A stretch of DNA of 64,000 nucleotides from an uncultured virus (IMG/VR IMGVR_UViG_3300020557_000008). Lineage: Duplodnaviria; Heunggongvirae; Uroviricota; Caudoviricetes. The DNA lies in the IMG/VR virus record IMGVR_UViG_3300020557_000008, positions 1 to 64,000 of that record; one strand, written 5' to 3'. The position numbers and the translations under genes are program-made. This document shows positions 1 through 64,000 of this stretch, in pieces. Every line of letters starts with the position of its first letter. Positions within the stretch are counted from its first letter, which is position 1. The notes beneath the pieces are model-generated. The model made no database searches, was not told where the DNA came from, and saw only the letters and a program-made list of their open reading frames with translations.

Positions 1-60
1 GTACTCCATTGTCGGGCTCAGCACCACTTCGGCGCTTGCCACTGTTCCCTTGTGTCTCAT
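1..60 (-). CDS. Hypothetical protein, 5' part only (MRHKGTVASAEVVLSPTMEY...), runs off the window
   Basis: ATG at 60 preceded by AGGAGAACACA RBS, leader hairpin (82-99) and promoter. Confidence 0.6.
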   Translation of the reverse strand, partial: MRHKGTVASAEVVLSPTMEY

Positions 61-446
61 TGTGTTCTCCTATTGTGTTAGGTGGAGCGGTTGCCCCACT
101 AAGAACAGGATACCACACTTGTTAGACAGAAACAACCTCTGCGAGCAGATTTCTGAAGATTTTTTCTCGCCGCCCTGGCGCCTGCCCGGGGGAGAAATAA
201 GCCCTTAGTCAAGGCTTTGGGAAACGAACGCTCTGGGGGCTCTCGGGTGCGTCTGGTGGGTCGTCTGGTCGTGGTCGTCCGTGTGTAATACAAGCGTTTA
301 GACTGCCCTGGTGGCGAGCGTTTAGGAAACCTTGCCCTTAGTCACGGCTTTTCCCGCGCGCCGCTCTTGGGGCTCTCGGGCGCGGCTAACGCACCCCACG
401 CTGCCCCGTCGGGGTAGTACCAGCGTGGGGTGCTGAGCCGTGTGCG

Positions 447-605
447 CTATTCGGCGTGGCGTATCTGGTCTGCGGCGCAGATTTCGCAGAACGACTGTCC
501 GAACGGCGGGTTGCACTCGTGGTCGATGTGAGTCATCAGCCCTGCATCCATCAGGCTGATTATTCGCTCAACTTCTGCCCAGAACTCGGCTTCAGTGCGT
601 ACCAT
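447..605 (-). CDS. Small hypothetical protein (52 aa, MVRTEAEFWAEV...CEIC...)
   Basis: Read manually; GAAGGAG RBS; promoter at 653-681. Confidence 0.7.
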   Translation of the reverse strand: MVRTEAEFWAEVERIISLMDAGLMTHIDHECNPPFGQSFCEICAADQIRHAE

Positions 606-652
606 TGTCTTGCTCCTTCATTGTGTTGGTGGGGCTTGTTCCCCACACTCTT

Positions 653-681
653 AGTGTATCACACTTCTAGCGATTTCGCAA
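653..681 (-). promoter_or_regulatory. Sigma-A/70-type early promoter, representative of more than 25 in 1-20 kb
   Basis: TTGCGA-17bp-TACACT with extended TG. Same geometry at 1170-1198, 1964-1992 (TTGACA-17-TATACT), 2484-2512, 2723-2751, 3073-3101, 3539-3567, 6566-6594, 9408-9436, 9683-9711. Confidence 0.85.
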
Positions 682-895
682 CTTCACCGAGCGCCGCCCG
701 CCGTGTCGTAGTGCGACGCCAGAATGAAACCTTGCCCTTAGTCACGGAAACTTTTCAGCGCCGCTCTGGGGGCTTCCTATTGCGTCTGGTTGGCTGTTAG
801 ACAGCGCTCGCCGATTGCGTATGCTGGCGGATTTCTGCCTCCGCCGCTCTATCGGGGTTGGGCTTGGCGGGGGTTGCCCGCCAAGCCCTGCCCGA

Positions 896-1123
896 TTAGT
901 CCAGTTGGGGCTTGGCGCTGGTGTCGGCGTAACGCTTGCCGAGCGAGCCTTGCGGGGCGAACAGTGGGTGCTGTTGCGTACCCTTATCGGGGTCACCATA
1001 GGTAACCTTTGTGCCGAGCACGAACAGCGTCACGCCGTTGCGGGTGTAACGCATAGCACCCTTGCGGGCGTTGTCACGGAGCCAAGCCGTTGGATTGGCT
1101 GGCGTTGGGTGGAATGTAATCAC
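896..1123 (-). CDS. Hypothetical protein
   Basis: GTG start after GAAGGAAGG; promoter 1170-1198. Confidence 0.65.
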   Translation of the reverse strand: MITFHPTPANPTAWLRDNARKGAMRYTRNGVTLFVLGTKVTYGDPDKGTQQHPLFAPQGSLGKRYADTSAKPQLD

Positions 1124-1207
1124 TTCGGTAACCTTCCTTCGTGGGTACTTCGTTTTCGCCACTAATACAAGGGTACACTATTGTTAGACACTTTGCAACT
1201 TCTGAGA

Positions 1208-1230
1208 CCATTTGTCACACAATTGTCATA
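1208..1230. promoter_or_regulatory. OmpR/PhoB-family-like direct-repeat box (TGTCAC-N5-TGTCAT)
   Basis: 11-bp period; identical 23-mer at 4934-4956. Confidence 0.55.
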
Positions 1231-1295
1231 CTTCACTGAGAGTGGTCGGTAGTCACGGAGAGTGGTCGCCGTCCTTGGGGTAGGAAACTTTGCGA

Positions 1296-1313
1296 TTGTG
1301 CGCACTTTCACAA
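1296..1313. promoter_or_regulatory. Rex-type operator-like palindrome TTGTGCGCACTTTCACAA
   Basis: Fits TTGTGAA-N4-TTCACAA; related copies at 4986, 7351, 17696, 20170. Confidence 0.6.
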
Positions 1314-1339
1314 GCCCGTGTCCGCGCCCGTGCCCGGGG

Positions 1340-1353
1340 CGAACACCTGTTCG
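1340..1353. promoter_or_regulatory. LexA (SOS) box CGAAC-N4-GTTCG
   Basis: Exact core match; further copies at 3682-3695, 9978-9991, 9993-10006. Confidence 0.75.
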
Positions 1354-1374
1354 CTTCTTGCCTCCGGCCTGCCC

Positions 1375-1431
1375 AAAATATGGTGTTCCTTGATTATTGG
1401 ATTTATTTTCGTGCGGAGCGTTCCTTCGGGG
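1375..1431 (+). repeat. Dispersed ~57-bp element, copy 1
   Basis: AAAATATGGTGTTCC-N9-GGATTTATT-N~11-GCGTTCCTTCGGGG. Confidence 0.9.
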
Positions 1432-1476
1432 CAGTTGGGCTCCCGCTCGCGGCGGGTAGCCCCTCTGCCTTTTGGT

Positions 1477-1620
1477 TTAGTCCCACTCGCCCAGAGTTCG
1501 GAGGATGTCCTCAGTCCACCTTCTGAAGTCGGGATTTAGGTCAAGGTCTAGCGACCAATCGTAAATCTCTACTCGCTCGTGGTCCTCTCGGGTGATTTTG
1601 TTTTGTTCTCTCGGTGTCAT
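1477..1620 (-). CDS. Small hypothetical protein (47 aa, MTPREQNK...)
   Basis: Read manually; AAGGAGAAAACA RBS; own promoter. Confidence 0.7.
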   Translation of the reverse strand: MTPREQNKITREDHERVEIYDWSLDLDLNPDFRRWTEDILRTLGEWD

Positions 1621-1684
1621 TGTTTTCTCCTTCTGTTTTTAGTATAACATGGCTCGGGCTGTTTGTCAACCCGAGCCATGTTTT

Positions 1685-1924
1685 TTATTTTTCCGTGATT
1701 CCTGCCAGACGGCAACCCTTGCGGATTTTGCCCATTCCTTGCTTGTCGCTCATTGAGCCCCAACCGTTGCTTACTTGCGTAAGTGTTCCGTTGGCGATTT
1801 CTGCCATGAGCGTTGAATAGTGCCAGATTTGGCGGACGCCTTCAACCTCAACGGCTCTCCATGAAGAAGCCTTGACGGTCTTGCCGTTTCGCAATGGCAC
1901 TGTTGCTAGTTCCTGTATTTTCAT
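1685..1924 (-). CDS. Hypothetical protein
   Basis: ORF with AAGGAG RBS and consensus promoter 1964-1992. Confidence 0.75.
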   Translation of the reverse strand: MKIQELATVPLRNGKTVKASSWRAVEVEGVRQIWHYSTLMAEIANGTLTQVSNGWGSMSDKQGMGKIRKGCRLAGITEK

Positions 1925-2194
1925 TGTGTTGTTCTCCTTGTTTTGGTTTTGCCTTACACCTTCAGTATAGGGTACTGTTAGACATTTGTCAACCTTATCC
2001 GACAGAAACTTATTTTTCTTTTTGAGGTTGCTTTTTGTCTGCCGTTGTGTTATACTATTATTAGTGGGGGGAGGAGACGACTCGCGCCCCTCTCCGGTAA
2101 GACGCAGCCCGTGCGCCCCTCTTCGCCCTAGGTCGCCCGTGGTGGCCTCTGGCCGCCCCTTCGGGGGAGGGCTCTCACCCTCCCCCTTTCGGGA

Positions 2195-2437
2195 CTACTT
2201 CGCCTCTTGCTTGTTCAGCAGGGTTCCGCCTGCGTACCCGAGGTCGTAGGCGAGGTTGCTGCAACGCCACGAAACGCCGCTCAGTGCGCTCTCGATGAGG
2301 CTGCTCTTCTCTTCGTCGTGGGTCGTGTCGGCTGCATCTACTTCGGCTGCCTCTACTTGGTCAATCAGTCGGCGCAGAATCAACTTGACTTCATGCGCCC
2401 TCTGCTGTGCTCTCTCACTCGCGGTCATTGTATCCAT
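2195..2437 (-). CDS. Hypothetical protein
   Basis: Start moved to the ATG after AGGAGAAGAG. Confidence 0.7.
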   Translation of the reverse strand: MDTMTASERAQQRAHEVKLILRRLIDQVEAAEVDAADTTHDEEKSSLIESALSGVSWRCSNLAYDLGYAGGTLLNKQEAK

Positions 2438-2569
2438 TGCTCTTCTCCTTTGTGTTGGGTGAGGCGGTTGCCCCACTACTTCTAGTGTATCACAACTACT
2501 TCTCTTCGTCAACCTGAAACGCAAATTATTTTCATTCTTTGCCCCTGCGCACTTTTCGCCCTGGGTGGG

Positions 2570-2704
2570 TCAGTCCCACTCTCGGCGGTCGGGTGCCGGC
2601 TTGCGCTTGTGGTGGATAGTTACCGCACGGGTGCGCAGTCCGTCTGCGAACGCCTGCTTATCCGCGGGGTTCCAGCCCCTCCGCTTGCTCTTTTGGTTTT
2701 TCAT
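2570..2704 (-). CDS. Small basic protein (44 aa, MKNQKSKRRGWN...)
   Basis: Read manually; GGAGGTG RBS; promoter 2723-2751. Confidence 0.65.
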   Translation of the reverse strand: MKNQKSKRRGWNPADKQAFADGLRTRAVTIHHKRKPAPDRREWD

Positions 2705-2828
2705 CTTCACCTCCATAAGACCAGTGTATCACACTTTTAGTGGTTTCGCAACTCGTTCCGCAAGATTTTGCCCCTGCGCGAACTTCGGGCTGAGAGGGCA
2801 CTTCTCGTCCCCCTCAGCCCTTGCGCTC

Positions 2829-3026
2829 TTAGGCGTTGGCGGTTTCTGTCTTTGCCTTCACGGTTGGGTTTCCCAACTTGCGAGCGACATCTACGATGTC
2901 ACCAGTCAGGTTCAGGAACACCGTTCCGTTCTCTCCGTCTCGGAGTTCAATGCTCAACATTCCGTTGGTCATTTCTGCCGTGACATCGTCCGCGGTGAGG
3001 TGGACGAATAGGTGTGTGCTTATCAT
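2829..3026 (-). CDS. Hypothetical protein
   Basis: AAGGAAGGAAA RBS; promoter 3073-3101. Confidence 0.7.
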   Translation of the reverse strand: MISTHLFVHLTADDVTAEMTNGMLSIELRDGENGTVFLNLTGDIVDVARKLGNPTVKAKTETANA

Positions 3027-3202
3027 TTCTGTTTCCTTCCTTGTTGTGTAAGGCGGTTGCCCTACTACTATTAGTGTATCACACTTGCGAGAGTTTCGCA
3101 ACTCTTTGCGCCACCTTTTTTAGATTCTGCCCCAGCGGCCTTCGCTGGGCGAGTTTGGGGTGGCAAGGCAAGGAGGTAGAACCCTGCCACCCTCACTCGT
3201 TC

Positions 3203-3490
3203 TTATCGGGCTACGGCGAGCGAAGCCTTGTTCAGGGCATCGCTACTCTCTCGCCATGCGTCGCTATCGGCTGTCTCTCCGTAGAACGCTTGACGATAGA
3301 TACGCTTGCCTTTGTGGTACAACTCAACCATAACGGCGTTTGCCTTTATGCTGTCGTCGTATGTCACTTCGGCTTCGTAGGTGACTTTGGTAATCTCGTC
3401 GTAAGCCCACCCCGTAGGGAATAACTCACTGGATACCTCAATCCACTCGCCCGTTCGTTTTGCGCCTCTCGGCAGTCTGTAATAACTCAC
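3203..3490 (-). CDS. Hypothetical protein
   Basis: ORF, RBS, promoter 3539-3567. Confidence 0.7.
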   Translation of the reverse strand: MSYYRLPRGAKRTGEWIEVSSELFPTGWAYDEITKVTYEAEVTYDDSIKANAVMVELYHKGKRIYRQAFYGETADSDAWRESSDALNKASLAVAR

Positions 3491-3796
3491 TTCATTACCT
3501 CTCTCTCTTGTAGGTACTTCGGTTTCCCTACTAACTACACTATACCAGATTGTTAGACACTTGACAACCTTATCGGGCAGATTCCCGAAGAATCTTTTTG
3601 CCGGCTCAGGTTGACTTTTCGCTCATTGTGTGATACAATGATAATAGACGGGGGAGAGGAGAGCCCGCCGCGGCCTCCGCCCGAACGTATGTTCGCCCGC
3701 GCGCCCCTCTTCGCCCGGGGGTCGTTCTCTTCCCTCAATCTACTTTTATTTTACAGTGGGGGTGTAACACGGTTTCCCGCGCTACACCCCCATTTT

Positions 3797-4108
3797 TTAT
3801 TTTGCGAAACTCGCTACTGCTACCGCTATGTCCCAAGCATCAAACTCATCTGCTGTACCGTAGTTTTCAGTAGCGTTTTTACCGAAGTACGGCAGATTAT
3901 CTTCTAGGTGTTCACGCAACGCTTCAAGCGTTGAGGGACTATCGATAATCTCTTTCAGAACCTCACCTACTTGGCGGAGTCTGTTTCCGTTGTTGGTGTT
4001 CCGAAACTGATAAGCCTCGAACCAATAGGTTCGGCTTTCTTCTGCTTGTTTTAGTGCTTTGCGTAACTCATCAACATACTCTTGGGTAATCGGCTGTTCG
4101 GTAATCAT
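3797..4108 (-). CDS. Hypothetical protein
   Basis: AAGGAG RBS, promoter. Confidence 0.7.
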   Translation of the reverse strand: MITEQPITQEYVDELRKALKQAEESRTYWFEAYQFRNTNNGNRLRQVGEVLKEIIDSPSTLEALREHLEDNLPYFGKNATENYGTADEFDAWDIAVAVASFAK

Positions 4109-4309
4109 TGTTTTTTCTCCTTGTTGTTTTGGTTTTGCCTTACACTCTAAGTATAGCATCTGTTAGACACTTTGTCTACTCAGAATAGACATTGTGAAAT
4201 GTTTCTTTTGCCCGCCGCGGCCTCCGCCCGCGGGCAATTTTCTCCCACACCCTATTTTAGCGTGGGGGTGTTACACAGTTATTTTTTACTGTGTAACACC
4301 CCTTTGCTA

Positions 4310-4588
4310 CTAGGCGTTTGCCGTTGCGAGTTTGTCGTAACGGTGTACGGGCTTTATGTCTTCATTCACTGCTCGCCCGATGCTCTTAGCATTGAGTAGG
4401 TCAGTGAGAGTGCCAAGCATGACATCGTAGTAGACATACTCGCTACCGTTTGTGTACTCAATTACCAATTCACCGTAGGCGAGTTCGTAATTGTCCGACT
4501 CGCCATGTTGGGCGAGGTCAATCTCGCTCACCGTATAAGTGAGTTTCCTCACTGCCGTTGAGTTGAGTTGGGTTACTTCTATTTTCAT
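4310..4588 (-). CDS. KTSC-domain protein
   Basis: Pattern NSTAV...LVIEYTNGSEYVYYDV...LLNAKSIGRAVNEDIK typical of KTSC. Confidence 0.75.
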   Translation of the reverse strand: MKIEVTQLNSTAVRKLTYTVSEIDLAQHGESDNYELAYGELVIEYTNGSEYVYYDVMLGTLTDLLNAKSIGRAVNEDIKPVHRYDKLATANA

Positions 4589-4676
4589 TTTGTTTCTCCT
4601 TTGTTGTTTTGTTATTGCCTTACACTTCTACTATACCGTTGGTGGGGCAGATTTCCAACCTGCCCCACCAGATTTT

Positions 4677-4859
4677 TTAGCGTCCGAATTCTTCCTGCCA
4701 GAGTTCTTCTGCTTTGTCTAGGATTCTGTCGGCGTAGCGAGTGCTCATGTAGTCGTCGTCAATCCACGGAATGAATCCGTTTCCTGCGAGGTGCTCTATG
4801 GCTCTCTCTACGAATCGCTCTTGCTCTTCTTCGCCTAGTTCACTGAATTCGGTAATCAT
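4677..4859 (-). CDS. Small acidic hypothetical protein
   Basis: ORF with AGGAG RBS. Confidence 0.7.
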   Translation of the reverse strand: MITEFSELGEEEQERFVERAIEHLAGNGFIPWIDDDYMSTRYADRILDKAEELWQEEFGR

Positions 4860-4959
4860 TGGTTTCTCCTTTGTGTTGTTTTGCCTTACACTCTAATTGT
4901 ACAGCATGGGTGTACCATAATTGCGCATTTACGCCATTTGTCACACAATTGTCATAATC

Positions 4960-4980
4960 GGCTGTTAGGCTCACCTAACA
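4960..4980. promoter_or_regulatory. DtxR/IdeR-type iron box-like palindrome
   Basis: GGCTGTTAGGCTCACCTAA, 14/19 to TTAGGTTAGGCTAACCTAA. Confidence 0.6.
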
Positions 4981-5035
4981 AGTGATAGTGCGAATTTTCA
5001 CAAGCCTCCGACCGAAGGTCGGCTCCCGGTAGCCC

Positions 5036-5093
5036 AAAATATGGTGTTTCCTGATAATCGGATTTATTTAGTGCTGTGGCGTTTCCCTTGGGG
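5036..5093 (+). repeat. Dispersed ~57-bp element, copy 2
   Basis: AAAATATGGTGTTTC...GGATTTATT...GCGTTTCCCTTGGGG. Confidence 0.9.
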
Positions 5094-5148
5094 CTGAGCG
5101 AAGGGGGTGAGCGCCCGGCCTGGTCGCCCACCCCACATCATTTTGCTC

Positions 5149-5301
5149 TTAGAGCCACTCAGAGACGTCGCCGTCGGCGATTTCTGAGTAGTCCAATCCA
5201 TGAGCGTCGGCTACTGCTTGCCAGAAGTCTTCTTCTGTAAGCGGTGCTTGACCCTCTTGAATGTCTTCTGGGAGATGCTCCCACCACGTTGTTTTATTCA
5301 T
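5149..5301 (-). CDS. Small acidic protein (50 aa, MNKTTWWEHL...)
   Basis: Read manually; GGAAAGGA RBS; promoter. Confidence 0.7.
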   Translation of the reverse strand: MNKTTWWEHLPEDIQEGQAPLTEEDFWQAVADAHGLDYSEIADGDVSEWL

Positions 5302-5325
5302 TGTGTTTCCTTTCCTGTTGGGTAA

Positions 5326-5526
5326 TTACAGTGTATCACACTCTAGGAGTTTTAGCAACTCTTTCTGGGTCATTTCCTGAATCTGTGCCGCGTCTAGGTC
5401 TGCGGGTTTGATGACCTCAATGATTTGGCCCCTGCCTTGCGCGACTTCGCGGGCTGAGTAGAGGCTGAGGTACGGGCCGAGGTAGATATCTCCCGCGGCT
5501 GTGTTGAGTTTGATGATGTAGTTCAT
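5326..5526 (-). CDS. Hypothetical protein
   Basis: AAGGAG RBS before MNYII. Confidence 0.65.
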   Translation of the reverse strand: MNYIIKLNTAAGDIYLGPYLSLYSAREVAQGRGQIIEVIKPADLDAAQIQEMTQKELLKLLECDTL

Positions 5527-5589
5527 GTTTCTCCTTGGCCTCCGGGCGGCGGCTGGTGGGGCACTTCTCGTCCCCACCAGCCTGACCCG

Positions 5590-6054
5590 TTAGGCGTTGA
5601 TTAGTTCTTTCTGAGCCTTGACCCACTGCTCGTAGTTCCAGGCTTCGGTTGTCACGATTGCCTTGATTACCTTGAGGGGAATCTCGGCTTGGTTATTGCC
5701 GTACTTCACGGCGTTGTTTGCCCACTCAGTGATGCTGTAGGTGCTGTGGTTGGTGCTGAGTCCGACCATCTCATCTACCATCGCTGGCGTGATGTAGAGG
5801 TTGTGGCGTTCGCCATCTTCTCTCCACTCGTACATCATCGGGCTTTGGCTCATCGCCTCAACAGCCTTAGACCGACCGTAGTAGTCAGCCGCGTTGGCTT
5901 CGGTGATGCGCCCGTATCCGACTACGCCACCCCAGAAGATGAACGTCTGAATGTCGCCGCGTACGTTGTCATGACCGTACTCGTCTTTGACCCAGACTCC
6001 CTCGGGGTTCTTGGCGTAAGCCTTTGTATTTCCGATATCCCATGTCAATGGCAT
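5590..6054 (-). CDS. Hypothetical protein
   Basis: GGAAAGG RBS, leader hairpin, promoter. Confidence 0.75.
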   Translation of the reverse strand: MPLTWDIGNTKAYAKNPEGVWVKDEYGHDNVRGDIQTFIFWGGVVGYGRITEANAADYYGRSKAVEAMSQSPMMYEWREDGERHNLYITPAMVDEMVGLSTNHSTYSITEWANNAVKYGNNQAEIPLKVIKAIVTTEAWNYEQWVKAQKELINA

Positions 6055-6170
6055 TGTGTTTACCTTTCCTTTGTTTGTGTGGGGCGGTTGCCCCACTACT
6101 AATATTGTATCACCTATTCTGCTGTCTCACAACCTCGGCGGCAAGGTTTTGCCTCCGGGCGGTGCTCGCC

Positions 6171-6407
6171 CTACCTTTCGGTAGGGACGAGACCAGCGGG
6201 CTTCAGTGAGTTATTCAGCACGAGGCCGTAGAAGTGGCCTGTGACTGCATCCTTCACGAACGAGTGTCCCATTGTGCCGTTTGGCGGTGCGCCAAGGCCA
6301 CCTGAGCACTTCACCACGAGGGTTCCACGCTTTGGCTGGTGTGGGCGGGCATCAAAGATGTCCATCCCGACGGGTTCGTATCGGTATTGCCTGATTTTCT
6401 TGGTCAT
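6171..6407 (-). CDS. Hypothetical protein
   Basis: GGAGG RBS, promoter. Confidence 0.7.
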   Translation of the reverse strand: MTKKIRQYRYEPVGMDIFDARPHQPKRGTLVVKCSGGLGAPPNGTMGHSFVKDAVTGHFYGLVLNNSLKPAGLVPTER

Positions 6408-6479
6408 TGTGTTTTCCTCCATGATGTTAGTATAACAGATGTTTTGCGGTATTGCAACCTTCTTTTATTCCTTTATTGC

Positions 6480-6560
6480 CCCTGCCGGCTTTGCCGGAGG
6501 GAGGTCTTGGGCTGGTGGGGGAAGGAGGTAAGGAACCCCACCAGCCGCACTCGACCTATG
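6480..6560 (-). ncRNA. Candidate sRNA with anti-SD loop UUCCUUACCUCCUUC
   Basis: Promoter 6566-6594; no ORF or RBS downstream; perfect 11-bp stem 6510-6520/6536-6546. Confidence 0.65.
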
Positions 6561-6822
6561 CTTTCAGTGTATCACACTTTTCACGCTCTCGCAACTCTGC
6601 CAGCGTGATTTCACCCTTTATCAAGGATGCCCACTCTGATAGGTCTGCGACATTGAGACGCTCCGGCTCGGTGCCGCAAGGGTACTTGGCGGCTTGGTGC
6701 CAAGCCTTTGCGTCACATTCTCCGCAAACGGGCGTGCCGTCAAACGACCACCACGAATGCGTGAGGTAGTTAGCCTCAGCCTCTTCTTTAGTTCCCTGAA
6801 ACGGGACTGGAACATTTGCCAT
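6556..6822 (-). CDS. Hypothetical protein (CxxC)
   Basis: GAAAGG RBS. Confidence 0.7.
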   Translation of the reverse strand: MANVPVPFQGTKEEAEANYLTHSWWSFDGTPVCGECDAKAWHQAAKYPCGTEPERLNVADLSEWASLIKGEITLAELREREKCDTLKA

Positions 6823-6898
6823 TTTCTTACCTTTCTTGTGTTGGTGGTGCTTCTGCCCCACATCTACAGAATACCAGATGTGGGGCAGAATGACAACC

Positions 6899-7276
6899 TT
6901 ATTTTAGGATTTTTTCTAGTGTCTGTTGGTAGGTCTGCCATTGTGACGGGATACCGTTTTTTCCCATTGCCACAGCCTTGTCAAAGTCTGTTTCGCCAGA
7001 GCCCAGGATTTTTCGGACTGCCAGAATGCGGTCACGGACTGCTTCACGGTCTGCGCTATCACCGTCAAACGGGAATAGCGGGGACGGGTCAGTCAGATGA
7101 GCCATTGCCGCATCACAGATTTCGTCGTATGTGGCAAACGGATACAGCGAGGTTTCTTCACTGCTGAATAGATAGAACTCACAGCAGTATTCGCTGAACT
7201 GTTCGTATCGGTCTATTCTCTCTAATCTCTCTATTGCGCTTCCAGCATACGGGCTGGTACCTTGTGTGGTGGTCAT
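6899..7276 (-). CDS. Hypothetical protein, probably leaderless
   Basis: CATAAT 6 nt before ATG. Confidence 0.7.
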   Translation of the reverse strand: MTTTQGTSPYAGSAIERLERIDRYEQFSEYCCEFYLFSSEETSLYPFATYDEICDAAMAHLTDPSPLFPFDGDSADREAVRDRILAVRKILGSGETDFDKAVAMGKNGIPSQWQTYQQTLEKILK

Positions 7277-7405
7277 ACATACATTATGCCGTACTGTTAG
7301 ACAGATTACAACCTTATTCGTATTACAGAAGTATTACATTTGGCTTGTGCTTGTTCGCACTTTCACAAGCCCGGGGCCGGTGAAATCGATTTTTGCCCCT
7401 GCCCC

Positions 7406-7463
7406 GAAATATGGTGTTCCTTGATTATTGGATTTATTCTGCTTTGCGCCGTTCCCCTTGGGG
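7406..7463 (+). repeat. Dispersed ~57-bp element, copy 3
   Basis: GAAATATGGTGTTCCTTGATTATTGGATTTATT...GCCGTTCCCCTTGGGG. Confidence 0.9.
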
Positions 7464-7506
7464 CTGGGCTGGTGGGGGATTGCCCCACCAGCCTCGCTGA
7501 CCATTC

Positions 7507-7917
7507 TTAGAGGTACTTGGCTACTGCGCCGTAGGAAGAAGTACGGACATACTCTTCGTCGGACAGTTCTAGCACTCGGATTGCGTTCGCAAGTTCCTCT
7601 TGCGCTTCTTTATTGATGCGCTCGCTGAAATTGCTTTCCAAAGTGGGAAGTGAAATCTTGTGACTGAAAGTCACGGTGACTTCATTTACTTCTTCTTGGT
7701 TGTAGCGGTAAGGGTAAGCAAACGATACCTCTTTCGGCGTGAGTTTGCCAGACTTCACAAGCGCGGCGACAGACTTCTTGATGTCTGCGATTGCCTGCTT
7801 CTGAGCCTTCTCAGCCTTAGCGTGGTTGTTCGCTTCCTCAACCTTGCGGTTAAGTGCCTCGTTGAGCGCTTTGAGCAACTTGCCCTTGGCTACCCGTACA
7901 TTGATTGTCTTACTCAT
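7507..7917 (-). CDS. Hypothetical helical protein
   Basis: ORF, GGAAAGG RBS, promoter. Confidence 0.75.
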   Translation of the reverse strand: MSKTINVRVAKGKLLKALNEALNRKVEEANNHAKAEKAQKQAIADIKKSVAALVKSGKLTPKEVSFAYPYRYNQEEVNEVTVTFSHKISLPTLESNFSERINKEAQEELANAIRVLELSDEEYVRTSSYGAVAKYL

Positions 7918-7979
7918 TGTGTTTATTGCCTTTCCTGTTTTGTTGGTAGTGGGGAGGTTTCCCCACTACTATTATTGTA

Positions 7980-8378
7980 TCACAGGTTGCGCTCTTTGGC
8001 AACCCGTGACGCGATTTTCTTTCGCTGGTTGTTGGTACGCCAGCATGACGCTTGGTAGGCGATTTCGCTTACCTCGTCGCAGTAGATGCCGACAAACTCG
8101 GTCTCGATGACTGCCTGATTGCGCTTTGCGCCGCTGGTGACACGGCGAACGCAACGGACACGGTAGGTGTCGTTGAAGTCCAGCGTGATTTCCACCATGC
8201 GAGCACGCCCGACAGGGAGCCATACGCCGATTGTGTTTTGTTCAGCGTCACGGAGAGAACCCCAACGACCACCGGAGATGGCGAATAGGTTCATCATGCC
8301 GACTTGACGGATGATTTCCGCTGGGTCGCATTCACGACCTTCACGGTTGAGTATTGGGAGTGTGTATGTGTTTGTCAT
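7980..8378 (-). CDS. Hypothetical protein, leaderless
   Basis: TATAAT 6 nt before ATG at 8378. Confidence 0.7.
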   Translation of the reverse strand: MTNTYTLPILNREGRECDPAEIIRQVGMMNLFAISGGRWGSLRDAEQNTIGVWLPVGRARMVEITLDFNDTYRVRCVRRVTSGAKRNQAVIETEFVGIYCDEVSEIAYQASCWRTNNQRKKIASRVAKERNL

Positions 8379-8562
8379 ACTCTCATTATACGACCTGTTA
8401 GACAAATTAGCAACTCTTTTAGTGAACTTTCTGAGTGGCCGGCTGACCACGGAGAGTGACCTCGGCCCCTGTGGCTTATTTGCATGGCTTGCAAATAAGC
8501 AACTGTTGTGATTTGCCCCTGGGATGGGCGGGCAGGAAAGGATTGCCTGCCCACCCTCCGCG

Positions 8563-8781
8563 TCAGGAGTTTGCCTCCATTTCGCAGAATCGTTCCCATA
8601 GGTCTTCTTCGGTGTTGTAGCGGTCGCCCAAGTCATCGACGCCAATCGGTCTGCCCGTGGCACCGCACCATTCGTAGAAGCGGTCTACCTTTTTCTTCCA
8701 GTTAGCGTAAGTGCTAACAAGTTGAGGGTCGCCCATCCAGACAAATCCCCGGTACGGACGGCTCACTATTTTGCTATTCAT
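8563..8781 (-). CDS. Hypothetical protein
   Basis: GAAAGGA RBS, promoter. Confidence 0.7.
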   Translation of the reverse strand: MNSKIVSRPYRGFVWMGDPQLVSTYANWKKKVDRFYEWCGATGRPIGVDDLGDRYNTEEDLWERFCEMEANS

Positions 8782-8911
8782 TGTGTTTTCCTTTCTTGTG
8801 TTGTTACTTCTATTGTATCACACTTATTGTCAGTTTGCAACTCCGGTTGGAGATTCTGCCCCTGCGCTCGGGCGAGCCGTGGGCTGGTGGTTTCCCACCA
8901 GCCCGACAGAC

Positions 8912-9358
8912 TCAGCCGAAGATTGCTCCTACTGCGTCAGCGAGTGCGCCTTGCGCCTTGCCTTCGTCAATAGTCAGTTCGTCGTTGCCTGCCATTGAGA
9001 GTGCGCTGGCGATAGAACCGTCACGGCTCACCACGACCAGCAACTCAACACGCCGACGCTCAGGGTGCTGAGACGGGGGGGTGTTGTCACCGTCTGCGAC
9101 GGGCGAAGCCCAGCCAGCAGTAATAACGCCGTAGTAGTTTGCTGACTTGTCTGGGGTGACATTGTCCAGCAGGTCGTAGACATCTCCACCACACTGCTCC
9201 ATGTCCTTTATCCAGATTGGGTGTCCGTCATGGAACGCCACGGGTGCTACCCGAGCCTTTGACGGGGTATTGGTTGGGTTGGTGTTGAGACAGTCCACGC
9301 CGAGCAGTGCGACGATTTCCGCCACGCTCAGGTCTGTCGTATTCGTGAGTGTATTCAT
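8912..9358 (-). CDS. Hypothetical protein
   Basis: GGAAAGG RBS; TTGACA-17-TACAAT promoter. Confidence 0.75.
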   Translation of the reverse strand: MNTLTNTTDLSVAEIVALLGVDCLNTNPTNTPSKARVAPVAFHDGHPIWIKDMEQCGGDVYDLLDNVTPDKSANYYGVITAGWASPVADGDNTPPSQHPERRRVELLVVVSRDGSIASALSMAGNDELTIDEGKAQGALADAVGAIFG

Positions 9359-9452
9359 TGTGTTGCCTTTCCTTGTTTTGTTGTGGGCGGGATTGCCCAC
9401 TACTTAGATTGTACCACCGTGTTAGACATTTGTCAACTCGGCCAGCGAGAAT

Positions 9453-9678
9453 CCACTACGAAGCCACCGACAGCAAGCGTCCTTGCCCATTCCGTTGCGA
9501 CTCATCGGGTAGCAAGCCCGATTGCCGCCAATAGCAGGGACTAGCAGGGACGGCTACATCGCAGGAGAGGAACTGAGTGTGTGCCGCGGCACTTCTCTCG
9601 TACATCGCTGGTGATACAACGTGTGTCTGGTAATGCTATTCGTATGTTGTCAGTAACTTCGTAGTGGTTTCCCACTAC
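9453..9678 (-). ncRNA. Candidate structured ncRNA (~225 nt)
   Basis: Promoter 9683-9711; no RBS; 23-nt arms 9645-9667 and 9453-9475 pair with G-U wobbles on the minus strand. Confidence 0.7.
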
Positions 9679-9730
9679 TAATACTGTATCACATTCTAGT
9701 CGCTCTCGCAACCTTATTCTGAATTATTTT

Positions 9731-9786
9731 TGTGGGGTGGTGCCGACTACGACACTCTTACTCGGGTATCATTGCGAACCCCACAC
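9731..9786 (-). ncRNA. Candidate ~56-nt small RNA
   Basis: Promoter 9791-9819 (TTGGAA-17-TACAAT); 8-bp closing stem; internal hairpin GUGUCG-UAGU-CGGCAC. Confidence 0.5.
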
Positions 9787-9879
9787 TTAGATTGTACCAC
9801 ATCAGGGGCATGATTCCAACCTTGTGCAAAGATTCTTTTGCTGGTGCCGGGCCCGGCAACAAACTCTGCCCCTGCCCCG

Positions 9880-9938
9880 AAAAAATGGTGTTCCTTCATG
9901 TTCGGATTTATTCTGTTGTGCTGGCGTTTCCCTTGGGG
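9880..9938 (+). repeat. Dispersed ~57-bp element, copy 4
   Basis: AAAAAATGGTGTTCC...GGATTTATT...GCGTTTCCCTTGGGG. Confidence 0.9.
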
Positions 9939-10036
9939 CCGGGTTCTGCCCCTGCGCGCGCCGGTGCGCTCGCGGCCCGAACACCTGTTCGCCGAACGCG
10001 TGTTCGGGTGGGGCTTTCGCCCCACCCTTTACGCGG

Positions 10037-11080
10037 TCAGACTCCGAGGAGTTGGAGAACCTTTCGGTCACTCTGCTCGGTCTTGCCCATGAGCGCGTTC
10101 ATCATGTTGCGTTCTGCTCGGTTGTCCGAGTTTCCAACGACATGGTGGTTGTAAGTGTTGAACGCTTGAAGAACTCCAAGTGCTGAACCCTTCCACGGTG
10201 CGACGCGCACATCGTAGTTGTAAAGACTGACAATTTCTTCGCGCTTGTTCTCTGCGCGAGTCACTGCCGCTTTATTCTTATCGTCTGGCATGAGCGTCGG
10301 AATCGGCGCGAGTGCTTCAAGCACTTTCTGCCATTCTGCGTCGCTCACTTTGTGCTCGGACAGTTTCGTAATCTCTGCCATGATGTTGTCGGTCATCTTG
10401 TGAACGATGCCGAGCGCATCACGCGCTGACTGAATCCGCATTGCCGAGTTCTTGCTGTGGCGAGTCTTGAATTGACTCGTGTTCTCTTTCATCGCCATTG
10501 CGTGAGTGTTGTCGCACACTACGAAAGTGGAGACACTCTTGTAGGTGGTTGCCAACATTCCGTTGTGCGATGTCGTGGCGAGCAAGTGAGGACGGACGCT
10601 GAATCCTTCCAACACTTCTACCGACTCTGGCATTTCCAAAGAGACGAACGCGACTGCGCCGTTCTTCAAGATGCCTGCCGAGCCAAAGTTGATGTCATCA
10701 TCAACGATGTTCGCCAAGTTCTGAACGAGCCATTCTGGATACTGGTGCGAGCAGTAATCTTTGCCGAAGATTTCCATCAGGTCGTTAGTGTCTGAGCGCA
10801 AGATTGCCTGACGCTCTACCTCTACGAACTTGATTGGGTTTCCGTTATCGTCCACGCCTGTGGCATCGTCAAGCGTTGCTGGAACGCGAACGAACACTGG
10901 CGCGCTGACTGCCGACCACGCGAAGAGCCGACGCAAGATGTCATCGGTCGGAATTGCGCCTTCGTAGTGGTTGGGCTCGGTGCCTTGTAGGTCGGCGCGG
11001 TAGTGCCACGCGTTGCCACGCTCGGCGGTGAACCCGACGAGGATGTTGGAGTTGAGCCACTCCATGGTTTCTTTGGACAT
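10037..11080 (-). CDS. DUF932 (phage/plasmid-like TIGR03299) protein
   Basis: AWH N-terminus, AILRSDT, SAG.LKNG, TSHNG, VVCDNT, RHSKN motifs. Confidence 0.8.
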   Translation of the reverse strand: MSKETMEWLNSNILVGFTAERGNAWHYRADLQGTEPNHYEGAIPTDDILRRLFAWSAVSAPVFVRVPATLDDATGVDDNGNPIKFVEVERQAILRSDTNDLMEIFGKDYCSHQYPEWLVQNLANIVDDDINFGSAGILKNGAVAFVSLEMPESVEVLEGFSVRPHLLATTSHNGMLATTYKSVSTFVVCDNTHAMAMKENTSQFKTRHSKNSAMRIQSARDALGIVHKMTDNIMAEITKLSEHKVSDAEWQKVLEALAPIPTLMPDDKNKAAVTRAENKREEIVSLYNYDVRVAPWKGSALGVLQAFNTYNHHVVGNSDNRAERNMMNALMGKTEQSDRKVLQLLGV

Positions 11081-11247
11081 TGTGTATTACCTTTCTGTGT
11101 TTGGTTGTTTGGGTTGGTATTGCTATTACTAAGTGTATCACATTGCTGTTGCTCTCGCAACCTTATCGGAAACTATTTTTGTAGTTCCCGCTACTGATAC
11201 CACTGTATCGGCGAAACAATCAAAGCACAACCTATTTACAGAATTAT

Positions 11248-11268
11248 TTATCCACAGCCTGTGGATAA
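11248..11268. promoter_or_regulatory. Inverted pair of perfect DnaA boxes
   Basis: TTATCCACA-GCC-TGTGGATAA. Confidence 0.75.
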
Positions 11269-11327
11269 CTTTCGGCCCGGGCCCCCGTTGTTTATATACA
11301 AAGCGTTATGGGTTTTGCCCCTGCGCG

Positions 11328-11384
11328 AAAATATGGTGTTCCATGAATATTGGTTTTATTTGGGCAGCGGCCGTTCCCTTGGGG
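11328..11384 (+). repeat. Dispersed ~57-bp element, copy 5
   Basis: AAAATATGGTGTTCC...GGTTTTATT...GCCGTTCCCTTGGGG. Confidence 0.9.
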
Positions 11385-11391
11385 CCAGGGG

Positions 11392-11478
11392 GCCCGCCCA
11401 GGACAGAAAGGGAATAAGAACCTGGGCGGGCGCCACACCCGACGACTGGGACACAAGGAAGGAAAGACCCAGCCGCGT
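11392..11478 (-). ncRNA. Candidate two-hairpin antisense sRNA with anti-RBS loops
   Basis: Promoter TTGACA-16-CATACT (11484-11511); loops UCUUUCCUUCCUUGUGU and UUCUUAUUCCCUUUCUGU; no ORF. Confidence 0.7.
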
Positions 11479-11518
11479 TGTCAAGTATGACAGTTATTTT
11501 ATTTATGTCAAGCAGCCG

Positions 11519-12022
11519 CTACTCGCCACCCTCAAAGTTGAGGATTGCTTTGATGAGTTTCTCTGCTTCTTCTGGTGTGAACTCATCTGGCTGTTTGATA
11601 GCCGCGCGAGTCTGTTCGTGCTGAATGAAACTATCCACGTCCCACAGAATGTCTGCGGTACGGCGGAAGAGTTCTACGTCAACGCGACCCAACTTCTGGA
11701 CGTACGAGACGTGTTCAGCCGGAGTTCCACTGATTCCTATTTCGTGGACTTTAATCCAGCCCGTAGGAGTGAGGTATTCCAGCCGCGCGTATGACTGGTC
11801 GTCGTACGCGTTGCGGGCGATGTAGACACGCCGCGCGTTCGTATTCGTCTTGCGCATCACTTCTGTGAAGTGCCACGTTTGATGGTGGTTCCACAGACTG
11901 ATGAGTCTGTTGTCTTCTACGTACGTGACGCCACTATCTGTCGCATCGGACAGATAGACAACGTCTTCGTACTTGGTTCCGCGTTTTTCGGTGTATCCGT
12001 TTGTTTCGGTGTAGTTGTTCAT
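11519..12022 (-). CDS. Hypothetical protein
   Basis: ORF coupled (ATGA) to the upstream gene. Confidence 0.7.
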   Translation of the reverse strand: MNNYTETNGYTEKRGTKYEDVVYLSDATDSGVTYVEDNRLISLWNHHQTWHFTEVMRKTNTNARRVYIARNAYDDQSYARLEYLTPTGWIKVHEIGISGTPAEHVSYVQKLGRVDVELFRRTADILWDVDSFIQHEQTRAAIKQPDEFTPEEAEKLIKAILNFEGGE

Positions 12023-12489
12023 GACCATACCCTCTTTACGCACGTAAGGACATTGAGTGTGACTCCGTCAAACAGCCAGCGCCACTCAGCACCGTCTTCG
12101 CCGCGCCAGTCAACAACACTGTCTTTCTCAACGTATTTTGCGATTGCTGAGAAGAAGTGGTCTTCTGAACCCGTCTTGTTGTCGTAGTAAATAGCGAACA
12201 GGTCACCATCGTCGTTGTACTCGGCTTCAAATCCAAGAGCGTCAATGATTTCCTGAAAGGTCTTGTATTTATTTGGGTAATCCGCTGGCATCCACGCGAA
12301 CCACTTGGCAGGATGATGGTCCATGCCTTCTGGTCGTGGGCTGCGAGCATCAACTCCGTCGCCGCCGTACGAGCCGCCAGACTTCAAGTCGTCGCGGTCG
12401 TTGAGAGCGCACATTGCCTCGTAACACTTGACAAAGTGCTCTTTCTTGATTGTTATGTCATTGTTGGTTGTTTGAACAAAGTATCCCAT
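12019..12489 (-). CDS. Conserved-looking phage hypothetical protein (...WRGEDGAEWRW)
   Basis: ORF, RBS, leader hairpin, promoter. Confidence 0.75.
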   Translation of the reverse strand: MGYFVQTTNNDITIKKEHFVKCYEAMCALNDRDDLKSGGSYGGDGVDARSPRPEGMDHHPAKWFAWMPADYPNKYKTFQEIIDALGFEAEYNDDGDLFAIYYDNKTGSEDHFFSAIAKYVEKDSVVDWRGEDGAEWRWLFDGVTLNVLTCVKRVWS

Positions 12490-12543
12490 TGTTTTCTCTT
12501 TCTATTGAGTTGGTGAGGCGGTTGCCTCATTACTTACATTGTA

Positions 12544-12714
12544 TCACGTTGTTGGTTGGTTTGCAACTTCTGCTTCAAGGTGTAGGCGAATATCCAGCAG
12601 CAGGTCTGTCATCTCCGAGGAGGAGACAAGGTCTCTGCCGGAGATTTCCGACAGAGCCTCATCCACGAGTTTTCTTGCTGCTTCGTATTTGTCGCCAGTC
12701 ATAGGCTCAGACAT
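12544..12714 (-). CDS. Small hypothetical protein (MSEPMTGDKY...)
   Basis: Read manually; TAATG overlap with the upstream stop. Confidence 0.65.
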   Translation of the reverse strand: MSEPMTGDKYEAARKLVDEALSEISGRDLVSSSEMTDLLLDIRLHLEAEVANQPTT

Positions 12715-12932
12715 TAGTGCTTCCCGATGTCTAGAAAACCTGTTTCGTTGCCTTCTGGGTCAGACATTACGAGAGCGTCGGTCCCATCAGTGAACTCCAA
12801 AATGCATGTTGGTGTTTTTGAATAAAGCCAACCTGTTTCTTTGTTCTCTTCGTCCGTCAGTTCACGAACGTTCTTGATGGTCTTGCCGACAAGCGACTCA
12901 GCGTAATGAGTTTTGTTTATTACTGTGCTCAT
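12714..12932 (-). CDS. Hypothetical protein (...MSDPEGNETGFL)
   Basis: ATGA-coupled ORF. Confidence 0.7.
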   Translation of the reverse strand: MSTVINKTHYAESLVGKTIKNVRELTDEENKETGWLYSKTPTCILEFTDGTDALVMSDPEGNETGFLDIGKH

Positions 12933-13162
12933 ACCTTGATGCCTGTCACGAGTTCTTCTGGACGCGTATCAAGCGCGTAGCAGATACGGAAAAACGTATC
13001 CAGCGACGGAGAGAAGTGTCCATTCTCGATTCTGTTGATGGTCTTGCGGTCAATGCCTGCGCTCTTAGCCAAATCGCCCTGAGAGAGACCGATGGTCTCG
13101 CGCAGGCTCTTTACTCGGCTTGCAACTTCAAGCAGTGCCTTTTTGTTCATTGCGTTGTTCAT
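12929..13162 (-). CDS. XRE-family helix-turn-helix regulator
   Basis: LRETIGLSQGDLAKSAGIDRKTINRIENGHFSPSL. Confidence 0.9.
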   Translation of the reverse strand: MNNAMNKKALLEVASRVKSLRETIGLSQGDLAKSAGIDRKTINRIENGHFSPSLDTFFRICYALDTRPEELVTGIKV

Positions 13163-13300
13163 TGTTTGTCTTTCTTTCTGTGGGTGTTGTGCCACACTTA
13201 CATTGTACCATGACCGAGTCAGGCTTGCAACCTTCCCGAAAAAATATGTTCGCGGATATTGTTGTTGTCTGACCCGGCCAAGGATTTTGCCTCTGGCCCG

Positions 13301-13355
13301 GAAATATGGTGTTCCAGAGAAATCGGATTTATTTTCGTAGCGCCGTTCCCTTGGG
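13301..13355 (+). repeat. Dispersed ~57-bp element, copy 6
   Basis: GAAATATGGTGTTCC...GGATTTATT...GCCGTTCCCTTGGG. Confidence 0.9.
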
Positions 13356-13384
13356 CTGGTTGTACAGCCGCAAGGGACAGGTGC

Positions 13385-13555
13385 CTAGCCGCGCTTCTTG
13401 AGGTAAGCCTCAATAGCGGACTTGATGACTGCGGACTTGCTGACCTTGTCCTCTTTGGAAACGGTCGCGATTTTGCGAGCCATGTCCTCGGAAAGACGGA
13501 AGGCGATAAGTGGGTACTTAGCCTTTGGGGTAGTTGCTGTCTTGGTCTTGCTCAT
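13385..13555 (-). CDS. Ribbon-helix-helix (CopG/Arc-like) DNA-binding protein
   Basis: IAFRLSEDMARKI...SKSAVIKSAIEAYL. Confidence 0.8.
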   Translation of the reverse strand: MSKTKTATTPKAKYPLIAFRLSEDMARKIATVSKEDKVSKSAVIKSAIEAYLKKRG

Positions 13556-13660
13556 TGCTTTCTTCTTTCTATGTGTGTTGGTATTACATCTCAATTATAC
13601 ATTGTGTCTAACGCATCTACAACCTCTGTGCGCGAGTTCACTCGCGCTTTGGGGTTAAGT

Positions 13661-13905
13661 GACGGTTATATGACGGTTAAGGGACGGTTAGATAGAAATG
13701 GTACAGGCTCAAACCCTTACTGGGTAAGGGTTTCCGGGCTTTTGTACCATATTTGCGGGTGACAATCTGTCACCTTGGGGGTGACAACCTGTCACCCCGG
13801 GGGTGACAACCTGTCACCCCCTAGTGACAATCTGTCACTACTTGTGGCGGCCGTCACATACTACATGTAGTGGGGTGACAACCTGTCACCCCCTACATCT
13901 AGAGA
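13661..13905. repeat. Iteron-like array, candidate replication origin
   Basis: GACGGTTA x3 at 11-bp period (13661, 13672, 13683); palindrome AAACCCTTAC-TGG-GTAAGGGTTT (13711-13733); GTGACAA(T/C)CTGTCAC x5 (13759, 13781, 13803, 13824, 13875). Confidence 0.75.
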
Positions 13906-13907
13906 GG

Positions 13908-14588
13908 CTAGACGCCAAGAAGTTCGGCTACTGCCTCGCTTCTCTTCTCTCTGTAGACATCCGAATACTCGGTTCGCCAGTCGCTCTGCTGGTCCAAGGC
14001 TTCGTCTATGTCATCTTTGTCAAAGAGTTTCGCAAGTTTCTTTGGCATCTGTGGCTCTTCGCCCTCTTCGTATGTCATCTCGCCGTTACGGAATACGGAA
14101 CAGCCGACAAAGGCGTCTCCTTCTTCCGTGTAAACAAGTGAGAACACGAGCGTTGGGAACTGCTTGGAAATCTGTCTGATGAGACCTTCGGCAGGCGACC
14201 ACGCACTCTCAAAGTATGCGCCGATGTATTTGGCATCATCGTTTACTTTGTCGTTCTTGGTGACAAACGAGGTCCAGTCAAATTGGCAAGCACCCCACTT
14301 GGTTCCCCAATTGGCGTTACACCACGAGTACCAGTCTCTGTGACCGTACTTCTTGATGTTCTCTTGCTGTTTGTCTTCTAGTTGCTTCTGCTCTTGCTCG
14401 TCACTGAACCAGCCAGATGTCGTGTTGGTGAGTTCTTCTGGGCAAGGGAAGAGGTGGTTGAGACCGGTAGTTTCTTTGGTCTCGCCAGTCTCTTCGTCTT
14501 TGTGGGTTGTCTTGGTGGCGTCAACGAGCCTTCGCAGTTCGCTGACCTCACCGTGTACTTCTAATTCGTTATAGCACCAGTTTGGCAT
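13908..14588 (-). CDS. DUF1281/YubB-like ferredoxin-fold protein
   Basis: MPNWCYNEL...WYSWCNANWGTKW...FESAWSP. Confidence 0.8.
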   Translation of the reverse strand: MPNWCYNELEVHGEVSELRRLVDATKTTHKDEETGETKETTGLNHLFPCPEELTNTTSGWFSDEQEQKQLEDKQQENIKKYGHRDWYSWCNANWGTKWGACQFDWTSFVTKNDKVNDDAKYIGAYFESAWSPAEGLIRQISKQFPTLVFSLVYTEEGDAFVGCSVFRNGEMTYEEGEEPQMPKKLAKLFDKDDIDEALDQQSDWRTEYSDVYREKRSEAVAELLGV

Positions 14589-14645
14589 TTCTTATTCCCT
14601 TTCATTGAGTTGGTTATTGCTTACACTTACATTGTAGCACAATAA

Positions 14646-14876
14646 TCAGCCATCTCCAACCTCTCCACGACAGTATTCCCGAGGAGAAGGCATTTCTTCG
14701 ACAGTTCCGTTCATTTGTGCGTTTGTATATTGCTCTGAGTAGGCACCGCGGTCTGCGTCGGACATCACATTGTCCCACGCATTCCAGTCGGCGTCATCCC
14801 AGTTTTGTGTCTCGATGCGTACCGGCGGGGCAAGAAACCACGTCCCACTTTCAGCATCACAGTAGACAATGCTCAT
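14646..14876 (-). CDS. Hypothetical protein
   Basis: GAAAGGA RBS. Confidence 0.7.
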   Translation of the reverse strand: MSIVYCDAESGTWFLAPPVRIETQNWDDADWNAWDNVMSDADRGAYSEQYTNAQMNGTVEEMPSPREYCRGEVGDG

Positions 14877-14961
14877 TGTTTGTTCCTTTCGTTTATTTTG
14901 ATGTCAATCGCTATTACTGCCGCCACTAAAGCAAACAACATGGCCACCACGATGATGTCAA

Positions 14962-15234
14962 TCATTCGTGACCCCACGATGCTTCGCCGTGTTTTGTTTT
15001 GTTGTAGCACTCAGTGTGGTAGTTGCCGTAGTTGTAGATGTTTCCTTTTACGGACTCAACACGAACTTCGGTGTCTAGGTAAATCTGTTTTCCACACTCG
15101 TCGCACTCAAAGCCTGAGCACTCAGCGCAACCCCAGCCGTCATCGACTGGAATACGGTTCACGAACAGGCCGTTGCCGCTACCAAACGCCGTTGAGCGTT
15201 GGCAGTAGACACATGGGTCAATAGTCGTTATCAC
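14962..15234 (-). CDS. Cys-rich (CxxC x3) hypothetical protein
   Basis: GTGA-coupled ORF. Confidence 0.7.
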   Translation of the reverse strand: MITTIDPCVYCQRSTAFGSGNGLFVNRIPVDDGWGCAECSGFECDECGKQIYLDTEVRVESVKGNIYNYGNYHTECYNKTKHGEASWGHE

Positions 15235-15482
15235 AGCATCCCCAATTCCTTGAGGTCGTTGTTTACTTGCTCTTGAACCCAGACGCGGTTGGCTTCAGAC
15301 GCCGCGTAATAGGCGACTGCCTGCTTGGTTTGGGTCTGCTTGAGTTGCTCGCCGTAGCCAGCCTTCTCAAGCAGTCCCCAAACTTCGTCTAAGCACTCGC
15401 CGTCATTCGCCTCGTCTCCGTGGCGCGTAAGGGCTGTGATGATGTCGTTGATAAGGGTTGGGTAATCGGTTGTGTTGGTCAT
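15231..15482 (-). CDS. Hypothetical protein, leaderless
   Basis: TACACT just upstream of ATG. Confidence 0.7.
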   Translation of the reverse strand: MTNTTDYPTLINDIITALTRHGDEANDGECLDEVWGLLEKAGYGEQLKQTQTKQAVAYYAASEANRVWVQEQVNNDLKELGML

Positions 15483-15519
15483 ACTTAGAGTGTATCACAC
15501 CATTTGCCGTTTGACAACC

Positions 15520-15717
15520 TTATTCGGCATCAAGTGGCTGAATATTCCACTTGGTACACCAGTGGTCGTAGCAACCATCGCACAGATAAGTGTTGTCCTG
15601 GTAAATACGCTTAGTGTTGTTCTCGCCGGAGCCAACCGGTGCCAAGTTCCAGTCGTCAATCATGACAACATCGCACTCGGAACAGATTCGCTGTTTTGTT
15701 TTTGTCATCTCAATCAC
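15520..15717 (-). CDS. Zn-finger-like hypothetical protein
   Basis: CSEC...CDGC; GTGA overlap. Confidence 0.65.
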   Translation of the reverse strand: MIEMTKTKQRICSECDVVMIDDWNLAPVGSGENNTKRIYQDNTYLCDGCYDHWCTKWNIQPLDAE

Positions 15718-16184
15718 CACGAACTCTGGTAGGTAAACTCCCACTCATCAGGCATCTTGAGGATGTCTGTAAGCATGGAGATACTTCTCTTTAGTTCCTC
15801 AAAGTAATACTCGTCGTAGTCCTGAGAGCCGAAGAAACAGCCAGCAGAAGTTGGCAAGAGTTCATCCGCCTTCTTCGGGTTCTTCTTGACTTCTTTGCAC
15901 AAGCCGAGAAGTTCCTGAAGTTTTTCACGGGAGACATAAGTCGTGCGACAGTCGTCCTCTCCGTTTTGGCAGTTTTCTACAAACCATTGGTGGATTTGAT
16001 TTGCCTTACGCCAGTAGCCGACTGAGATTTCCAGATAGGCAGATGGCATAAAGGTATGTTTCATGTAACTGTCAGGAATATTGGCAAACTCCTTGAGTTC
16101 GTCAAACGCCTTCTTGCTTTCTTCACCACGCCAGTTCGCACTTGAGTAGAACTTCTTGGCATTGAGGTACATATCCAGTCCCAT
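15714..16184 (-). CDS. Conserved phage protein (MGLDMYL...YWRKANQIH family)
   Basis: Recognisable motif family of unknown function. Confidence 0.8.
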   Translation of the reverse strand: MGLDMYLNAKKFYSSANWRGEESKKAFDELKEFANIPDSYMKHTFMPSAYLEISVGYWRKANQIHQWFVENCQNGEDDCRTTYVSREKLQELLGLCKEVKKNPKKADELLPTSAGCFFGSQDYDEYYFEELKRSISMLTDILKMPDEWEFTYQSSW

Positions 16185-16426
16185 TAGAGAACTCCTGCTT
16201 CAATCCACTTGGCAAGGTCTGTTGCTGGCATCGGCGTCAGTTTTTCAACTTCGTTGATTTCAACAACATCCCAAGCCTTGTCCCAATCAAGAACTTCAAC
16301 CCAAAGGATTTTGTTTCTGTCAAAGGGCTCGTTGCTGTATTTCTCCATAGCCTCATCCGCATCGTTGGCTTCAACGATGTATTGGAGGTTTATGTCAATT
16401 GACTGCTGAATAATAAATTGTTTCAT
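16184..16426 (-). CDS. Hypothetical protein
   Basis: GAAAGG RBS, promoter. Confidence 0.7.
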   Translation of the reverse strand: MKQFIIQQSIDINLQYIVEANDADEAMEKYSNEPFDRNKILWVEVLDWDKAWDVVEINEVEKLTPMPATDLAKWIEAGVL

Positions 16427-16488
16427 TGTGTTTGCCTTTCTATTTGGTTGGTACTTACATTGTAGCACAATCTAGGTCGTTTTCCAAC

Positions 16489-16698
16489 CTAGATATCGTT
16501 GCCGTCCTCATCTTGGAAGATGAGTTCGTGGCGGGACGGGGCTGAGCGCATATCTTCGTATGCCAACCTAGCCACCATCTCCATCACATCGTCGTCGGAT
16601 ACTTCCAACTCGGGGTCGTTGTTGTTTTCCCGAATTGACTCTTTGACTGACTCCACATCGTAGGTGAAGGTACGGATGACGTTAATTGTCTCCATCAC
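16489..16698 (-). CDS. Acidic hypothetical protein
   Basis: Coupled ORF. Confidence 0.7.
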   Translation of the reverse strand: MMETINVIRTFTYDVESVKESIRENNNDPELEVSDDDVMEMVARLAYEDMRSAPSRHELIFQDEDGNDI

Positions 16699-17024
16699 GC
16701 ATACTCCTCTTCCTCTTCCTCGCGGCGCGCCTCATCTTCGGCGCACTGAGGAATGAGACTGGTGAAGCCTTCGTTGGGGTCAGCCTCGTTGGTTTCCACT
16801 GCTGAGATGAACTTGAGTGGGCATGAATCTTCGTACCACTTCTCAAGCGTTGCCAGCATTACATCTGGATACGCGGTCTGAGTGTGTTCGTAGTTTTCTC
16901 GGAACCACTGAGCCTGAGTCTCGTCAAGAGCAAGATAAATCTTGTGGCAACCGTCAAACGCGATACATTTCGCGTATTCCAGTTGTTCCTTGACTTCGTG
17001 CCAATAATCTTCCATTACAGCCAT
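16695..17024 (-). CDS. Hypothetical protein (IAFDGCHKIYL)
   Basis: ORF, promoter. Confidence 0.75.
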   Translation of the reverse strand: MAVMEDYWHEVKEQLEYAKCIAFDGCHKIYLALDETQAQWFRENYEHTQTAYPDVMLATLEKWYEDSCPLKFISAVETNEADPNEGFTSLIPQCAEDEARREEEEEEYA

Positions 17025-17099
17025 TGTGTTTTCTTCTTTCTGTTGAGTTGGTTATTACTTACAATTACAGTATAGGGGTCTGTATCACAGTTTGCAACC

Positions 17100-17420
17100 T
17101 TATTGGTCAAATATTCCCTCATCGTGCCAACGATAGGACTCGTTTTGCTGAATTACTTCTTCTGAAGGTACGCCAATTATCTGAAGTGTGTGTTGGTCAA
17201 TGATACGGAAACACCGTTCACATAGGTAGTGGGTTCCGTCCCACCCTTGCTCGTCGGGCTCGCACCTCGCGCCAATTTCGCTACAAGGGCTGAATCCGTC
17301 AAAGTGTGGCTCGTTCTTACACTTACAAATCCACCAGTCTTCACTGTCTTCAATGATGTAGTCAGGAATACTTTCTGGTGGGGCAAGGAGCATGTCCGTC
17401 CAGTCTGGTTTATTTTCCAT
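17100..17420 (-). CDS. Cys-rich hypothetical protein
   Basis: ORF overlapping the upstream gene end. Confidence 0.65.
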   Translation of the reverse strand: MENKPDWTDMLLAPPESIPDYIIEDSEDWWICKCKNEPHFDGFSPCSEIGARCEPDEQGWDGTHYLCERCFRIIDQHTLQIIGVPSEEVIQQNESYRWHDEGIFDQ

Positions 17421-17658
17421 TCTTAGCCGCCCAGTACGCCTGTACCTCGGTTTGTTCATCGTCTGTGCCGTCCGATAGGACAATCTCAAACTGGTGAAGC
17501 CCGTTGATGACGCGGAAGGTCTCGGCGTTCGCCACACTGTCCCAAGTGAGAGCATTACGAAGCGAATTGGTAGTTCCGCCTCGGTCTCCCAAGAGTTTTG
17601 CGCAGAAGCGTCGGTAGCCTTTGTCGTTGGTTTTCTGTAATAGGTATTGTGTTGTCAT
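17410..17658 (-). CDS. Hypothetical protein, leaderless
   Basis: TACAAT 6 nt before ATG. Confidence 0.7.
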   Translation of the reverse strand: MTTQYLLQKTNDKGYRRFCAKLLGDRGGTTNSLRNALTWDSVANAETFRVINGLHQFEIVLSDGTDDEQTEVQAYWAAKNGK

Positions 17659-17773
17659 GACTCTATTGTAGCACAAACAATCCGGTTTCGCAACCTTGTT
17701 CACAATTTCACAAATACTTTCAGGTATTTTATTTGAGACACTTTTCAGTTTTTGTCTTATTTGCCCCTAGCCA

Positions 17774-17831
17774 AAAATATGGTGTTCCATGGAAAATGGT
17801 TTTATTTTTAGGGACAGGCCGTTCCCTTGGG
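17774..17831 (+). repeat. Dispersed ~57-bp element, copy 7
   Basis: AAAATATGGTGTTCC...GGTTTTATT...GCCGTTCCCTTGGG. Confidence 0.9.
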
Positions 17832-17834
17832 CCC

Positions 17835-18071
17835 CTACGGGCGGTCTGCGTCCTTCACCGATGCAAGCACGCCCATGTCGTTGAATTTATTCCGAAGTTC
17901 TCGGACGGCATCTACCGACATGCAGACGTGCCCGGTGACAGTCCAACCCATGCCGCGCTTTGCTTCATGCAGCATGAGTTCTCCTGTTTCATCTAACTCG
18001 CGAAGAACTGCAATTACTTTCAGTCCCTCACTCCGAGTGTTGACAGCAGCGCTGACAGTGATTGGCTTCAT
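17835..18071 (-). CDS. Hypothetical protein (start uncertain)
   Basis: ORF in operon. Confidence 0.55.
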   Translation of the reverse strand: MKPITVSAAVNTRSEGLKVIAVLRELDETGELMLHEAKRGMGWTVTGHVCMSVDAVRELRNKFNDMGVLASVKDADRP

Positions 18072-18081
18072 GTCCGGCAAT

Positions 18082-18324
18082 CTAGCCCACCCATCTTCCA
18101 AAGACGGTGTAGCCGTCTTCTTCGCGCCGCACAATCCATTCCGTGCCCGGATATCGCTTCTTATACTGCTGGGCTTTTGAGTGACCCGTGCGTGCGATGT
18201 TTCCGGTGCAGTACACCGCCCACGCGCCTGGAGTCTCTTTGAGTTTGTCTACGAACTGCTTCACCTGATACGGGCTGCCGTTGCGCGGTCCCGGCGGCTG
18301 CCGGAACTCCGTTTTCCTTGTCAT
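18082..18324 (-). CDS. Hypothetical protein
   Basis: ORF in operon. Confidence 0.7.
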   Translation of the reverse strand: MTRKTEFRQPPGPRNGSPYQVKQFVDKLKETPGAWAVYCTGNIARTGHSKAQQYKKRYPGTEWIVRREEDGYTVFGRWVG

Positions 18325-18347
18325 GTTATGTATCTTTCTTTGTTTTA

Positions 18348-18809
18348 TTAAAAGGGAAGTCTGAACCACATGTCCTTGCCGCGCGCACAGTCATGCACGC
18401 TGCTTAGCCCAATCCGCTTGTACATCGCCCGCGTATTCGCGTTTGAGTCAATGGCGTGGTATTTACCTGTGTCGTTACCAAACTTTTTAAATACTCGATT
18501 GACCATCTGATACTCCTTGATTGCCGGAGCATCTTGTCCATCGATGTCTGTGTCGTTGAAGAGGGCGAGGTCTGGCTGCCATCCGGTACGGTCATAGATG
18601 CGCTTCAACGTGGGAATGGCCCACTTGATGTTGCGTGCCGTAATCAGGATGGTGAACTCCGGTTCAAGGAGTTCTGTCATCCACTTGCGATAGTCCTCGT
18701 GATTGCTCACGAAGTCATCAAAGGCGTGGTTACGCATCTCGCTGAAGTTGGACGACAAAGCCACGTTCAAGTCCATCAGTACGATGCGCTCGGTTGACTT
18801 CTTAGCCAT
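18348..18809 (-). CDS. HAD-superfamily-like (PNK-phosphatase-like) protein
   Basis: IVLMDLN motif I variant, ILITAR motif II, K, AIDSN motif IV variant. Confidence 0.55.
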   Translation of the reverse strand: MAKKSTERIVLMDLNVALSSNFSEMRNHAFDDFVSNHEDYRKWMTELLEPEFTILITARNIKWAIPTLKRIYDRTGWQPDLALFNDTDIDGQDAPAIKEYQMVNRVFKKFGNDTGKYHAIDSNANTRAMYKRIGLSSVHDCARGKDMWFRLPF

Positions 18810-19302
18810 TCTTCTCTCGTTCTCTATCCGCTTTCGGGTCTCTGACTTCCCACGAACCACGCTGTATTTTGCGGAAGTAAGGGGATGTTTTGAGATAGTT
18901 TAGAACCGTCGGATAGGAAAATCCCGAAAGGCCGACAATCTCTTCAGTGGTTACTTCCTTGTAAAGATTGTTCTTGCACCACTCTTCAAGGGCTTTCCAC
19001 TTGTCTGCGCGTCGCTCCGGCTTCTTTTCCTGAACGGCCTCTTTTAGCCGTTCTTTTCCAAGATATTCCGAAACCAGATACTCAATGACTGGTGTGGAGA
19101 TTGAGTAGTCGCGCATAAAGCGAACCACGTTGCCTGCGGACGGCGTCTGCTGCCAGACCTGCATGACATACAGCCCGCGGATGAGTTCGCCCATACGGGC
19201 CGACTCGTCGCGCGGAACTTTGTATATCGTGCCGTGCTTGGCTGCAGCGTCGCGCCACAGTTCTGCGTTTTTCTTATCAACTATTTCGTCTGTAATTTTC
19301 AC
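18802..19302 (-). CDS. Hypothetical protein with C-terminal winged-HTH-like segment
   Basis: VTTEEIVGLSGFSYPTVLNYL...FRKIQRGSWEV. Confidence 0.65.
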   Translation of the reverse strand: MKITDEIVDKKNAELWRDAAAKHGTIYKVPRDESARMGELIRGLYVMQVWQQTPSAGNVVRFMRDYSISTPVIEYLVSEYLGKERLKEAVQEKKPERRADKWKALEEWCKNNLYKEVTTEEIVGLSGFSYPTVLNYLKTSPYFRKIQRGSWEVRDPKADREREKNG

Positions 19303-19553
19303 CAGCCGTCTCCTGCTGCATCGTAGATTCCGTTAAAAAATGCCATATTCCAAAACGCGCTATTGCCACGTGAGAGCCCTGCGCACATCTCGCAAATCCA
19401 TGCGCCGCCTTCTTGCTCTATGAGCATTGGGCGAGGCATGCAGCACGCATCACACTCAGCATCCGGCTCATGCGCCACGGTCACGGTGTACGTGACGATG
19501 GGCGTGGTCGGTGCACTCTTGTGACGACTGGGCCTTTTCTTACGACGGGCCAT
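19299..19553 (-). CDS. Zn-finger-like hypothetical protein
   Basis: CDAC...CEMC. Confidence 0.65.
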   Translation of the reverse strand: MARRKKRPSRHKSAPTTPIVTYTVTVAHEPDAECDACCMPRPMLIEQEGGAWICEMCAGLSRGNSAFWNMAFFNGIYDAAGDGW

Positions 19554-19771
19554 AAGCGCTTGAATCCTCTCAGTAGTTGAAATGGGGTTGGGAATTGATG
19601 GAATTTGAGGAATTTAAATACTCCTCCAGTGAATTGCATACTCGGGAAAAAGATAGCCCACAGCATGGACACGGCAACCAACGTTGGCTGCGCATCCGTC
19701 ACTGGCAGTATCCCAAAGGACAGCACCAAGATGACGAACCACTGGAACCACTTGTTCTTGATTAATTGCAT
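19481..19771 (-). CDS. Membrane protein
   Basis: Two hydrophobic segments. Confidence 0.6.
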   Translation of the reverse strand: MQLIKNKWFQWFVILVLSFGILPVTDAQPTLVAVSMLWAIFFPSMQFTGGVFKFLKFHQFPTPFQLLRGFKRLWPVVRKGPVVTRVHRPRPSSRTP

Positions 19772-19775
19772 TCGG

Positions 19776-19976
19776 TTACTCCTCTGGGATTAGGTTGGTA
19801 TTGAGTGTAAGCCAGTGGCGAAGGTATGACGACATGTCTGCATACATTGCGCCTTCCAGCATCGGGTCAAAGTCGCCGCCGAATGATTCGGGGAAATGCT
19901 TGACGATGGTCGTCCAGAAAGACTCAAGGCCCTTGTCAACGGCCTCTTCTACACGTGCTTCTAGTTGGATATTCAT
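19776..19976 (-). CDS. Hypothetical protein
   Basis: GAAGGAGGTG RBS. Confidence 0.7.
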   Translation of the reverse strand: MNIQLEARVEEAVDKGLESFWTTIVKHFPESFGGDFDPMLEGAMYADMSSYLRHWLTLNTNLIPEE

Positions 19977-20217
19977 TTGGTTCACCTCCTTCATTGGGTT
20001 GGTTATCATGCTCTATCACAGTATATCATGCTCTAGCACAATCAACAACCCGGAACAACCAGATTCTTGATTGCGTAGTCACCCTATCCATGATAGAGCG
20101 TGATAGAGCATACGACAACCTCGTTCCGGAAATATTTTTGACTCTCGGTAGTTTTATTTTGAGTGACGCTCGTGAAAGTGCGCACAAGCACAATCACGTA
20201 TTTCTGCCTCTGTCCCA

Positions 20218-20270
20218 AAAAAATGGTGTTCCAGCCAGGATGGCTTTATTCTGCTCGCGCCGTTTCTTAG
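20218..20270 (+). repeat. Dispersed element, copy 8 (diverged)
   Basis: AAAAAATGGTGTTCC...GGCTTTATT...GCGCCGTTTCTT. Confidence 0.8.
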
Positions 20271-20279
20271 ACTGTTTTC

Positions 20280-20867
20280 ATGCCGCGCCCACGAGACAAT
20301 CAGCGCAGCCGCCTGTACGCAGCAGAGTGGGAGTGCTTTGGGTGGACACACATGCAGTTCAAAGACTTTCCGGCAACCGAGAAATACCTTTGGAAGGTTT
20401 TATCAAACAGATATGTCCAGCGTAAATACCAAATCGCCCGCGATATCAAGTCTGGAATCATTCCGTTGAAAATATCCAAGGGTGACGGCTCTCGTGTTGC
20501 ATGGGCCCGGATACTCCCAGAAAAAATGTGGGTGTCATTCCCGCGCAAATGGAGGAACGACTTCACCGTCATCCATCAAATCGCCCATCTGCTCACACCG
20601 CCGGACGTTCAGGAACACGGAAGAGAGTTTTGCCGGACGTACCTGCATTTAGTACTTGTCATGATGGGCCGGGAAAAGCAAAAACAACTGAAGGCCGCGA
20701 TGAAGAAACATAACTGTAAGTACTCCAAGAGACACACGCCATACAAAAGACCATTCACTCAGGAGGAAAAGGACGCAATGCTCGCTAGATTGATGAAGAA
20801 CAACTATGGCAACAAATCACAAATGGAACACGCTGAACATCATGCGCTTTTACGCGCGAATCGGTAA
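20280..20867 (+). CDS. TIGR04338/Rv0185-like metallohydrolase homologue with HQxxH instead of HExxH
   Basis: RDNQRSRLYAAE N-terminus; VIHQIAHLL...HGREF. Confidence 0.7.
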   Translation: MPRPRDNQRSRLYAAEWECFGWTHMQFKDFPATEKYLWKVLSNRYVQRKYQIARDIKSGIIPLKISKGDGSRVAWARILPEKMWVSFPRKWRNDFTVIHQIAHLLTPPDVQEHGREFCRTYLHLVLVMMGREKQKQLKAAMKKHNCKYSKRHTPYKRPFTQEEKDAMLARLMKNNYGNKSQMEHAEHHALLRANR

Positions 20868-21132
20868 GCAATTCAACGCTGATATCTACCTGGAGTTCAT
20901 TGGACCACAGGAAGCATCACACGCAAAGGTCAAAACACTCCCATCACGCTCTGAAATCCTCAATATCATCAGACGACACGTCGAAAATGGTTGGTGTATC
21001 AGAGTGGGGAACAATGTGGTGATTACCGACAAGGGGATTGCTGCACTGATGGCGTGGGAAAAACAAAAATATCTACGGGAAGCAGAAGTTTCTTCCGAAA
21101 CACTACGACGGAGAAAATTATTGCAGGACTAG
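20806..21132 (+). CDS. Hypothetical protein (winged-helix-like)
   Basis: ORF; ...VVITDKGIAAL. Confidence 0.6.
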   Translation: MATNHKWNTLNIMRFYARIGKQFNADIYLEFIGPQEASHAKVKTLPSRSEILNIIRRHVENGWCIRVGNNVVITDKGIAALMAWEKQKYLREAEVSSETLRRRKLLQD

Positions 21133-21138
21133 GTTACG

Positions 21139-21185
21139 AAAAAATGGTGTTCCAGCCGATTTGGGTTTAATTCGCGCCGTTTCTT
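21139..21185 (+). repeat. Dispersed element, copy 9 (shortened)
   Basis: AAAAAATGGTGTTCC...GGGTTTAATTCGCGCCGTTTCTT. Confidence 0.75.
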
Positions 21186-21244
21186 CAAAAAATTATCGCG
21201 CACACACGTGTCGATTTTTTAACCTTTCGCCTAACTAATTGTAC

Positions 21245-21799
21245 TTATCGCCGTTTTTTCGGCTTTAACGGTCTCTTCCTGACAGTCTTTTTACCGGACT
21301 TATTTACTTTCTTCCCATTTGACTTTCCAGATTTTTTGCTCGCTCGTGTGCGAGAGTATGCTACTGTATGCGACAGTGTGCTTGACGTACGGCGTACCGG
21401 CACTTTTGGCAGAGTCAAGTGCGGTGCAATCATCTCTGCCAGCGCATCCGTTACCCTCTCATTGACGTAATCAATTCCCTTCTTGCGTTCCGAGAACGTA
21501 CGGGGTGATAACTCTTCCAAGTGTTCTTCTGCGATTTCGTTTATTGCGTTGAGGTGGCAGTGCATAAGTTCGTGAGCAATCGTGCTTCGCATCACGCTTG
21601 GTGACCACTTACGCCAGTCCCGGCATAGCGAGAGTTGTGCGGAGTGTTGTGCGGGGGAGACCAAGATTTCTGCGAATGCTGTATCGATGCAATAGTTGTT
21701 TTCAAACTCAATGTTCCAGTGAGCCAGTTTCATTTCGTTCTGGAGCCTCTTGACATAGTTCTTCAGCCAGGTCGGGTAAGAGGTTTTCCGTCCAGTCAT
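21245..21799 (-). CDS. HExxH metallopeptidase-like protein with basic tail
   Basis: TIAHELMHCH. Confidence 0.7.
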   Translation of the reverse strand: MTGRKTSYPTWLKNYVKRLQNEMKLAHWNIEFENNYCIDTAFAEILVSPAQHSAQLSLCRDWRKWSPSVMRSTIAHELMHCHLNAINEIAEEHLEELSPRTFSERKKGIDYVNERVTDALAEMIAPHLTLPKVPVRRTSSTLSHTVAYSRTRASKKSGKSNGKKVNKSGKKTVRKRPLKPKKRR

Positions 21800-21940
21800 G
21801 TGCCTCAGTGTAGGGTCATGCCTTGTGTATCGTTGTGATAGTACCGCGAGTATAGAGTCTATGTATGAATCGAATTGTGGGGTTTGAGGATGAGTTCAAC
21901 AGCCATCGGTAACAGAACGGGCGTCAACAAAGGCACCCAC

Positions 21941-22486
21941 ATGGAGTTCATGATGTTCACGCCCGAGGAGTGCCAGCACATCGTGGACTGGGCTATCCGG
22001 CATGGCTATGCCCAACCTGGCCTTGTCCACCGATATAAGACCGGAGAAGCCGTAGGAACCGATTTAAGGCGTTGTAAAGAGTATTTGGTAGAACCGGGCG
22101 ATATTCGCTTTAAAAACGATTCTACGCTCTCTGAGAGGGTTCTGGCGGGGTTTGAGCGTGGAAATGTCTGGGGCCTGTCCTATACCGGGGTTCCTTCCAT
22201 CCGAGTACTGGAGTATCAGGCCGGAGACGGGTACGGCTGCCATACCGATTGGTCATACGGTGCAGCACGGGAGCGCAAGTTGTCCATGACCGTGCAGTTG
22301 TCTTCCCACTACCACTACAAGGGCGGGCGGGTTGTGTTGTATGCGGGGCCGCAGGATGACTCCATCTCCGTTGTTCAGGGGATGGCGACCGTGTGGCCGT
22401 CATGGACCCTTCACGAGGTCTTGCCAGTGGAGTCGGGGGTTCGATATGCCCTAACGACGTGGGCACATGGAGAGGCGTACCGATAG
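21941..22486 (+). CDS. 2OG-Fe(II) oxygenase
   Basis: HTD...RKLSMTVQLS...Y.GG...WPSWTLHEV.PV..G.RY. Confidence 0.9.
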   Translation: MEFMMFTPEECQHIVDWAIRHGYAQPGLVHRYKTGEAVGTDLRRCKEYLVEPGDIRFKNDSTLSERVLAGFERGNVWGLSYTGVPSIRVLEYQAGDGYGCHTDWSYGAARERKLSMTVQLSSHYHYKGGRVVLYAGPQDDSISVVQGMATVWPSWTLHEVLPVESGVRYALTTWAHGEAYR

Positions 22487-22511
22487 CGTTTGAGGTGAGA
22501 GAGGAAAACTT

Positions 22512-22802
22512 ATGGCAAACAAAAAACAGCATGGCACGTTAGGCAAAATCTCAATCAAAGGACAACTGACTGATTGTGTTTACGTGATTTGGCATACCAG
22601 GGACCCAAGGAAGACTTGGTTCGTGAATGCAAAATCTAAAGACGGCTTTTTTAGATGCAGACTCAAATCACTTATTGACCGGCGTCCTCATGAAGTGAAC
22701 AGCGGGTTCACTCAGGATGCGTGGTCGTACGAGATTGTCGACGAAGATACGTTTTTGCAGATTCAAAGGGGTGGCGTTCCGATACCACCCAGGGACTTGT
22801 AA
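22512..22802 (+). CDS. Hypothetical protein
   Basis: GAGG RBS. Confidence 0.65.
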   Translation: MANKKQHGTLGKISIKGQLTDCVYVIWHTRDPRKTWFVNAKSKDGFFRCRLKSLIDRRPHEVNSGFTQDAWSYEIVDEDTFLQIQRGGVPIPPRDL

Positions 22803-22803
22803 C

Positions 22804-23016
22804 TCAGTAGTCGTCGCGTTCTTCGCGGCGCTTCTTTTCTGCCCAGAGGCGCAGTCTCTTGAGGTGTGGGTTGTAGGACTCATACAAATCGCGCATTGAG
22901 GTTTTATATGCCTTGCCTGCGTAGTCAAAGCCCATTTGCTTGATTGCACTGTTGTACTCATTGAGTATCCGCATTCTCTTGGAGATTGGCGGGTGTGTGA
23001 CTGTCTCGTCGTTCAT
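22804..23016 (-). CDS. Hypothetical protein
   Basis: ORF, leaderless-type promoter. Confidence 0.6.
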   Translation of the reverse strand: MNDETVTHPPISKRMRILNEYNSAIKQMGFDYAGKAYKTSMRDLYESYNPHLKRLRLWAEKKRREERDDY

Positions 23017-23058
23017 ACCGTAATACTACCGGGGTAGCAAAATGATGTTCGGGGTTTC

Positions 23059-23274
23059 TTAGTCTTCTTGGCTTCTACGCTGACTCTTGGTCAACTTCTT
23101 CTTTTTCCCGACGGGGCCGTGAAGGTCATGAGTGCGTAGTGGGTCTCCGTAAGAAAGTCGCGTCCGGCGTTTTCCGGCTTTTGTTCCGGGAACAATCTCG
23201 GTCTTTCCGGTCAGGTAGTTGAAGCGTTCGCGCTGTTGTGCGCCGCGGGCGACCTTCTTATTCTTCTTACCCAT
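23059..23274 (-). CDS. Small basic protein
   Basis: ORF in operon. Confidence 0.65.
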   Translation of the reverse strand: MGKKNKKVARGAQQRERFNYLTGKTEIVPGTKAGKRRTRLSYGDPLRTHDLHGPVGKKKKLTKSQRRSQED

Positions 23275-23276
23275 GA

Positions 23277-23666
23277 CTACACGCGCTGGCCTGTTTTCTC
23301 AATCACGAAGCCATCTTCGCGGTTCAGTACGACATAGTGATAATCGACCAAGTCAAAGTACTTCTCGCACGCTTCAAGTACTGCGTCGGTTGGGAGTGTT
23401 GAGCATGTGTAGAGGTCAAATTGCACGCGCGCCGGAACTTCTTCATCCCACACGTGAAATGCGATGTGAGAAGTTTCAATGCACACTGCTGCAGTGATGC
23501 CGCGGTTGCCTTCTGCTTCTACGTAGTGAGCATGAGGACCTGTAACAATCTTCATGCCGATATTGCTAACTAATTCAGTCAACCAAGCCTTGACTGATTC
23601 GACGTCGCGCGGTGGCTGATAAGCCTGACCGTTCATCAAAAGGTGGTTGTGCAAGATTTTTGTCAT
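23277..23666 (-). CDS. speD: S-adenosylmethionine decarboxylase proenzyme
   Basis: GITAAVCIETSHIAFHVW...FDLYTCS. Confidence 0.85.
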   Translation of the reverse strand: MTKILHNHLLMNGQAYQPPRDVESVKAWLTELVSNIGMKIVTGPHAHYVEAEGNRGITAAVCIETSHIAFHVWDEEVPARVQFDLYTCSTLPTDAVLEACEKYFDLVDYHYVVLNREDGFVIEKTGQRV

Positions 23667-24129
23667 GGGCTACTTTCTTGATAAATGCAATATCTTCTGG
23701 ATGGACAATATAGTCGACAATGTTCCTATACCTCAAGAAGGATGCCCTGATGTTCCACGTCCTTTTGTTTTCGATTCCCCAAAAGCGTCCGACTATCGCC
23801 CTGACCTGTTCTGGGAATCCACCCCAAATCCCTTGTGGCTCAAACTCCAGGGAGTACAAAAAGCACTCTTGGCGGATAGGGCAAGAGCGGCACATCTCAA
23901 TGGCTTCTCTTCGCTTTGACACTTGGTCTTTTGTGTAGTGCCCGTTCACCTGAGAGGGGAAGAACATTGAGGTGTCTTGACCTTCGCAGGCGCCGCCGCG
24001 CGGCGCTTTCTGATTTCCTTCAACCAGATATTTGTTGTTCTGAAGAAACAGGTCTTGCGGTACCTGCATTCGAAACTTTGGGTCCGGGCTAAATGCTCCG
24101 TTTTCGCGCATTCGATTTTGTGTGGTCAT
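23575..24129 (-). CDS. whiB: WhiB-family transcription factor with C-terminal extension
   Basis: C...FFP...CRSCPIRQEC...GIWGG. Confidence 0.9.
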   Translation of the reverse strand: MTTQNRMRENGAFSPDPKFRMQVPQDLFLQNNKYLVEGNQKAPRGGACEGQDTSMFFPSQVNGHYTKDQVSKRREAIEMCRSCPIRQECFLYSLEFEPQGIWGGFPEQVRAIVGRFWGIENKRTWNIRASFLRYRNIVDYIVHPEDIAFIKKVAHDKNLAQPPFDERSGLSATARRRISQGLVD

Positions 24130-24356
24130 TATTCTTCTTCCTTATCGTTGGATTGTTGGCCATTACCATACGACCATGTATGTCGTTCTTCCAACATCAA
24201 TACGGCAATTTTGAACACGACATCTTCTTCGTCGGTAAAGATTCCGTTTGATGTGCAGAGATGATGTATTTCCTGGCTTCTCAGCATCTGGCACTCACTG
24301 GGGTCAAGTGAGTGGCGCTGGAGAGTGTGAGTTAGTACAACCGCCGAGGCGTACAT
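24129..24356 (-). CDS. Hypothetical protein (start uncertain)
   Basis: ORF in operon. Confidence 0.55.
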   Translation of the reverse strand: MYASAVVLTHTLQRHSLDPSECQMLRSQEIHHLCTSNGIFTDEEDVVFKIAVLMLEERHTWSYGNGQQSNDKEEE

Positions 24357-24610
24357 GCGCTGCCAGTATTTCGCGCTGCCGCCTTCAGAACTAAAGGGGA
24401 TACCACCCTCTTTGAATACAAATCGATGACGTTGTCCCAAGTTTCTTCTGATGGTGCGGGGAATCCTGCTTCGTTGGCAATTTTCGCACGGTACTTGATT
24501 GACATATTTTTTACATTGAATAAGTGAAGTCCGAGTTGTTCAATTCGGTCAACAATTCTTACTGCCTTGTAGAATCGGTTTTGACGCCGATATGGGTTTG
24601 GTTCAGTCAC
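24332..24610 (-). CDS. Hypothetical protein (...PSEETW)
   Basis: GAAAGGAAG RBS before GTG. Confidence 0.65.
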   Translation of the reverse strand: MTEPNPYRRQNRFYKAVRIVDRIEQLGLHLFNVKNMSIKYRAKIANEAGFPAPSEETWDNVIDLYSKRVVSPLVLKAAARNTGSACTPRRLY

Positions 24611-24800
24611 TGAATGGGACTTCCTTTCGTAACGCCCATACGCTAGTGCTTGACTTTGGCTTCTCAAAATCCTTTGTCTTGTTTTTCAATTCCTCGTGCT
24701 CAGCCAAGAGAGCGCCGAAAGATAGAGAAACTACCGCAAGCATTGACATCAATAAAATTGCGCCGAACCATCCAAGGATGGCAGCAACCATCCAAAACAT
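24603..24800 (-). CDS. Small membrane protein
   Basis: Hydrophobic N-terminus. Confidence 0.65.
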   Translation of the reverse strand: MFWMVAAILGWFGAILLMSMLAVVSLSFGALLAEHEELKNKTKDFEKPKSSTSVWALRKEVPFSD

Positions 24801-24802
24801 AT

Positions 24803-25087
24803 TTACTCCAGAGGTGCGCGACCACCAGCAACGATTTTGCGGGCAAGCGCAACCATCTGCTGGATGAGTGGCTTTGATACGGTGAGTTCGCCAGCCATTT
24901 CAGAGTAAGAAAGTCCTTCTGCGTCTGCTCCGCCAAATTCGCATGACTCTTTGATTGCAAGAGCGCGCTGCTCGATGATGTTGCGACGGATTTCTGCAAC
25001 TGCAGGGAGAAGTTCAAAATGAAGAACGCGAGCGCGCTCGACTGGGTCAGAAATCTTTGTGACCTCTTTTAGTTTGTTCTCAATCAT
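24803..25087 (-). CDS. HTH DNA-binding protein
   Basis: GLSYSEMAGELTVSKPLIQQMV. Confidence 0.7.
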   Translation of the reverse strand: MIENKLKEVTKISDPVERARVLHFELLPAVAEIRRNIIEQRALAIKESCEFGGADAEGLSYSEMAGELTVSKPLIQQMVALARKIVAGGRAPLE

Positions 25088-25090
25088 GTC

Positions 25091-25465
25091 CTACTCCAAC
25101 TCGATAATTTCTATAGTCGCCTTACTCTCGCCAGAGATGACCGGCGCCTCGAATATCAGTCTACGCACAGTATCCGGTCCATCGCCAGTAAGGATGCCGG
25201 CATCTACGAGCCCGTCAATCATGGCTTTTGCTACTGGGAAGTGCCCACCAGTGTCTGCTAGGCCCCGTTTGTTCACACGGTGGGGGGTGAAGCGGACCTC
25301 GATTGCCGTCATCTTGGGAATCTTGCGGGCAATGGCAGACACGCAGGCGGCCTCACGCCATTCCTTGACCTTCTTGGCGCGGGTGAAGTGATGAAGCGTG
25401 CGTTCTTTGTTGAGGGTCCACATTTCACCCCAAACCTCAAGCGTGTAGGTCTTTGGCTTCTTCAT
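25091..25465 (-). CDS. RusA-like Holliday junction resolvase
   Basis: D...KAMIDGLVDAGILTGD. Confidence 0.65.
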   Translation of the reverse strand: MKKPKTYTLEVWGEMWTLNKERTLHHFTRAKKVKEWREAACVSAIARKIPKMTAIEVRFTPHRVNKRGLADTGGHFPVAKAMIDGLVDAGILTGDGPDTVRRLIFEAPVISGESKATIEIIELE

Positions 25466-26181
25466 TTGAATGCCACCCAACCAGCAAAGTTCAGGCACTG
25501 CCAGAAACGCTGCACATTGGTGAACCCAGCGTCTTTGAGCATCTGCTCGTTTTCTGAACCACGCAACGGGACGAGCACACCCTGAAGTGCCTTTCTCTTT
25601 TCCTCTATCTGTTCTTGTGTATAACCTTTATCGGCTTTGAATGTGTGATAAATGTCAACCAACAAATCCTGACAAAGCGGTGTCTCGCCAAGTATCTTCT
25701 CCACGAGAATAAACGCACCATTTAAGGACAAACCATTATGCACTTGCTGATAGAAGTTTTGGCGAATATCAAGGTGAATGAATTGCGCGGTGAGTACCGA
25801 CGTGATAAGCGAGTATTCGAGGGGCCGTATCTCGATATCGCTGACATCCGCACAAACAAAACGAACGTTGTTAAAGTTCCCAAAAAGTTTAGTAGCAGCG
25901 TCAATCATGGGCTGACTGGAGTCGACACCAACAGCGGTAGCCGGAACGTCGGCAGGAAGAGCGTCAAGGATTTGGTAGATAGTTTCACCACGGCTGCAAC
26001 CAATATCCAAAAAATTTGACACGTTCGCTGAGCAGAGAATCGGCGCAGCAACTCGCACAACAGAATCGCGCATGGTCTGATACCCAGGGATTGACCTAGA
26101 AATCATGTCGTCAAATACTTTTGTTACGCCTTCATCAAAGGCCCACTTGCCAGTTGGCTTGTAGTTATCGCGCTCGCTCAT
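25462..26181 (-). CDS. cmoA: CmoA-like carboxy-SAM synthase / SAM-dependent transferase
   Basis: WAFDEGVTKVFDDMISRSIPGY, LDIGCSRG, LTAQF, EKR.AL, FWQCLNF all match CmoA signatures. Confidence 0.8.
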   Translation of the reverse strand: MSERDNYKPTGKWAFDEGVTKVFDDMISRSIPGYQTMRDSVVRVAAPILCSANVSNFLDIGCSRGETIYQILDALPADVPATAVGVDSSQPMIDAATKLFGNFNNVRFVCADVSDIEIRPLEYSLITSVLTAQFIHLDIRQNFYQQVHNGLSLNGAFILVEKILGETPLCQDLLVDIYHTFKADKGYTQEQIEEKRKALQGVLVPLRGSENEQMLKDAGFTNVQRFWQCLNFAGWVAFK

Positions 26182-27725
26182 AACTTCATTCCCAAGCGCT
26201 TGGAAAATGCTGCCTTTGCCTCTTCTGCCATTCCGAGTCGGCGTCCTTCTGGATGCGGGACATTGAACTCAAACTCAATAGCGGCGCGCAATTCGTCTTC
26301 CCCAATTTGCCTAGCGTTAAACCCGACTGCCTGCACCAGTCCGTTCTTTGCGGTCAAGAACGTAAGAACCTGTTTATAGCCGTGAGAGATAAGAGCACCA
26401 AACTCTGTTTCGGTGTGGTACTTCTGGACCTTTGGCTTTAGCGCTATATCGGAGATGATGATGCGTGGCTCATAATCAAGGGCAAATCCGTTGCTTGATG
26501 TGTCGTGACCCTTCTTTAAATCACCACGAGTGTGATTGAACCAGCGGTCTGACTCCGTGCAGATTGCGGCTGTATGGAGTTTTGTATGCGGCGAAGATAG
26601 GGCGGCAACGATTGCGATGACGTGTTTACGGTCCTGGAGAAACGGAATGCTATTGAATACCGAGGCAATGAAGATGCTGTCCCATTCCGTACCGTCAGCC
26701 ACGCGTTCTAGGAATTTTGCTGTTAGTTCGCGCGCTGCGTCGGTATCAATAGTTTCGTTATCTTTTGCAAGGAAGAATGGCTCAAATGCAACCGCATCCA
26801 CTCCCATGTTCTTGAGAATCTCTGTTTTATCGCAAAGGCCTGCACCGAAGTCGATGACATGATTGCCGTAGTAGTCCTTCCACAACTCAACGTGACGTGG
26901 ATTGTTTAGGTCAAATGCGCCGTTGCGATTGCCGGAGTTGATGAAGTGGCGGAGAAAGTCCTCCAAGAACGTCGGGGTGAGAATCTGGACTCGCTGATTC
27001 TTGCGCCGGAAAGAGTTGTAGCGCAGAAGGTCTTCGTAGCGCTCTTGAATGTTGTAGTCCATTGTGAGAAGGTTCAGCATCGCACGAACTTCTTCGGCAA
27101 TTTCTGGCGCCACCTGAACCGTCTGTACGGTGTCTTCGTTTACCGATATCGCGTAGGTCAATCGAGCGAGGCCATTGAGAACCTTGTAATCAGTTGTGCA
27201 GATAACGGGCATTTGCGGGAGGCCGTTTGTCTTCAACTGGGCTGCCATTGCAACTGCGTGTTGTTCTGGCCATTTGCCGTTTAGTTGGATGAGCCTGAGC
27301 GTAGAGACTGGCTTGGTCTTCAGTACTGGATACCATTCCGGAGAATCAACAGGGATGTCCGGGAGCATCTTGATTTTCTCAAGGTCTCCAAGTTTTGTCA
27401 TCAGGTCATCTTTGAGTTCTGTGGTCGAACGGGTTTTGTACATGTCGTTCGTGGCGCGGTTGTATAAAACGTTGATTCCCATGCGTCGCTCAATCTTGAA
27501 CGTGGGCACCCGCACAACGGGAACCATCGTGGCTCCCATGTTCGTAGCAACCATGTGGCGCTGGTGACCACTGAGAATCTCGCCATCTTTGTCTGCGTAG
27601 ATGGGCAGCAGCCAGCCAAACTTACGCAGCGATAATTCGACAAGTTCCAGCCTCTCTGCATCCGCTTTGCGCGGGTTGTATGCAGATGGCCTTAAGTCTG
27701 TTACTGGCGTAAGAACTGGCTTCAT
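26178..27725 (-). CDS. ParB/Srx-like domains fused to a Rossmann methyltransferase-like domain
   Basis: YNPRK...LSGHQR; second VLNGLAR; VIDFGAG motif I; IFIASVFNSIP motif-IV-like. Confidence 0.75.
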   Translation of the reverse strand: MKPVLTPVTDLRPSAYNPRKADAERLELVELSLRKFGWLLPIYADKDGEILSGHQRHMVATNMGATMVPVVRVPTFKIERRMGINVLYNRATNDMYKTRSTTELKDDLMTKLGDLEKIKMLPDIPVDSPEWYPVLKTKPVSTLRLIQLNGKWPEQHAVAMAAQLKTNGLPQMPVICTTDYKVLNGLARLTYAISVNEDTVQTVQVAPEIAEEVRAMLNLLTMDYNIQERYEDLLRYNSFRRKNQRVQILTPTFLEDFLRHFINSGNRNGAFDLNNPRHVELWKDYYGNHVIDFGAGLCDKTEILKNMGVDAVAFEPFFLAKDNETIDTDAARELTAKFLERVADGTEWDSIFIASVFNSIPFLQDRKHVIAIVAALSSPHTKLHTAAICTESDRWFNHTRGDLKKGHDTSSNGFALDYEPRIIISDIALKPKVQKYHTETEFGALISHGYKQVLTFLTAKNGLVQAVGFNARQIGEDELRAAIEFEFNVPHPEGRRLGMAEEAKAAFSKRLGMKL

Positions 27726-29044
27726 TATTCTCCGTTTGCTCTACGCGGGCTGACTTTCTTTGAGCGTCGCTGTCGTGTAGAAACCCATGCATCGTTCTGA
27801 ATATCAAGAAGAGAGACGATTCCTGCGCATACTTCGTCGTATGAGTATCCAAACTCAACGAACATTGCCTCTTCCCAATCCTCGTAAAAGTTCGGCGCCA
27901 TCTTGAATTCCCACTTACCGATAATCGCAGTCACGTTTCTTGGCTTGTCGTTCTTTTCCTTAACCGGCTTTTCTTTGATGCCCCAACCGGCGACCTCATG
28001 CATCAGTTCATCTAGGTCATCTCCTGTGTATCCAGTTCCGTCAAACACCGGGAGGGACTGAAGAATCTCTGCAAGTTCTACGTGGTCGTACGAGCCAAGG
28101 TCGGCAGTTTTGTTATCAACCAGGACAATCTTTGCCGCAGATTCTTCATCACAGTCAACAAATGTTGTGGCGATTTGCTTCCAGCCAAGCATCTTGGCGG
28201 CTTTCCATGTGTGATTGCCAACGAGAATCGAGTTATCTCGCTTGTTCACCACAATTGGCCTGAACTGACCGTTCTTGCTCAGAGACTCTGCAATAAGGCC
28301 GATATCGCCCTGTCGTGCATTCATCGGGTATGGGAAAACACTGTTGATATCCACGTTCTCAGTGGACAGCATGACTGAGTGCATTTGCTGCCTGTCGATG
28401 TTGCGCTTTTGACGCTTGGGCTTTGATTTTTCCGGCGGCAAATGATTCACATCCGAAAGACGCAAACGCTTCTTGAGTTCCACAAGAACCTTGTCCTCAT
28501 CTCCAACCTTTCCAATAAGGTCATCTGCCCAATCGGAATAAACATCGTCATCCACAAGAATTCTGTAACTGCCCACGCAAACGCGAATCTCTTTGCCGAC
28601 AGCGCCTGTTCTATCCCGATTCGGCGCTTCGAATTCTCCGTCACCACTAATCAGCGCCTCAAGTTGGTCGAGGTCAACTTGCTGGAATCCAGTTCCCTCC
28701 AAGGTTGAAAGCGACTGAAGAAGGTCAAGCAATTTTGAATCGTCGTATGACGACATGTCGGATGTTCTGTTGTCTGCAAGGACAATCTTCTGTGCACCGT
28801 AGTCGTCCACGTCCACAAACGAAGCAGAGATGTGAGTCCACCCAAGGCTTCTAGCGGCTCTCCATGTGTGGTTTCCGGCAAGAATCGTGTTATCGCGCTT
28901 GTTGACGACAATCGGCTTGTATTGTCCGTTGACCTGCAGCGATTGAGCAATAGCCTCAACATCTCCACGCCGTGGATTCTTTGGGTATGGCTTTACGCTG
29001 GTGATTTCAACAACTTCAGTATTTACCTTGATATTGTCCGACAT
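27725..29044 (-). CDS. Tandem ParB/Srx-like domain protein
   Basis: Two repeats of YP.N.R.GD...GQ..PIVVN...GNHTW.AA...VL.DN. Confidence 0.85.
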   Translation of the reverse strand: MSDNIKVNTEVVEITSVKPYPKNPRRGDVEAIAQSLQVNGQYKPIVVNKRDNTILAGNHTWRAARSLGWTHISASFVDVDDYGAQKIVLADNRTSDMSSYDDSKLLDLLQSLSTLEGTGFQQVDLDQLEALISGDGEFEAPNRDRTGAVGKEIRVCVGSYRILVDDDVYSDWADDLIGKVGDEDKVLVELKKRLRLSDVNHLPPEKSKPKRQKRNIDRQQMHSVMLSTENVDINSVFPYPMNARQGDIGLIAESLSKNGQFRPIVVNKRDNSILVGNHTWKAAKMLGWKQIATTFVDCDEESAAKIVLVDNKTADLGSYDHVELAEILQSLPVFDGTGYTGDDLDELMHEVAGWGIKEKPVKEKNDKPRNVTAIIGKWEFKMAPNFYEDWEEAMFVEFGYSYDEVCAGIVSLLDIQNDAWVSTRQRRSKKVSPRRANGE

Positions 29045-29067
29045 GCGGACAAGTATAGTTCAGGTAT

Positions 29068-29436
29068 TTACTTGGGAGCGGACAGCCCTGCTCGTATCTC
29101 AGCGATGATTGCAGAGATTCTTTGCCTGTCCTCTTCGGTTTCGGGCTTCTCAAGCGCCTTACGCTCTGAGTCACGACGCTCTTTTTCGAGCCAAATTCGA
29201 TGTTCATGAAGGGGCGCGATTGCTTCCCTAAATTCAGCCCAAGATGGGAAGAATTTGCTGTGGTCTTCAATCTTCTTTACTGCGCGTCGCGCATCCTCAA
29301 AATGGAATATTTCCAGATTTTGTTCCCAACGACGAACCTCTTCTACTACAAGATTCTTTGAAGGAAAACAAATGTTGAGTTCCGCGATAATTGCGTCTGC
29401 TTGGTCAGGTGTCATTTTGTGTAACTGTTTCTCCAT
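29068..29436 (-). CDS. Hypothetical protein (helicase loader/inhibitor-like)
   Basis: W...L......A..AV......FFPSWAEF pattern; lies downstream of the initiator gene. Confidence 0.55.
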   Translation of the reverse strand: MEKQLHKMTPDQADAIIAELNICFPSKNLVVEEVRRWEQNLEIFHFEDARRAVKKIEDHSKFFPSWAEFREAIAPLHEHRIWLEKERRDSERKALEKPETEEDRQRISAIIAEIRAGLSAPK

Positions 29437-29705
29437 TGGCTTGGCGAATGAGCATCCTCAACCGCCTTTTTGTGGGTGTCATCTTGGTAGAGGCGAATCA
29501 TATGCATGCATGGGTCATTGGATTCAAACTCCTCAATTTCGTCTTCCGACATTGGCAGTCCATCGTGGGTATAGCAGACCGGAGGACCGCACCAACCGCG
29601 GCTGATACCAAAGGCCATCCAATCGTCAAACGATGTTTCGCCAGGGATTGGATTTCTACCAACTCCTAGGTAATTCTTTTCGGGGTCATAAAATGACTCA
29701 GACAT
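29412..29705 (-). CDS. Hypothetical protein (GWCGPPVCYTHDG)
   Basis: ORF in operon. Confidence 0.7.
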   Translation of the reverse strand: MSESFYDPEKNYLGVGRNPIPGETSFDDWMAFGISRGWCGPPVCYTHDGLPMSEDEIEEFESNDPCMHMIRLYQDDTHKKAVEDAHSPSQWRNSYTK

Positions 29706-30366
29706 TCAACTCACCTTTCACTGTTACTGTTTCGGACAGGCGTTGCTCGCGCGCAGCCTTGATTGCGTTCCAGCCTTTAGGTACGACTCCATTGAGGCCG
29801 TTCATTGGCTGATTTGCTGGGTCACACTCTGACCAGCGATTCACAAGCGCAGACGGTGTCATCGTTGCGTTTGGAAACTTTTGTCTATAAATAGCGGCTC
29901 TTGCCTGAATGTCTTCAGGCGTAGCCTCGCACTCATTGAGCACTCGTACCATTCGCCCATAGCGAGATGCCTCAGAAGAGTTCACTTTGTCTGGGTTTAC
30001 GTTGCAGACAACCAAGAGCGTGTCCCAAATTGGGTTTCTTTCGCGCTTGGAAACTGCCTTTTTCTTCTGTGGGGCAACAACCTCAACTTCCGTAGAGATG
30101 GAAGCCTTTTTGTGAGTCACAATTTTGTAGAGGCTTGAGGTTCCATGACGCTTTACTACTTCAAGTTCGCCAAGGGCCACCAAGTCCTGCAAACGGCGCT
30201 TCACCGTTCGCTCAGACACATTTGCGCGCCTAGCAATAACGCTGATGCGCGGAAAAGCATCCTCACCTTCGCTATTGCAATGGTCTGCAATAACCAAAAG
30301 GATTAGGCGCTCAATGCCTTGAGCCTTTGAGTTCTCAAAGACCCAGTCCATGATTTTAATTGACAT
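29698..30366 (-). CDS. HTH replication initiator-like protein
   Basis: RLILLVIADHCN...FPRISVIARRANVSERTVKRRLQDL. Confidence 0.8.
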   Translation of the reverse strand: MSIKIMDWVFENSKAQGIERLILLVIADHCNSEGEDAFPRISVIARRANVSERTVKRRLQDLVALGELEVVKRHGTSSLYKIVTHKKASISTEVEVVAPQKKKAVSKRERNPIWDTLLVVCNVNPDKVNSSEASRYGRMVRVLNECEATPEDIQARAAIYRQKFPNATMTPSALVNRWSECDPANQPMNGLNGVVPKGWNAIKAAREQRLSETVTVKGELNV

Positions 30367-30531
30367 TCTTCCTCGCTGATTCTGTTGCTATCCGAACTAA
30401 TGACTGCGCAATGACCTCTCGACTGTACCGGAGTGCGGAAGCAATACCGTGTATTGAGGGCGTCTTTTTTGCTTTGCGCAAGTACTGAAAAACCGTTATA
30501 TCCACAATATCTGGATTGTCGCGTGTAGGAA

Positions 30532-31074
30532 TCATTGTTTCTTCCTAATCGAAACCCGCTCACTCTTTTCTACTTCACAAAAATCGTCTGGGTTGAGGCC
30601 CGGAATCATTGCCCGCAAGGCAGTGACACGCCAGTCGGCGACTCGCGCCGCCTTCGTTACGTGGTCAACGACAGTGTCAATAAGTGGCTTTGCCACCGTT
30701 GATAGGTCGATTACTTCGCCAGTGGCTGGGTCAACGACAATTGATGATTCCTCAGCAAGAGCCTTGTTTACTACAGCCTCAAGAAGAACCTGATGGTCCC
30801 AATTCTTTCTGGTTGAAGCAATTTTTCGCTCAGCGGTGTAACTGCCACGCTCAAGGAACTTATCGCCGTTCATCCTCATGTGCTCGGTAAGAAGAGCATT
30901 AAGTTTGCCTTCCACATCACGAACAATGTGCTTTAGTTCGCCAATGTGGACGAGCGTGTCAAACACCTCGTCCTGATTGATTTCTTCTGCTCCACGCTCA
31001 ATTCTGGCAATTGTCTTGCCAAGCGAGTCAGAAAGTGTTTCTGATACTGAATCAATTACTTCGTGCATTTGCAT
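30532..31074 (-). CDS. Hypothetical protein
   Basis: ORF in recombination operon. Confidence 0.75.
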   Translation of the reverse strand: MQMHEVIDSVSETLSDSLGKTIARIERGAEEINQDEVFDTLVHIGELKHIVRDVEGKLNALLTEHMRMNGDKFLERGSYTAERKIASTRKNWDHQVLLEAVVNKALAEESSIVVDPATGEVIDLSTVAKPLIDTVVDHVTKAARVADWRVTALRAMIPGLNPDDFCEVEKSERVSIRKKQ

Positions 31075-31075
31075 T

Positions 31076-31423
31076 TCACTCTCTCCAAACGTTGATTTTT
31101 AAACCTGGTTGATTGACATTTGTGCTTGATACGACAATGGAATGGACGGATGCATTCCATTTTTCTCCAGCATCAAGTTTTGGCGCCATGATTAACGCAA
31201 TAAGTCGTGGCAAATGGCCAATCGTGCCATTTGCTGTGTCCACGCGAATTGAGTTTTCGTCGTGCTCGTTGTCGGGCTCACGCACCAAGGAGCACGGAGC
31301 ATTCATGACTGCCGTATCTTTGGCAAGTGCATAAATGTTTTCCGGATAGTCCTTGGAGAACGATACCCCTACAACTTTGGTGACGAATTGTTCTGGCATT
31401 GTTCCGTCGATGTACGACGTCAT
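31076..31423 (-). CDS. HIRAN-domain protein
   Basis: KVVGVSF...LVREPDNEHDENSIRV...IGHLPR. Confidence 0.85.
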   Translation of the reverse strand: MTSYIDGTMPEQFVTKVVGVSFSKDYPENIYALAKDTAVMNAPCSLVREPDNEHDENSIRVDTANGTIGHLPRLIALIMAPKLDAGEKWNASVHSIVVSSTNVNQPGLKINVWRE

Positions 31424-32268
31424 TCAGTTTCCGAAGCAGCCTCGAATACCTGAACCATCTTGTCGTACTCTTGCTCGCTCAACTCAGCAGGCCAAGTTGT
31501 TGGGTCACCAAGTTGCTCGCGAACAATTTCCTGAATCCGAGGCGAGGAAAAATCAAACATTGACTTAACAGCCATGACGTCAATCTTTCCGTCATCATCT
31601 TTCTTGTTTGCACGGATGCCTTCAAGTGTGATGATGAGGGTGTTCAATTCGGCTTTCTGCATGGGCCAAGCGCGATTGTTGAGTTTTTCATGCGCGTCAC
31701 GCAGTGTCTCAAGGTCATCTGGGGAAAGGTCTGAGCAAGACTGCTTGAACAATCGGTGCGCCTCTTCGCGCTCAGTGTCTGAGCGCCAATCCATAAGCGG
31801 CTTTACTGGCTGTTCTTTTGACTCAATCGGGAGTTGTGGCTGTGTCAGCGCAACGCCAGCGACAACGGATTTGGTCTCAGTCTGTGGCGCTTGCTTTGGC
31901 GGTGTGGGAGTTGCACTTCCAGTTGCTTCGCGAAAACGCATCCACACCTTGAGGTCGTTCATGTTGTCTGGGTAGCCAGCCTTCTTTAGTGCTCGCCCCA
32001 TTGCCTTTGAGCAAAGGACGTTCCACGAATCGGTATCGCGACCTTTAGCGTCAGAAAGGGTCTTGTAGCCAATCATTTGGCGCTCGTCACCAGAGAAGCG
32101 AGTGATGGTCGCAATACATACCTTCTCGTCTTTCTTGGAAAACGATGAGGGGATTCCGGCTTCGCCAGCGGTCCCTTCCGAGAATTCGACAGTGGCATCA
32201 GGCCAATCTGCCTTGAACATTGCCCACCTCAGTGAAGTGGAGATGTAATCGTCAAAGTTTATGGGCAT
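31420..32268 (-). CDS. Putative ssDNA-annealing/recombination protein
   Basis: FDDY...R...F..DWP N-terminus and SKAMGRAL...GY; position in operon. Confidence 0.5.
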   Translation of the reverse strand: MPINFDDYISTSLRWAMFKADWPDATVEFSEGTAGEAGIPSSFSKKDEKVCIATITRFSGDERQMIGYKTLSDAKGRDTDSWNVLCSKAMGRALKKAGYPDNMNDLKVWMRFREATGSATPTPPKQAPQTETKSVVAGVALTQPQLPIESKEQPVKPLMDWRSDTEREEAHRLFKQSCSDLSPDDLETLRDAHEKLNNRAWPMQKAELNTLIITLEGIRANKKDDDGKIDVMAVKSMFDFSSPRIQEIVREQLGDPTTWPAELSEQEYDKMVQVFEAASETE

Positions 32269-32325
32269 ACGCCCTCCTAACTTGTTTGTGGTTTATTCGG
32301 TTGCGAACACTATACAGGGGGTGTT

Positions 32326-32496
32326 CTAGTTTTGCAACTCTCCGCCATCGGTAATCGAATTTTGCTGATTTTGCTCCTGAAATGCAGCAATTGTGGCCTT
32401 GAGGATTGCATTTTCCCGAACCAAGTTTGCTATCTGCATGGTGAGTTCGCCGATAACACGATTCACATCTGGGGCAATCTGACTTGAAGGGCTCAT
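32326..32496 (-). CDS. Small coiled-coil protein (56 aa)
   Basis: Read manually: MSPSSQIAPDVNRVIGELTMQIANLVRENAILKA... Confidence 0.65.
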   Translation of the reverse strand: MSPSSQIAPDVNRVIGELTMQIANLVRENAILKATIAAFQEQNQQNSITDGGELQN

Positions 32497-32499
32497 GAT

Positions 32500-33855
32500 T
32501 TATTCTCCGTAGGCTTTCTTGTTTTTATAACTGTACCAAGTAACCGCAGTATGCCTATTCCCAAACAAAACTGGATTGACCCTGTGGACAAAAGGAAACG
32601 ATGATGAAAAAAGGACTATTTTTCCTGCTTTTGGTTCGACAACCAAATTGTGATTTTCAAATACCAGTTCCCCACCAGAAAAATCATCGTTCAGGAACAT
32701 AATAACTGATATCACTCTTGGAAATTCAGCACAATCATCTGTGTGGTTATGAAACTTATCGCTTCGTTCATACCTCAAAAGAGACCAGGTATGAGACTCT
32801 AAATCCAAGATATTATACATTTTTGCAAAGTCTTTTACTATCGGCTCCACTCCTGCCTGAAGGCTTGAATATAAGCGGTTTGCCGGGTCGTGAGGATGGC
32901 ACTCTTCCGCAGAACTGTTTAAGAAATTTACATAGCAGCGCCTTGCGTTATAGTCGACAGTCGGTTTCCTGTCCGGACTCAAAACCTCAGCGCGCTTCCA
33001 AAATCTAAAACAAACATTTCTAGTGAGTCCGTCAAGAGTGAGCGATGCTTCTCGTGGAACCATGTACTCGACAATTCCTGGAGCAAGAACCTTTTTTGAC
33101 AATATTGGCAATTCGGTTATCTCCACCTCGTCATCAGTAAACTTGCTAAACATTTCCGTGTATGTTCCCAAAACATTTGAGTAGTCGTGGCACGGGCAAA
33201 CTGGCTGTTCAACTGGACAATCTGGAAGTGGTATGTATCTGTTTTTATTAAAATATCGAATGTCTCCATCTCTTCCATATTTTTGCACGCCGTTTTTTTC
33301 AGTTTGAATCCAGTGGCTTGGCTGAGTGAAATGCATGAACAAAACAACAGTGCTCAATGAGTCATCCGTGGTTGGATACGGTGGCCGTGCGTGCATGTGC
33401 TGTTGACCAGCGAAAATGATTGCGCTGTTCGCTTCTTGCTTGTAGTCAACCCTCTCAACACGAAGGTCCCAATTAGCAGTGTTTTCAATTGTTAAATCTA
33501 TTGTTGTCTGGGTGCCATTCTGGTCATAGTGTTCCCAAAGAGATGGTGTGCAGCCATTTTGAATTTGATATCTAGAAACAAAGAAATATGCCTTCTCTAA
33601 TGTGTCGTCATTAAAGATTTCTCTTGCCATTTTTAGACAGTATTCCTCAATGTCTGGGTCTAGGGATATTGACGATTCCCATCTACCTATCATCGTGTGA
33701 TATTGCTTGTTGCCACTTGGGCCAAGTTTTAAATCATCTACAGATTTTTTTACTCTTTTAAATAATTCTTCTGGCAGAAAATTATTGATTAATTGTGGCT
33801 CATCAACCAGCGGCGTTGGCAAATCAAACTTAATTACGCCGTCACGCCTTGGCAT
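32500..33855 (-). CDS. Tandem 2OG-Fe(II) oxygenase (prolyl-4-hydroxylase-like)
   Basis: HYD...H.R domain and HTD...FLNDDFSGG...H.V..V..G.R domain. Confidence 0.85.
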   Translation of the reverse strand: MPRRDGVIKFDLPTPLVDEPQLINNFLPEELFKRVKKSVDDLKLGPSGNKQYHTMIGRWESSISLDPDIEEYCLKMAREIFNDDTLEKAYFFVSRYQIQNGCTPSLWEHYDQNGTQTTIDLTIENTANWDLRVERVDYKQEANSAIIFAGQQHMHARPPYPTTDDSLSTVVLFMHFTQPSHWIQTEKNGVQKYGRDGDIRYFNKNRYIPLPDCPVEQPVCPCHDYSNVLGTYTEMFSKFTDDEVEITELPILSKKVLAPGIVEYMVPREASLTLDGLTRNVCFRFWKRAEVLSPDRKPTVDYNARRCYVNFLNSSAEECHPHDPANRLYSSLQAGVEPIVKDFAKMYNILDLESHTWSLLRYERSDKFHNHTDDCAEFPRVISVIMFLNDDFSGGELVFENHNLVVEPKAGKIVLFSSSFPFVHRVNPVLFGNRHTAVTWYSYKNKKAYGE

Positions 33856-33858
33856 AAA

Positions 33859-34116
33859 TCACCACTTATTGAGTGGACAAACAGCATGGCCAAGCCTTGC
33901 CTTAAGCGGCATTATGCATCCACACTCGCGACATTGGCTTGTTTTGCTAATAAATGAATCGCAACCCTTGCAAATTTCAAGCCTTGCAGCAACTACATCG
34001 TCTGGGACGTGCATTCCAGGATTCAATAGATGCCATGGCCGCGCCTGACCTTGAGCAGCAAGTTTTTTCTTAAACTTATCCCAGTTTGTTTCAGGTTGGT
34101 TCTGTGAAGTTTCCAT
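33859..34116 (-). CDS. Small Cys-rich protein (DUF6171-like)
   Basis: RLEICKGC...CRECGC..K....CPLNKW. Confidence 0.7.
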   Translation of the reverse strand: METSQNQPETNWDKFKKKLAAQGQARPWHLLNPGMHVPDDVVAARLEICKGCDSFISKTSQCRECGCIMPLKARLGHAVCPLNKW

Positions 34117-34501
34117 TTGAGTATCCCCATCCAGCCATAACCGCGTAGTTGTCAGCCTCTATCCTTGCAAGTGTAGCCCCACTTGTTAGCGCGGCAGCAA
34201 GAAGTTCACTTGAGATATGTAATACGTATTGAGTATTGCCTTCTTTTTGAATTTCTATTACTGCGTGTCCTTCTTGAACATTGTGATTGCCAGATTCAGT
34301 TACGTCAACAATGTTGCCACCGTTTAGGGCTTCCCAAATTGGCGGGTAGGTTGGGAATGTTGCCACTACCTGATTGCCCATTATCACCGCAACTGCGACA
34401 CCCAAAGAAGAGCCCTTTTCCAAGCCGCGTTGCTCGGAGGGAATCCACCTATACCCACACTCGACCCCATCGTAAAAAAGCCCAGATGTTTCTGTAATCA
34501 T
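34091..34501 (-). CDS. Hypothetical tail-associated protein
   Basis: ORF after the tail gene. Confidence 0.65.
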   Translation of the reverse strand: MITETSGLFYDGVECGYRWIPSEQRGLEKGSSLGVAVAVIMGNQVVATFPTYPPIWEALNGGNIVDVTESGNHNVQEGHAVIEIQKEGNTQYVLHISSELLAAALTSGATLARIEADNYAVMAGWGYSNGNFTEPT

Positions 34502-34530
34502 TTCATCCTCACAATTTCGTTAGTAAATGC

Positions 34531-34731
34531 TTATTCTTCTGGAGCGTGAAAAGAAGTCCCATCGTATGTCCACCCAGGCAAAACCTCTGGTGAATCAGTA
34601 ACTTCGACAACTGTTGGATTACTAGAAAGTCCAGCGGCCCACATAGGCGCTTTTGAATCATAATCATCCTGCATTACAAGTTGCATAAATACATCGCCTT
34701 GAGCGATAAATACGAAACGACGGCGTGCCAT
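34531..34731 (-). CDS. Small tail-associated protein (...PGWTYDG.SF.AP)
   Basis: Motif common after tail fibre genes. Confidence 0.7.
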   Translation of the reverse strand: MARRRFVFIAQGDVFMQLVMQDDYDSKAPMWAAGLSSNPTVVEVTDSPEVLPGWTYDGTSFHAPEE

Positions 34732-34743
34732 AGTTGTTAAATC

Positions 34744-37700
34744 TTATCCTATGCAGGTATTGGTCGCTACACACGTAAATCCTGGTTCGCATGGCGGGTC
34801 ACAGACAGGAGGAGGGCTTACTGGCGGAGTAACAGGAGGTGTCACCGGCGGAGTAACTGGCGGAGTAACTGGCGGCGTGACCGGCGGAGTAACAGGCGGC
34901 GTGACCGGCGGAGTAACAGGCGGCGTGACCGGCGGAGTTACCGGCGGCGTTACCGGGGGAGTGTAGATGCCGTTACAGTCATTCGGCGCGTTCTGGAATG
35001 GCGCAAGGCATTGATTTTCATAACCACAAATTTCGTTAATGTAAAGGAACGTCGTGCATAGTTGACCCTCATAGGAAGGTTCCACTGGAGATACTGGGTC
35101 AACCGGGGCAACTGGACCAACTGGGTCGACCGGGGATACTGGGTCAACTGGGCTTGGCGAACCAGCGCACTCTTCAAGACAATAAATTGTTTCCGTGTTG
35201 TCATCATGAACAATGCGGGCAAATAACGTAAGGGTATCTGCGTCCCAAAAGAATCCGATTCTGTCCGTGTAATCATTTGCTTGATATTGAATTCCTTCTT
35301 TCCATACTGCAAGTTTTTCTGTTGTTGCCGGGTTGCCATCAGATGCCCACAACTCAAGTTTTTCCCATGTCAAAATTGATTTTGAACCAAATGAGTCAAT
35401 GCTTTCTGGACCATTCAATTTCATTCCTGCCGCGTCATACCCTTGACTGTCCGCCCATCCTTCAGCAGAATCAAGGTTTCCAATAAACATATTCCCCAAG
35501 AATGTGCCGCCAAGTTGTAGATATCCAGGTTGTATTTCCAGGTCTCCGATTTTTCCTGTTGCTGCAGTCATGTAACCAGCATTTGTTACCGAAAATGGAG
35601 CATTGCTTATGCTGGCGGAACCGGACCACATGTCTCCATTTGCACCAACGTGGAAAGATGTGGCGTCAAAACCACCAATATCAATTGTTGAACCAATAAT
35701 TTGACCAGCAAAATATCCGTCAACTGTGTAAAGGTCACCAGTCACGGAACTAATTTGAGTTACCAAATCTCCGGCGTTATTGAATGCTCGGAGTCCTGAA
35801 GAATCTATGATAATTCGAGGATTAGATGTAGATGTTTGGAGCGTTGGTGCGGTAAGTGTTCCTTGAACCCATGTGCCATTTCGTACTGTTACTGAGTTGA
35901 GTTCTGCATCTCCAGATGCTTCAATTGTCCATCCGCTTGTGTCTGCAACATAGTTGTTTGAGCGGATTGCTCCGTTGAACAAGACCTGAGCGCTTGCCGA
36001 AGCGGTGAAGGAAAACGGAGGAGATGGCACGCCGGACTGACCGTTTGTCGTATATGGAAGAATTGTAAATTGGTATTCTCGCCCAGGAGCAGCAAGATTC
36101 TCAAACACTGCAGAGTTTTTGTCTGCGGCAACCGTGGCCGAGTGACGCTCAACAATTCGAGTTACGTCTCCGACAGATGCTGTTCCTGTTGGGATGTCTG
36201 GGCCTACGTCGTCAAATGTAAAAAAAGTTGCTGACGCACTTGTCAAAAACACAAGAGTTCTGTCAAAGTATCCGTCTGTAGTGCCAGTGATATTGATTAA
36301 GTCGCCAACATTAAAGCCATGCTGGTCATCGACTTCTGCATAAGCAATATTTCCGTCACGGTAGATGTCGACAATTGGATAACTAATTGCTATTCCAACA
36401 CTGTTTTGCTCTTCTCGGTAAACAATCGCTTCGTAATGAGTAGCGCTTGTGTTGTCTGGGGATTCCCAAGAGGCAACAACTCTGTTGCTCATCCCAACAA
36501 CTTCAGCGCCAACAGAAGTTCCTGTTGGCGCCAACGGCTTTGATGATGTGCCGCGAAGCGTAAATGTTGGTATTTCAGCAGCACCGAGACGCCCGTAGTT
36601 TGCTGCGTACTTTAGGTTGCTTGCAATATCCTGAAAGATGTCTCCGAAAGTGACTTCAATTGTTTCGTTGCCGTTTTCGTCGATAGAAGCACTTATCGCA
36701 CTGATAATTCGTTCGCTGAATACTCCTGTATCAATTTCCACGAGTACTTTGTCGCCAATGTCAAAGTCTTCCCACGCGGTCATGCCGTCTCGCTCAGCAA
36801 ATGATGTGGTTATTTGCAACTTGCCATCGCGAACCTGGCGAACCGCAGAGGCAGTGATATTTGCAACGGCCGGAGCATCTTCCGACGTATTCTCAATAAA
36901 CATTTCACGGAAACCGTAAGTTCCTGTGCGGTCAGAGATTTGCCTATCCAGATTGAACCCGTCCGAGCCATAAACAACTGTTCGTAGTTCAGAAACTGAC
37001 GTTCGTGTTTCTACGGTCTCCAGCATTGGAAGACTAAAAATGAGTGCTGCAGAACCACTGGTCATGTCATCGCCAAATGGTTCGTCAAACACAATTGTGT
37101 CAGTGGTAAACGGCCTTACTGCAACACTGATAACGCCGCTTGGCGAGACATGCCAATCCACGCCAGTATTTGCGGAAACTTCGTTTATTACATCAAGAAG
37201 AGTTCGGCCAACTGCAATGTTGAAGTTTCCTCCATCTCGAACGACTCGCCCTTTCGAGTCTGTTTTACCCAAAGATGATGTGAGGGTTGCATCAAGAGAA
37301 AGTGGCCAGTCAACCGCGTATCCGATTCCTCCACGGCCGTTAAGAGTTTTGATTGCGCCAAAGTCTTCCTTCTTTGTCGAATACTCATAGCCAGTATCTG
37401 CTTCTGTAAAGAGGATGTAAAAGGCAGATATTCCAGTGAACGCACCAAGCGAAACTTCGGTCCAGACAATGCTTACTGAGCCAACTTGATTTGATGATGT
37501 CAGACCACCATTTGATGTAATAGCAAAAGATTTATACCCATTAGTTGTTCCTTCATTTACGAAGGCTGCGTTGCCGACTTCAAGGTCTGAGATTGGACTT
37601 CCGTCTGCCCTTGCAGTGCGCTGAATAACCCAAGGATTTGAAGAGCCACCAATAGAAACAATCCAATAGACACCGTTATGGGCTTGTGTTGTTTGGTTTT

Positions 37701-38304
37701 TTACAAGGATGGTGTCGCCGACGACCAGGTCTGTAACGCCATCAATTCCGGAGTTGTTTATAGAACCATTGGCAGTTGCTGTAAGGCGTGCTCCAGCACC
37801 AGCCACATCTGTCTGTGGACCAGATTCATAGGTGGCAGAGAGATTGCCAGTCGTTGCAACTCTTACGTTATATGCGTAACCGGGGAACAGTCGGTCAAAA
37901 AACTTCGGTCGCTGTGTTGTGCCTGCAGTTGCTCGTGCCTGATTGCTGAAATCCTCTGGAAGGACAATTCCCCACCCAAGAGCAGAAGCAATGCCGCGCC
38001 CACCAATAACAAGCGGCTGACTTACTCCGGCGCGGTCAACTTGCACATCCTCAATAAAAAACGTAAATACCGGGTCTCCATCTCTGCGAACTTGCAGAGC
38101 GTATGGACCGTCAAGCAAAGAATCTCCACGCTCTGCTTGAAAAGCATCAAAGAATGGGTCTGAAAAATCGTGCTCCAAAGTTGCTGAGCCAACGTCGTTT
38201 AATTGGTCGGATAACTGAATTGACTTCCAGCGCGGCAAATACGCAATTGTTTGGTTTGGGTCGTTTGCTAGAACAACCCAAACATCCCAGGTTGTTTTAG
38301 CCAT
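34744..38304 (-). CDS. Minor tail / central fibre protein with FN3-like segments and a Pro-rich C-terminus
   Basis: Follows Dit; VRVATT...DGV.....ILVKNQ...NGVY domain; (TPPV)12 tract. Confidence 0.8.
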   Translation of the reverse strand: MAKTTWDVWVVLANDPNQTIAYLPRWKSIQLSDQLNDVGSATLEHDFSDPFFDAFQAERGDSLLDGPYALQVRRDGDPVFTFFIEDVQVDRAGVSQPLVIGGRGIASALGWGIVLPEDFSNQARATAGTTQRPKFFDRLFPGYAYNVRVATTGNLSATYESGPQTDVAGAGARLTATANGSINNSGIDGVTDLVVGDTILVKNQTTQAHNGVYWIVSIGGSSNPWVIQRTARADGSPISDLEVGNAAFVNEGTTNGYKSFAITSNGGLTSSNQVGSVSIVWTEVSLGAFTGISAFYILFTEADTGYEYSTKKEDFGAIKTLNGRGGIGYAVDWPLSLDATLTSSLGKTDSKGRVVRDGGNFNIAVGRTLLDVINEVSANTGVDWHVSPSGVISVAVRPFTTDTIVFDEPFGDDMTSGSAALIFSLPMLETVETRTSVSELRTVVYGSDGFNLDRQISDRTGTYGFREMFIENTSEDAPAVANITASAVRQVRDGKLQITTSFAERDGMTAWEDFDIGDKVLVEIDTGVFSERIISAISASIDENGNETIEVTFGDIFQDIASNLKYAANYGRLGAAEIPTFTLRGTSSKPLAPTGTSVGAEVVGMSNRVVASWESPDNTSATHYEAIVYREEQNSVGIAISYPIVDIYRDGNIAYAEVDDQHGFNVGDLINITGTTDGYFDRTLVFLTSASATFFTFDDVGPDIPTGTASVGDVTRIVERHSATVAADKNSAVFENLAAPGREYQFTILPYTTNGQSGVPSPPFSFTASASAQVLFNGAIRSNNYVADTSGWTIEASGDAELNSVTVRNGTWVQGTLTAPTLQTSTSNPRIIIDSSGLRAFNNAGDLVTQISSVTGDLYTVDGYFAGQIIGSTIDIGGFDATSFHVGANGDMWSGSASISNAPFSVTNAGYMTAATGKIGDLEIQPGYLQLGGTFLGNMFIGNLDSAEGWADSQGYDAAGMKLNGPESIDSFGSKSILTWEKLELWASDGNPATTEKLAVWKEGIQYQANDYTDRIGFFWDADTLTLFARIVHDDNTETIYCLEECAGSPSPVDPVSPVDPVGPVAPVDPVSPVEPSYEGQLCTTFLYINEICGYENQCLAPFQNAPNDCNGIYTPPVTPPVTPPVTPPVTPPVTPPVTPPVTPPVTPPVTPPVTPPVTPPVSPPPVCDPPCEPGFTCVATNTCIG
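34820..34963 (-). repeat. 12 x 12-bp coding tandem repeat (Thr-Pro-Pro-Val)
   Basis: Units vary only at synonymous positions. Confidence 0.95.
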
Positions 38305-39176
38305 TAGTAATAGGCCTTCCGATAGGAAATTGTCACTGTTCCGGACCCGGATGTGCGGCTACATGAAATCGTGTTGCTTAATGGGAATATCTCAAACCAT
38401 GATTGACGAGCGCCAGCACGATACAAATTGGCAATATCATTAACGTTATTTTTCTTTAGCGTCAAAGCGTCAGTATCAATAACAACAGATTGTCCAGTTG
38501 GTATTGTGCCGTTGTAACCAATTGCTGTTTGACTCGAAGCGTAGGTTTCGTTAACAAGGCGAGGATTGGTCAGATTGTTAGTGGAAGTAAAAGTAATTGT
38601 CATATAGGTAATCGGCGCAGTGCCTACTGCGCTCGCGGACATCGGAACCGCAACCGGAGTGGTGGAGAAGTTTGCAGATGCTGAAGTGCTTGTAAGGGCA
38701 AACCATCTTGGGTCAGGAAACTGAACATCAACTGTAAATTCAGTTACGTTCAAGTCACGATGGTCCGAAACAGTTACTGCGCCAACAACTTCACCGTAAG
38801 CAACTCGCGAAGAATAATTCAAAGGGTTGTCTGGATTGATGCGAACATGGGTGACCGTAAGAAGTTCAGGCATTTCGTTAAGCAGATTAAAAACCGTGTC
38901 GTAGTTTTCGTTGAACTGTGAGCGTCGTCCAGCCTCAGTCGCTGCGACCGAGCCGCTTACTGGGTCATTGTCACTAACCCAAATGGTCCATGTTTCTGTA
39001 CGTGTGTCAAGCCGTTTTTCACGCCATTGTGTTCCGTGAATAATGGCCGAGCCAACATTTTCTCCCTTTTTAGCGGGAATGCCGCGCTCAACACTTGAAA
39101 GCATGTAGCCGTGAGTGGCAAGTTCTACCCCATTGACGTCGTACCACTCAAGAACATTTGGAAGCGCTGTAGACAC
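38304..39176 (-). CDS. Distal tail (Dit-like) protein
   Basis: Directly after tape measure; F...DPRW and terminal YR.AY motifs. Confidence 0.75.
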   Translation of the reverse strand: MSTALPNVLEWYDVNGVELATHGYMLSSVERGIPAKKGENVGSAIIHGTQWREKRLDTRTETWTIWVSDNDPVSGSVAATEAGRRSQFNENYDTVFNLLNEMPELLTVTHVRINPDNPLNYSSRVAYGEVVGAVTVSDHRDLNVTEFTVDVQFPDPRWFALTSTSASANFSTTPVAVPMSASAVGTAPITYMTITFTSTNNLTNPRLVNETYASSQTAIGYNGTIPTGQSVVIDTDALTLKKNNVNDIANLYRAGARQSWFEIFPLSNTISCSRTSGSGTVTISYRKAYY

Positions 39177-39181
39177 CTATA

Positions 39182-42100
39182 TCACCCGAACAATCCACTG
39201 TTTGCCAGAACCTTCATGCGGCGGGTGATTGAATCTTCCGCTGCTGCAGGTACTGGGTTATTGACCGTGACAATAATAGGCTGGCCAGACGACGTCTGTG
39301 GTGTCGCTGTTTGACGTTGTGTGTTTCTGGTGTATCGCTCAAGAGCGGAATTCGTGACGATTGTTCCGGAAACCTTTGGAATAAACATTTCCGGGCCACG
39401 CTCCCCAACAACATATGGCATTTCACCGGAAACAGGCCCACCAACAGCCCTAAAGCCCGCAAGATACTTATTCCATTCACTATTCAAAATGCTCTTGTAT
39501 CGAGTATCGAACGCCCCAGAGGCAACCAACTGGTTCCGGAACTCTTGGCCGCCTCCTGCATACTGGCCGCCAAAACTTGCCAATGTGGCGTTCTCGACCG
39601 ACTTCTTATTTGCACTCAGCCATTGCGAATATGTCATCGGCTTTGTGCCAAGTCCGCTTTGTGATGAGTCTGGGTTTATCCCGCCACCGCCGCCGCCATC
39701 AACGATTGCAGTAACTGGAATTCGCAAAACAAGTGGCGACTTGGCAAATGATTCGTTCGCCGAAAACTGGATTGCCTTAAAAATTGCTGGACCCAATGAG
39801 TTAAGGTCCTTCCACATTTGACTGTCTTTATTGAGGAGCCCGGCAGCAAGATTTTTAAATTCAGCCCCAATGCCGGCGGTCAGTGTATTGAGATTTCCAC
39901 CAGCCTTTACAATCTTTGCAAATACTCCGTCTGGACCGTCAAGAGTTGTGTTGAATGCTTGACCAGTTACTTCAATATTGTTACCAAGAGTAGAAACATA
40001 ACCGCCAACAGTTGACACATAGCCACCGTATGTGCCAACTTGGGTTCCAAGGGTGGTTAGGTTGGTTGTGCCAACTTGCAACTTGCCACTAGCAATTCCA
40101 GTCGCTGTTGCCAAATTGTTATAAACAGTCTCAAGTTCTTTATGATTTGCGTAAAGTTCTGCTGCTGCTTCTTGTACTCCTTGGTAAGCGGAAAGGACGT
40201 TTACCGTTGCATCAGCAAGATTAAGTTGTTTGTTTTCAACATCAACAGATGCATCGATGAACTTGTTTTGCGAATCAATAACTGTGTCGTTTACCTCGGA
40301 TGCTGCTGCACGCGCTTCAAATAGGGCGATTTCTGCATCTACAAGTTGGACATATGATGCGCGCCCCATTGCATAGTCGCGTGAGACACGTTCAAATTCC
40401 AATTGCAATTCATCAAGTTGTGCTTGTTCGTACCCTGTTACTTGTGCGCCTCCACCAACGCCAAAGCGCGTTTCCGCATACTGCTGTTCACGAGCGGCTC
40501 GTTTTCTGCGGTCATCAAGCGCTCGCTGCATGTTGATGAGTTTTGCCAAGTCGGCTTGAGCCTTGCGGAAGTTTAACTGCGACTTGATATAACCAGAAAG
40601 TGAGCCAATAATGTCCTTCATTCGACCCATTACTGCTTTTACGTAATCTGTGGCGGGTGTTTCGACATTGTCTTTTTGCTCAAGGAACTTTTTGAAGAAA
40701 GCGCCAGCACCCCTATAGCCACCCTTCTTGTATGCGTTCATAATGGCATTTTGCATTGACTTCTCAATTACACGACCAGAACGACCAGCCATTTCTGCCT
40801 GGAATCCAACAGCGACACCTTCTGCGGACGGTGTACCAACTTCTTTTGCCATTACCGTTGACGGGCTCTTGATGCCGAGGCGGCGCTTCAGACGAGCAAT
40901 TACATCATCGCCAACAGCGTCAATCGCTTGCGAAACATATGGTCGACCATTTTCAATACCCATGGCAAATCCAGCCATGAGGTCATTGCCGACTTGTTGC
41001 ATTTCCTTGCCTTGTGCATCTTTTGCGCCAAAAAGAGTTTTAATTATGTCCGGCATGATTCCATCACTGCTCGTACCAAATTGATGCATTTCCAAGAACT
41101 TAGTAATGTCCACTTCGCTCAATCCGGCTGCCATTCCGTCCCCAACGATTCGAGCAATTCCTTCGCCTAGCGCACGTGTTGCTCCAGCCTCGTCTCCAGC
41201 AAGTGCAAATTGATTTACGACCTCAAGAACACTGTCCATTGCATCAAGAAGGCCTTCTTGGGCCTTGTCGGCGTTAACACTTCCGGAGAACAGGTCGCCA
41301 CCGGCTTTCGATGCATCCTCCCTGAAGTTACGCATAGAATCACGGAAGTCAATTTGTGCTTCTGTCATTCCTCTCGTGACACCCATAAGGGCTTCTTGGC
41401 CTCGTTGGAAATTCTTAAGTGCTGCTTGCGCTGCATCAAAATCATCAACCAGACCCTGTATTTCAGGATGCAAGCCTTCAGAGAAACGGTCGCCAAGAGC
41501 AGTTACCGCAGTATCAAGGCTGTAAACGCTGCGCACAACCTCCTCTGATTTAACGCTCATTTCCCCAAGGGCATCAACTAAAACTTTTGCCGATGCGGCA
41601 GCACCTTTTGCGCCAGATGGGATAGCCCTCATTCGGTCTCGAAGAACCTCTAATATTTCAAGTGCGCGCTGTCCCTCAACACCAAATGTATTTTCAATAA
41701 ACTTAATGGCAGCAGTTTCATTTGCAGTCTTTAGAAAAACATCCCTAAAGTTTCCGGCCGATTCGCCAACAAGTTCAAAATCTCCAGTCAGACCCTTAAG
41801 TGCTGGACCAACGATTTGAGAAATAACTTCTGCTTGAGTATTTGAGGATGTTCCAGCAGATTCAAAATATGCTTGCCACTTTCTAATATTTGCAACAAGC
41901 GGGTTGAGTTGTCCAGTATTTTGAATTGTGTCAGTAAATGCTTGACCGTACGCACCAAGCGCTTCTTTGCTTCGGTACGCATGTTCTTCCATTTCTGTGT
42001 CGGTAACTTTTTTAATAAATGTTTCGAGTCCATCGCCAGCCTTAATTGATTCGCTGGAAATTACATCTGCCCCACTTGCCACAGCAGATGCAAGAGCCTG

Positions 42101-44098
42101 AAATGTCTCCGCATTGGTAAGTGGGTCACCAAATGCTTCGTTGTAGTCAACACTTGCGCCAAGTTCTCTAAAGGCTTTTGCAACATCTGGTCGCACCGAA
42201 AGCATCAGGGCAACAAAAGTGTCTTTAAATTCTTTTGTATTTCCGGCAAATGCGGTATCAAGCATTGACTGGATATATAGCGCTCCTGCTTGTGCGCCCT
42301 GCTTTGTGACCATGCTCTTAAAATCAGGAATGAGGTCTGGCGACTGTTCTTCAATTTCTTCCCTCATTCGCTTAACAGCCGCCATTGCATCGGCGTTATC
42401 CGTATTAATTGTTACGTCAAATACAAGATTTGACCTTCCGTATTTAACGGCTTCGTCTAGCAACGTGTTTAGTTTTCCAACACTTCCCGCAAGAGAGTCA
42501 GCGCCTTCCTTACCACTATTGAACATTCCAGCAATAAACTTGAAACCCTCAAACAACAACAAGCCAATTGTTAGAACTGGGATGATATAAGCCATTGATT
42601 TAGTCAAGAAATTCATGGAGAGGGCAACCATTCTGATTGAGCCTGCCAAAAATCCGTTTGCCGCAGTCCATGCACCGATTGACTTTGTTACTGTTCCTGT
42701 AGCCGTACTAGCAGTCATTGTTGCTGTTGTGTATTTTGTAATCGCGCCAGTTGTTGCGTTGTATCTAAATTGAGTTCCGAACAATGTAATATTTAAGTTT
42801 GAGCCCAAGCGAATGAGTGCCGACATTGTTTTCATAACTGTTGCAAGTGCAGCAACAGCGATTACCGCACCAGCGGCAACACGAGCAAATCCCCTACCAA
42901 ATCCAGTTCCCAAAAATGCGCCAAAAGTTTTGGTTATCGCGGTTCCAAGTTTTAACAACGATGTTATGACTGGCTTTAAGCCTTCGCCAAGTTTAATTAA
43001 CATTGTCTGTTGTTCCGCCATCGCCTTATTAAATTGCGCATCTGTTGTATTCGCGTAAGCAGAAAATGCATAATCCAAGTCTCCAGTGGCAGATTGCATG
43101 CGCTCGAAGATTTGTGCATTTTCTTCTGCGGCAGGACCAACCAAAGAAAGCACTGCCGTAAGGGCTCGTACGTTTCCGAATACTTTTGTAAAGTCCGCAG
43201 CGTTTTCAATGCCGCCAAGTTGGTCTCGCAATTCAATCAGGGCCGGAAATAAACCTTTTTCTTGGATATTCTTGCGAATTTCGTCTGCGTTAGTTCCAAC
43301 ACCAGCAAGAACTTCTTGCGCTTGCTTTGATGGCTTTAGCAACTGAGACAATGTTTGACGAACATAAATAGCAGCAGTTCCAGCGGACAAACCACCTCGC
43401 GAAAGAGCGGCGATTGCAGCAGATACGTCTTCAAATGATGCGCCGTATGCCGCGGCAACTGGCAAAACCTTACCGAGTGCCGGAGCAAACGTATCTGCTT
43501 CCGCCTTACCTTCACGTACAGTTGCAACAAGAATGTCAGTGGCTTTTGCCGCTGAGTAATTTTCTTGTCCGTATGCATTCAATGTAGAAGTGACGGCGTC
43601 GGCAACAGTGTTAGTTGTTCCCAGACCAGCAGCGGCCGCCTTTGCTGAAGCCTCAAGTACTTCAAGCGCAGTGCTTGCCTCTTTAATACCGGCAGAAGTG
43701 ATGTAGTAAAGAGCGTCAGCGAGTTCCAATGGTGCTCTGGTTGTTTCTCCGGCAAGAGAAAGAACCTTTTCTCGCATCGTGTCAATGCTGTCACCACCAA
43801 CGACGACCAAGCCCCTAATGCGGGAAAATGCCAACTCAAACTGTCTCTGCATTTGAATTGCCTGTTTGCCGGCATTCATAAATGCACCAACAACCGTGTA
43901 CTTCATCAGGGTCGCTGTCATTCGCATTGCATCGCCAAGAGTTCTGGTGGATATTGAACTGGCAGCAAGCGACTTGCTCATTGAGCCGCCAGCGCGCGTG
44001 ACGGCGCTCATTCCGCGCGCAGCAGCATTTACACCAGTGGTGGTGATGCGCACCTGTACGTTAAGTGGGCTTACCCCACCAGTTCCTGCCGCGGCCAT
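39182..44098 (-). CDS. Tape measure protein (TP901-like core)
   Basis: 1638 aa, Ala-rich helical; ELADALY...SAG; C-terminal RAVGGPV....YVVGERGPEMF. Confidence 0.9.
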   Translation of the reverse strand: MAAAGTGGVSPLNVQVRITTTGVNAAARGMSAVTRAGGSMSKSLAASSISTRTLGDAMRMTATLMKYTVVGAFMNAGKQAIQMQRQFELAFSRIRGLVVVGGDSIDTMREKVLSLAGETTRAPLELADALYYITSAGIKEASTALEVLEASAKAAAAGLGTTNTVADAVTSTLNAYGQENYSAAKATDILVATVREGKAEADTFAPALGKVLPVAAAYGASFEDVSAAIAALSRGGLSAGTAAIYVRQTLSQLLKPSKQAQEVLAGVGTNADEIRKNIQEKGLFPALIELRDQLGGIENAADFTKVFGNVRALTAVLSLVGPAAEENAQIFERMQSATGDLDYAFSAYANTTDAQFNKAMAEQQTMLIKLGEGLKPVITSLLKLGTAITKTFGAFLGTGFGRGFARVAAGAVIAVAALATVMKTMSALIRLGSNLNITLFGTQFRYNATTGAITKYTTATMTASTATGTVTKSIGAWTAANGFLAGSIRMVALSMNFLTKSMAYIIPVLTIGLLLFEGFKFIAGMFNSGKEGADSLAGSVGKLNTLLDEAVKYGRSNLVFDVTINTDNADAMAAVKRMREEIEEQSPDLIPDFKSMVTKQGAQAGALYIQSMLDTAFAGNTKEFKDTFVALMLSVRPDVAKAFRELGASVDYNEAFGDPLTNAETFQALASAVASGADVISSESIKAGDGLETFIKKVTDTEMEEHAYRSKEALGAYGQAFTDTIQNTGQLNPLVANIRKWQAYFESAGTSSNTQAEVISQIVGPALKGLTGDFELVGESAGNFRDVFLKTANETAAIKFIENTFGVEGQRALEILEVLRDRMRAIPSGAKGAAASAKVLVDALGEMSVKSEEVVRSVYSLDTAVTALGDRFSEGLHPEIQGLVDDFDAAQAALKNFQRGQEALMGVTRGMTEAQIDFRDSMRNFREDASKAGGDLFSGSVNADKAQEGLLDAMDSVLEVVNQFALAGDEAGATRALGEGIARIVGDGMAAGLSEVDITKFLEMHQFGTSSDGIMPDIIKTLFGAKDAQGKEMQQVGNDLMAGFAMGIENGRPYVSQAIDAVGDDVIARLKRRLGIKSPSTVMAKEVGTPSAEGVAVGFQAEMAGRSGRVIEKSMQNAIMNAYKKGGYRGAGAFFKKFLEQKDNVETPATDYVKAVMGRMKDIIGSLSGYIKSQLNFRKAQADLAKLINMQRALDDRRKRAAREQQYAETRFGVGGGAQVTGYEQAQLDELQLEFERVSRDYAMGRASYVQLVDAEIALFEARAAASEVNDTVIDSQNKFIDASVDVENKQLNLADATVNVLSAYQGVQEAAAELYANHKELETVYNNLATATGIASGKLQVGTTNLTTLGTQVGTYGGYVSTVGGYVSTLGNNIEVTGQAFNTTLDGPDGVFAKIVKAGGNLNTLTAGIGAEFKNLAAGLLNKDSQMWKDLNSLGPAIFKAIQFSANESFAKSPLVLRIPVTAIVDGGGGGGINPDSSQSGLGTKPMTYSQWLSANKKSVENATLASFGGQYAGGGQEFRNQLVASGAFDTRYKSILNSEWNKYLAGFRAVGGPVSGEMPYVVGERGPEMFIPKVSGTIVTNSALERYTRNTQRQTATPQTSSGQPIIVTVNNPVPAAAEDSITRRMKVLANSGLFG

Positions 44099-44146
44099 AT
44101 AAATATTTTCGCACAGGCTGTGGAAATGTCAAATTTGCGAAAAGCC

Positions 44147-44350
44147 TTACTTTTCTATCTTTAGCCCCATCTGAGCAGCAAAGGACATAAGTTGTTCTTG
44201 TCCTGCTCGCTGCTTCATCCAGCCACGCGCTTCAAAAACTACGCCCAACTGGGCCGGACTTAGTTCCCAGAATTCTTCGAGCGGCTGGCCCGTTTGGGCC
44301 CAGAGTCCGAGCCACTGTTTCCAGTCTGCAAATCCGGTAGTGCTTGGGCC
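44147..44350 (-). CDS. Tail assembly chaperone, -1 frameshift extension (gpT-like)
   Basis: Open -1 frame overlapping the chaperone end, no own RBS. Confidence 0.65.
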   Translation of the reverse strand, partial: GPSTTGFADWKQWLGLWAQTGQPLEEFWELSPAQLGVVFEARGWMKQRAGQEQLMSFAAQMGLKIEK

Positions 44351-44790
44351 AGACTTTCTGCCAGACGCTTTTTGTTTTCTTCGGCGAGTGCGATTGTCTG
44401 AGTGAGCATTCGACTCGCCACGATAGGGTCCACGCCATTGGCAATTGACCACGCCGTTCCAATCACGTTTGAGTAGCCGACAATTTCTCCATCAAGCATT
44501 GCTTCGCCAACATCGTAAATTGAGCGCTTCAGAACGAATGCAAGTGTCTGCCTGAGTGTTGTGTATGGCTTTTGCTCAAGTGTTTCTTGCCATTTTTCAA
44601 GATTGCCGAAAAATTCTTCAATGTCAGAAATTGAATTGTTTGTGAATCTGACGTGAATCGTTTCGGTGATTGGCTCACCTTCTTCTGTCGTCAGGCGACC
44701 CCAATCTTCTTCGGAAGGTCCGGTTTTTGTTGTTTTTACAAAAAGGCAAGGGACGCCTTTGTTCTTGAGTACTAGCGGTGTATAGTCCAT
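44260..44790 (-). CDS. Tail assembly chaperone (gpG-like)
   Basis: Lies between tail tube and tape measure genes. Confidence 0.75.
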   Translation of the reverse strand: MDYTPLVLKNKGVPCLFVKTTKTGPSEEDWGRLTTEEGEPITETIHVRFTNNSISDIEEFFGNLEKWQETLEQKPYTTLRQTLAFVLKRSIYDVGEAMLDGEIVGYSNVIGTAWSIANGVDPIVASRMLTQTIALAEENKKRLAESLAQALPDLQTGNSGSDSGPKRASRSKNSGN

Positions 44791-44825
44791 GCACACAGCA
44801 TACATACATAGTCATAAACGCGCAA

Positions 44826-44865
44826 ACGCCAGTCTTGGGGCCACACAAATCCCCAAGACTGGCGT
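44826..44865 (-). terminator. Intrinsic terminator after the tail tube gene
   Basis: 15-bp perfect stem ACGCCAGTCTTGGGG/CCCCAAGACTGGCGT. Confidence 0.8.
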
Positions 44866-44890
44866 GAACGCCAGCAGAACTATTCAGTTA

Positions 44891-45448
44891 TTAAGCGGAA
44901 AGACCCGATGCAGCCTCGCGGAGCGTGACTGTTCCGAAGCCGATACCTGTTGCAATCGGGAGGATTGCTTCGGCGTCGAACGACGGTGTCGAGAAGTTGT
45001 CTGTCGAGCCGGACATAATCGTGCCACCAGTAATCTGGCACTTGTTCAGCGTGAAGACCATTTCTGCAAGGTCGGACTCAAGGTCGTTGACCAAGACTTC
45101 AATCTTGAAGTACGGAAGGGTGTCGCCATCGAACTCGTAAGCCGCTGCTTCAGCCGAACCGCTGCCCGATGTCGTTGTCGAACCACCGAAGATGGTTGCG
45201 AGAACATCGAGGCTCAATTCGCTGTATGTTGCGGAGAAGTTGAGACGGTCGACCTTACCCTTCTTGGCAAGAACCTTTCCGTCACCCTTCAACTCAACCG
45301 AGATGAAGTTTGGCTCAACCGAGACTTCCTGGATACCAGGAACGTCAACGGCAGCGCCGTAGGTGATGCCACCAGTGGCATCTGATGCGACGGGGTAGAC
45401 CTTGCAGTCATGAACGTCAAATGAAATTGTTGATGTGGATGCAGCCAT
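44891..45448 (-). CDS. Major tail (tube) protein
   Basis: Size, position, YG..VDVPGI....V.P.....EL.GD pattern. Confidence 0.8.
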   Translation of the reverse strand: MAASTSTISFDVHDCKVYPVASDATGGITYGAAVDVPGIQEVSVEPNFISVELKGDGKVLAKKGKVDRLNFSATYSELSLDVLATIFGGSTTTSGSGSAEAAAYEFDGDTLPYFKIEVLVNDLESDLAEMVFTLNKCQITGGTIMSGSTDNFSTPSFDAEAILPIATGIGFGTVTLREAASGLSA

Positions 45449-45533
45449 TGTTATGACTCCTTTGTTCTGCTAGTTATTCACTTTCGTGAACGGGTAAAGT
45501 CTCACAGGTTTATATGTATAGATGAAGTATTCT

Positions 45534-46400
45534 CTACGGATTTACTTTCGCCCAAGTCTTGTGATTGACAATGCCCGTTTCTTCCAGACCAACTTTCTTC
45601 TGGAACTCCTTCACGGCCTGTTCAGTCTTTGGACCGAAGTCGCCGTCTGTTGCGCACTTCACTCCTGCTTTGTTCAGGAGTTGCTGAAGAGTTCTTACTG
45701 CGGCGCCGCTTGAGCCGACCTGCAAAATCGGATTTGACGCCGCGTTTGCTTTTCCCCTCTTGACAGCCTCTCCACCGCTCTGCGGAGCAACGGCTGGTGT
45801 TGTGATGGGGCGAGGGGCTGCAGCAGGTTCTGCTGCTGGTGCTGCAACTTCACCTGGCTTGCACACTTCGGCAGGATTTGCGTCCATCCATGCCTTTACG
45901 GCTTCTGGAACATCATCGCCTTTGGTATAACGAATATGCCATGGCTCTTCTGGCACCACTTCCCAACTCCAGCCAAACTTGCGACAGTTTGCAATCATCC
46001 ACTTGAGGCGCTCACCACTTGCCGTATGAACGTCAACAGCCAAACCGCTATTGTGCTGAGATGTGCCTGGGGCCGCAAGGCTGGCAAGTTTTTCAGACTT
46101 CTTGTACCACTTCACGCCTTCAAATGTGCGTGTGCTATTGCCGTTCGGCTCTTTTGTATAGCGCTCAAGAAACACCTTGAGTTGTGCATCGTACGAACGA
46201 TACAGGTCGCCGGCAGATGTTGGCTTAAGTTCAACGCCTTCCGCAGCAGCAGCGGCTTTGAGTGCCTTCCAAGCATTTGCGGCGAGCCAGTGCAGGCGTC
46301 CACCATCGACTTTGGAAAGAAGTCCATCTGGCAATCTTCCTGGCTTGTGTCCGGCAACATCCTTTGGTGGTGTCAGTTTGTCAATGTACAGTTCGGACAT
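45534..46400 (-). CDS. Endolysin: M15-type peptidase plus peptidoglycan-binding domain
   Basis: YRSY..Q, PGTSQHNSGLAVD, EPWH; L..GSSG..V..LQ..L...DG.FGPKT..AVKEFQ. Confidence 0.9.
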   Translation of the reverse strand: MSELYIDKLTPPKDVAGHKPGRLPDGLLSKVDGGRLHWLAANAWKALKAAAAAEGVELKPTSAGDLYRSYDAQLKVFLERYTKEPNGNSTRTFEGVKWYKKSEKLASLAAPGTSQHNSGLAVDVHTASGERLKWMIANCRKFGWSWEVVPEEPWHIRYTKGDDVPEAVKAWMDANPAEVCKPGEVAAPAAEPAAAPRPITTPAVAPQSGGEAVKRGKANAASNPILQVGSSGAAVRTLQQLLNKAGVKCATDGDFGPKTEQAVKEFQKKVGLEETGIVNHKTWAKVNP

Positions 46401-46410
46401 CTTCTATCTC

Positions 46411-46659
46411 CTATTGGTGTGCTGGATTTTCTTGTTCAACTTTTGCAAACACCTGGTTCACTTCATCTTCAGACAGTTTTCCGTCAGTAAGGAAAGCACG
46501 AGCCAAGCCTTCAAGAACATTCGCCACGCCGCCGATTCCTGCCATAAATACGGCCTTCTCCATTGATACGCCAGCAATGGTGCCTGCGCCAATGACTCCG
46601 AGACCGGTCACAACGAAAGTTGCGAAGATTCGCAGAATTACATTTTTGATGAGTTCCAT
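46411..46659 (-). CDS. Holin-like membrane protein
   Basis: Two TM segments next to the endolysin. Confidence 0.65.
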   Translation of the reverse strand: MELIKNVILRIFATFVVTGLGVIGAGTIAGVSMEKAVFMAGIGGVANVLEGLARAFLTDGKLSEDEVNQVFAKVEQENPAHQ

Positions 46660-46729
46660 AATTATTCAGCCAGAGTGTGCGCCCAGCGGAGTGTTTACGC
46701 ACTGAGCGCACACACCGAGGTAGCGATAC

Positions 46730-46939
46730 CTATTTCTTGGCTTCCTCCTTTTTCGCAAGGAACGAGGCAACCGACGGGTCGCCGACCTTTGTGCTCGCCC
46801 ATGCAAAAACGGCGGCAGCAAGCGGCATCAAAAGAGCCGTGAGTGTTGGGTCGACGTTGTACTTGTCGCAAAGGTAAACAACGACGCCGAGTGCGCCACC
46901 CTTAACGACTTGGTCGATTGTCTGGTTCTTCTTGTCCAT
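46730..46939 (-). CDS. Small membrane protein (holin-like)
   Basis: Two hydrophobic segments; AAGGAG RBS. Confidence 0.6.
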   Translation of the reverse strand: MDKKNQTIDQVVKGGALGVVVYLCDKYNVDPTLTALLMPLAAAVFAWASTKVGDPSVASFLAKKEEAKK

Positions 46940-47014
46940 GATGACTCCTTTGTTAGGGCATAACGCCACTAACAGTCTCAACTAAGGAGTCGTATAGCCG
47001 GACTATGGTCCGAT

Positions 47015-49207
47015 TTATTCTGCTTTAGCCAAAAGCCTCTTCATCAAATCTTTGACAACAGATTGCTGCTCAACTTCATCACCTTCTGTAACTGCATCAA
47101 CGATTTTTCTCTTTGCATCAACGAGGTCATAGATATCTTCGTCAATCGTGTCTGCGGCAAGTAGATACCACGCTTGCACATTGTTCTTTTGACCGATTCG
47201 GTGACAGCGGTCTTCTGCTTGGTCATGCTCGCCTGGCGTCCAGCCCATTTGAACAAATACAACATCTGAACCAGCAGTAAGTGTGATACCAACTCCACCA
47301 GCCTGCAAGTTGAGAACAATCACTCGTGCTTCCTTGTCATTTTGAAAAGCGTCAACTGCGCGCTGTCGCTCTTCGAGCGTGTCGCGACCAGAAACCCTAA
47401 AGCCTCCGTATTTGTTTGAAAGGTGGTCAACTACATCAACGTTGTGGGCGAACACAACAAGTTTGCGGTCGCATGACTCCAAGAAAGAATCAATCCACTC
47501 TTCTACCGCGTCCATCTTTGCCCACGCCGCAAGTTTTTTTAGAACCTGCGTTCTTGCCAGATGTTCAGATGAGTCTTTTGCTTTGTAGCCGTTTGCGCTT
47601 AGGAATGAGACAAGGTCATTTTCTGCATTTCTGTAGTCCTTGAATCCAGCACCGGATACATCAAGGTGAACGACATTTCGCACCTTGTCTGGAAGTTCTT
47701 GTAGCACCTCGTCTTTTGTTCTGCGGATGTAGCAGTTCTGACGGAGTTTTGTATTCAGTTCAACAAGGTTGCTGGCACCACCGGTATCCCAGCCAAATCC
47801 ATTGTGATGAGCATTTGCATACCGTTTCAGGAATGACCACTTACCACCAAAGCGACTCAGCATTCCCATAATCTCCAACTGAGATACAAGTTCTGCTGGT
47901 CGGTTCATAACTGGAGTTCCGGACAAAAGAAGAACTGCGCCAGACCTGCTTACCGAAGCGGCAATATCTTTTGCTGCCTTGGCACGTTTTGATGTCGCAT
48001 TTTTTACATAGTGCGACTCATCAAGTATCAGTCCATTTGGTTCTAGGTGCTTGATTGGCTCAACAAACTTATACAGAATGTCGTAGTTCACCACGTTCAC
48101 ATCACATGAAACAATATCAGTTTTCCCAGATACAACATTGACCGTTCTGTGGGGCAGCCATTTTGCAAACTCTCTGCGCCAGTTTTCCTTCAGGGATGCA
48201 GGGCACACGATGATTGCCGGGAATGCATCCTTTGATTCCAGCGTTGCAATCGCCTCAACCGTCTTGCCAAGACCCATCTGGTCAGCGATAAGACACCTTC
48301 CAACTGTTGATGCATATGCAACTCCGGCCTTTTGATAAGGCATAAGAGTTCCAGAAAGAGTGGGGATTACCACATCTGCATCGGTAGATGTGGACGCCTC
48401 AAGCAATTCAGTTTCGCGCTTTGCTGCCTTTAGCAGCGTGTCGCGCAGGGACTTGGAAATCGAAAACCCGTATTTGTCTGCAATCTCAACTGCGCTCAGC
48501 GAGGGCGGGGCTGTCCATACCCGCTTCTTTACATCCCACAAGCGACCTTGAAGTTGCTTGATTTCAGCAACAATATCTTGGTCGTAGGGAAACTCAAAGA
48601 CAAGACGGCCGCTCTTTGAGACCGTTATTGTTCTGGTCGTATCTACGGTTTGTTCTTCTGCAACTATTTTCATATCATCGAATTCTTTCGTTGTGTTGAA
48701 CTTGTACTGCTTTATCAAAGACGCTACCTGCTCTTTGCTTGAGAGCGGAGCCAGCCACATGCTTGCTTCTTGGTTCCATAGGGCGCCAGGTATTTTTTGT
48801 AGTTCGCCTATCAGTTGCTCATCGTACTCGCACTCAATAGCAAACACTTCGCCATTTGTTGAGACCCTATTGACTCCCTTTTGGCGAAGTTCTGACATTA
48901 TTGATGTTGCATCTGCACCTAAATAATTCTTGGGTCTTGGGGGCGGAACTATTTGGTCATAGTCAATTCCATGACTTTTGAGTTGGCCAACATAACGTCC
49001 AAGAACCGTCCAGGCTATGTACGAAATTGCTGGCGACCACTTTGTGTCCGGAAGCAACGAAGCGAGCGCCCCGAAACGAGAATCTGCCTTACTGAAACCA
49101 ACACCATCCTGCTGCTCTGCGCCATCGCACAGACCTGCAATTTTTCTAAATGCCGTTGCTAGTGGCTTTACATCGTAGGCATTTGTTATGCCTGGACTGT
49201 CGACCAT
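47015..49207 (-). CDS. SNF2-family helicase with HARP-like N-terminal repeats
   Basis: ADQMGLGKT, DESH, SGTP, QAEDRCHRIGQ; two F/C.Y......K...G.LW.....W..P repeats. Confidence 0.9.
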   Translation of the reverse strand: MVDSPGITNAYDVKPLATAFRKIAGLCDGAEQQDGVGFSKADSRFGALASLLPDTKWSPAISYIAWTVLGRYVGQLKSHGIDYDQIVPPPRPKNYLGADATSIMSELRQKGVNRVSTNGEVFAIECEYDEQLIGELQKIPGALWNQEASMWLAPLSSKEQVASLIKQYKFNTTKEFDDMKIVAEEQTVDTTRTITVSKSGRLVFEFPYDQDIVAEIKQLQGRLWDVKKRVWTAPPSLSAVEIADKYGFSISKSLRDTLLKAAKRETELLEASTSTDADVVIPTLSGTLMPYQKAGVAYASTVGRCLIADQMGLGKTVEAIATLESKDAFPAIIVCPASLKENWRREFAKWLPHRTVNVVSGKTDIVSCDVNVVNYDILYKFVEPIKHLEPNGLILDESHYVKNATSKRAKAAKDIAASVSRSGAVLLLSGTPVMNRPAELVSQLEIMGMLSRFGGKWSFLKRYANAHHNGFGWDTGGASNLVELNTKLRQNCYIRRTKDEVLQELPDKVRNVVHLDVSGAGFKDYRNAENDLVSFLSANGYKAKDSSEHLARTQVLKKLAAWAKMDAVEEWIDSFLESCDRKLVVFAHNVDVVDHLSNKYGGFRVSGRDTLEERQRAVDAFQNDKEARVIVLNLQAGGVGITLTAGSDVVFVQMGWTPGEHDQAEDRCHRIGQKNNVQAWYLLAADTIDEDIYDLVDAKRKIVDAVTEGDEVEQQSVVKDLMKRLLAKAE

Positions 49208-49653
49208 AGCCTGATGTCGTGCGGTTCTGCTGTGTACTCGCCCTCAAACGACGCGCGCTTGTGTTCAATAATCGCCTTGTAAAGTTTGGCGTTTTCTTCC
49301 ACGAGGTCTAGCGAAGTTGTGTCGGCAAGTATCGTTTTTACTTCGGAGAGGCGCTTACTAATCCCGTTCCGGTACCGCTGGGATTTGCGGACCCACTCGT
49401 CAAACTTTTGCTTTTCTTCGTAGTAGTCATTTGCGTCTTTGATGCCGAGTTCCACATCTTTTGCCATCATGTCAATCCGGCTCTTGTGGAACACAACCTG
49501 AGACTCGCTATCTGACAAGGCTGTAATTAGCGCATGGCACCATGCCAGCCGATTTTCTTCGGCGTGAAGCCATTCAATTTCATGGTCTGTTGCCAAGCCT
49601 TTGCACTCGCGCTTGGCCATATCGAGAACATCTAGTTCTGGTTGCATTTGCAC
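49186..49653 (-). CDS. Hypothetical protein
   Basis: ORF coupled to the helicase. Confidence 0.7.
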   Translation of the reverse strand: MQMQPELDVLDMAKRECKGLATDHEIEWLHAEENRLAWCHALITALSDSESQVVFHKSRIDMMAKDVELGIKDANDYYEEKQKFDEWVRKSQRYRNGISKRLSEVKTILADTTSLDLVEENAKLYKAIIEHKRASFEGEYTAEPHDIRLWSTVQA

Positions 49654-49696
49654 CTCTTTGGGTTGGGGGTATTCGGTGCGCTTAGTCTAGCGTCAA

Positions 49697-52390
49697 TCAG
49701 CCTTCTTCAGGCTCTTTCATGTGCAAATACATGGCGGCGGCGATTGCCAGAACTGTTGATACTCCAGCAATTCTCTGAATAGGCCCAGACAAAGTTAAAT
49801 ACACAACAAGTGAGCCAGCAATCGTAAAGCCCATGTTGAGCAAGCCGTAGACGAACTTCTTGATAAATGCTTTCCAGTTCATAACCTTCACCCCATTTAC
49901 ATATCTGTAAATACTTATACTCTTAATCCAATCCAGACCGTCGCCGGCAATTTCGCCAGCAGCCTCAGATTCTTCCTCTTCATTCCGTCTAGTGGCTGTG
50001 TCTTGCTTTGTAGTCGGAGAAGAACCGCTAGGGCCACCGGAACCACCGGAACTTGGCCCGATTGGACCACTGGCGCTCAGCGCGGCTGCGGATGCCGTGA
50101 GCAGGCTTGCGGCAACGACGGTACGACGCTGTCCAACATCGATGGTTTGGCCCAGCATCGTGTAATTATCAAATGCACCCTGGAATAGGTCCACAACCTC
50201 TTCAAACACCCCTCTAATGGCTTCTGGAGCGCTCTGGACGGCCTCTACGACTGCCTCTGCCTGCTCATCGCTAAGGCTTTCTGCGGATACCTGCTCAAAG
50301 ACCGCCTCTGCTTGGGAGGAATCTATGGACTCAAGTACGGCTGCGCTAGAGGCCAACTCTGCAGCCACCGAGGAATCAACACCAGCGCTTAAGACCGCCT
50401 CAACCACAGCGACAATCTTCTCCTTTTCTTCCTCTGTGAGTTCTTCAACTGGCTTGTCTTCTGAAATTGAGTCAAGAATGGCCCCTACGACGGCGACCAA
50501 TTCCTCTTCGTCAGTGATTGATTCTAGAACTTCCCCAACAGCCTCAATGATTTCTTCCGCCGAAGCATCATCATTAAGAACTGCATCTAGTTCCTCAACT
50601 ATTTCTGTTACAGTTTCATCTTGTGGGGATTCTGATTCTGTTTGGCTTTCTTGGTTTTCTGGTTCTGTCGTCTGTGGCTCTTCTTGCTGTCCTGCTTCTT
50701 CATCAAGTGGAAGAGTTTGCTCCTCATCAGGCTGAGTCTCAATCGGAGTAGTCGTTGCTGTTTCGTCTTCTTCTTGAGGCGGTAAAGTCGTGGGTGTCGT
50801 TACTGAAGGCTCTTCGTCTTCATCGGGAAGAGTCGTATCAGTCTCATCAGGCACAGTCGTTCCAGGCTCGGTCTCTTCTGGCTCAGGAACAGTGGTTGTC
50901 GGGGGAGGCGTTGTCTCCACGGGAGGAACAGTCGTCGTGGTCTGAGGGGCGACATAAACAGTCGTAGTTGTCGTAGTTGTGGTTGTAGTAGTTGTAGTTG
51001 AATTCGGGTCAATAACAGTTGCATCAACAGTTACTTCGGGTCCGTATACACACGGACCTACGCCTTCGCCAGAGAAGCAACTTTGATTTCCCGCTTTAAT
51101 GCCAAAGCGCACAGGTCCAAATCCAGTAGTTACGGGGTTGCTTCCAGAAAACATTCCAGTACTTAGCGAGTAGTTGGTGCCTTGGTTAGTCCACACACCC
51201 CAGCCACCTGACGTTGTTCCGCCAATTTCATCAAGGTCGTAAAAACTAACTGAGTAGCCGTAGACATTTAAGTTGCTTGATGCTGGAGCATCCCAGTCAA
51301 GGTCTATGCTTCCATCTGCGTTTGCTACAGCAGTGAGATTTGTGACTGCGTTGTAATATGGCGCAACCGTCGTTGTTGTAGTCGGCGGAACAGTAGTAGT
51401 TGTGGAAGTAGTCGTAGTTGTAGTCGTTTCAATTGCAGGGGCAGTTTCATTATTTGGCTGCACGCCACCAAATGTTGTGCAATTGCTTCCATCTGTGGCG
51501 CAACGATTTGTTACGCCAGCCGTATCATCAATCATTAACACTGGAGACAATGCGGTGTCGCCAAGGTTGAAAGATGCAAATCCAAGTTTGTATGTTCCGG
51601 TTACGGAAACTTCATAAGTGGAGGTTTGCCAGCCAGTTGAACCGTATGAATTAACCGAGTAGTCGCCAGTTCCTGGATTTGTAAATCCCAAAAGTGCATA
51701 CTGTGCTGTGTAGTTGTTAACTTTTATTACTGGAGTTGACCCAACCGTCACCGGAACAAGGGAAGTTATCGAGCCGTCGTTAAATGGAACATAGTCAGTA
51801 CCGACATAGTTCCAGGACATCGTGTATGTAACATCTGCCGTCAACTCGACTTCTTTGGTAATCCAAGCAGCATTGGTTGGATTTGGGCTTCCGTTGCCGG
51901 ATGCCTGTGCATCTGCTATCAATTCATTTTGTATTGCTGTTTGCGGTGAGCCGGACAAGCCGAGTGCTGACATTGCGGCCGAAAAGGTTGCCTCGTTATT
52001 CTTTGGCTGCAGTAAAGCAGCGTATGAATTGTTGTTTGGAGAAAATGTCCAACTTCCTGCTGCAACAGCAGGCGCATAATACTTATTTGGCTGACCGTTT
52101 ACCGTTGGACTGCCCATCGCGCCGTGGGGGCCATGCGTAAATGTTCTGGAACCGTTAAAAACAGAAACACCTGTTCCATTTCCGTTAATGGATGCACCAA
52201 GAGTCCCAGTCTGTGAGCCTTTGTCCCACCCAGTTAGGTTGCCAGCCTCAAATCCAGCACCTTGTATCGATTGTGATGGTATTCCAGTTGAATCTGCTAC
52301 GGCCGGATACACGCCTATCAGCGCAATAAGAAGGGACACCGGGCCAAGAATGCGGGCAAGTGCTTTTCGGTGGCGGTTCAGCGTAGACAT
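49697..52390 (-). CDS. Large secreted, membrane-anchored protein (beta domain, FN3-like, Thr-rich linkers, acidic helical region, C-terminal TMs)
   Basis: Signal-peptide-like N-terminus; poly-Thr tracts; hydrophobic C-terminal segments. Confidence 0.75.
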   Translation of the reverse strand: MSTLNRHRKALARILGPVSLLIALIGVYPAVADSTGIPSQSIQGAGFEAGNLTGWDKGSQTGTLGASINGNGTGVSVFNGSRTFTHGPHGAMGSPTVNGQPNKYYAPAVAAGSWTFSPNNNSYAALLQPKNNEATFSAAMSALGLSGSPQTAIQNELIADAQASGNGSPNPTNAAWITKEVELTADVTYTMSWNYVGTDYVPFNDGSITSLVPVTVGSTPVIKVNNYTAQYALLGFTNPGTGDYSVNSYGSTGWQTSTYEVSVTGTYKLGFASFNLGDTALSPVLMIDDTAGVTNRCATDGSNCTTFGGVQPNNETAPAIETTTTTTTSTTTTVPPTTTTTVAPYYNAVTNLTAVANADGSIDLDWDAPASSNLNVYGYSVSFYDLDEIGGTTSGGWGVWTNQGTNYSLSTGMFSGSNPVTTGFGPVRFGIKAGNQSCFSGEGVGPCVYGPEVTVDATVIDPNSTTTTTTTTTTTTTVYVAPQTTTTVPPVETTPPPTTTVPEPEETEPGTTVPDETDTTLPDEDEEPSVTTPTTLPPQEEDETATTTPIETQPDEEQTLPLDEEAGQQEEPQTTEPENQESQTESESPQDETVTEIVEELDAVLNDDASAEEIIEAVGEVLESITDEEELVAVVGAILDSISEDKPVEELTEEEKEKIVAVVEAVLSAGVDSSVAAELASSAAVLESIDSSQAEAVFEQVSAESLSDEQAEAVVEAVQSAPEAIRGVFEEVVDLFQGAFDNYTMLGQTIDVGQRRTVVAASLLTASAAALSASGPIGPSSGGSGGPSGSSPTTKQDTATRRNEEEESEAAGEIAGDGLDWIKSISIYRYVNGVKVMNWKAFIKKFVYGLLNMGFTIAGSLVVYLTLSGPIQRIAGVSTVLAIAAAMYLHMKEPEEG

Positions 52391-52455
52391 TTTGCAACAA
52401 AGTTATGTTGCAAAAACAAATAGTCTTCATAAGACCCAGTACCTGTATAGGCAAA

Positions 52456-53550
52456 CTACAAACTACTTATTTCCTTAAACACAGACACCCATTCCGGTCC
52501 AGTCTTTGACATAGTAAATTCTTTTTCAATAATCTTGTTTATCTTTTTTGACTCTTCTTCGCGTACCTTGAACTTCATAAGTTCATCAAAATGACCTATC
52601 CAATCGGCATCGCATTTTGCAATTCTTCCAACTCCCATCGATGAGAGATACTCATATTCCGGCAAAGCAGAAGCAACAAAAGGTATTCCAGAGGCGGCAT
52701 ACTCAACGCCTTTGATAAAGGATTTTGCCCTATTAAACGGAATATCATTTAGCGGTACTACACCGATGTCAAATTTTGCGTGGGCGTCCTGCATTTCAAA
52801 CAGTGGAACCATTCCGCTAACTGTGCAGTTCTTGGGATTTATGCCAAGCCTCAAGTATGCCGCTGGAGCCCATATCAGGTGGCCTGCGTGATGAAATTTT
52901 ATTTTATTTTTTTCCAAGTACGAATCCAAGAAAGGTTGCATTACCTCAAGGTCCATTGACCGCCACGGTGTAGCGCCAAGCCAGCCGATTACTGGCGCTC
53001 TGTTAACCGCTTTTAAGCGCTTAAATGAATTGTTCTGTATGGCGTTGCGAACCATAAATATTGGCTTTGACGGATACTTCTTTGAAAAGTAATCGCGTAT
53101 AAATGGGGTTGAGCAAATTAGCGCATCAGAGACTTTGATTATCTCTGCGTATATTTCTCTATTGTTATCTTTGTTGGAATTTGGCGAACTGGATTGATAT
53201 GCCAAATTGGTTGAATGCAGTTCGTCATAAAGGTCATCTATGTCAACAACTATCTTTTGACCACGTGACTGTGCCTTTGGAATTCGCTCAAGAACTTCCT
53301 TTGACATAATAACTTTCAACACAATAATATTGTTGTTGTTAGAAAAACTTTTATTCAATCTTTTGATTGCAAACTCTCCATTTGGTTTTACTGACAAAAA
53401 TCCAAAAGCAGATGCAGCGCCAGCAAGATTTAACTGCTGCGACGGAAGTATGGACCGATACCAAGTGCACCCATTTGGAACATGCTGGCCGTCAACGACT
53501 GACCAGTCAAGAGATGCAAATCCAACATTCATTTTGGATAATTTGTTCAT
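52456..53550 (-). CDS. Glycosyltransferase (GT-B, GT4-like)
   Basis: WYR...P, VVDIDD, IGW.G, DIG.VPL....FN.AKS..K..EY.A.G.P. Confidence 0.85.
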   Translation of the reverse strand: MNKLSKMNVGFASLDWSVVDGQHVPNGCTWYRSILPSQQLNLAGAASAFGFLSVKPNGEFAIKRLNKSFSNNNNIIVLKVIMSKEVLERIPKAQSRGQKIVVDIDDLYDELHSTNLAYQSSSPNSNKDNNREIYAEIIKVSDALICSTPFIRDYFSKKYPSKPIFMVRNAIQNNSFKRLKAVNRAPVIGWLGATPWRSMDLEVMQPFLDSYLEKNKIKFHHAGHLIWAPAAYLRLGINPKNCTVSGMVPLFEMQDAHAKFDIGVVPLNDIPFNRAKSFIKGVEYAASGIPFVASALPEYEYLSSMGVGRIAKCDADWIGHFDELMKFKVREEESKKINKIIEKEFTMSKTGPEWVSVFKEISSL

Positions 53551-54660
53551 TTACTTGATGTCCATAATATTCATGAATACGTTTTCCCATTCTTTTGCAA
53601 TGACGTCCATAGAGAATTGTTCTTTAAGTATTTCTTGAGAAACTTCTGCTTCATCATTTCGCATATTGTGATTCAGTAACTCATCAAAATGGTAAAGCCA
53701 ATCCGACTCTGAATAGGCTACTCTCCCAATACCGCTTTGGGCAAGGACTTCGTATTCCGGCGAATAAGAAGCAACAAAAGGTATTCCTGCCGCCGCATAC
53801 TCAAGGCCCTTCAGGTAGGACTTGGCATGATTGAACGGAATATTGTTCAGGGGAACAATGCCGATATCTATTTTCTTAAAAAGTTCTGGCAAGTTGAGTA
53901 TTGGAATCATTCCTTGTGTCGTTGACTTATCACTTGGAGCCCCAATAAGTTCAGATGCTTTTTGCGCGCCGTCTATGTGGCCCGAATGGTGAAAGGTCAA
54001 CTTATTTCGCAAGAGATAATCTCCAAAAAAGCCACTTAGTTGCTCCAGGTCATTGCCCCTCCATGGAGTTGCCCCGACCCATCCAATAACCGGTTTTTTG
54101 TAAAAGTGCTTTTTCTTCTTCCATCTACCCAGGTCAATTCCATTTCTAACCATAAATATCGGCTTCGATGGGTATTTGAGTTTGTATTGCTCATATAGAA
54201 ATGGAGTTGAACAAATGAGGGCGTGGGCTCTATTAATTACTGAAAAGTAGATATCTCTGTTGTTCTCTTTATTTGTTTCTGGATTTGTAGTTTCAAATGC
54301 CCTATTTGATTCCGGCAAGCCGTCAAACCAGTCATCGATATCTACAACAATCTTTTGCCCGCTTGACTCTGCTTTTTCAATTGCGGTCAAGTTGGATATG
54401 TGCATGGCAAGTTTGAACACGATTATGTTGAGTCCACTTGCCGTTCCTTCTTGTGAATAAAGTGGCTTTCGTATACCTATGCCTATTTCTCCGCTAGAAG
54501 ATGATGCAACAGTTCCGACAACAGCACCATGTCCAAACTTTTGAAGTTCTTTTAGCGGGAGCACACACCTATACCAAGTGCATCCATTTGGGATTAGCAG
54601 TTCTCCAACTTTGGACCAGTCCTGAGAAGCAAACCCGACAGAAAACTTAGACACATTCAC
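53551..54660 (-). CDS. Glycosyltransferase (GT-B, GT4-like), paralogue of neighbour
   Basis: Same motif set. Confidence 0.85.
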   Translation of the reverse strand: MNVSKFSVGFASQDWSKVGELLIPNGCTWYRCVLPLKELQKFGHGAVVGTVASSSSGEIGIGIRKPLYSQEGTASGLNIIVFKLAMHISNLTAIEKAESSGQKIVVDIDDWFDGLPESNRAFETTNPETNKENNRDIYFSVINRAHALICSTPFLYEQYKLKYPSKPIFMVRNGIDLGRWKKKKHFYKKPVIGWVGATPWRGNDLEQLSGFFGDYLLRNKLTFHHSGHIDGAQKASELIGAPSDKSTTQGMIPILNLPELFKKIDIGIVPLNNIPFNHAKSYLKGLEYAAAGIPFVASYSPEYEVLAQSGIGRVAYSESDWLYHFDELLNHNMRNDEAEVSQEILKEQFSMDVIAKEWENVFMNIMDIK

Positions 54661-54667
54661 AATGTAA

Positions 54668-55537
54668 CTATTTTGTATCTAAACCAATGACAAAGTAATG
54701 TCCACCACCTAAATGGTCCGGCACATTTACTGGCGAAGCAAACACGTTACCGACTGGAATATGTCGATTCTCAAGGTTGCCATGCGTAAGTTTGGATGCA
54801 TCTTCCCTGAGATTTTTTACCCACTTGATTGAATCGAGTTCCGATGTTTTTTGACTTGGGGATGGTGTTGATTCGTTCCTGCCTTGGGCAAACCAAGACA
54901 GATACGCATAACGAACACCTTGGATAACTGGCTTTATGCTGTGGCAGCCAGCATAAGAAGATGGGTACATGAGAATGTCTCCCACCTTTGGCTTGAATTC
55001 AATACCCCAAGGTGCATAAGAGACCTCTCCTCCAACATAATCATCATTGAGGATGACCGCTGCGGTGACAGTATTACAGATAGGGAAGGACGAAAGCGGA
55101 GTTGCGTTGTCTTCACCGTATGGCAAATCGCAGTCCGAGTGAGGTCCTATTCCTTGACCCTCTTCATATCTGATGAAATAACCTCTTGTTCTCCATCGAA
55201 TTGAATTAATCACTACCGGGAATAGCGCAGCATACTGAACCATGCTTTGATAAAGGGCATTTTCCAACGAAAGAATGAAATCAACATGCTCTTTCGGCAT
55301 GTCCTGATAAAGATAATTGTTGTACCTTATTGGAGCAGATTGGATGTCTTCATCTGAATATTCGTATAAACCGTTGTTTAGTTTTACATCTTTCGATATT
55401 GGCGATTCCGTGTACCCTTGAGGCAGTGTATTTTTTTCAATACCACTCATTACCTCTTTAAATAAATCTTGATTTATCAAAGACAAGTTTCCAAATTGGA
55501 CAATTCCTGAGCCGTGATGATGGATGTTCATTACCAA
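54668..55537 (-). CDS. 2OG-Fe(II) oxygenase (P4H-like)
   Basis: HSD...LNDDY.GG...H.I..V..G.RY. Confidence 0.85.
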   Translation of the reverse strand: MVMNIHHHGSGIVQFGNLSLINQDLFKEVMSGIEKNTLPQGYTESPISKDVKLNNGLYEYSDEDIQSAPIRYNNYLYQDMPKEHVDFILSLENALYQSMVQYAALFPVVINSIRWRTRGYFIRYEEGQGIGPHSDCDLPYGEDNATPLSSFPICNTVTAAVILNDDYVGGEVSYAPWGIEFKPKVGDILMYPSSYAGCHSIKPVIQGVRYAYLSWFAQGRNESTPSPSQKTSELDSIKWVKNLREDASKLTHGNLENRHIPVGNVFASPVNVPDHLGGGHYFVIGLDTK

Positions 55538-56406
55538 ATCCTTGATACGAGTGTGTGTAGGTGAGAACTGCCAGATGGGTCTTTTTTGTTGGCAAAAGCC
55601 AAAACATCCTCACGGAGTGAAGGCATGTACACATTAGTGGCCGATGAGTTAACCGAAGGGTCCACTACATATTCTCCAACTGCCTGATTTGGCGTTCCGT
55701 GCGCATACCAGCCCAAGTACGAGTACCTGTGCCCTCCAGTGACGGTTCTCACTTCGTGTCCTGCAACATAGTTGGAAGGAAACATCAGCACGTCACCCTT
55801 TTGTGGCTTGTATGTTATGTTCAAATAATTAAAGTGATGGTGGCCGCCAGTAAAGTTTTTTCCGTCTAATTCTTCTTCTGTATCAACGCAATCGTTGAGA
55901 TAAATCAAACATGAAACACTGTTTCTTGTGGCCAACTGTTGCTTTGGGTGGTCAAAACCATATGCATAGTCGGCACTCGTATCGCTATGAATCCCCAAGT
56001 AAAGTCCGCCCTTTGTTGGCGAATAAGAAACGAAATGCCCCTTAACTTTCCACCACACAACCTTGTAGGCCAACGGATATTCCCAAAAATAATGAAGCAG
56101 GCATTCATCTCTTGTTGATTCAAGCGCGTTAAGCAAGTTGACAACATCGGCATCATTTGATTGGTGCGCCACCGAGCATCTGCGGGGCATGTCGCCTGCT
56201 GCGTCTTCGGAATAGATATAGTCGCTTTTGTTTGAAAGAATCTTTTCGCCAGTTTCTGGGTCTATTGCCGGCTTGTACATTGATGGCGAATCAAGGTCTA
56301 CCAGTTCCTCGGCAATATCAAATACCGAGTCCCAATCCAGGGAGATTGCGTTCTTGAACAAAACTACGCCACCGCCCAAGTTCTCTATCAAGCAATTGCT
56401 ATTCAT
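55531..56406 (-). CDS. 2OG-Fe(II) oxygenase (P4H-like)
   Basis: HSD...YLND...GG...HEV..V.GG.RY. Confidence 0.85.
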   Translation of the reverse strand: MNSNCLIENLGGGVVLFKNAISLDWDSVFDIAEELVDLDSPSMYKPAIDPETGEKILSNKSDYIYSEDAAGDMPRRCSVAHQSNDADVVNLLNALESTRDECLLHYFWEYPLAYKVVWWKVKGHFVSYSPTKGGLYLGIHSDTSADYAYGFDHPKQQLATRNSVSCLIYLNDCVDTEEELDGKNFTGGHHHFNYLNITYKPQKGDVLMFPSNYVAGHEVRTVTGGHRYSYLGWYAHGTPNQAVGEYVVDPSVNSSATNVYMPSLREDVLAFANKKDPSGSSHLHTLVSRIW

Positions 56407-57316
56407 TTACAATGTTCCTGCTTTGCGGTAAATATTTTTTAGTGCTTGAACTATGAGTTCTTGTTGGAACCCCAGTCATCAATGGCTTTAGTTTACTTGA
56501 TGAATGCTTTTCACTAATGTACGAAACATAATCGTCAACAATAGTTGGCAGCCAAACCTGGCTTTGCTTGCCAACCGGGACACTTGGTCCTGGCTGTATG
56601 CCTCGTTCGATATGGGCTGAGCCATGCGAAAAATAAGAAATGTAAACGTATCTCTCCCCACTCAGGCATGGCCTCACTTCATGTGTGCCAAGGTAGTTTG
56701 ATGGGAATATGAGCAAATCGCCAGATTTTGGTTGATGTACAGAATTGGCATATACGAATTCAATTTCTCCACCGCTGTATTCATATTTGCCTAGTTCTTT
56801 TTGACTCCCAACGGACGAATTTAAATACAGCAACACACTCAATACATGCCTTGTAGCAAGTTGTAAATCCGGCTCAAAACCAACTTGATAATTCACTTCG
56901 TTGTCGTTGTGAGTCCCCATGCTGCTGCCTGCGCCATAAGCGGCCACATGGCCAGTTTCCGTCCACCATATATTTGGGAGAACATGCGGGTACATTTCTA
57001 TGTACATCAAAAGATGTTCATAGATGGTTTTTTCACATTCATTAAAAAATTCAACCAACTCTTTCGGACTATCTTCGTTGATGAAGTCCATGATGTGACT
57101 TGCGCTCTTTTTTATGTCTTCAATTTCGTATCTGTGGCCGCTTCTGTTTATCGCATAAGGCTCTTGTCCATCCTCATGAACAATGGTGTAATCGTCTTTA
57201 ATTGCCTTCTCTTTGAGCGATGAAAAATATGGAATAACCAGGTCTTGGTCAACTTCTATAGAATTTGGGAAACAGACAATGCCCATGCCGTAATTTATTG
57301 AAGTTTCCATACACAA
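56399..57316 (-). CDS. 2OG-Fe(II) oxygenase (P4H-like)
   Basis: HND...YLN...Y.GG...HEV....G.RY. Confidence 0.85.
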   Translation of the reverse strand: MCMETSINYGMGIVCFPNSIEVDQDLVIPYFSSLKEKAIKDDYTIVHEDGQEPYAINRSGHRYEIEDIKKSASHIMDFINEDSPKELVEFFNECEKTIYEHLLMYIEMYPHVLPNIWWTETGHVAAYGAGSSMGTHNDNEVNYQVGFEPDLQLATRHVLSVLLYLNSSVGSQKELGKYEYSGGEIEFVYANSVHQPKSGDLLIFPSNYLGTHEVRPCLSGERYVYISYFSHGSAHIERGIQPGPSVPVGKQSQVWLPTIVDDYVSYISEKHSSSKLKPLMTGVPTRTHSSSTKKYLPQSRNIVNE

Positions 57317-57349
57317 ATACTATATGGGCACAAACCCACAAGCAAGAAT

Positions 57350-58096
57350 CTAATTCTTTACAAAAACCGTAACCCCGTAAAATTGCGGAAAATGATACGA
57401 GGTTCCCGACAAGCCTTTGAGATTTTCATGGAACTGGTAATACGGGTGCCAAGTGTATGAGGACGAGTACATATTTGATGCATCGTTTGTTGCGGAAATA
57501 ACAAGCGTCCCGCCCGGAGCCAAAGCGTTGACCAACGAATCGAGATACTCCATATCAAACGCCACATCCCAGGATTGAACTGCAATCATTTCAAATTGTT
57601 CATCGATTCCAGAAATAAGTTCTGACTTGTCGTACACCGAGTACCCAAAGGAGGTGTGCTCGTAAACGTTTTTTAGATTTTTCTCATACATGAAAAGGCC
57701 GACATCGTTCACAAAATTTATATTTGCATTTTTGAAACCGTCAAAAACATTTTCTGGCGCCAAAAGAAAACGAGACACCGAACTGCTAAGTCCCCCAACA
57801 AACAGTATTGATGTTGGTTGCTTGGTGCGAATTAAAAAATCCTCTATTGCCATTTGGGGAATTATCGCGCCAACCCAAAATTCATCAGTCATGTCTTTTG
57901 AAACTCGCCACTGCATTGACACGGTGGACAAACCCACAGCGTTATGGCTCAAGTCAACACTTGCCTCGGCCATCGTGTTCCAGCACTTGGTTGACCAGTC
58001 TTCCATGTTTGTTTTAAATTCATTGGAGACCAGCGACGTGCCAGACGAAGAAAGTTGTGTACTTACCATTCCGGCGAAAAGGACTTCTGGTTTCAT
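57350..58096 (-). CDS. Divergent Rossmann methyltransferase-like protein
   Basis: P.SILFVGG; FEMIAV; ALAPGGTLV. Confidence 0.5.
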   Translation of the reverse strand: MKPEVLFAGMVSTQLSSSGTSLVSNEFKTNMEDWSTKCWNTMAEASVDLSHNAVGLSTVSMQWRVSKDMTDEFWVGAIIPQMAIEDFLIRTKQPTSILFVGGLSSSVSRFLLAPENVFDGFKNANINFVNDVGLFMYEKNLKNVYEHTSFGYSVYDKSELISGIDEQFEMIAVQSWDVAFDMEYLDSLVNALAPGGTLVISATNDASNMYSSSYTWHPYYQFHENLKGLSGTSYHFPQFYGVTVFVKN

Positions 58097-58395
58097 AGTT
58101 CTTTCCCGTATTTAGATACTTGCAAATAGAAAAAAGCATTTCTAAGTTTCGGTATAAAGAAACTGTAATTGCGATAAATAAATGGATACGCTGGGTCTCT
58201 TCCAAATCCAGAATCTTTTGTGGAAAAAGTTTCTCTTAGGGCAGTGATAATTTGACCAATTTCGTAACTTTCAAAGTTGGCAGGGTCGAGACCGGTAACA
58301 AAAAGAATTTCAGCGATGTCTTGCCACAAATCCACAATATGCTTATCTGCGTCAAAAAGTTTTTCTGCTGAATTGGCAGCACACGACCTTGGCAT
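58093..58395 (-). CDS. Hypothetical protein
   Basis: ORF in operon. Confidence 0.65.
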   Translation of the reverse strand: MPRSCAANSAEKLFDADKHIVDLWQDIAEILFVTGLDPANFESYEIGQIITALRETFSTKDSGFGRDPAYPFIYRNYSFFIPKLRNAFFYLQVSKYGKEL

Positions 58396-58399
58396 ATCT

Positions 58400-58588
58400 T
58401 TACTGCTCTTTCGCTAAAAATCGGTCAGTGATATCGCAATTCATCATTTGACCGTTTTTAAATTCCCACTGCCTTGTGTCTGGGTTCCATTGAGCAACAT
58501 TGTTCTCATAATCCTTATACCTCAGCATGCGCGGCTTTTCTTCCTTTGCCTCATCTAGGTGAAGTGGAACAACTGGCTTTGGAATCAT
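58400..58588 (-). CDS. Hypothetical protein
   Basis: ORF in operon. Confidence 0.65.
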   Translation of the reverse strand: MIPKPVVPLHLDEAKEEKPRMLRYKDYENNVAQWNPDTRQWEFKNGQMMNCDITDRFLAKEQ

Positions 58589-58590
58589 GT

Positions 58591-58806
58591 CTAAGAGTCA
58601 GAAATCAAAACGTAATTGGCTACTTGACGCTTCAGCGATTCATGAGCAGCATATTCCGAATGCCCCTCTGGCAAATCGTGGTCGTATGAATCATCAATTG
58701 TCGATACGTCGACGCCAAGCGACATGCACAAGACGCCGATTGAGTGCTCAAGAAGTTTTTTTGCTTCTTGTTTTGCCTTGGCAAGTTGCGCTTCTGAGAG
58801 GTTCAT
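58591..58806 (-). CDS. Hypothetical protein
   Basis: ORF in operon; resembles neighbour (LGVDV/YGVDV). Confidence 0.65.
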   Translation of the reverse strand: MNLSEAQLAKAKQEAKKLLEHSIGVLCMSLGVDVSTIDDSYDHDLPEGHSEYAAHESLKRQVANYVLISDS

Positions 58807-58809
58807 TGA

Positions 58810-59058
58810 TTACCCAAGTTTTTCTAGACGTGATTTGAGGGACGCAATCGTTTCAAGTTTTTTCTTTACGTCCAGTTTCCATTGCTGAACATCTGTCTGG
58901 TTCTCGGCGAAAGACTCAGAAAAAGTGGCTTCGTCAAAGGTGTCAACGTCTACCCCGTAGCGAAGCAGTACGCCAAATACTTCTGTTTCCTGCGCTGCAA
59001 TTGCCTCTTCCACAAGGCGCTTTTGTGTCGCTACGTCAATATTTGTGTTGAGTTTCAT
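58810..59058 (-). CDS. Hypothetical protein
   Basis: AAGGAG RBS. Confidence 0.7.
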   Translation of the reverse strand: MKLNTNIDVATQKRLVEEAIAAQETEVFGVLLRYGVDVDTFDEATFSESFAENQTDVQQWKLDVKKKLETIASLKSRLEKLG

Positions 59059-59139
59059 TGGTCTCCTTTTAGCCGCGTCTTGACCGTTGTTGATTCAATA
59101 ATAGCACTGCTACTCAAAAAAAGGCAAAGGTGGCGACGC

Positions 59140-60171
59140 CTATAGCGACTGAACCTTGCCTCGTTTATTGTTGGCATCAAATACGTCTGAGTGCCTGTAC
59201 GCCTGCTTCAGGCCATCCTCCCCTTCTAGCGACCTATTTTGGAAAAGGGGATTTGGCTTACCGCTTAACTCCTCCTCGGATTTACCAAACTCCTCAATGC
59301 CACAGTACTTTTTATAATCTTCGTATAATGGCTCTAACCAATGCGGCTCGCACCACGCCTTTACCGTATCAACGTCGAATACTTCCACGAGCACATTGGG
59401 GTCACTGCTTCCTTGAGCGTAAAAAGTTAAATATCCGTACCGATTTCCTTCGGTGACAGTGCGAACGCCATGAGTCGCAATGAAATTACATGGAAACACA
59501 ACTATGTCTCCTGCTTTGGCCTGATACTCAACCCCCAAATAAGGAAAGAATAATTCGCCGCCTGAATACTGGTTCTCGCCAACCGTTCCCTCATCGACGC
59601 AATCGTTGAAATAAGCCATGATTGCAATTGTCTGACGTGCACCCAATTGTCCCTTCGGTATGTACTTCTTACCTTTTTCGGCTCTAAAATTTGTGTCGTT
59701 GTCATTGTGAACTCCCAAGTAGTTGCCCTTGGAGTATCTCAAAGCATGCCCTCTAGTCCTCCACCAAAGAGTTGGCAAAACCATTGGAAATTCGTGTATG
59801 TATTTCAGTACACATTTATAAATTGAATCTTCCAGATATCGAAAGAAATCAATCATATTTTGTTCGGTGTTCTCGTTGACAACCTGAAGCACTCTCACCG
59901 GCACTTCGTTCATCTGCTCTATGGAGAATTTATTGCCGTCTTCGTTTACGGCATATTTATTTCCTTCTAGGTCGTAGTCAAATTTCCATCTTTGCTCATG
60001 CGCATGCTTCCCTTCTTTGTCAATCCATGGAAGTAATTGTTCTTGATTTACCTTGAAGGCATTTGGAAATGCGATTACACCGCCACCAAGTTTGACCATG
60101 TCCATAGCCATGATTTCCTTGACTGCTTGGTCATCAATTGTTGGATAATAACCAAAGTATCTATCGTCCAT
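59140..60171 (-). CDS. 2OG-Fe(II) oxygenase (P4H-like)
   Basis: HND...YFND...Y.GG...HGV..V..G.RY. Confidence 0.85.
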   Translation of the reverse strand: MDDRYFGYYPTIDDQAVKEIMAMDMVKLGGGVIAFPNAFKVNQEQLLPWIDKEGKHAHEQRWKFDYDLEGNKYAVNEDGNKFSIEQMNEVPVRVLQVVNENTEQNMIDFFRYLEDSIYKCVLKYIHEFPMVLPTLWWRTRGHALRYSKGNYLGVHNDNDTNFRAEKGKKYIPKGQLGARQTIAIMAYFNDCVDEGTVGENQYSGGELFFPYLGVEYQAKAGDIVVFPCNFIATHGVRTVTEGNRYGYLTFYAQGSSDPNVLVEVFDVDTVKAWCEPHWLEPLYEDYKKYCGIEEFGKSEEELSGKPNPLFQNRSLEGEDGLKQAYRHSDVFDANNKRGKVQSL

Positions 60172-60187
60172 AAGGCAAATTATAACA

Positions 60188-60895
60188 TTATTGATTTGGA
60201 ACAGAAATTACAGGAAGTCCTGTGAATGTTGGCCCAATAGTATTGCCATCAGCGTCAAGACCTGTCTTTATGCCTTTTGTCCATGTCCATGGACGTTCAT
60301 TATTGTTGTCGCTCTTTAGTTGTCCATATTTCATTCTTTGTTCCATAAGTTCTTTGTCATCCCATAAATTTGATACCGAAACGGTCGCATCCGTCATAAC
60401 CCTGTTGTCGTATATGTTAAAGAAGCAAATTGGCTCACCGGCCTTGAATGTGACAGGCGCGCCAATGACATTAATTTTCCAGTTCATTTGAACCTCGTCT
60501 GGCCACCAAAATGTAGGAACAGTTGCTGAAAGTGCCTGTGCGTCACTTCTCAAATAGTTTGGCGAACCAGAAAACCAAGTACTGTAATTTTTTTCTGTTC
60601 TCACGACCCAGCCCATTGCAAAAGAAACCATTCCAATTATTGAGCAGTGGACTTGTGTAAAACCGCTTGATGTTTTTTCGCCAGACAATATTTTGGGGAC
60701 TGAGTTGCCGCCATCCCACTGGACAACAACATCCTCACTCAGCACCAGTTCCCAACCTAAAACATTCGCGACAGACATTGGCATGCATTGATAAGCATGC
60801 TTTTTGTAGGTCTCATCCATCCAGTCTCGCTTGATTCGCGACTGTCTAATTTCTGGCGGGTTTTGTGTCGTTTTTACAAACTGAACATTTGTCAC
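60188..60895 (-). CDS. DUF6065-like protein
   Basis: RDWMD....HAY.C.P...AN..GWE; G.PN; F..GEP.C. Confidence 0.75.
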   Translation of the reverse strand: MTNVQFVKTTQNPPEIRQSRIKRDWMDETYKKHAYQCMPMSVANVLGWELVLSEDVVVQWDGGNSVPKILSGEKTSSGFTQVHCSIIGMVSFAMGWVVRTEKNYSTWFSGSPNYLRSDAQALSATVPTFWWPDEVQMNWKINVIGAPVTFKAGEPICFFNIYDNRVMTDATVSVSNLWDDKELMEQRMKYGQLKSDNNNERPWTWTKGIKTGLDADGNTIGPTFTGLPVISVPNQ

Positions 60896-61581
60896 TGTGA
60901 TGTGCTCACCCCACGTGTTGCCGCAACTGGAGAATAAGACTGAACCTGCTTGTGGTTCTTGTCGTTGTAGTCAAACATTGTGACGGCAGAATATTTCACT
61001 CCGCTCTGAACTGGAAGTGCTGCGTGAGCGAAAATGTATGTCGATGGGAAGAAAACAATGTCTCCTGCTTCTGGCTTGAACTTCAAGTCAAAATATGGGA
61101 AGAACAGTTCTCCACCTTCATAATCATCGTTTAGATACATGATGGACGATATCGTGCATGTGTAAGAAAATCCGTGGTCGGTGTGAGTTTGAAAGTGTTG
61201 TTTTGGTCCGTACTTGACGTAATTAATTGCTTCCATCCATTCCATTTTTACGTTGTACATTGACTCATAATGACGCAAGCACGGCGTGAGTCTTTCGATT
61301 GTGTCTGACCAAATGGCCTTTATTTCCAAGAACTCGCCTGGCGCCTGGTTCGCAAGTTGTTCGCTAATTTTGCAGTCAAAACAGTCCCTGTAGTCGGGCA
61401 TCTTTTCCTGGTGTCCGACAAGGGCCTCCATCCACATGTACGGGGGTGTTGTGCTCGTCCCTATCGTCTCCTCCAAGCGCTCTATCAAACGCAGTTCTTT
61501 GGGGAGCATATTTCTGTAGACCATAATCGCGAAGCGAGGGTCTCCAAGATATTCGCACGAAACATTTATGGCTGAGTTCAT
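60892..61581 (-). CDS. 2OG-Fe(II) oxygenase (P4H-like)
   Basis: HTD...YLNDDYEGG...FPS...H....V..G.KY. Confidence 0.9.
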   Translation of the reverse strand: MNSAINVSCEYLGDPRFAIMVYRNMLPKELRLIERLEETIGTSTTPPYMWMEALVGHQEKMPDYRDCFDCKISEQLANQAPGEFLEIKAIWSDTIERLTPCLRHYESMYNVKMEWMEAINYVKYGPKQHFQTHTDHGFSYTCTISSIMYLNDDYEGGELFFPYFDLKFKPEAGDIVFFPSTYIFAHAALPVQSGVKYSAVTMFDYNDKNHKQVQSYSPVAATRGVSTSQ

Positions 61582-61630
61582 TGTATTGGACCTTTCTTGA
61601 CCTGGGATGTCGTGATAGTAGAATGTTCTT

Positions 61631-62494
61631 ATGAGTATAGCGCCTATTTCGGGGGCAATCGAAACCCTGCCATTGTCTATTTACGACATAAAAATCAAGT
61701 CAGCCGACGGGAAAAACAGTGACGTTTTGGGTGACGCAAGGGGTAAGGTAACCCTGCTTTTCAATGTCGCCGCAGGCTGCGGGAATATTCCTCAACACGG
61801 CGTAATTGAGCAACTTCATCAAATGTATAAGGGAAACCCAGATTTTAAAATTTTGGCTGTGGTTGTTGACGACTTTGTGTGTCACGGATACGAACAGTTC
61901 CAGGGCGGACTCGCTTCTTATGCTGAAAAAAATGCGCTGAGCATGACCCCAGGTCAAATAGCACAGGATTATGCCAAGACCCATTTCGGCTCAACATACG
62001 AATTCACTGAGTTGACAAACGGTAGATACGACAAGCACTCGTACAGCGAAGACTATGTTCCAAATGCTCAAAAGATTCAGGACATTCATGAATTGTGGTT
62101 TTATTTGACTGGTTGTCATTCGGCAGATTTTCAAGAAAACGGAACCCCCTATACTGACGAATTTATTCCTTGGGCAAAAGTAAAGGCGTCAAAGCCAGAT
62201 GACAAAAGGGGAATGTCCAATTTGACTGGTAATTTTACAAAGTTTTTGATTGATAGGACAGGAACGCAATATTTGCGCTATCACAATGGATTTCTTCTCG
62301 GTGAACGAACACCGCATGGCGAGCCATTCCCTTGGTGGCAGGGTGAGGGTTTGGAAAAACTCAAACAAGAATTGGGAGAAAAAGAATTTTTTGAGTGGAC
62401 AAACGCCCCGTATCCAACAAAGTTGCAACAAAAGGGAATTAACGAATCCCTGAGAATAATCAAAAACGATATCGATTACATGCTCGGGATGTAA
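61631..62494 (+). CDS. Glutathione peroxidase-like protein with insertions
   Basis: GKVTLLFNVAAGCG; GNFTKFLIDR.G. Confidence 0.75.
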   Translation: MSIAPISGAIETLPLSIYDIKIKSADGKNSDVLGDARGKVTLLFNVAAGCGNIPQHGVIEQLHQMYKGNPDFKILAVVVDDFVCHGYEQFQGGLASYAEKNALSMTPGQIAQDYAKTHFGSTYEFTELTNGRYDKHSYSEDYVPNAQKIQDIHELWFYLTGCHSADFQENGTPYTDEFIPWAKVKASKPDDKRGMSNLTGNFTKFLIDRTGTQYLRYHNGFLLGERTPHGEPFPWWQGEGLEKLKQELGEKEFFEWTNAPYPTKLQQKGINESLRIIKNDIDYMLGM

Positions 62495-63514
62495 TCACTT
62501 AATCAGAAACAACTTATTCCTATTTGGGATGGGTAGCAAAGAGTCTTTATTGTCCTCAATATTGACTTTTTCAAATATGCCAAACAGCGCGTTTCTCGTT
62601 AGTGATTTTTCGTTGTTTGGTATCGCATCGCAATACAATGACTTCCCTTGCCATGCGATTGCGTCGCCTTCCATGGGCATGTGTTGATATATTTTCCCAA
62701 CATCTGCATTTGCCAACCTGTGACAGTAGTGAATATATTCGTTGTATTTTTCATTGGAGGTTAGGTCCCCAATGATGTTTTGGTCAAGGTCCAGCGCATG
62801 CGAACCTGCCGCTATTTGTAATACTCCAGAAATTGGATGATGGTCTTCTATGGCAACCATTTCTATAACTGTGCCCGGCGAAGTGATTGGCTCATTGCAC
62901 CATGGCGCCTCCATCTTCCAATGGTGCTGCGACGACCATGTAAAAGCATGAACAAATCTAAGTCCATATGCCGTGTTCATTGAATCTGCCAATGACTCCA
63001 TGAAGTCGTTGCACAGAATAGAGACAATTGACTCCGATACAAGATATTCTTTTGTTGAAAACAAATAAGACTTTTTTTTGGTGCCCGTCTTTAAAAGCAT
63101 TTCTTTTGCATATTTTGATTTGTAGTCGCTAATCGCATCTTTTGGTGCTCCGCCTAAACAAACGGAATAACCCTTATCTACAAAATCACCATGATTTTCG
63201 CTAGAGGTGTACTGCTCAAGTAATCGATAGTCAATATATGATTTACGTCCGCCATTTGTTTTATGCCCATATCCGTTGATATGAATGTTTTTCCCAAAAG
63301 TATTTAAAGCATGAAGGAAGCCAACGGACTCAACAAAACCCACATCCAAACCAAGTTCGTCTATTTTTCCTTCTGCTATTTGTGCCCATGCATTGGCTAC
63401 GGCTTGATATCCAGTTGTTTCCCCAACCCAGAAGTGTCTAGCAATAATTTCGGTAACTGTGTAGTCGTGCCACGCAGTTGATGTATCAAAATCTTTTGGT
63501 TTATTTACACTCAC
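62495..63514 (-). CDS. Protein with a divergent PhyH-like dioxygenase C-terminal domain
   Basis: VAIED....G.LQ...GSH; GDA..W. Confidence 0.5.
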   Translation of the reverse strand: MSVNKPKDFDTSTAWHDYTVTEIIARHFWVGETTGYQAVANAWAQIAEGKIDELGLDVGFVESVGFLHALNTFGKNIHINGYGHKTNGGRKSYIDYRLLEQYTSSENHGDFVDKGYSVCLGGAPKDAISDYKSKYAKEMLLKTGTKKKSYLFSTKEYLVSESIVSILCNDFMESLADSMNTAYGLRFVHAFTWSSQHHWKMEAPWCNEPITSPGTVIEMVAIEDHHPISGVLQIAAGSHALDLDQNIIGDLTSNEKYNEYIHYCHRLANADVGKIYQHMPMEGDAIAWQGKSLYCDAIPNNEKSLTRNALFGIFEKVNIEDNKDSLLPIPNRNKLFLIK

Positions 63515-63536
63515 AAATTCAGACTATCATAACTAT

Positions 63537-64000
63537 ATGGGAATAAACCGTGTCGTCGGCCTTGTTTCTCTTGGAGTAATGGGGTCATCGCTTGCGTCAT
63601 CATTGCTTTCGTCTGGGCATTCGGTTATATGGGCCTCCCATGGTCGTTCACAAAAAACAATTGACAGGGCTCGCTCTGTGGGCGCCATTGATGTTGGGAC
63701 AATCAAAGAACTTTCAGACCGTTCTGATGTAATTATGTCTGTTGGGTTTGGCAATAGCGGGCCAGAAACCGCAGAACGTTTGATACATGTGGGCTTTGAC
63801 AAAATTCTTGTTGACTTCAATTCATTGTGGGGAGAGTCATCAGAGCATTCTTTTTATGAGACTGTGGCGCAAGGTAAGTATGATTACGTTGACGGAGCAA
63901 TCCATGGATACCCGCTCAACAGTTCTTTTGATAAAGATGGGTTGACTCGCTTGATGCTCCTGCATGGCGAGCATGCTCAATTTATTGGGTCTCTGTTTAC
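63537..64000 (+). CDS. NAD(P)-dependent oxidoreductase (6PGD/3HIBDH-like), truncated by the window end
   Basis: Read manually: MGINRVVGLVSLGVMGSSLASSLLSSGHSVIWASHGRSQKT; open to the end. Confidence 0.75.
   Translation, partial: MGINRVVGLVSLGVMGSSLASSLLSSGHSVIWASHGRSQKTIDRARSVGAIDVGTIKELSDRSDVIMSVGFGNSGPETAERLIHVGFDKILVDFNSLWGESSEHSFYETVAQGKYDYVDGAIHGYPLNSSFDKDGLTRLMLLHGEHAQFIGSLF

Follow-up and report, generated by a model that had tools for sequence, protein, structure and literature searches.

LexA-type, DnaA and Rex-like sites among phage-family repeats in the intergenic spacers of an uncultured freshwater siphovirus

The small-gene arm and its spacers

The window analysed here, a stretch of 64,000 nucleotides, is the small-gene arm of an uncultured freshwater siphovirus. 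The phage probably infects an actinobacterium, since it carries a WhiB-family gene and leaderless genes, and its helicase has its best matches in Arthrobacter phages. The DNA-binding candidates that it encodes are an HTH_3 protein, a weak RHH match, WhiB, HTH_36 and two ParB-like proteins, alongside many small ORFs with no family match. The genes and the recurrent element that frame the spacers are as follows.

1373..1408, minus strand: core of the first copy of a 57-bp element, bipartite and orientation-locked
5034, 7404, 9878, 11326, 13299, 17772, 20216 and 21137: other copies of the 57-bp element
10037..11080, minus strand: DUF932 gene, with a DnaA-box pair upstream and LexA boxes downstream
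12929..13195, minus strand: leaderless HTH_3 (Cro/CI-type) gene, a candidate phage-encoded binder of some modules
23575..24129, minus strand: WhiB-family gene, a clue to an actinobacterial host

A typical large spacer, read along the minus strand, contains the hairpin terminator of the upstream gene, the 57-bp element, an operator zone of about 25-120 bp made up of interchangeable dyads and direct repeats, and finally one or two sigma-A-type promoters with an extended -10. The 57-bp element lies in a single orientation in 45 of 45 copies and its conservation is bipartite, a AATAAATCC block being followed by about 9 variable bases and then by GGAACACCAT-TTTT. Its shape is promoter-like, with TATTTT as a possible -10.

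The map used for counting motifs divides into spacers (5,455 bp) and coding DNA (14,985 bp). For LexA, DnaA, IdeR, NrdR, BldD and cre, generic consensus strings stood in for curated matrices, and the LexA, Rex and DnaA motifs of the host are assumed rather than host-derived.

LexA-type, DnaA and Rex-like sites

A preliminary description of these spacers had assigned their motifs to eight classes of host regulator. A host identity is plausible for three of these, LexA, DnaA and Rex, and the other five labels fall away. The sites of the three classes, all unstranded, are listed here.

1340..1353: perfect LexA-type box, 26 bp downstream (in gene direction) of a 57-bp element core
3682..3695: LexA-type box; its spacer has no 57-bp element
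9978..10006: two LexA-type boxes in tandem, immediately after the DUF932 gene's terminator hairpin
11248..11268: inverted DnaA-box pair ahead of the DUF932 gene's tandem promoters; a 57-bp element core lies 64 bp upstream
1296..1313: Rex-like module M1, 2 mismatches to the 18-bp Rex operator consensus
4986..5003: M1, 3 mismatches
7351..7368: M1, 3 mismatches
17696..17713: M1, 2 mismatches, directly adjoining the -35 of the 17693-17665 promoter
20170..20187: M1, 3 mismatches, in the opposite orientation to the other copies

The four LexA boxes originally reported are all perfect copies of CGAAC-N4-GTTCG (1340-1353, 3682-3695, 9978-9991 and 9993-10006). At up to one mismatch the 14-mer occurs four times in the spacers and never in coding DNA, and shuffled spacers yield a mean of 0.10 with none of 200 reaching four, although 5 of 100 decoys made by permuting the columns of the LexA motif also reach four matches at this threshold. 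Among the 1,024 possible perfect 5-mer/N4 dyads, CGAAC-N4-GTTCG ranks first in the spacers (four copies; the runner-up has two, and 1,005 have none), in spacers that are dyad-rich overall (27 versus 2.93 ± 1.48 in shuffles). The looser core GAAC-N4-GTTC is found six times in the whole window against 1.16 expected, a count reached in 0 of 100 shuffles, and its ORF-internal matches, in the window and in three relatives, are without the flanking C and G. The box at 3682-3695 lies about 45 bp downstream of a promoter-like site on the plus, antisense strand (3611-3639).

The inverted DnaA pair was likewise borne out, as two perfect 9-mers where 0.04 are expected in the spacers (0 of 200 shuffles reach two). 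Window-wide, DnaA boxes at up to one mismatch are scattered and not enriched (12 versus 13.75 expected). By eye, the pair is placed 17 bp upstream of a conserved promoter-like -35, and no long AT-rich unwinding stretch was seen beside it.

The DUF932 gene served as the anchor for finding relatives, five of which (82-100% identity in DUF932) were used for footprints. In all five, the DnaA pair and the first LexA box of 9978-10006 are unchanged, invariant islands amid diverging flanks, while central bases vary; each relative carries one to four LexA-type boxes in its spacers. The conservation does not extend to distant relatives with DUF932 identities of 51% and 33%, whose examined stretches contain neither LexA-type nor DnaA boxes. 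Perfect sequence, enrichment and conservation together make a host LexA-type identity plausible, and the same three properties do so for host DnaA. Moreover, the LexA box and the DnaA pair are syntenic and flank one gene, which suggests gene-specific control.

Five Rex-like boxes are present as had been claimed, each with two or three mismatches. At up to three mismatches the spacers hold six matches against 0.28 expected and coding DNA none, whereas the window-wide count is at chance (7 versus 5.59; 29 of 100 shuffles reach it). Three of the five sites (the D14 copies at 1296, 7351 and 20170) have CG in place of the consensus TT in one half-site, a hint of a different, perhaps phage-encoded, specificity. 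In two relatives, L011 and L012, M1 is a 24-bp palindrome, and this exact form occurs in 18 genome records. Three of these are actinobacterial, and in all three it lies upstream of the cytochrome bd subunit I gene cydA (two) or a WhiB-like gene (one). In Streptomyces, cydA and wblE are reported as direct Rex targets, with binding seen at sites with up to three mismatches; at wblE, a complete operator accompanied by a half-site is described downstream of the transcription start, where it works as a roadblock (PMC5355995). Because the relatives' 24-bp form precedes published Rex targets in actinobacteria, the Rex label gains outside support, and host Rex is a plausible identity for M1, though less exact than those for LexA and DnaA.

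Other modules and the arrangement of sites

Five further labels had been applied to motifs that are better described as repeats of the phage family. Those that form modules are listed here together with two repeat arrays.

1208..1230, minus strand: M4, two TGACAA repeats with an 11-bp period, just upstream of a promoter -35; formerly a LacI-/OmpR-like site
4934..4956, minus strand: second copy of M4, 23/23 identical to 1208-1230
1238..1268, minus strand: M2, two GAGAGTGGTCG repeats 20 bp apart; includes the former BldD-like dyad
4963..4980, unstranded: M3, an 18-bp palindrome, TGTTAGG-N4-CCTAACA; formerly an IdeR-like box
13653..13690, minus strand: iteron-like TAACCGTC, 3.5 copies with an 11-bp period, kept in five relatives
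13757..13892, unstranded: five GTGACA-N3-TGTCAC dyads in an array that precedes a small ribbon-helix-helix-like gene

The palindrome read as an IdeR/DtxR box is real, and in relatives its arms are kept while its centre varies, but it has 5/19 mismatches to the IdeR consensus and a dyad axis about 2.5 bp from the IdeR axis (manual alignment); of 401 actinobacterial genomes, two contain its pattern and one contains a control pattern. Direct repeats with 11-bp spacing also exist, as TTGTCA at 1212 and 1223 and in the array at 13653-13690, without bearing out their OmpR label. The repeats behind the BldD- and LacI-like sites are real and conserved, those of M2 recurring in relatives as GACCACTC-type repeats; the spacers contain no BldD match at up to one mismatch, and LacI/cre-type matches are weak (11 versus 3.95 expected). 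The NrdR-like pair could not be recovered, there being no phased pair in the spacers and four matches at up to four mismatches, of which two are the core of the 57-bp element. The IdeR, NrdR, BldD, LacI and OmpR labels are over-readings of phage-family repeats. M2, M3, M4 and the 13.7-kb array are specific to the phage family and are probably read by phage proteins or by other host proteins, and the array at 13757-13892 probably consists of operators of the phage's own regulator. The breadth for which the spacers had seemed without precedent is therefore that of at most three host-type sites and several further modules, not of eight regulators.

The reported stacking is confirmed, with four module types in 1208-1353 and three in 4934-5003, and the association with the 57-bp element also holds: ten of the 11 mapped sites are in element-bearing spacers. 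In eight of these ten cases the site follows the element core by 26-66 bp and precedes sigma-A-type promoters, a fixed placement that argues for action in cis. Behind the 57-bp elements of relatives, M1-M4 and the LexA and DnaA boxes are reshuffled in differing combinations, as in L012 at 19536, where M1, M3, a DnaA box and an M2-type dyad are stacked.

Possible roles and comparison with known systems

These conserved spacer motifs look like local gene switches more than a sponge for host proteins. We consider it possible, with a probability of roughly 0.45, that modular operator zones gate or tune transcription by host state; both the binders and the gating are inferred from sequence, enrichment, conservation and placement. 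The spacers of the small-gene arm would then be composite cis-regulatory regions in which three kinds of module carry consensus operators of host global regulators, those of DnaA and of Gram-positive/actinobacterial LexA exactly and that of Rex less so. A protein occupying the operator zone might locally stop transcription that starts at the 57-bp element or passes weak terminators, or might instead tune the promoter just downstream. Accessory genes would be expressed according to host state, DNA damage releasing LexA, a raised NADH/NAD+ ratio releasing Rex, and replication status setting DnaA occupancy. The host-state roadblock raised in the preliminary description suits the anatomy better than a decoy does. 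Several observations speak against gating. LexA and Rex usually repress from sites that overlap the promoter, whereas here tens to about 140 bp separate the LexA boxes and most Rex-like sites from the next sigma-A -35 downstream; and the LexA boxes at 9978-10006 are upstream of their 57-bp element, not behind it. The CG shared by three Rex-like sites, the lack of LexA-type and DnaA boxes in the 51% and 33% relatives and the palindromic repeats that actinophages are known to carry of their own also count against it.

All modules, the LexA-, DnaA- and Rex-like ones included, might instead be operators for phage proteins that time early shut-off, their likeness to host sites being coincidence or mimicry. 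We regard this as rather unlikely. The phage's candidate binders and family-less small ORFs, the clearly phage-specific array at 13757-13892, the want of host counterparts for M2, M3 and M4, the CG shared by three of the five Rex-like sites and the absence of LexA-type and DnaA boxes from the examined stretches of the 51% and 33% relatives are all consistent with it, and the 17-bp repeats reported for Cluster O offer a precedent (PMC4351075). Such an account must nevertheless accommodate LexA-type and DnaA boxes that each match exactly a host consensus which is widely conserved and independent of the other, where chance predicts 0.10 and 0.04 per spacer set, and a 24-bp M1 form equal to operators at known actinobacterial Rex target genes; furthermore, a scan of 107 ORFs in the contig, which is about 57% complete, yielded no LexA-like or S24 peptidase protein. 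Titration in trans, in which replicated phage DNA would draw off LexA, Rex, DnaA and others and so de-repress their regulons, had been proposed for these sites and appears quite improbable. Regulator titration by extra sites is established in bacteria (PMC8599769), several sites here are of consensus strength, and many do not overlap a sigma-A promoter. Yet four LexA-type boxes, two DnaA boxes and five imperfect Rex-like sites per genome are few, a pure decoy would not need its sites to stay in register between the 57-bp element and the promoters, the synteny of LexA box and DnaA pair around one gene suggests gene-specific control, and a literature search on phage decoys of host regulators found no case. 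Titration has no positive evidence and fits the placement poorly.

It is improbable that some of the sites serve DNA transactions rather than transcription, with the DnaA pair as an origin or, in the manner of the T5 injection stop signal, a site of entry control and the iterons and dyads at 13.65-13.9 kb as an origin or centromere for RHH or ParB-like proteins. ParB-like genes, the conserved 11-bp-period repeats and the T5 stop region, described as holding eight DnaA boxes among repeats and palindromes (10.1101/866236), lend this idea some support, but here there are two DnaA boxes and no cluster, looser boxes are scattered at chance level, no long AT-rich stretch is seen beside the pair, the position 17 bp from a -35 is typical of a regulator, and LexA- and Rex-like sites are left unexplained. 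Finally, dozens of motifs searched at loose thresholds might produce look-alikes in any 5 kb of repeat-rich spacer. This holds for the five rejected labels, and the chance-level window-wide counts for Rex and DnaA and the permuted LexA decoys point the same way; as an account of the whole it is very improbable, for it leaves unexplained the four perfect LexA-type boxes, the perfect DnaA pair and the invariance of both in five relatives, and dyad rank and footprints already refute it for the LexA-type and DnaA sites.

Cluster A mycobacteriophages carry stoperators, intergenic sites at which bound repressor halts transcription elongation. Each is an asymmetric 13-bp site that the phage's own repressor binds, and there are dozens of copies, oriented with transcription. 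On our reading the operators in short intergenic gaps described here may work similarly, although they are symmetric, few and of several kinds. Cluster O mycobacteriophages resemble this phage in having a palindrome scattered mainly through intergenic DNA near predicted sigma-A promoters, its arms invariant and its centre variable; the reported motif, TGTTCGGNNNCCGAACA, is palindromic, occurs in 34 copies and has similar arms (PMC4351075). It is a single motif type present more than 30 times, and its arms are everted compared with those of a LexA box, whereas here several motif types with few copies each form stacked modules. M1 shares the 18-bp consensus geometry of Streptomyces Rex operators, and the 24-bp palindrome of L011 and L012 matches the 'operator plus half-site' described for wblE (PMC5355995), but the window's five copies depart from the consensus by two or three mismatches, three of them through CG for TT in one half-site.

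GIL01 also bears Gram-positive-type SOS boxes, through which host LexA is reported to control phage promoters and couple transcription to DNA damage (PMC4551915, PMC6182141). Those boxes are described as lying in P1, the lysogenic promoter of this temperate phage, and as acting with the phage protein gp7; the four boxes here are dispersed in small-gene-arm spacers, off the sigma-A promoters, and no repressor/integrase module or LexA partner was seen in 76.6 kb of phage sequence. T5, another large siphovirus, likewise has non-coding DNA rich in repeats and palindromes, with conserved consensus DnaA boxes, in its first-expressed arm, although as described this is one large untranslated region with eight ordered boxes and a proposed DNA-entry stop (10.1101/866236). 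The present phage has a single inverted pair upstream of one gene's promoters, and an extra single DnaA box in one relative's module stack. Co-option of host global regulators is reported for lytic phages with CtrA sites (PMC9437464) and for cyanophages with pho boxes or NtcA sites in promoters (PMC10976474, PMC3037559), which makes infection responsive to host physiology. Those examples involve a single regulator apiece, whereas here up to three host-type sites and further modules occur together in single spacers.

Spacers of the small-gene arm and their 57-bp element

Bases 1-20.3 kb carry about 47 small minus-strand genes by our own calls, separated by 5,455 bp of spacer. Sigma-70-like promoter matches number 35 in this arm, against 13.6 +/- 3.5 in shuffled sequence, and 29 of the 35 are on the minus strand. 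A 57-bp element recurs in eight large spacers of the arm, with a ninth copy at 21137.

Cores of the 57-bp element
1373-1408
5034-5069
7404-7439
9878-9913
11326-11361
13299-13334
17772-17807
20216-20251
21137-21172

The element-bearing spacers are built, in the direction of the genes, from a stop codon, a GC-rich hairpin, the 57-bp element, extra sequence and one or two promoters. The orientation of the element follows gene direction in all 45 copies found in the window and four relatives, and across these 45 copies it is bipartite, with an AAATAAAtCC block and about nine variable bases followed by GGAACACCATtTTTT. Its shape is promoter-like, and the element is a candidate promoter that might be recognised by a modified polymerase or by some non-standard sigma factor, perhaps in connection with the WhiB protein of the phage.

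Ten of the 11 mapped operator-like sites lie inside element-bearing spacers, which account for 2,656 of the 5,455 spacer bases. Eight of these ten are positioned 26-66 bp downstream of an element core, and the tandem LexA-type boxes at 9978-10006 lie 83-98 bp upstream of one. Dyads overall are also concentrated in spacers: 27 were counted, where shuffles average 2.93 +/- 1.48, and coding DNA of almost three times the length has 18. A reading of the dyads as RNA hairpins was rejected, as the arms are invariant, show no compensatory changes, and in some copies of the Rex-like module keep one half-site only.

Several other features were observed in the arm. Plus-strand (antisense) promoter-like sites occur at 3611-3639, with a similar module in the spacer 1925-2194 and in relatives. 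These sites (3611-3730, plus strand; 1925-2194) face GC-rich, hairpin-rich DNA that ends in terminator-like hairpins, and the plus-strand stretches behind them may be transcribed as short antisense RNAs, one of which would include the LexA-type box at 3682. The 678-bp spacer 9359-10036 has promoter-like minus-strand sites at 9819-9791, about 9712-9684 and 9436-9408, contains about 250 bp without a convincing open reading frame, and could harbour a very short gene or a non-coding RNA. Stable minus-strand hairpins in terminator position, at about 3155-3192 and 6508-6546, present ACCTCCTT, the complement of the Shine-Dalgarno sequence, in their loops.

The phage and its probable host

The 76,634-bp IMG/VR viral contig, of which the window covers bases 1-64000, is rated about 57% complete, and a megablast search of bases 1-20000 against phage records found no closely similar deposited phage. 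Almost every gene is on the minus strand. The tail genes are of siphovirus type (a tape measure at 39182-44098 and a Dit-like protein), a capsid fragment is encoded at the far end of the window, and other coding content includes a VanY endolysin, a helicase, two ParB-like proteins and several 2OG-Fe(II) oxygenases. No lysogeny genes have been seen in the phage so far, and the whole window contains no match to an Rfam family at the gathering threshold and, by tRNA scan, no tRNA gene.

The host is probably actinobacterial, because the phage encodes a WhiB protein, its helicase finds its best matches in Arthrobacter phages, and several of its genes are leaderless, with the start codon 7-8 bases past the -10 box and no ribosome-binding site. 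Leaderless genes are typical of Actinobacteria. A genome scan with the WhiB protein revealed no close cellular relative (62 pattern matches, none confirmed).

Genes bearing on the host, and the oxygenase set
23575-24129: WhiB gene (PF02467, 49.4 bits against a cut-off of 23.6)
6899-7276: leaderless gene
12929-13195: leaderless gene
15231-15482: leaderless gene
17410-17658: leaderless gene
21875-22486, plus strand: 2OG-Fe(II) oxygenase/hydroxylase-like set
32500-33855: same set
54668-57316: same set
59140-60171: same set
60892-61581: same set
12260-12826 of L017, a stretch of the same contig running past the window: same set

Seven 2OG-Fe(II) oxygenase paralogues and one Asp/Arg hydroxylase-like gene are present in the phage, and two glycosyltransferases (52456-54660), an AdoMet decarboxylase-like gene and two ParB-like proteins are encoded near the oxygenase genes. 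This load of modification enzymes appears unusual, and hypermodification of DNA or protein is possible. L017 also encodes, at its positions 1737-7175 (contig 65237-70675, minus strand), a 1,812-aa protein with an Mtd_N (major tropism determinant N-terminal) domain that may be a receptor-binding protein of the retroelement-diversified kind. The phage seems to be persistent in lakes. At least 95% of sampled words from 1000-10900 are contained in 19 public runs with freshwater or lake-water labels dating from 2016 to 2024, four of which are possibly the source of the contig; among the public runs listed as containing the phage, none is an RNA run.

Operator-like sites and their conservation

The preliminary description had presented the spacers as a collection of operators for unrelated host regulators. 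The sites fall into LexA-type boxes, DnaA boxes and four short recurring modules.

Recurring spacer modules
M1: Rex-like TTGTGAAAGT family
M2: GACCACTC-type repeats
M3: TGTTAGG-N4-CCTAACA with variable centre
M4: TGTAAYAC or TGACAA direct repeats of 11-12-bp period, just upstream of a -35

The LexA SOS box of the Gram-positive/actinobacterial type is a 14-bp palindrome, CGAAC-N4-GTTCG; as an operator it is placed over or shortly after the promoter under its control, and host LexA bound to it is freed through RecA-stimulated cleavage. All four LexA boxes previously claimed are perfect matches (1340, 3682, 9978 and 9993), and all are in spacers, with none in 14,985 bp of coding sequence, a shuffle mean of 0.10, and none of 200 shuffles reaching four. 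In a prior-free count this pattern ranks first among all 1,024 5-mer arms at N4 spacing, and over gaps of 0-10 just six arm/gap classes, this one included, attain four copies, the remaining five being hairpins and the array at 13.7 kb; as a caveat, four hits at up to one mismatch are also reached by 5 of 100 permuted LexA decoys. None of the boxes overlaps a promoter of sigma-A type. Three of them have centres about 120-140 bp upstream of the first -35 found beyond them, one box is 26 bp behind a core of the 57-bp element, itself a putative promoter, and one follows a promoter-like site of the plus strand at a distance of about 45 bp. Where looser 12-mer matches fall within open reading frames of the window and three relatives, the C and G on either side are missing. 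Among 107 open reading frames scanned against Pfam on this contig of about 57% completeness, none was found to encode a LexA homologue as in GIL01.

The consensus DnaA box is the 9-mer TTATCCACA. The inverted pair described earlier was recovered as two perfect 9-mers at 11248-11268, where 0.04 would be expected; at up to one mismatch, DnaA boxes are scattered over the window without excess (12 against 13.75 expected). The pair ends, in our reading, 17 bp upstream of a conserved promoter-like -35, and its position, judged from sequence, is activator-like. A DnaA-dependent origin or a region resembling T5 iss would comprise a cluster of several ordered boxes (8 in T5) and an AT-rich unwinding region; only the pair is present here, and the remaining boxes at up to one mismatch are at chance level.

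The Rex consensus reported for Streptomyces avermitilis is the 18-bp TTGTGAA-N4-TTCACAA; sites with up to three mismatches are bound, more weakly at three, and cydA1B1CD and the WhiB-family gene wblE are described as direct targets (PMC5355995). Five Rex-like boxes had been claimed for the phage, and five sites were indeed found, each of them imperfect with 2-3 mismatches. They form a single repeat family, M1, and three of the five carry CG where the consensus has TT. Rex-like hits number 6 in spacers against 0.28 expected, with none in coding sequence; window-wide there is no excess (7 against 5.59 expected). In L011 and L012, two loci of relatives, M1 is a perfect 24-bp palindrome, and an exact scan with a free 4-bp centre located this palindrome in 18 genome records. 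Three of the records are actinobacterial as titled (Streptacidiphilus, Kitasatospora and a Mycobacteriales MAG), and in all three the palindrome lies directly upstream of an open reading frame matching cytochrome bd subunit I (two records; E values 7.5e-24 and 1.9e-20) or WhiB (one record; 4.2e-14). Six of the 18 are Marinimicrobia or Neomarinimicrobiota as titled. The nine records with a TATA centre (L018-L022, L025, L032, L033, L035) are titled as Marinimicrobia/Neomarinimicrobiota (five), Cloacimonadota (one) and unclassified uncultured MAGs (three), and in those groups the palindrome is presumably the operator of another, uncharacterised regulator. The half-sites of the 24-bp form are 10 bp apart, against 4 in the Rex operator. 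This spacing is compatible with Rex because the wblE site, which lies downstream of the start site and at which Rex may block polymerase, is described as a full operator with an adjoining half-site (PMC5355995). Given that operator description and the location of the relatives' form upstream of cydA and whiB, the M1 family is credibly Rex-type, with the reservation that the window's own copies are imperfect and that three share the CG. In a host that encodes Rex, NADH would relieve the binding.

Other host labels fared less well. An IdeR/DtxR iron box is a 19-bp palindrome about a central S; the box at 4963-4980, previously assigned to this class, is a perfect 18-bp palindrome whose best match to it has 5/19 mismatches, with the TGTTAGG-N4-CCTAACA axis about 2.5 bp off. 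Within 401 genomes drawn from the class to which one actinobacterial hit belongs, M3 was rejected as a host operator: 2 contain the dyad, 1 contains the reversed control pattern, and no sign of a host regulon was seen. NrdR sites are two 16-bp palindromes in phase, about three helical turns apart, normally upstream of nrd genes. The supposed NrdR-like pair dissolved into four hits at up to four mismatches, two of which are the core of the 57-bp element, with no phased pair and no nrd gene near the hits. The BldD box is the palindrome TNACNCWGNGTNA, and the BldD label found no spacer hit at up to one mismatch; the LacI label was unsupported by a consensus scan of the spacers. Patterns for IdeR, NrdR, BldD, the symmetric lac operator, Fur, CIRCE, HAIR, DasR dre, GlnR and E. 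coli-type LexA gave either 0-1 spacer hits or chance-level counts. For the OmpR-like 11-bp direct repeats, the OmpR/PhoB-type geometry (direct repeats of about 11-bp period beside a -35) was found at 1208-1230, 4934-4956 and 13653-13690, the first two being identical at 23/23 positions, and a sequence match to a named regulator was not; the PhoP direct-repeat pattern gave 1 hit against 4.73 expected. The stacking described earlier was confirmed, with four distinct modules in 1208-1353 and three in 4934-5003.

The preliminary description had named conservation across related phages as a check. The protein of the DUF932 gene (10037-11080, minus strand) retrieved eight related IMG/VR loci, five of which, at 82-100% identity, share a common architecture. 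The DnaA pair and the first LexA-type box are kept in all five. In the spacer upstream of DUF932, the pair is retained with a few flanking bases amid surroundings that have diverged or been deleted, and the last base of the second box is changed in two relatives. In the downstream spacer, the first LexA-type box adjoins a terminator hairpin in all five; the central four bases of the box vary, and the hairpin arms vary with compensating changes. The full LexA-type 14-mer occurs one to four times in the spacers of each relative. M1-M4, LexA-type and DnaA boxes recur in varied combinations behind the relatives' 57-bp elements, and one spacer of L012 contains M1, M3, a DnaA box and an M2-type dyad consecutively. 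In three more distant loci (51%, 51% and 33% identity), the stretches examined are devoid of LexA-type boxes, DnaA boxes and the 57-bp element; the M3 palindrome is present in one of them.

Possible action of the sites and comparison with known systems

We favour, at a probability of roughly 0.45, a reading in which LexA, Rex, DnaA and other proteins act locally on the spacers. The operator zone would lie between the promoter-like 57-bp element and the sigma-A-type promoter or promoters of the next gene, and the bound proteins would either gate transcription arriving from upstream or tune the downstream promoter, such that single accessory genes are tied to host state. This reading is weakened because the LexA and Rex sites are mostly off sigma-A promoters and because one LexA pair lies upstream of its 57-bp element. 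That every site is instead read by phage proteins is unlikely, although a more serious prospect than the rivals that follow. The spacer 13595-13907 holds five GTGACA-N3-TGTCAC dyads (TRF: period 22, 3.8 copies), 3.5 TAACCGTC iterons of 11-bp period and a long nested inverted repeat; five relatives also keep the iterons. The dyads and iterons are upstream of a small gene (13385-13594) whose ribbon-helix-helix match is weak (E 7.9e-4, short of the Pfam cut-off), and a leaderless HTH_3 gene is nearby. The simplest reading of these arrays is that phage proteins bind them, and the spacer is a candidate autoregulatory operator, centromere or origin. It is improbable that part of the sites serve DNA transactions such as origin function, entry control or partition.

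Slightly more improbable still is a decoy, or sponge, in which replicating phage DNA would titrate LexA, DnaA and Rex at once through genome copy number; SOS, replication-control and respiratory regulons would then be switched on to the benefit of the phage without any phage-encoded protein. A decoy array would have no cis target, titrating numbers and a trans effect on a regulon. This fits poorly with the sites seen here, which hold a set position after the 57-bp element and before promoters and are few per genome (4 LexA-type, 2 DnaA and 5 Rex-like). A limited literature search found no paper on a phage titrating host regulators by DNA sites, which leaves room for one elsewhere. Pure over-reading of look-alike motifs is refuted for the LexA-type and DnaA sites and is, for the collection as a whole, the least probable account.

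This abundant lake phage family seems to use up to three host-type operators alongside modules of its own. If the predicted binding is true, accessory genes of an environmental phage would be wired simultaneously to host DNA damage, redox state and replication status, the modular stacks would provide a natural example of phage cis-regulation evolving by shuffling, and the sites would offer testable clues to the identity of the uncultured host and to the timing of small-gene use.

Single host regulators are known to be borrowed by phages. CtrA, pho-box (PhoB) and NtcA sites reportedly occur in other lytic phages, the latter two in cyanophages. The promoters of GIL01 are described as being under host LexA through SOS boxes (PMC4551915), and a 17-bp dyad without an assigned function is reported to occur 34 times in Cluster O mycobacteriophages (PMC4351075). 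In T5 and 24 relatives, eight ordered DnaA boxes are reported to be kept in a repeat-rich untranslated early region (10.1101/866236), whereas this phage has a single inverted pair. What is new in this phage, in which no lysogeny genes have been seen so far, is the combination of several host-type and unassigned modules, shuffled into stacks that follow a repeated element at a set distance.

Follow-up and report, generated by a model that had tools for sequence, protein, structure and literature searches.

A conserved multi-copy hairpin with an anti-Shine-Dalgarno-type loop behind early genes of uncultured freshwater phages, and its possible pairing with Shine-Dalgarno sites

The 3′ tail of the 16S rRNA carries ACCUCCU, within a stretch that extends as ...UCACCUCCUU... 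The locus studied here raises the question of whether a phage displays the same sequence in an RNA of its own, and what such an RNA may do. According to a preliminary description, a dedicated promoter inside the 3′ end of the gene at 6556–6822 fires into an ORF-less stretch and produces a hairpin whose loop mimics the anti-Shine-Dalgarno (anti-SD) end of the 16S rRNA, which could mask the SD leaders of other messages, those of the host included.

The window, that is the whole stretch of 64,000 nucleotides that was analysed, covers positions 1 to 64,000 of the IMG/VR record IMGVR_UViG_3300020557_000008, a genome of 76.6 kb in a single contig with siphovirus tail genes. A WhiB gene scores above the Pfam cut-off, the nearest isolate relatives of the proteins are mainly actinophages, and near-identical DNA is found in lake-water metagenomes; no DNA match to isolate phages was returned by megablast or blastn. 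The element described below belongs to a clade of uncultured freshwater siphoviruses, the host of which is probably an actinobacterium.

The hairpin behind gpX and its relatives

All the genes that flank the flagged hairpin lie on the minus strand. The upstream one, which we call gpX (6556–6822, minus strand), codes for an 88-residue cysteine-rich protein whose Pfam match is sub-threshold only, and it ends in a TAG codon at 6558–6556. The hairpin, hereafter copy A (6502–6557, minus strand), begins within this stop codon: a lower helix of 5 bp pairs 6553–6557 with 6502–6506, and an upper helix of 11 bp, 9 nt from the stop codon, pairs 6536–6546 with 6510–6520 (on the minus strand, GGCTGGTGGGG, 6546–6536, and CCCCACCAGCC, 6520–6510). 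The loop of 15 nt (6535–6521) reads, on the gene strand, TTCCTTACCTCCTTC in DNA letters and UUCCUUACCUCCUUC as RNA. The 11-bp stem (6510–6546) and the CCUCC-type loop of the preliminary description are both present on the gene strand, and the stretch is indeed ORF-less, in that no minus-strand ORF of 30 residues or more was found within 6423–6555.

Copy A is supported by folding, by a scan for the stem pattern and by a covariance model (R1, 78.8 bits). The 71-nt element has a predicted folding energy of −31.1 kcal/mol (z = −4.3), which none of 200 shuffled sequences reaches, its loop is predicted to be unpaired, and the fold of the 140-nt intergenic RNA agrees with that of the 71-nt element. 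A second small hairpin (6480–6501, minus strand), in which CCUCCCUCC pairs with the recurrent motif GGCAGGGG, appears in both the minimum-free-energy and the centroid structures. Beyond it lies P2 (6429–6457, minus strand; TTGCAA-17-TATACT), the promoter of the downstream gene, which is in the promoter list and scores 30.8 bits with the weight matrix described below. The downstream gene (6171–6422, minus strand) has its ATG at 6422, 6 nt past the −10 element of P2, which is a leaderless-type start; there is also a second, in-frame ATG at 6407, with GGAGG ahead of it at 6416–6420.

The anti-SD-loop hairpin is present twice in this phage. Copy B (3150–3199, minus strand; 73.9 bits with the covariance model, −30.5 kcal/mol, z = −4.7) is located 10 nt past the stop codon of an unrelated gene (3204–3490); its upper stem, GGGUGGCAGGG / CCUUGCCACCC, differs from that of copy A, and its loop is UUCUACCUCCUUG.

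Relatives were sought by stem searches and by a search with the gpX protein, which does not depend on the stem. Exact stem scans of metagenome and genome contigs returned mostly unrelated G+C-rich hairpins. The covariance model R1, built from ten sequences, recovered more copies, behind other genes and with very different upper stems. Across the related freshwater phage contigs, 14 instances were counted, and their upper stems are of 6 distinct kinds, which differ by compensatory changes; these instances come from few lineages and several are close relatives, so that the counts overstate their independence. One architecture is common to all 14: a lower helix of 4–6 bp, an internal loop, an upper helix of 10–12 bp and a loop of 10–15 nt. 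The lower helices vary yet pair (GGUC/GACC, CGAGU/ACUCG, CAGGU/ACCUG). In the alignment of ten sequences, all 110 cells of the upper helix are paired and four pairs are changed on both sides; the covariation score is 0.260, compared to 0.111 for shuffles (0 of 500 reach 0.260) and at most 0.10 for slid controls.

The loop, on the contrary, is kept while the stems vary: its core, CCUCC(C)UU, is found in all 14 instances, and ACCUCC in 12 of them. The gpX homologues, down to 45% identity, retain the hairpin, and its loop contains CCUCC in every case; the loops behind them read UUCCUUACCUCCUUC/U, UUCACCUCCUUC, UUCCCUCCUUC, AUUUCCUCCCUUA and UUCACCUCCCUUU, the last of which is carried by the stem of the relative G004, where a G-C pair is replaced by A-U in a compensated manner and the stem contains GCTAGTGG. 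This outcome is the opposite of a conserved stem with a drifting loop, which the preliminary description had named as incompatible with its proposal, and its assignment of the strand is supported as well, CCUCC being on the gene strand in all the relatives. What characterizes the class of anti-SD or C-rich-loop RNAs, a conserved unpaired CCUCC-type loop on a variable stem, is found in 14 of 14 instances across 6 stems. We conclude with high confidence, from these comparisons of sequences, that the hairpin is a genuine RNA element, conserved and structured, whose loop is of the anti-SD type.

The stem of copy A is also found under other loops. Its stem–gap–stem pattern occurs three times in the window, compared to none in 100 shuffles; the three identical stems enclose unrelated loops of 10, 15 and 5 nt, and a variant of the stem occurs a fourth time. 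Apart from copy A, these hairpins are located at 5551–5582 (minus strand; loop ACGAGAAGUG, 7 nt past a stop codon), 7467–7493 (minus strand; loop CAAUC, 13 nt past a stop codon, with variant breakpoints at its edges) and 8881–8904 (minus strand; stem variant GGGCUGGUGG, loop GAAA, 7 nt past a stop codon), so that each of the four lies 7–13 nt past a stop codon. The idea of a conserved stem with a free loop, which the window alone suggested, was overturned by the relatives, in which the loop is kept on varying stems. As a separate observation, the post-gene hairpins at 2787–2820 and 5551–5582 (minus strand) have a common loop, (G)ACGAGAAGUG, on compensated different stems (GGGCUGAGGGG and GGCUGGUGGGG, respectively), which makes a second case of a loop kept while the stem has changed; G001 does not have this loop at the orthologous position.

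The 3′ slot of early genes and the promoter P1

Each of the 14 copies is located 9–16 nt past the stop codon of a small early gene. They stand behind at least six different genes and ahead of at least four different downstream genes, and the element starts in or just past the stop codon and ends shortly ahead of the next promoter. Since the downstream gene differs among the relatives, the element appears to travel with the 3′ end of the transcription unit. In distant gpX homologues (L214–L219), the equivalent slot is occupied by canonical terminators, that is hairpins followed by a U-tract, without CCUCC. This occupancy, together with the position at the 3′ boundary of the unit, leads us to infer that the element is the 3′-terminal hairpin, terminator or stabiliser, of early mRNAs. 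It has one trait of an intrinsic terminator, a G+C-rich hairpin directly 3′ of the gene (a stem of 11 bp, 9 nt past the stop codon), and lacks others: the loop of copy A has 15 nt instead of 3–8 and its tail is CAAGACCUCCC instead of a U-tract. The anti-SD hairpins are devoid of U-tract, and loops of 10–15 nt are atypical for intrinsic terminators; a terminator scan did not list copy A. No RNA run was listed as covering the locus, and a sequencing run guessed to be of RNA contributed two 151-nt pieces only, which map to 6927–7077 and 7104–7253.

Regarding the promoter, the preliminary description was right about its existence. P1 (6566–6594, minus strand) is a TTGCGA-17-TACACT promoter with a TGTGA extension, whose hexamers (TTGCGA, 6594–6589; TACACT, 6571–6566) lie within the last 13 codons of gpX; it belongs to the repeat family D2 and is in the promoter list. 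A generic sigma-70 scan does not list it, as it matches 8 of 12 positions by our own count and the threshold of the scan is 9 of 12. With a weight matrix derived from 28 other early promoters of the phage, P1 being left out, it scores 30.3 bits (the median of the training set is 28.3) and ranks 13th among 153,204 positions on both strands, which makes it a genuine member of the early-promoter family of this phage. This family comprises about 30 near-identical promoters, RGTTGCNA-N14-TGTGATACAMT, all on the minus strand between 135 and 17693 of the window (for example at 681, 2751, 8840, 12566 and 15517). Nearly each small early gene has its own copy, and most copies are followed by AGTAGTGGGG..., the start of a short 5′ leader hairpin. 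The standard unit consists of a −10 element, a 5′ hairpin and a leader, and at P1 it is copy A that occupies the place of the 5′ hairpin.

That the promoter is dedicated to the hairpin, as was also claimed, is true of this phage, G001 and L078, and does not extend to the family: P1 is ahead of these three distinct hairpins only and is missing before the other 11 instances (including those of G002, G003, L137 and L118), where the hairpin is the 3′ UTR of the upstream gene. In the three relatives that have P1, gpX carries a C-terminal extension of 13–14 codons which is the promoter sequence read as protein. The distribution of P1 is not that of a stand-alone sRNA gene, whose dedicated promoter would be conserved with the RNA; being found in only three relatives, P1 is a lineage-specific addition, to judge from the contigs compared, and not part of the hairpin element. 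Type I 3′UTR-derived sRNAs, such as MicL and DapZ, are short RNAs transcribed from a promoter in the 3′ part of a coding region up to the terminator hairpin of the same gene. MicL and DapZ are Hfq-dependent, enterobacterial and have their seed outside the terminator loop, whereas here the promoter is found in three relatives only. We also observed a perfect 13-bp inverted repeat, CTGCCCCACATCT ... AGATGTGGGGCAG (6853–6888), across the −10 region of the promoter of gpX itself (6896–6868); it is identical in L078, missing in G001, and could serve as an operator or form a 5′ hairpin.

Pairing with Shine-Dalgarno sites and competing explanations

On the sense strand, and in a region predicted to be unpaired, the loop has the letters (A)CCUCC(C)UU, which are those at the core of the 16S 3′ tail. 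In the mechanism that we propose, the 3′-terminal hairpin of an early mRNA would display this core in a large open loop, the loop would base-pair with SD sequences in the same or in other mRNAs, and this pairing would decrease ribosome loading, as in the case of C-rich-loop riboregulators and of the icaR 3′UTR. In this phage and in its two close relatives, where P1 is directly ahead, the element would also form the 5′ end of its own transcript, either an RNA of about 55 nt, should transcription stop at the hairpin, or else a leader of about 150 nt for the next gene. The masking of SD sites by the loop of a conserved, multi-copy 3′ element is the best-supported mechanism for the flagged hairpin, and we consider that its chances of being correct are about even. 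If it is, the phage would have a cheap, protein-free means to tune or shut translation, of its own early genes or of those of the host, and the 55-nt RNA would be a defined tool for studies of how translation is controlled in Actinobacteria, which have both leaderless and SD-led messages.

Which messages would be affected depends on the leaders. According to the preliminary description, most early genes have a GAAAGG or AAGGAG leader or are leaderless, and many do, by inspection of about 21 leaders of the phage: nine have GAAAGG, five AAGGAG and two GGAGG, and four genes have an ATG of the leaderless type. In the latter, the ATG is exactly 6 nt past the −10 element, at 15482, 8378, 6422 and in the 2714 region (promoters at 15517, 8413, 6457 and 2751, respectively). 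The genes that follow the promoters at 6457 and 2751 read AUGGAGG..., with a second in-frame ATG 12–15 nt further on, and may start either as leaderless messages or from an SD site. A selective action on host mRNAs is not indicated, since the loop also matches leaders of the phage itself: by inspection, the first half of the loop of copy A, UUCCUU, matches the AAGGAA leaders, and CUCCUU matches AAGGAG. For this reason we favour a general damping of translation, or a damping of phage early genes, over a takeover aimed at the host. In a takeover, an abundant mimic of the 16S tail, made from two early 3′ UTRs and, in this lineage, also from a dedicated promoter, would mask strong GGAGG-type sites throughout the cell and tilt translation in favour of leaderless and weak-SD phage messages, by means of RNA only. 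We regard this version as quite unlikely.

Attempts to find a particular partner gave the following results. The best predicted partners of the two loops within the phage are the start regions of the gene at 19976 (66 residues, −17.4 kcal/mol) and of the gene at 72651 (−16.4 kcal/mol), which codes for a 486-residue head-decoration-like protein; both were rejected as specific targets, as the SD sites of their orthologues are either unchanged or vary regardless of the differences between loops. Duplex prediction on the start regions of the phage, combined with the comparison of orthologues, revealed no conserved specific target. The SD sites of the genes upstream and downstream of the hairpins are mostly of the GAAAGG type, with which the loops form only 4–6 bp, and pairing of the loop with the SD of its own or of the next gene amounts to generic complementarity of 4–7 bp, both by inspection. 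A pseudoknot with the downstream GGCAGGGG/GGAGGC motif was discarded too, since this motif also follows hairpins with unrelated loops.

The first competing explanation is that the hairpin is a terminator or a 3′-end stabiliser and nothing else, which stops RNA polymerase or blocks 3′ exonucleases, its loop being kept for another reason, such as the binding of a protein to the RNA. The position of the hairpin directly behind stop codons and ahead of the next promoter is what one expects of such an element, as are the canonical terminators in the same slot of distant homologues and the sister hairpins which, in similar slots, combine the same stem with unrelated loops; the pair 2787–2820/5551–5582, with its common loop on different stems, also fits. 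However, this explanation does not account for an 8-nt motif from the core of the 16S tail being found across six stems and several loop lengths, nor for the recurrence of the loop pattern in unrelated phage hairpins (see below), and the U-tract is missing. We consider it rather unlikely. Were it correct, the constraint on the loop would still be unusual, and the phage would still provide a case, outside T4-like phages, of cassettes made of promoters and hairpins that resemble PeSL.

Another possibility is that the constraint operates on DNA, the identical stems being recombination points of cassettes, like PeSL, or Chi-like sites, and the RNA incidental. The sequence of the stem (S1) is the same in three hairpins of this phage and recurs several times in each relative, and the upper stems of most copies are identical in sequence, not merely complementary. 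Among the DNA contigs from one lake run, we found a joint 6098→7467, which skips 6099–7466, and two hairpin edges, 5582 and 7493, at which loose ends fall; this indicates that natural variants gain or lose cassettes at these hairpins. The relatives also differ by whole cassettes adjoining hairpins (L078, L122). One trait of PeSL, a repeated stem-loop and an early promoter between small early genes, is present here: the phage has about 30 near-identical promoters, many of which are preceded by a hairpin. As the stems are identical and the variants break exactly there, part of the conservation of the stem may be at the DNA level. On the other hand, the compensatory changes among six stems, one of which is GCTAGTGG in G004, point to pairing instead of a fixed DNA word, and DNA exchange leaves the strand-specific conservation of the loop unexplained. 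That DNA exchange accounts for the element as a whole has, in our opinion, a small probability.

The Chi variant of this explanation comes from the octamer GCTGGTGG, the Chi site of E. coli, which is part of the stem. Eight of the 11 occurrences of this octamer are hairpin arms, and the three that are outside hairpins make no excess over expectation (2 genome-wide). We rejected Chi for this scarcity, for the compensated change in G004 and for the other copies whose stems do not contain the octamer, and also because the host is probably an actinobacterium, given the WhiB gene, and not an enterobacterium.

The loop could also act as a decoy for a factor that recognizes the 3′ tail of the 16S rRNA, such as an Era-type assembly GTPase, a ribosomal protein or an anti-SD-cleaving ribonuclease toxin, which would be titrated or diverted during infection. 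Era binds the 16S 3′ tail, and some MazF toxins cut the anti-SD region. Up to 10 consecutive letters of the loop are those of the tail (UCACCUCCUU in G003, L137 and L052), and the A ahead of CCUCC is kept in 12 of the 14 copies, but insertions of 0–4 nt on the 5′ side of ACCUCC make the mimicry discontinuous in most copies, and a candidate partner was not identified in the phage. We see this as improbable. Last, it is very hard to believe that the plus strand is the functional one, with a loop GAAGGAGGUAAGGAA that would serve as a sponge for 30S subunits or for a GGA-binding protein: the plus-strand RNA would fold equally well (−35.2 kcal/mol), but the neighbouring genes and the approximately 30 promoters are all on the minus strand. 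The closest promoter-like site of good quality on the plus strand, at 3611, is separated from the hairpin by about 2.9 kb, the plus-strand GGAGG has no start codon behind it, and all relatives keep the element in the same orientation with respect to the upstream gene.

Wider occurrence, related systems and other features

When IMG/VR was scanned for the loop pattern with only GGG...CCC as flanks, 88 distinct matches were obtained, 30 of which lie in perfect stems of at least 7 bp. Seven of these 30 belong to the present family and 23 have unrelated stems, that is 23 of 81 matches when the family is set aside. In reversed-order controls, stems of at least 7 pairs were found in 1 of 26 matches and, in a second control where some loops are themselves anti-SD-like, in 7 of 93 among the matches listed. 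An ORF of at least 80 codons ends within 60 nt upstream of the non-family hairpins in 21 of 29 cases on the CCUCC strand, compared to 9 of 29 on the other strand. There may thus be a much wider class of anti-SD-loop terminators in phages, as far as can be told from such sequence patterns. The IMG/VR loci in question (L250–L357, for example L314, L354, L253, L282 and L263) include at least 23 unrelated-stem hairpins with a UUC..CCUCCUUY loop; the non-family hairpins are mostly located directly after an ORF on the same strand, and some have U-tracts. If takeover of the host were to be true, this recurrence in many unrelated phage hairpins would mean that it could be a widespread strategy of phages.

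Bacterial riboregulators with anti-SD loops are known, and three of them resemble the present element, which is a hairpin of two co-varying helices that occupies the terminator slot of phage early genes. The 6C sRNA (RF01066; B11 in M. tuberculosis) binds mRNAs by G-C pairs of its C-rich loops, in a chaperone-free manner, according to the excerpted text of PMC6486639. Like the phage hairpin, it is a stem-loop that exposes a C-rich loop, and Actinobacteria are both the host phylum of 6C and the likely host phylum of the phage; 6C is described in these excerpts as a free-standing cellular sRNA with two C-run loops, whereas here a single phage-borne hairpin with a CCUCCUU loop occupies a 3′-UTR slot. 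The cuckoo or CcsR RNAs of Alphaproteobacteria (RSs0680, ar14), for which SD pairing is proposed in the excerpts of PMC4615179, similarly combine highly variable stems with one fixed anti-SD-like loop and exist in several copies per genome. They differ, according to the same excerpts, in having 2–4 adjacent hairpins with the loop CCUCCUCCC, in being bound by Hfq and in belonging to cellular stress regulons, whereas the phage copies are single hairpins behind phage genes.

In the icaR mRNA of Staphylococcus aureus, pairing of the 3′UTR with an SD has been demonstrated (PMC3868564, in part). There too the anti-SD motif is in the 3′ UTR, and it pairs in cis or in trans and lowers translation. The icaR motif, UCCCCUG, is described in that part of the paper as lying 260 nt past the stop codon, having one demonstrated partner and triggering RNase III, whereas here the motif is in a hairpin loop about 25 nt past the stop codon and its partners are predicted only. 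As for the PeSL cassettes of T4-like phages, the excerpts of PMC4122927 present them as units of early promoter and stem-loop that serve as DNA exchange points, a precedent for a role in DNA: as in the present phage, stem-loop and early promoter units are found between small variable early genes. The units of PeSL coincide with the boundaries of insertions and deletions among relatives, which may be the case here as well. The PeSL are from myoviruses of Gram-negative hosts, and their definition, in these excerpts, does not include an anti-SD loop.

Among 4227 Rfam families, none matches the window at its gathering score, and neither of the two hairpins matches any family at an E-value of up to 10 in the region 3000–6700, so that the element is not a member of 6C (RF01066) or of another family by covariance model. 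The sole match of ar14 (RF02344) in that region is elsewhere (4162–4242, plus strand; 17.4 bits compared to a gathering score of 58.8, E = 3.7). A limited full-text search of the literature, judged on titles and abstracts, did not find such a phage element. The class of mechanism is known, but not, by these searches, in the form of a phage-borne hairpin in a terminator slot with a loop from the 16S tail.

Other features of the window deserve mention. A sub-threshold match to the freshwater-2 RNA (4106–4179, minus strand; 19.9 bits compared to a gathering score of 49.9, E = 7.9) overlaps a unit of promoter and leader and is probably due to chance. No tRNA genes were found in the window. Nine copies of a conserved intergenic element of about 65–130 nt are present at 1373, 5034, 7404, 9878, 11326, 13299, 17772, 20216 and 21137; on the gene strand their core reads AAUAAAUCC-N9-11-GGAACACCAUAUUUU-GGG, and this element is without Rfam match, often comes directly after a post-gene hairpin, and is also found in L081, L118, G003 and G004. 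At 13757–13895 there are four copies of a palindromic unit of 22–24 bp, GGGGTGACAACCTGTCACCCC, three of them at 22-bp spacing; the array looks like an operator and is about 600 bp from a gene of the Cro/C1-type HTH family (12929–13162). Last, the segment 52000–64000 is a block of lower G+C content (42–44% compared to about 50%), in which two genes code for glycosyltransferases and six for proteins with 2OG-Fe(II) oxygenase-like domains.

What the first reader, a model, noticed from the sequence alone, without database searches (positions are those of the whole stretch)
9453..9711. ~225-nt structured ncRNA with a 23-bp closing stem and a competing 5' hairpin
Seen: a full early promoter and leader hairpin (GUAGUGG-GAAA-CCACUAC) with no RBS-led ORF behind it. 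The 5' arm CCACUACGAAGUUACUGACAACA pairs with the 3' arm UGCUGUCGGUGGCUUCGUAGUGG (11 perfect pairs, then 3 G-U and 1 mismatch). G-U-compatible differences point to RNA-level selection. CCACUAC can pair with either the 5' or the 3' GUAGUGG, which could make a switch. Internal helices: AAUAGCA/UGCUAUU and AUCGGG/CCCGAU. GUACGAGAG (9595-9603) matches the core of the 23S sarcin-ricin loop, possibly by chance. Function unknown (RNA-polymerase or defence-protein decoy are options).
Basis: partly seen in the sequence, partly recalled or inferred. Interest (0 to 1): 0.78.

Follow-up and report, generated by a model that had tools for sequence, protein, structure and literature searches.

The report
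Structured small RNA of lake phages
A group of uncultured freshwater phages of actinobacteria carries a gene for a roughly 230-base folded RNA that makes no protein, keeps its shape through evolution and turns up in lake RNA samples, but its job is still unknown.

Summary
On the minus strand, an early phage promoter (-35 9711-9706, -10 9688-9683) drives a ~230-nt RNA (about 9678-9445). Its first and last bases pair in a 27-bp helix (P1).

Ten homologous loci were found (9 distinct RNA sequences, about 7 lineages). They come only from one clade of WhiB-encoding freshwater actinophages. Across them, a 60-pair model is 94% paired. It comprises P1, P1b, P2, P3, P4 and P5, arranged as two three-way junctions. 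28 pairs show changes on both sides, against 3-7 in the slid controls.

G-U pairs outnumber A-C pairs 55 to 9, so the gene-sense RNA is the folded strand. The 49-codon ORF is not conserved. No Rfam family matches.

Contigs of 157-187 nt from four RNA libraries (three studies) lie wholly inside the element.

The "competing 5' hairpin switch" is missing in 3 of 10 homologues and has a predicted probability of about 0 in the full-length RNA. The sarcin-ricin match is confined to one sub-clade.

Best reading: a stand-alone, stable, early, trans-acting RNA whose invariant loops are recognition surfaces. Its target is unknown. Two features are unexplained: the always-palindromic P3 apex, and an invariant block that mirrors the phage's own -10 box.

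The parts
10037..11080 (-). Upstream gene, DUF932 protein (347 aa). It is the conserved left neighbour of the RNA gene.
   Evidence: Pfam DUF932, E 5e-36. It lies upstream of the RNA in all 7 homologous loci examined for synteny.
9833..9965 (-). One copy of a 9-copy repeat of about 100 nt, lying between the DUF932 gene and the RNA gene. Role unknown.
   Evidence: Families D4, D5 and D7. RNAalifold found no consensus fold on the minus strand.
9791..9819 (-). Upstream orphan promoter (TTGGAA-17-TACAAT with a TG). Its short hairpin leader (about 9783-9712) has no gene, so this promoter sits in tandem with the RNA's own promoter.
   Evidence: Promoter scan. The same arrangement is seen in L010, L006 and L007 in the alignment.
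9683..9711 (-). The RNA's own promoter: -35 TTGCGA (9711-9706), 17-nt spacer, extended -10 TGTGATACAGT (-10 hexamer 9688-9683).
   Evidence: Sequence. It is a member of promoter repeat families D1, D3 and D12. Both boxes are invariant or near-invariant in the homologues.
9445..9678 (-). The non-coding RNA. The 5' end is inferred from the promoter at 9678-9675. The 3' limit is taken as the last paired base, 9445. The true ends have not been measured.
   Evidence: Covariance model R1 scores 294 bits on this strand. The 60-pair model is 94.1% paired across homologues. RNA-library contigs cover 9463-9649.
9648..9675 (-). P1, 5' strand (GUGGGAA-A-CCACUACGAAGUUACUGACA).
   Evidence: 27 pairs with 9472-9445. 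97.8% of cells are paired and 9 pairs changed on both sides. Pair probability of the inner 20 pairs is 0.91-0.99.
9445..9472 (-). P1, 3' strand (UGUCGGUGGCUUCGUAGUGG-A-UUCUCGC).
   Evidence: As for the 5' strand.
9661..9678 (-). Local 5' hairpin GUAGUGG-GAAA-CCACUAC, which competes with P1.
   Evidence: -11.5 kcal/mol on its own. Present in 7 of 10 homologues. Probability is about 0 in the full-length RNA.
9641..9646 (-). P1b, 5' strand. It pairs with 9494-9488.
   Evidence: Three of 6 pairs changed on both sides. The duplex is found in the same register in 10 of 10 homologues: 6 bp in 4 of them, and weaker (3+2 bp) in the window's clade.
9634..9640 (-). P2, 5' strand (AAUAGCA). It pairs with UGCUAUU at 9536-9530.
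   Evidence: The duplex is found in the same register in 10 of 10 homologues with different letters: UAGCA/UGCUA, AUACA/UGUAA, AGUCA/UGACU, AAGCA/UGCUU.
9607..9620 (-). Invariant block GUUGUAUCACCAGC. Its complement on the plus strand (GTGATACA, 9611-9618) is the phage's own extended -10 word.
   Evidence: Invariant except for one base in two homologues. GTGATACA occurs 16 times in the window (1.59 expected): 14 in minus-strand promoters and 2 inverted, one of which is here.
9581..9592 (-). P3 hairpin, whose apex is a perfect palindrome (GUGCCGCGGCAC).
   Evidence: A hairpin is present in all homologues with unrelated stem letters. The apex is palindromic in 10 of 10: CCGCGG in 4, CCATGG in 2, CCTAGG in 4.
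9560..9572 (-). Pyrimidine-rich stretch UUCCUCUCCUGCG, resembling an anti-Shine-Dalgarno sequence. Other lineages have UCCCUUCUGCG or CUCCCUCCUGCG.
   Evidence: Alignment. It pairs with RBS regions at -6 to -10 kcal/mol, but shows no lineage-specific match.
9535..9541 (-). Conserved GUCCCUG, immediately 5' of and overlapping the 3' strand of P2.
   Evidence: Invariant except for one base in L005.
9497..9528 (-). P4 stem-loop: P4a is 9528-9524 with 9501-9497, P4b is 9522-9517 with 9509-9504. The 7-nt loop CUUGCUA lies at 9516-9510.
   Evidence: 11 pairs, 99.1% paired, 7 changed on both sides. The loop letters UUGCUA are invariant.
9473..9486 (-). P5 hairpin GCAAG-GACG-CUUGC, stacked directly on P1.
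   Evidence: 5 pairs, 100% paired, 4 changed on both sides. The loop GACG is invariant.
9408..9436 (-). Next promoter (TTGACA-17-TACAAT), which serves the downstream gene.
   Evidence: 11 of 12 consensus matches with TG.
8912..9358 (-). Downstream 148-aa gene of unknown function. It is a variable neighbour.
   Evidence: Present after the RNA in the window, L010, L007, L166, L167 and L172. Absent there in L006 and L005. No Pfam family.

Best explanation
This is a gene for a stand-alone, non-coding, highly structured RNA of about 230 nt. It belongs to one clade of uncultured freshwater actinobacterial siphophages.

Shown:
- It sits behind its own early promoter of the sigma-A type, which itself follows an orphan promoter in tandem.
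- The gene-sense strand folds into a conserved architecture. A 27-bp terminal helix (P1) uses the very first transcribed bases and the last ones. It is extended by the 6-bp P1b.
- There are two three-way junctions: P1/P1b/P5 and P1b/P2/P4.
- A variable hairpin, P3, has a palindromic apex.
- Several sequence blocks never change: GUUGUAUCACCAGC, a pyrimidine-rich ...CUGCG stretch, GUCCCUG, the loop CUUGCUA and the loop GACG.
- RNA-library contigs match the core.

Inferred:
- Locking both ends into one long helix shields the RNA from nucleases that attack from either end, so it accumulates. A helix of more than 20 bp is also a plausible RNase III substrate, which could trim the RNA out of read-through transcripts. 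No terminator follows the element.
- The invariant unpaired blocks and loops are recognition surfaces through which the RNA acts in trans on a host or phage partner early in infection. It would do so either as a protein-binding decoy or scaffold, or by base pairing.

How likely: about 0.85 that it is a discrete functional RNA, and about 0.5 that it acts in trans rather than in cis. The partner is not identified.
For: Structure. MFE is -97.9 kcal/mol with z = -4.38. RNAalifold on 10 homologues gives 56 pairs, 22 of them with compensatory changes. My 60-pair model is 94.1% paired, with 28 pairs changed on both sides. 0 of 500 shuffles reach this. Slid controls give 31-46% paired and 3-7 such pairs. 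A model-based realignment gives the same result.

Strand. There are 55 G-U/U-G cells against 9 A-C/C-A cells. The covariance model scores the sense strand at 215-310 bits and the antisense strand at 21-37 bits.

Not coding. The 49-codon ORF is limited to the window's sub-clade. A 1-nt indel shifts its frame after 16 codons, and it is absent from L006, L007, L168 and L005. Gaps in the alignment are 1 or 2 nt long.

Its own module. The promoter boxes are conserved. The upstream DUF932 gene is always the left neighbour, while the downstream gene varies. There is one copy per genome in 5 of 5 records.

Expression. In 4 of 4 RNA libraries laid (3 studies), one contig each of 157-187 nt lies entirely inside the element: 9463-9649, 9474-9638, 9486-9642 and 9474-9632. 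Three of the four are at least 99% identical to the window. The fourth is a variant. Its four changes at assessable paired positions all keep the pair: 9522/9504 goes from A-U to G-C, 9524 gives U-G and 9525 gives A-U (mapped onto the model).

Stability of P1. The mean pair probability of its inner 20 pairs is 0.91-0.99 in all 10 homologues.

No known family. 0 of 4227 Rfam models match at gathering score over the whole window. Only two chance-level hits appear at E up to 10, and both lie outside the RNA body.
Against: - No measurement shows the strand, the ends or the level of the RNA. Contigs cannot show these, and RNA libraries can contain DNA (notes).
- No terminator-like site follows the element (0 found in 8800-10200). 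The RNA may therefore be only the 5' part of a longer transcript, or a processing product.
- Nothing identifies a partner. No RNA-binding protein family was seen among the 87 window ORFs scanned.
- The family is narrow: 10 loci, 9 distinct sequences and about 7 lineages, all in one phage clade. Many of the counted cells are therefore inherited rather than independent events.
- P2 and P3 are misaligned in the automatic alignments, and their support rests partly on per-sequence duplex predictions.
- RNase III cleavage and protection of the ends are inferences from general knowledge, not results.
Confidence: 0.6

Rival explanations
1. Anti-Shine-Dalgarno regulator. The pyrimidine-rich loop (UUCCUCUCCU, UCCCUUCU or CUCCCUCCU, depending on lineage) and the GUCCCUG words pair with purine-rich ribosome-binding sites of host or phage mRNAs and damp their translation. 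This is how the C-rich-loop small RNAs of Gram-positive bacteria work (6C, RsaE; recalled). It is a specific form of the trans-acting reading.
For: A pyrimidine-rich stretch is kept at the same place in all 10 homologues although its letters differ. L168 and L005 carry CCUCCU, which is the anti-SD core of 16S rRNA (recalled). The phage's early genes have strongly purine-rich RBS regions, such as GAAAGG and AAGGAGAA. Predicted loop-RBS duplexes average -6 to -10 kcal/mol. Earlier notes of this scan on other freshwater actinophages describe anti-SD loops. One of them concerns a stretch that shares 11 of 74 short words with this RNA. Those are unchecked notes and serve as a lead only.
Against: - No lineage-specific matching was found. 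The window's loop pairs best with every lineage's RBS set, and L005's own loop is not the best on L005's RBS set.
- The dominant RBS word GAAAGG is the same in all lineages while the loops differ, and none of the loops contains its exact complement.
- Any C/U-rich 15-mer would pair with purine-rich RBSs.
- This stretch is less conserved than the other blocks, and its predicted unpaired probability is only 0.37-0.83.
- The idea leaves the invariant block, the P4 and P5 loops and the size of the RNA unexplained.
Confidence: 0.15
2. Cis-acting element of a longer early transcript. In this reading it is a processing or stability module (for example an RNase III site), or a leader that governs the genes downstream, and not an RNA with a function of its own.
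For: No terminator-like site lies between the element and the next gene, so read-through is likely. P1 is a helix of 27 bp plus 6 bp, which is long enough for RNase III (general knowledge). In L005, L006 and L007 the -35 box (TTGCTT) of the next promoter lies inside the 3' strand of P1 (alignment).
Against: - The downstream gene differs between homologues and always has its own promoter.
- A processing site does not need about 170 nt of conserved interior with invariant loops and two junctions.
- The four RNA-library contigs consist of the interior only.
Confidence: 0.15
3. Conformational switch. CCACUAC alternates between the 5' and the 3' GUAGUGG, giving two functional states.
For: The 5' hairpin is stable on its own (-11.5 kcal/mol) in 7 of 10 homologues. 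It would form first during transcription.
Against: It is absent in L006, L007 and L005, which have a different, weaker local hairpin. Its probability in the full-length RNA is about 0.000 in all 10 homologues, against 0.91-0.99 for the inner 20 pairs of P1. The GUAGUGGG start is shared with the leaders of the phage's other early promoters (families D6 and D15). It therefore comes with the promoter module.
Confidence: 0.04
4. RNA-polymerase decoy of the 6S or Ms1 type, or another device aimed at the promoter. The invariant block is the mirror image of the phage's own extended -10 box.
For: GUUGUAUCACCAGC is the most conserved block, and its complement GTGATACA is the phage's -10 word. That word occurs 16 times in the window against 1.59 expected. 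14 copies are in minus-strand promoters, and only 2 are inverted, one of them here.
Against: - The fold is branched with two three-way junctions. It is not a rod with a central bubble.
- No Rfam model matches.
- The RNA carries the template-strand version of the -10 box, whereas sigma reads the non-template strand (general knowledge).
- As a plus-strand promoter the hexamer would be TACAAC, with C in place of the essential last T in 10 of 10 homologues, and no conserved -35 box lies upstream.
Confidence: 0.05
5. A DNA-level feature or a small protein gene. Candidates are an inverted repeat serving as a site for a DNA-binding protein, an antisense promoter, or the 49-codon ORF.
For: The arms are an inverted repeat. 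The P3 apex is a perfect DNA palindrome. An ORF of 49 codons exists in the window.
Against: - The asymmetry of 55 G-U to 9 A-C cells points to one single-stranded sense.
- The helices covary while their letters change.
- The ORF is not conserved and has no RBS.
- RNA-library contigs exist.
Confidence: 0.03

Closest known systems
Abundant viral small RNAs with paired termini: adenovirus VA RNA I, EBV EBERs (recalled, not tested here)
   Same: They are virus-encoded and have their own promoter. They are 160-230 nt long, with the 5' and 3' ends paired in a terminal stem that closes a branched core. They are non-coding and accumulate to high levels. They act in trans by binding host proteins.
   Different: They belong to eukaryotic viruses and are made by RNA polymerase III. 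There is no sequence or model similarity. Their targets (PKR, La, L22) have no known counterpart here. The comparison is by analogy only.
phi29 packaging RNA (pRNA; recalled)
   Same: It is a phage RNA of 120-174 nt made from an early promoter. Its 5' and 3' ends form a long helix. Its structure is conserved while its sequence drifts, and it assembles with itself through loop-loop pairing. The palindromic P3 apex here could allow self-pairing.
   Different: No Rfam hit was found. pRNA belongs to protein-primed podoviruses, whereas this phage has siphovirus tail genes such as a tape measure and Dit. pRNA pairs two different loops with each other, not one palindrome with itself. No link to packaging genes is seen here.
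6S RNA and mycobacterial Ms1 (recalled)
   Same: Similar size, paired ends, non-coding, and a possible link to promoters through the mirrored -10 word.
   Different: The fold here is branched, not a rod with a central bubble. No Rfam match was found. None was found in the 151 Actinomycetota genomes sampled.
Retron msr-msd RNA (recalled)
   Same: Flanking inverted repeats (a1/a2) close a structured RNA of 150-250 nt.
   Different: No reverse transcriptase (RVT_1) was found in any of 5 phage records, although those records are only 43-79% complete. No Rfam match was found.
C-rich-loop small RNAs of Gram-positive bacteria (6C of Actinobacteria, RsaE; recalled) and the anti-SD hairpins noted earlier in this scan
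   Same: There is a pyrimidine-rich exposed stretch that could cover ribosome-binding sites. The host phylum lacks Hfq (recalled).
   Different: This RNA is much larger and more complex. The pyrimidine stretch is only one of five conserved blocks. No loop-RBS co-variation is seen, and no Rfam match was found.

Membership tests
Any Rfam 15 family (4227 models) | A match to the family's covariance model at its gathering score. | tested here: not met
   0 matches over the whole window. At E up to 10 on 9350-9800 there are only two hits: HIV-1_SL4 (E 2.1, in the promoter) and PreQ1 (E 4.1, in the next leader). Both are far below gathering score.
6S RNA | A rod-like fold consisting of a closing stem, a large central bubble and a terminal stem. 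| tested here: not met
   The conserved fold has two three-way junctions and five further helices.
6S RNA | Binds the RNA polymerase holoenzyme and templates short product RNAs. | not testable with these tools
   This needs biochemistry.
Retron msr-msd | A reverse-transcriptase gene next to the RNA. | tested here: not met
   PF00078 was found in 0 of 5 phage records, while the control genomes gave hits. The records are incomplete (43-79%).
Retron msr-msd | Inverted repeats a1/a2 that close the RNA. | tested here: met
   P1 has 27 pairs. This is a resemblance only.
phi29-type pRNA | The host phage is a protein-primed podovirus, and the RNA matches the pRNA model. | tested here: not met
   Siphovirus tail genes are present: PhageMin_Tail, SPP1_Dit and Sipho_Gp37. 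No Rfam hit was found.
phi29-type pRNA | Pairing between loops of different molecules that builds an oligomer. | tested here: inconclusive
   The P3 apex is palindromic in 10 of 10 homologues, which would allow self-pairing. The RNAcofold test was uninformative.
Y RNA / YrlA with Ro60 (Rsr) | A tRNA-like domain and an rsr (TROVE) gene in the genome. | tested here: not met
   No Rfam hit was found. No TROVE family was seen among the 87 window ORFs scanned. ARAGORN finds no tRNA-like gene.
C-rich-loop / anti-SD small RNA (6C type) | Exposed C-rich loops complementary to the ribosome-binding sites of target mRNAs. | tested here: inconclusive
   A pyrimidine-rich stretch is conserved and can pair with RBS regions. 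There is no lineage-specific match, and no exact complement of the dominant GAAAGG word.
Small protein gene | An open frame and a start codon conserved among homologues. | tested here: not met
   The ORF is limited to one sub-clade. Its frame is broken by a 1-nt indel, and it is absent in 4 of 10 homologues.
Riboswitch or cis-acting leader | A fixed association with a downstream gene class, plus an expression platform (a terminator or an RBS-sequestering helix). | tested here: not met
   The downstream gene varies and has its own promoter. No terminator-like site was found.

The most novel reading that the evidence does not exclude
The RNA assembles with itself and works as a decoy or scaffold.

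The apex of P3 is a perfect palindrome in every homologue although its letters change (CCGCGG, CCAUGG, CCUAGG). The central four bases cannot pair within a single hairpin. Their retained self-complementarity therefore points to pairing between two copies, as at the HIV-1 dimerisation site and in the RNA-only assemblies recently seen for OLE, ROOL and GOLLD.

Such a dimer or oligomer would display the invariant block (the mirror of the phage's own extended -10 box), the CUUGCUA loop and the GACG loop. These would capture a host factor or the phage's own read-through transcripts early in infection.
Probability: 0.12. Interest if true: 0.8.

Novelty: new variant of a known kind. Interest (0 to 1): 0.6.

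Why it matters
Phage small RNAs with a proven structure and a sign of expression are rare, and almost none are known from the phages of the abundant freshwater actinobacteria, whose hosts are hard to grow.

This one is large and complex for a bacterial small RNA. It has six helices, two junctions and five invariant blocks. That level of complexity usually goes with specific binding to a protein or with catalysis, not with simple antisense action.

It has its own tandem early promoters, and its contigs appear in RNA libraries from three studies. The phage therefore seems to invest in it at the very start of infection, which is when take-over of the host and counter-defence are decided. Finding its partner could reveal a new RNA-based way for a phage to handle its host.

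The result also gives a ready covariance model (R1) and a clear set of mutants to test.

Its reach is limited by the narrow distribution (one phage clade) and by the lack of a cultured host.

Tried and rejected
- **Phage database.** blastn of 9300-9900 against cultured-phage records gave no match.
- **Plain 14-mer scan.** Scanning viral contigs with GTTGTATCACCAGC returned 119 stretches. All were chance matches except the known relatives.
- **Looser pattern scans of viral contigs.** One search used a wrong spacing, which was my error, and its 4 hits were chance. One search found 8 stretches: 5 known and 3 unrelated. One search found 18 stretches: 5 known and 13 unrelated. The covariance model found no true new member among these.
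- **Distant relatives.** More distant phages carrying the DUF932 gene or the 148-aa gene (L008, L009, L011, L014-L040) have no such RNA.
- **Host copy.** The pattern scan of 185,579 species genomes gave 0 hits. The model found nothing in 2 Actinomycetota MAGs or in 151 sampled Actinomycetota genomes. This means "not found in those searched", not "absent".
- **Host identification.** The endolysin matched other genomes only through its peptidoglycan-binding domain, so it says nothing about the host.
- **Self-dimer test.** RNAcofold of two copies predicts only generic domain-swapped dimers (ddG -10 to -18 kcal/mol), which any folded RNA would give. This is uninformative.
- **Loop-RBS co-variation.** None was seen.
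- **The 9-copy repeat.** RNAalifold found no consensus fold on the minus strand.
- **Coverage of the flanks.** In the four RNA runs laid, no contig covers 9100-9462 or 9650-10100, nor most of P1. Contigs from three studies stop within 9632-9649 on one side and 9463-9486 on the other, with no loose ends. That is at most a weak hint of a discrete or trimmed species. It cannot decide between RNase III trimming and the usual loss of coverage at transcript ends.
- **Literature.** Four searches found no description of this RNA and no function for DUF932. I read passages of PMC10690425, which reports 8,495 novel candidate structured RNAs predicted from IMG/VR (29-151 nt; about 10,000 in all with RNA-virus data). 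Those supplements that could be searched hold neither the invariant word nor the contig numbers. The alignment files were too large to be searched, so a sub-hairpin of this RNA may be listed there.
- **Sarcin-ricin idea.** Rejected. GUACGAGAG is exact in 5 of 10 homologues, is GUGCGAGAG in L010, and is absent in 4.
Full report
**What the window is.** The window is the first 64 kb of a 76.6-kb IMG/VR virus record that is linear and about 57% complete. Nearly all its genes lie on the minus strand. Pfam finds a WhiB-type regulator, a ParB-N protein, an SNF2 helicase, a tape-measure protein, Dit and a VanY-type endolysin. The nearest cultured phages are Arthrobacter phages, at about 30-35% amino-acid identity over the helicase. 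It is therefore an uncultured siphophage of actinobacteria. The RNA libraries that hold the element are labelled freshwater and riverine.

The first 18 kb is an early region built from repeated modules. At least 19 distinct sites in families D1-D3 carry a promoter of the form TTGCGA-17-TGTGATACAnT. Several of these are followed by a 5' leader hairpin that starts with GUAGUGGG (families D6 and D15) and by a purine-rich ribosome-binding site.

**Checking the observation.**
- The promoter is TTGCGA (9711-9706), a 17-nt spacer, then TACAGT (9688-9683).
- The hairpin GUAGUGG-GAAA-CCACUAC lies at 9678-9661.
- No ribosome-binding site and no conserved ORF follows.
- The two arms pair as stated: 11 Watson-Crick pairs, 3 G-U pairs and one mismatch.
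- The stretch folds at -97.9 kcal/mol with z = -4.38, and 0 of 200 shuffles fold as well.

**Homologues.** A cultured-phage database gave nothing. Relatives of the neighbouring DUF932 protein in IMG/VR led to four further phage contigs that carry a homologous stretch: L010, L006, L007 and L005. A pattern built from conserved blocks found the same five viral contigs. In the metagenome collection it found ten stretches. After removing duplicates there are 10 loci, with 9 distinct sequences within the RNA itself. They fall into about seven lineages: window/L166, L010, L172, L167/L170, L006/L007, L168 and L005. Identity to the window falls to about 69% for L007, and L005 is the most divergent.

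Looser patterns and a covariance model found no further members:
- none in viral contigs;
- none in more distant phages with the same neighbouring genes;
- none in the pattern scan of 185,579 species genomes;
- none in the 151 sampled Actinomycetota genomes.

Each of 5 phage records holds exactly one copy.

**Structure.** RNAalifold predicts 56 pairs, 22 of them with compensatory changes. I refined this to 60 pairs in six helices, given here in window coordinates on the minus strand.

| Helix | 5' strand | 3' strand | Notes |
|---|---|---|---|
| P1 | 9675-9648 | 9472-9445 | 27 pairs, one 1x1 internal loop |
| P1b | 9646-9641 | 9494-9488 | |
| P2 | 9640-9634 | 9536-9530 | |
| P3 | within 9592-9581 | | hairpin |
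| P4 | within 9528-9497 | | 7-nt loop CUUGCUA |
| P5 | within 9486-9473 | | loop GACG |

On the ten-sequence alignment, 94.1% of cells are paired and 28 of 60 pairs show a change on both sides. 0 of 500 shuffles reach these values. Sliding the 3' partners by 1-3 columns gives 31-46% paired and 3-7 such pairs. The realignment guided by the model gives the same figures.

P2 and P1b are partly misaligned by MAFFT. Taken sequence by sequence, both duplexes appear in the same register in 10 of 10 homologues. P2 uses different letters in different lineages: UAGCA/UGCUA, AUACA/UGUAA, AGUCA/UGACU and AAGCA/UGCUU.

The architecture is two three-way junctions, P1/P1b/P5 and P1b/P2/P4. P2 closes an interior of about 100 nt. 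That interior holds P3, a possible small hairpin around a pyrimidine-rich loop, and several invariant stretches whose pairing, if any, I could not establish.

**Which strand, and is it coding?** G-U and U-G cells number 55 against 9 A-C and C-A cells. In P1, P4 and P5 alone the count is 44 against 3. The model scores the gene-sense strand at 215-310 bits and the opposite strand at 21-37 bits. The folded molecule therefore has the sense of the promoter.

The 49-codon ORF (MYERSAAA...) is found only in the window's sub-clade, where a 1-nt indel changes the frame after 16 codons. It is absent from L006, L007, L168 and L005. The alignment gaps are 1 or 2 nt long.

**Is it made?** One search for sequencing runs listed seven RNA libraries from three studies, each holding a small share of a 1-kb stretch around the element. 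I laid four of them, covering all three studies. Each gave one contig of 157-187 nt that lies entirely within the element: 9463-9649 (word depth 26), 9474-9638, 9486-9642 and 9474-9632. Three are at least 99% identical to the window.

The fourth is a variant with ten differences. At the four positions that fall in helices and can be judged, pairing is kept: 9522/9504 goes from A-U to G-C, 9524 gives U-G and 9525 gives A-U.

There are limits to this evidence. Contigs show neither strand, nor ends, nor level, and RNA libraries can hold DNA. That contigs of three studies stop in the same short spans is at most a weak hint of a discrete species.

**The switch and the sarcin-ricin match.** The 5' hairpin is present in 7 of 10 homologues. 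L006, L007 and L005 lack it and have another, weaker local hairpin inside the 5' strand of P1. In the full-length RNA the predicted probability of the 5' hairpin is about 0.000 in all ten, while the inner 20 pairs of P1 have 0.91-0.99. The GUAGUGGG start is shared with leaders of other early promoters, so it comes with the promoter module. The hairpin is at most a transient folding state.

GUACGAGAG is exact in 5 of 10 homologues and absent in 4. The flanking bases do not reproduce the bulged-G motif (recalled). I read it as chance.

**Context.** The DUF932 gene, one copy of a 9-copy repeat and an orphan promoter with a short hairpin leader always precede the RNA's own promoter. The RNA therefore lies behind two promoters in tandem. 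The gene after it varies. It is the 148-aa gene in six loci, a 58-aa gene in L006 and something else in L005, and each has its own promoter. No terminator-like site follows. No reverse transcriptase is found in any of five records. No RNA-binding protein family appears among the 87 ORFs scanned.

**How it most likely works.**

*Shown:*
- an own promoter;
- a conserved branched fold of the sense strand;
- no coding capacity;
- presence in RNA libraries;
- five blocks that do not change while the helices around them do: GUUGUAUCACCAGC, the ...CUGCG pyrimidine stretch, GUCCCUG, the loop CUUGCUA and the loop GACG.

*Inferred:*
- P1 pairs the first transcribed bases with the last ones. Both ends are therefore buried in a helix of 27 bp plus 6 bp. 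This should protect the RNA against end-dependent nucleases and let it accumulate.
- A helix of this length is also a natural RNase III substrate, which could free the RNA from read-through transcripts.
- The invariant unpaired blocks are then surfaces for a partner. Two junctions, invariant loops and conserved G-U pairs within P1 are more typical of a protein-binding or otherwise sophisticated RNA than of a simple antisense regulator.

I therefore favour a trans-acting decoy or scaffold, while base pairing remains open.

I put about 0.85 on "a discrete functional RNA", about 0.5 on "acts in trans", and 0.6 on the statement as a whole.

**Two unexplained features.**
- *The P3 apex.* It is a perfect palindrome in 10 of 10 homologues, with three different centres: CCGCGG in 4, CCATGG in 2 and CCTAGG in 4. 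The central four bases cannot pair within one hairpin. Their retained self-complementarity suggests pairing between two molecules, or a palindromic DNA site. A cofold test could not tell.
- *The invariant block.* It is the mirror of the phage's own extended -10 word. GTGATACA occurs 16 times in the window against 1.59 expected. 14 copies are in minus-strand promoters and only 2 are inverted, one of them here. As a plus-strand promoter it would read TACAAC, lacking the essential final T in all ten homologues. An antisense promoter is therefore unlikely. Pairing with -10 sequences carried by read-through transcripts, or chance, remain possible.

**The anti-SD idea.** Earlier notes of this scan on other freshwater actinophages describe hairpins with anti-Shine-Dalgarno loops. 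One of those notes concerns a stretch that shares 11 of 74 short words with this RNA. These are unchecked notes, used here only as a lead.

I tested the idea. The pyrimidine-rich stretch is conserved in kind, and the early genes have very purine-rich ribosome-binding sites. However, the loops differ between lineages while the dominant GAAAGG word does not. None of the loops holds its exact complement. Own-lineage pairings are no better than cross-lineage ones. The idea stays a rival at about 0.15.

**Comparison with what is known.** No Rfam family matches.
- By way of working, the nearest analogues are abundant viral RNAs with paired termini (VA RNA, EBERs) and phi29 pRNA.
- By shape of the ends, the nearest is the retron RNA.
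- By the promoter link, it is 6S or Ms1.
- By the pyrimidine loop, it is the 6C-type small RNAs.

It is a member of none of these. The defining features that could be tested were not met: model match, rod-like fold, reverse transcriptase and phage type.

Four literature searches found no description of it. A catalogue of candidate structured RNAs from IMG/VR lists only motifs of 29-151 nt. Its largest supplementary files could not be searched.

**Verdict.** This is a real, new family of structured phage RNA with good comparative support and a sign of expression. Its function is unknown and its distribution is narrow. Interest 0.6.

Noticed in passing
window 1-18000, for example 646-703, 2477-2515, 6097-6135, 7967-8005, 8805-8843, 12531-12567, 15482-15520: The early region is built from repeated modules. 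At least 19 distinct sites carry a promoter of the form TTGCGA-17-TGTGATACAnT. Several are followed by a 5' leader hairpin (GUAGUGGGGCAACCGCCCCAC type) and then a gene, so many small early genes have their own promoter.
   Followed up: partly
window 1373-1438, 5034-5099, 7404-7469, 9878-9943, 11326-11391, 13299-13347, 17772-17820, 20216-20264, 21137-21172: A repeat of about 100 nt occurs nine times between early genes. Its minus-strand core is AAUAAAUCC..GGAACACCAUAUUUU, flanked by GCCCC and GGGGC. RNAalifold found no consensus fold, and it is not a canonical terminator. Its role is unknown.
   Followed up: partly
window 13756-13895: Four copies of a 22-24-bp unit containing the inverted repeat GTGACA-N4-TGTCAC (three in tandem at 22-bp spacing) lie next to small HTH_3 and ribbon-helix-helix genes (12929-13195 and 13385-13594). 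This looks like an operator array of a regulatory switch.
   Followed up: no
window, 24 nt upstream of early start codons, for example 9382-9359, 8805-8782, 7941-7918, 11104-11081: The early genes share an unusual extended ribosome-binding region, (A/G)GAAAGG(N)AA(A)CACA-AUG or AAGGAGAA. GAAAGG is complementary to the CCUUUC at the very 3' end of 16S rRNA (recalled).
   Followed up: partly
window 9712-9819: An orphan promoter (TTGGAA-17-TACAAT) has a roughly 70-nt leader that folds as GUGUGGGGU...ACCACCCCACA and has no gene. It sits directly upstream of the RNA's own promoter. The same tandem arrangement is seen in L010, L006 and L007.
   Followed up: partly
L005, L006 and L007, at the 3' strand of P1 (alignment A2, columns about 245-275): In these three relatives the -35 box (TTGCTT) of the next promoter lies inside the 3' strand of the RNA's closing helix. 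In the window and L010 a separate promoter lies about 25 nt further on.
   Followed up: no
window 3630-3637 (+): This is the only other inverted copy of the -10 word GTGATACA in the window. I did not examine what lies around it.
   Followed up: no
window 21875-22486 and 32500-33855; 54668-61581: There are eight genes with 2OG-Fe(II) oxygenase domains. Six of them lie in a block with lower G+C (42-44%), together with a DUF6065 gene and a weak glycosyltransferase match. This is a striking expansion of paralogues for a phage.
   Followed up: no
window 9367-9404 (-): The leader of the next gene gives a weak PreQ1-riboswitch hit (13.7 bits against a gathering score of 39, E 4.1). It is most likely chance, caused by a small hairpin followed by an A-rich tail and the RBS.
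   Followed up: no
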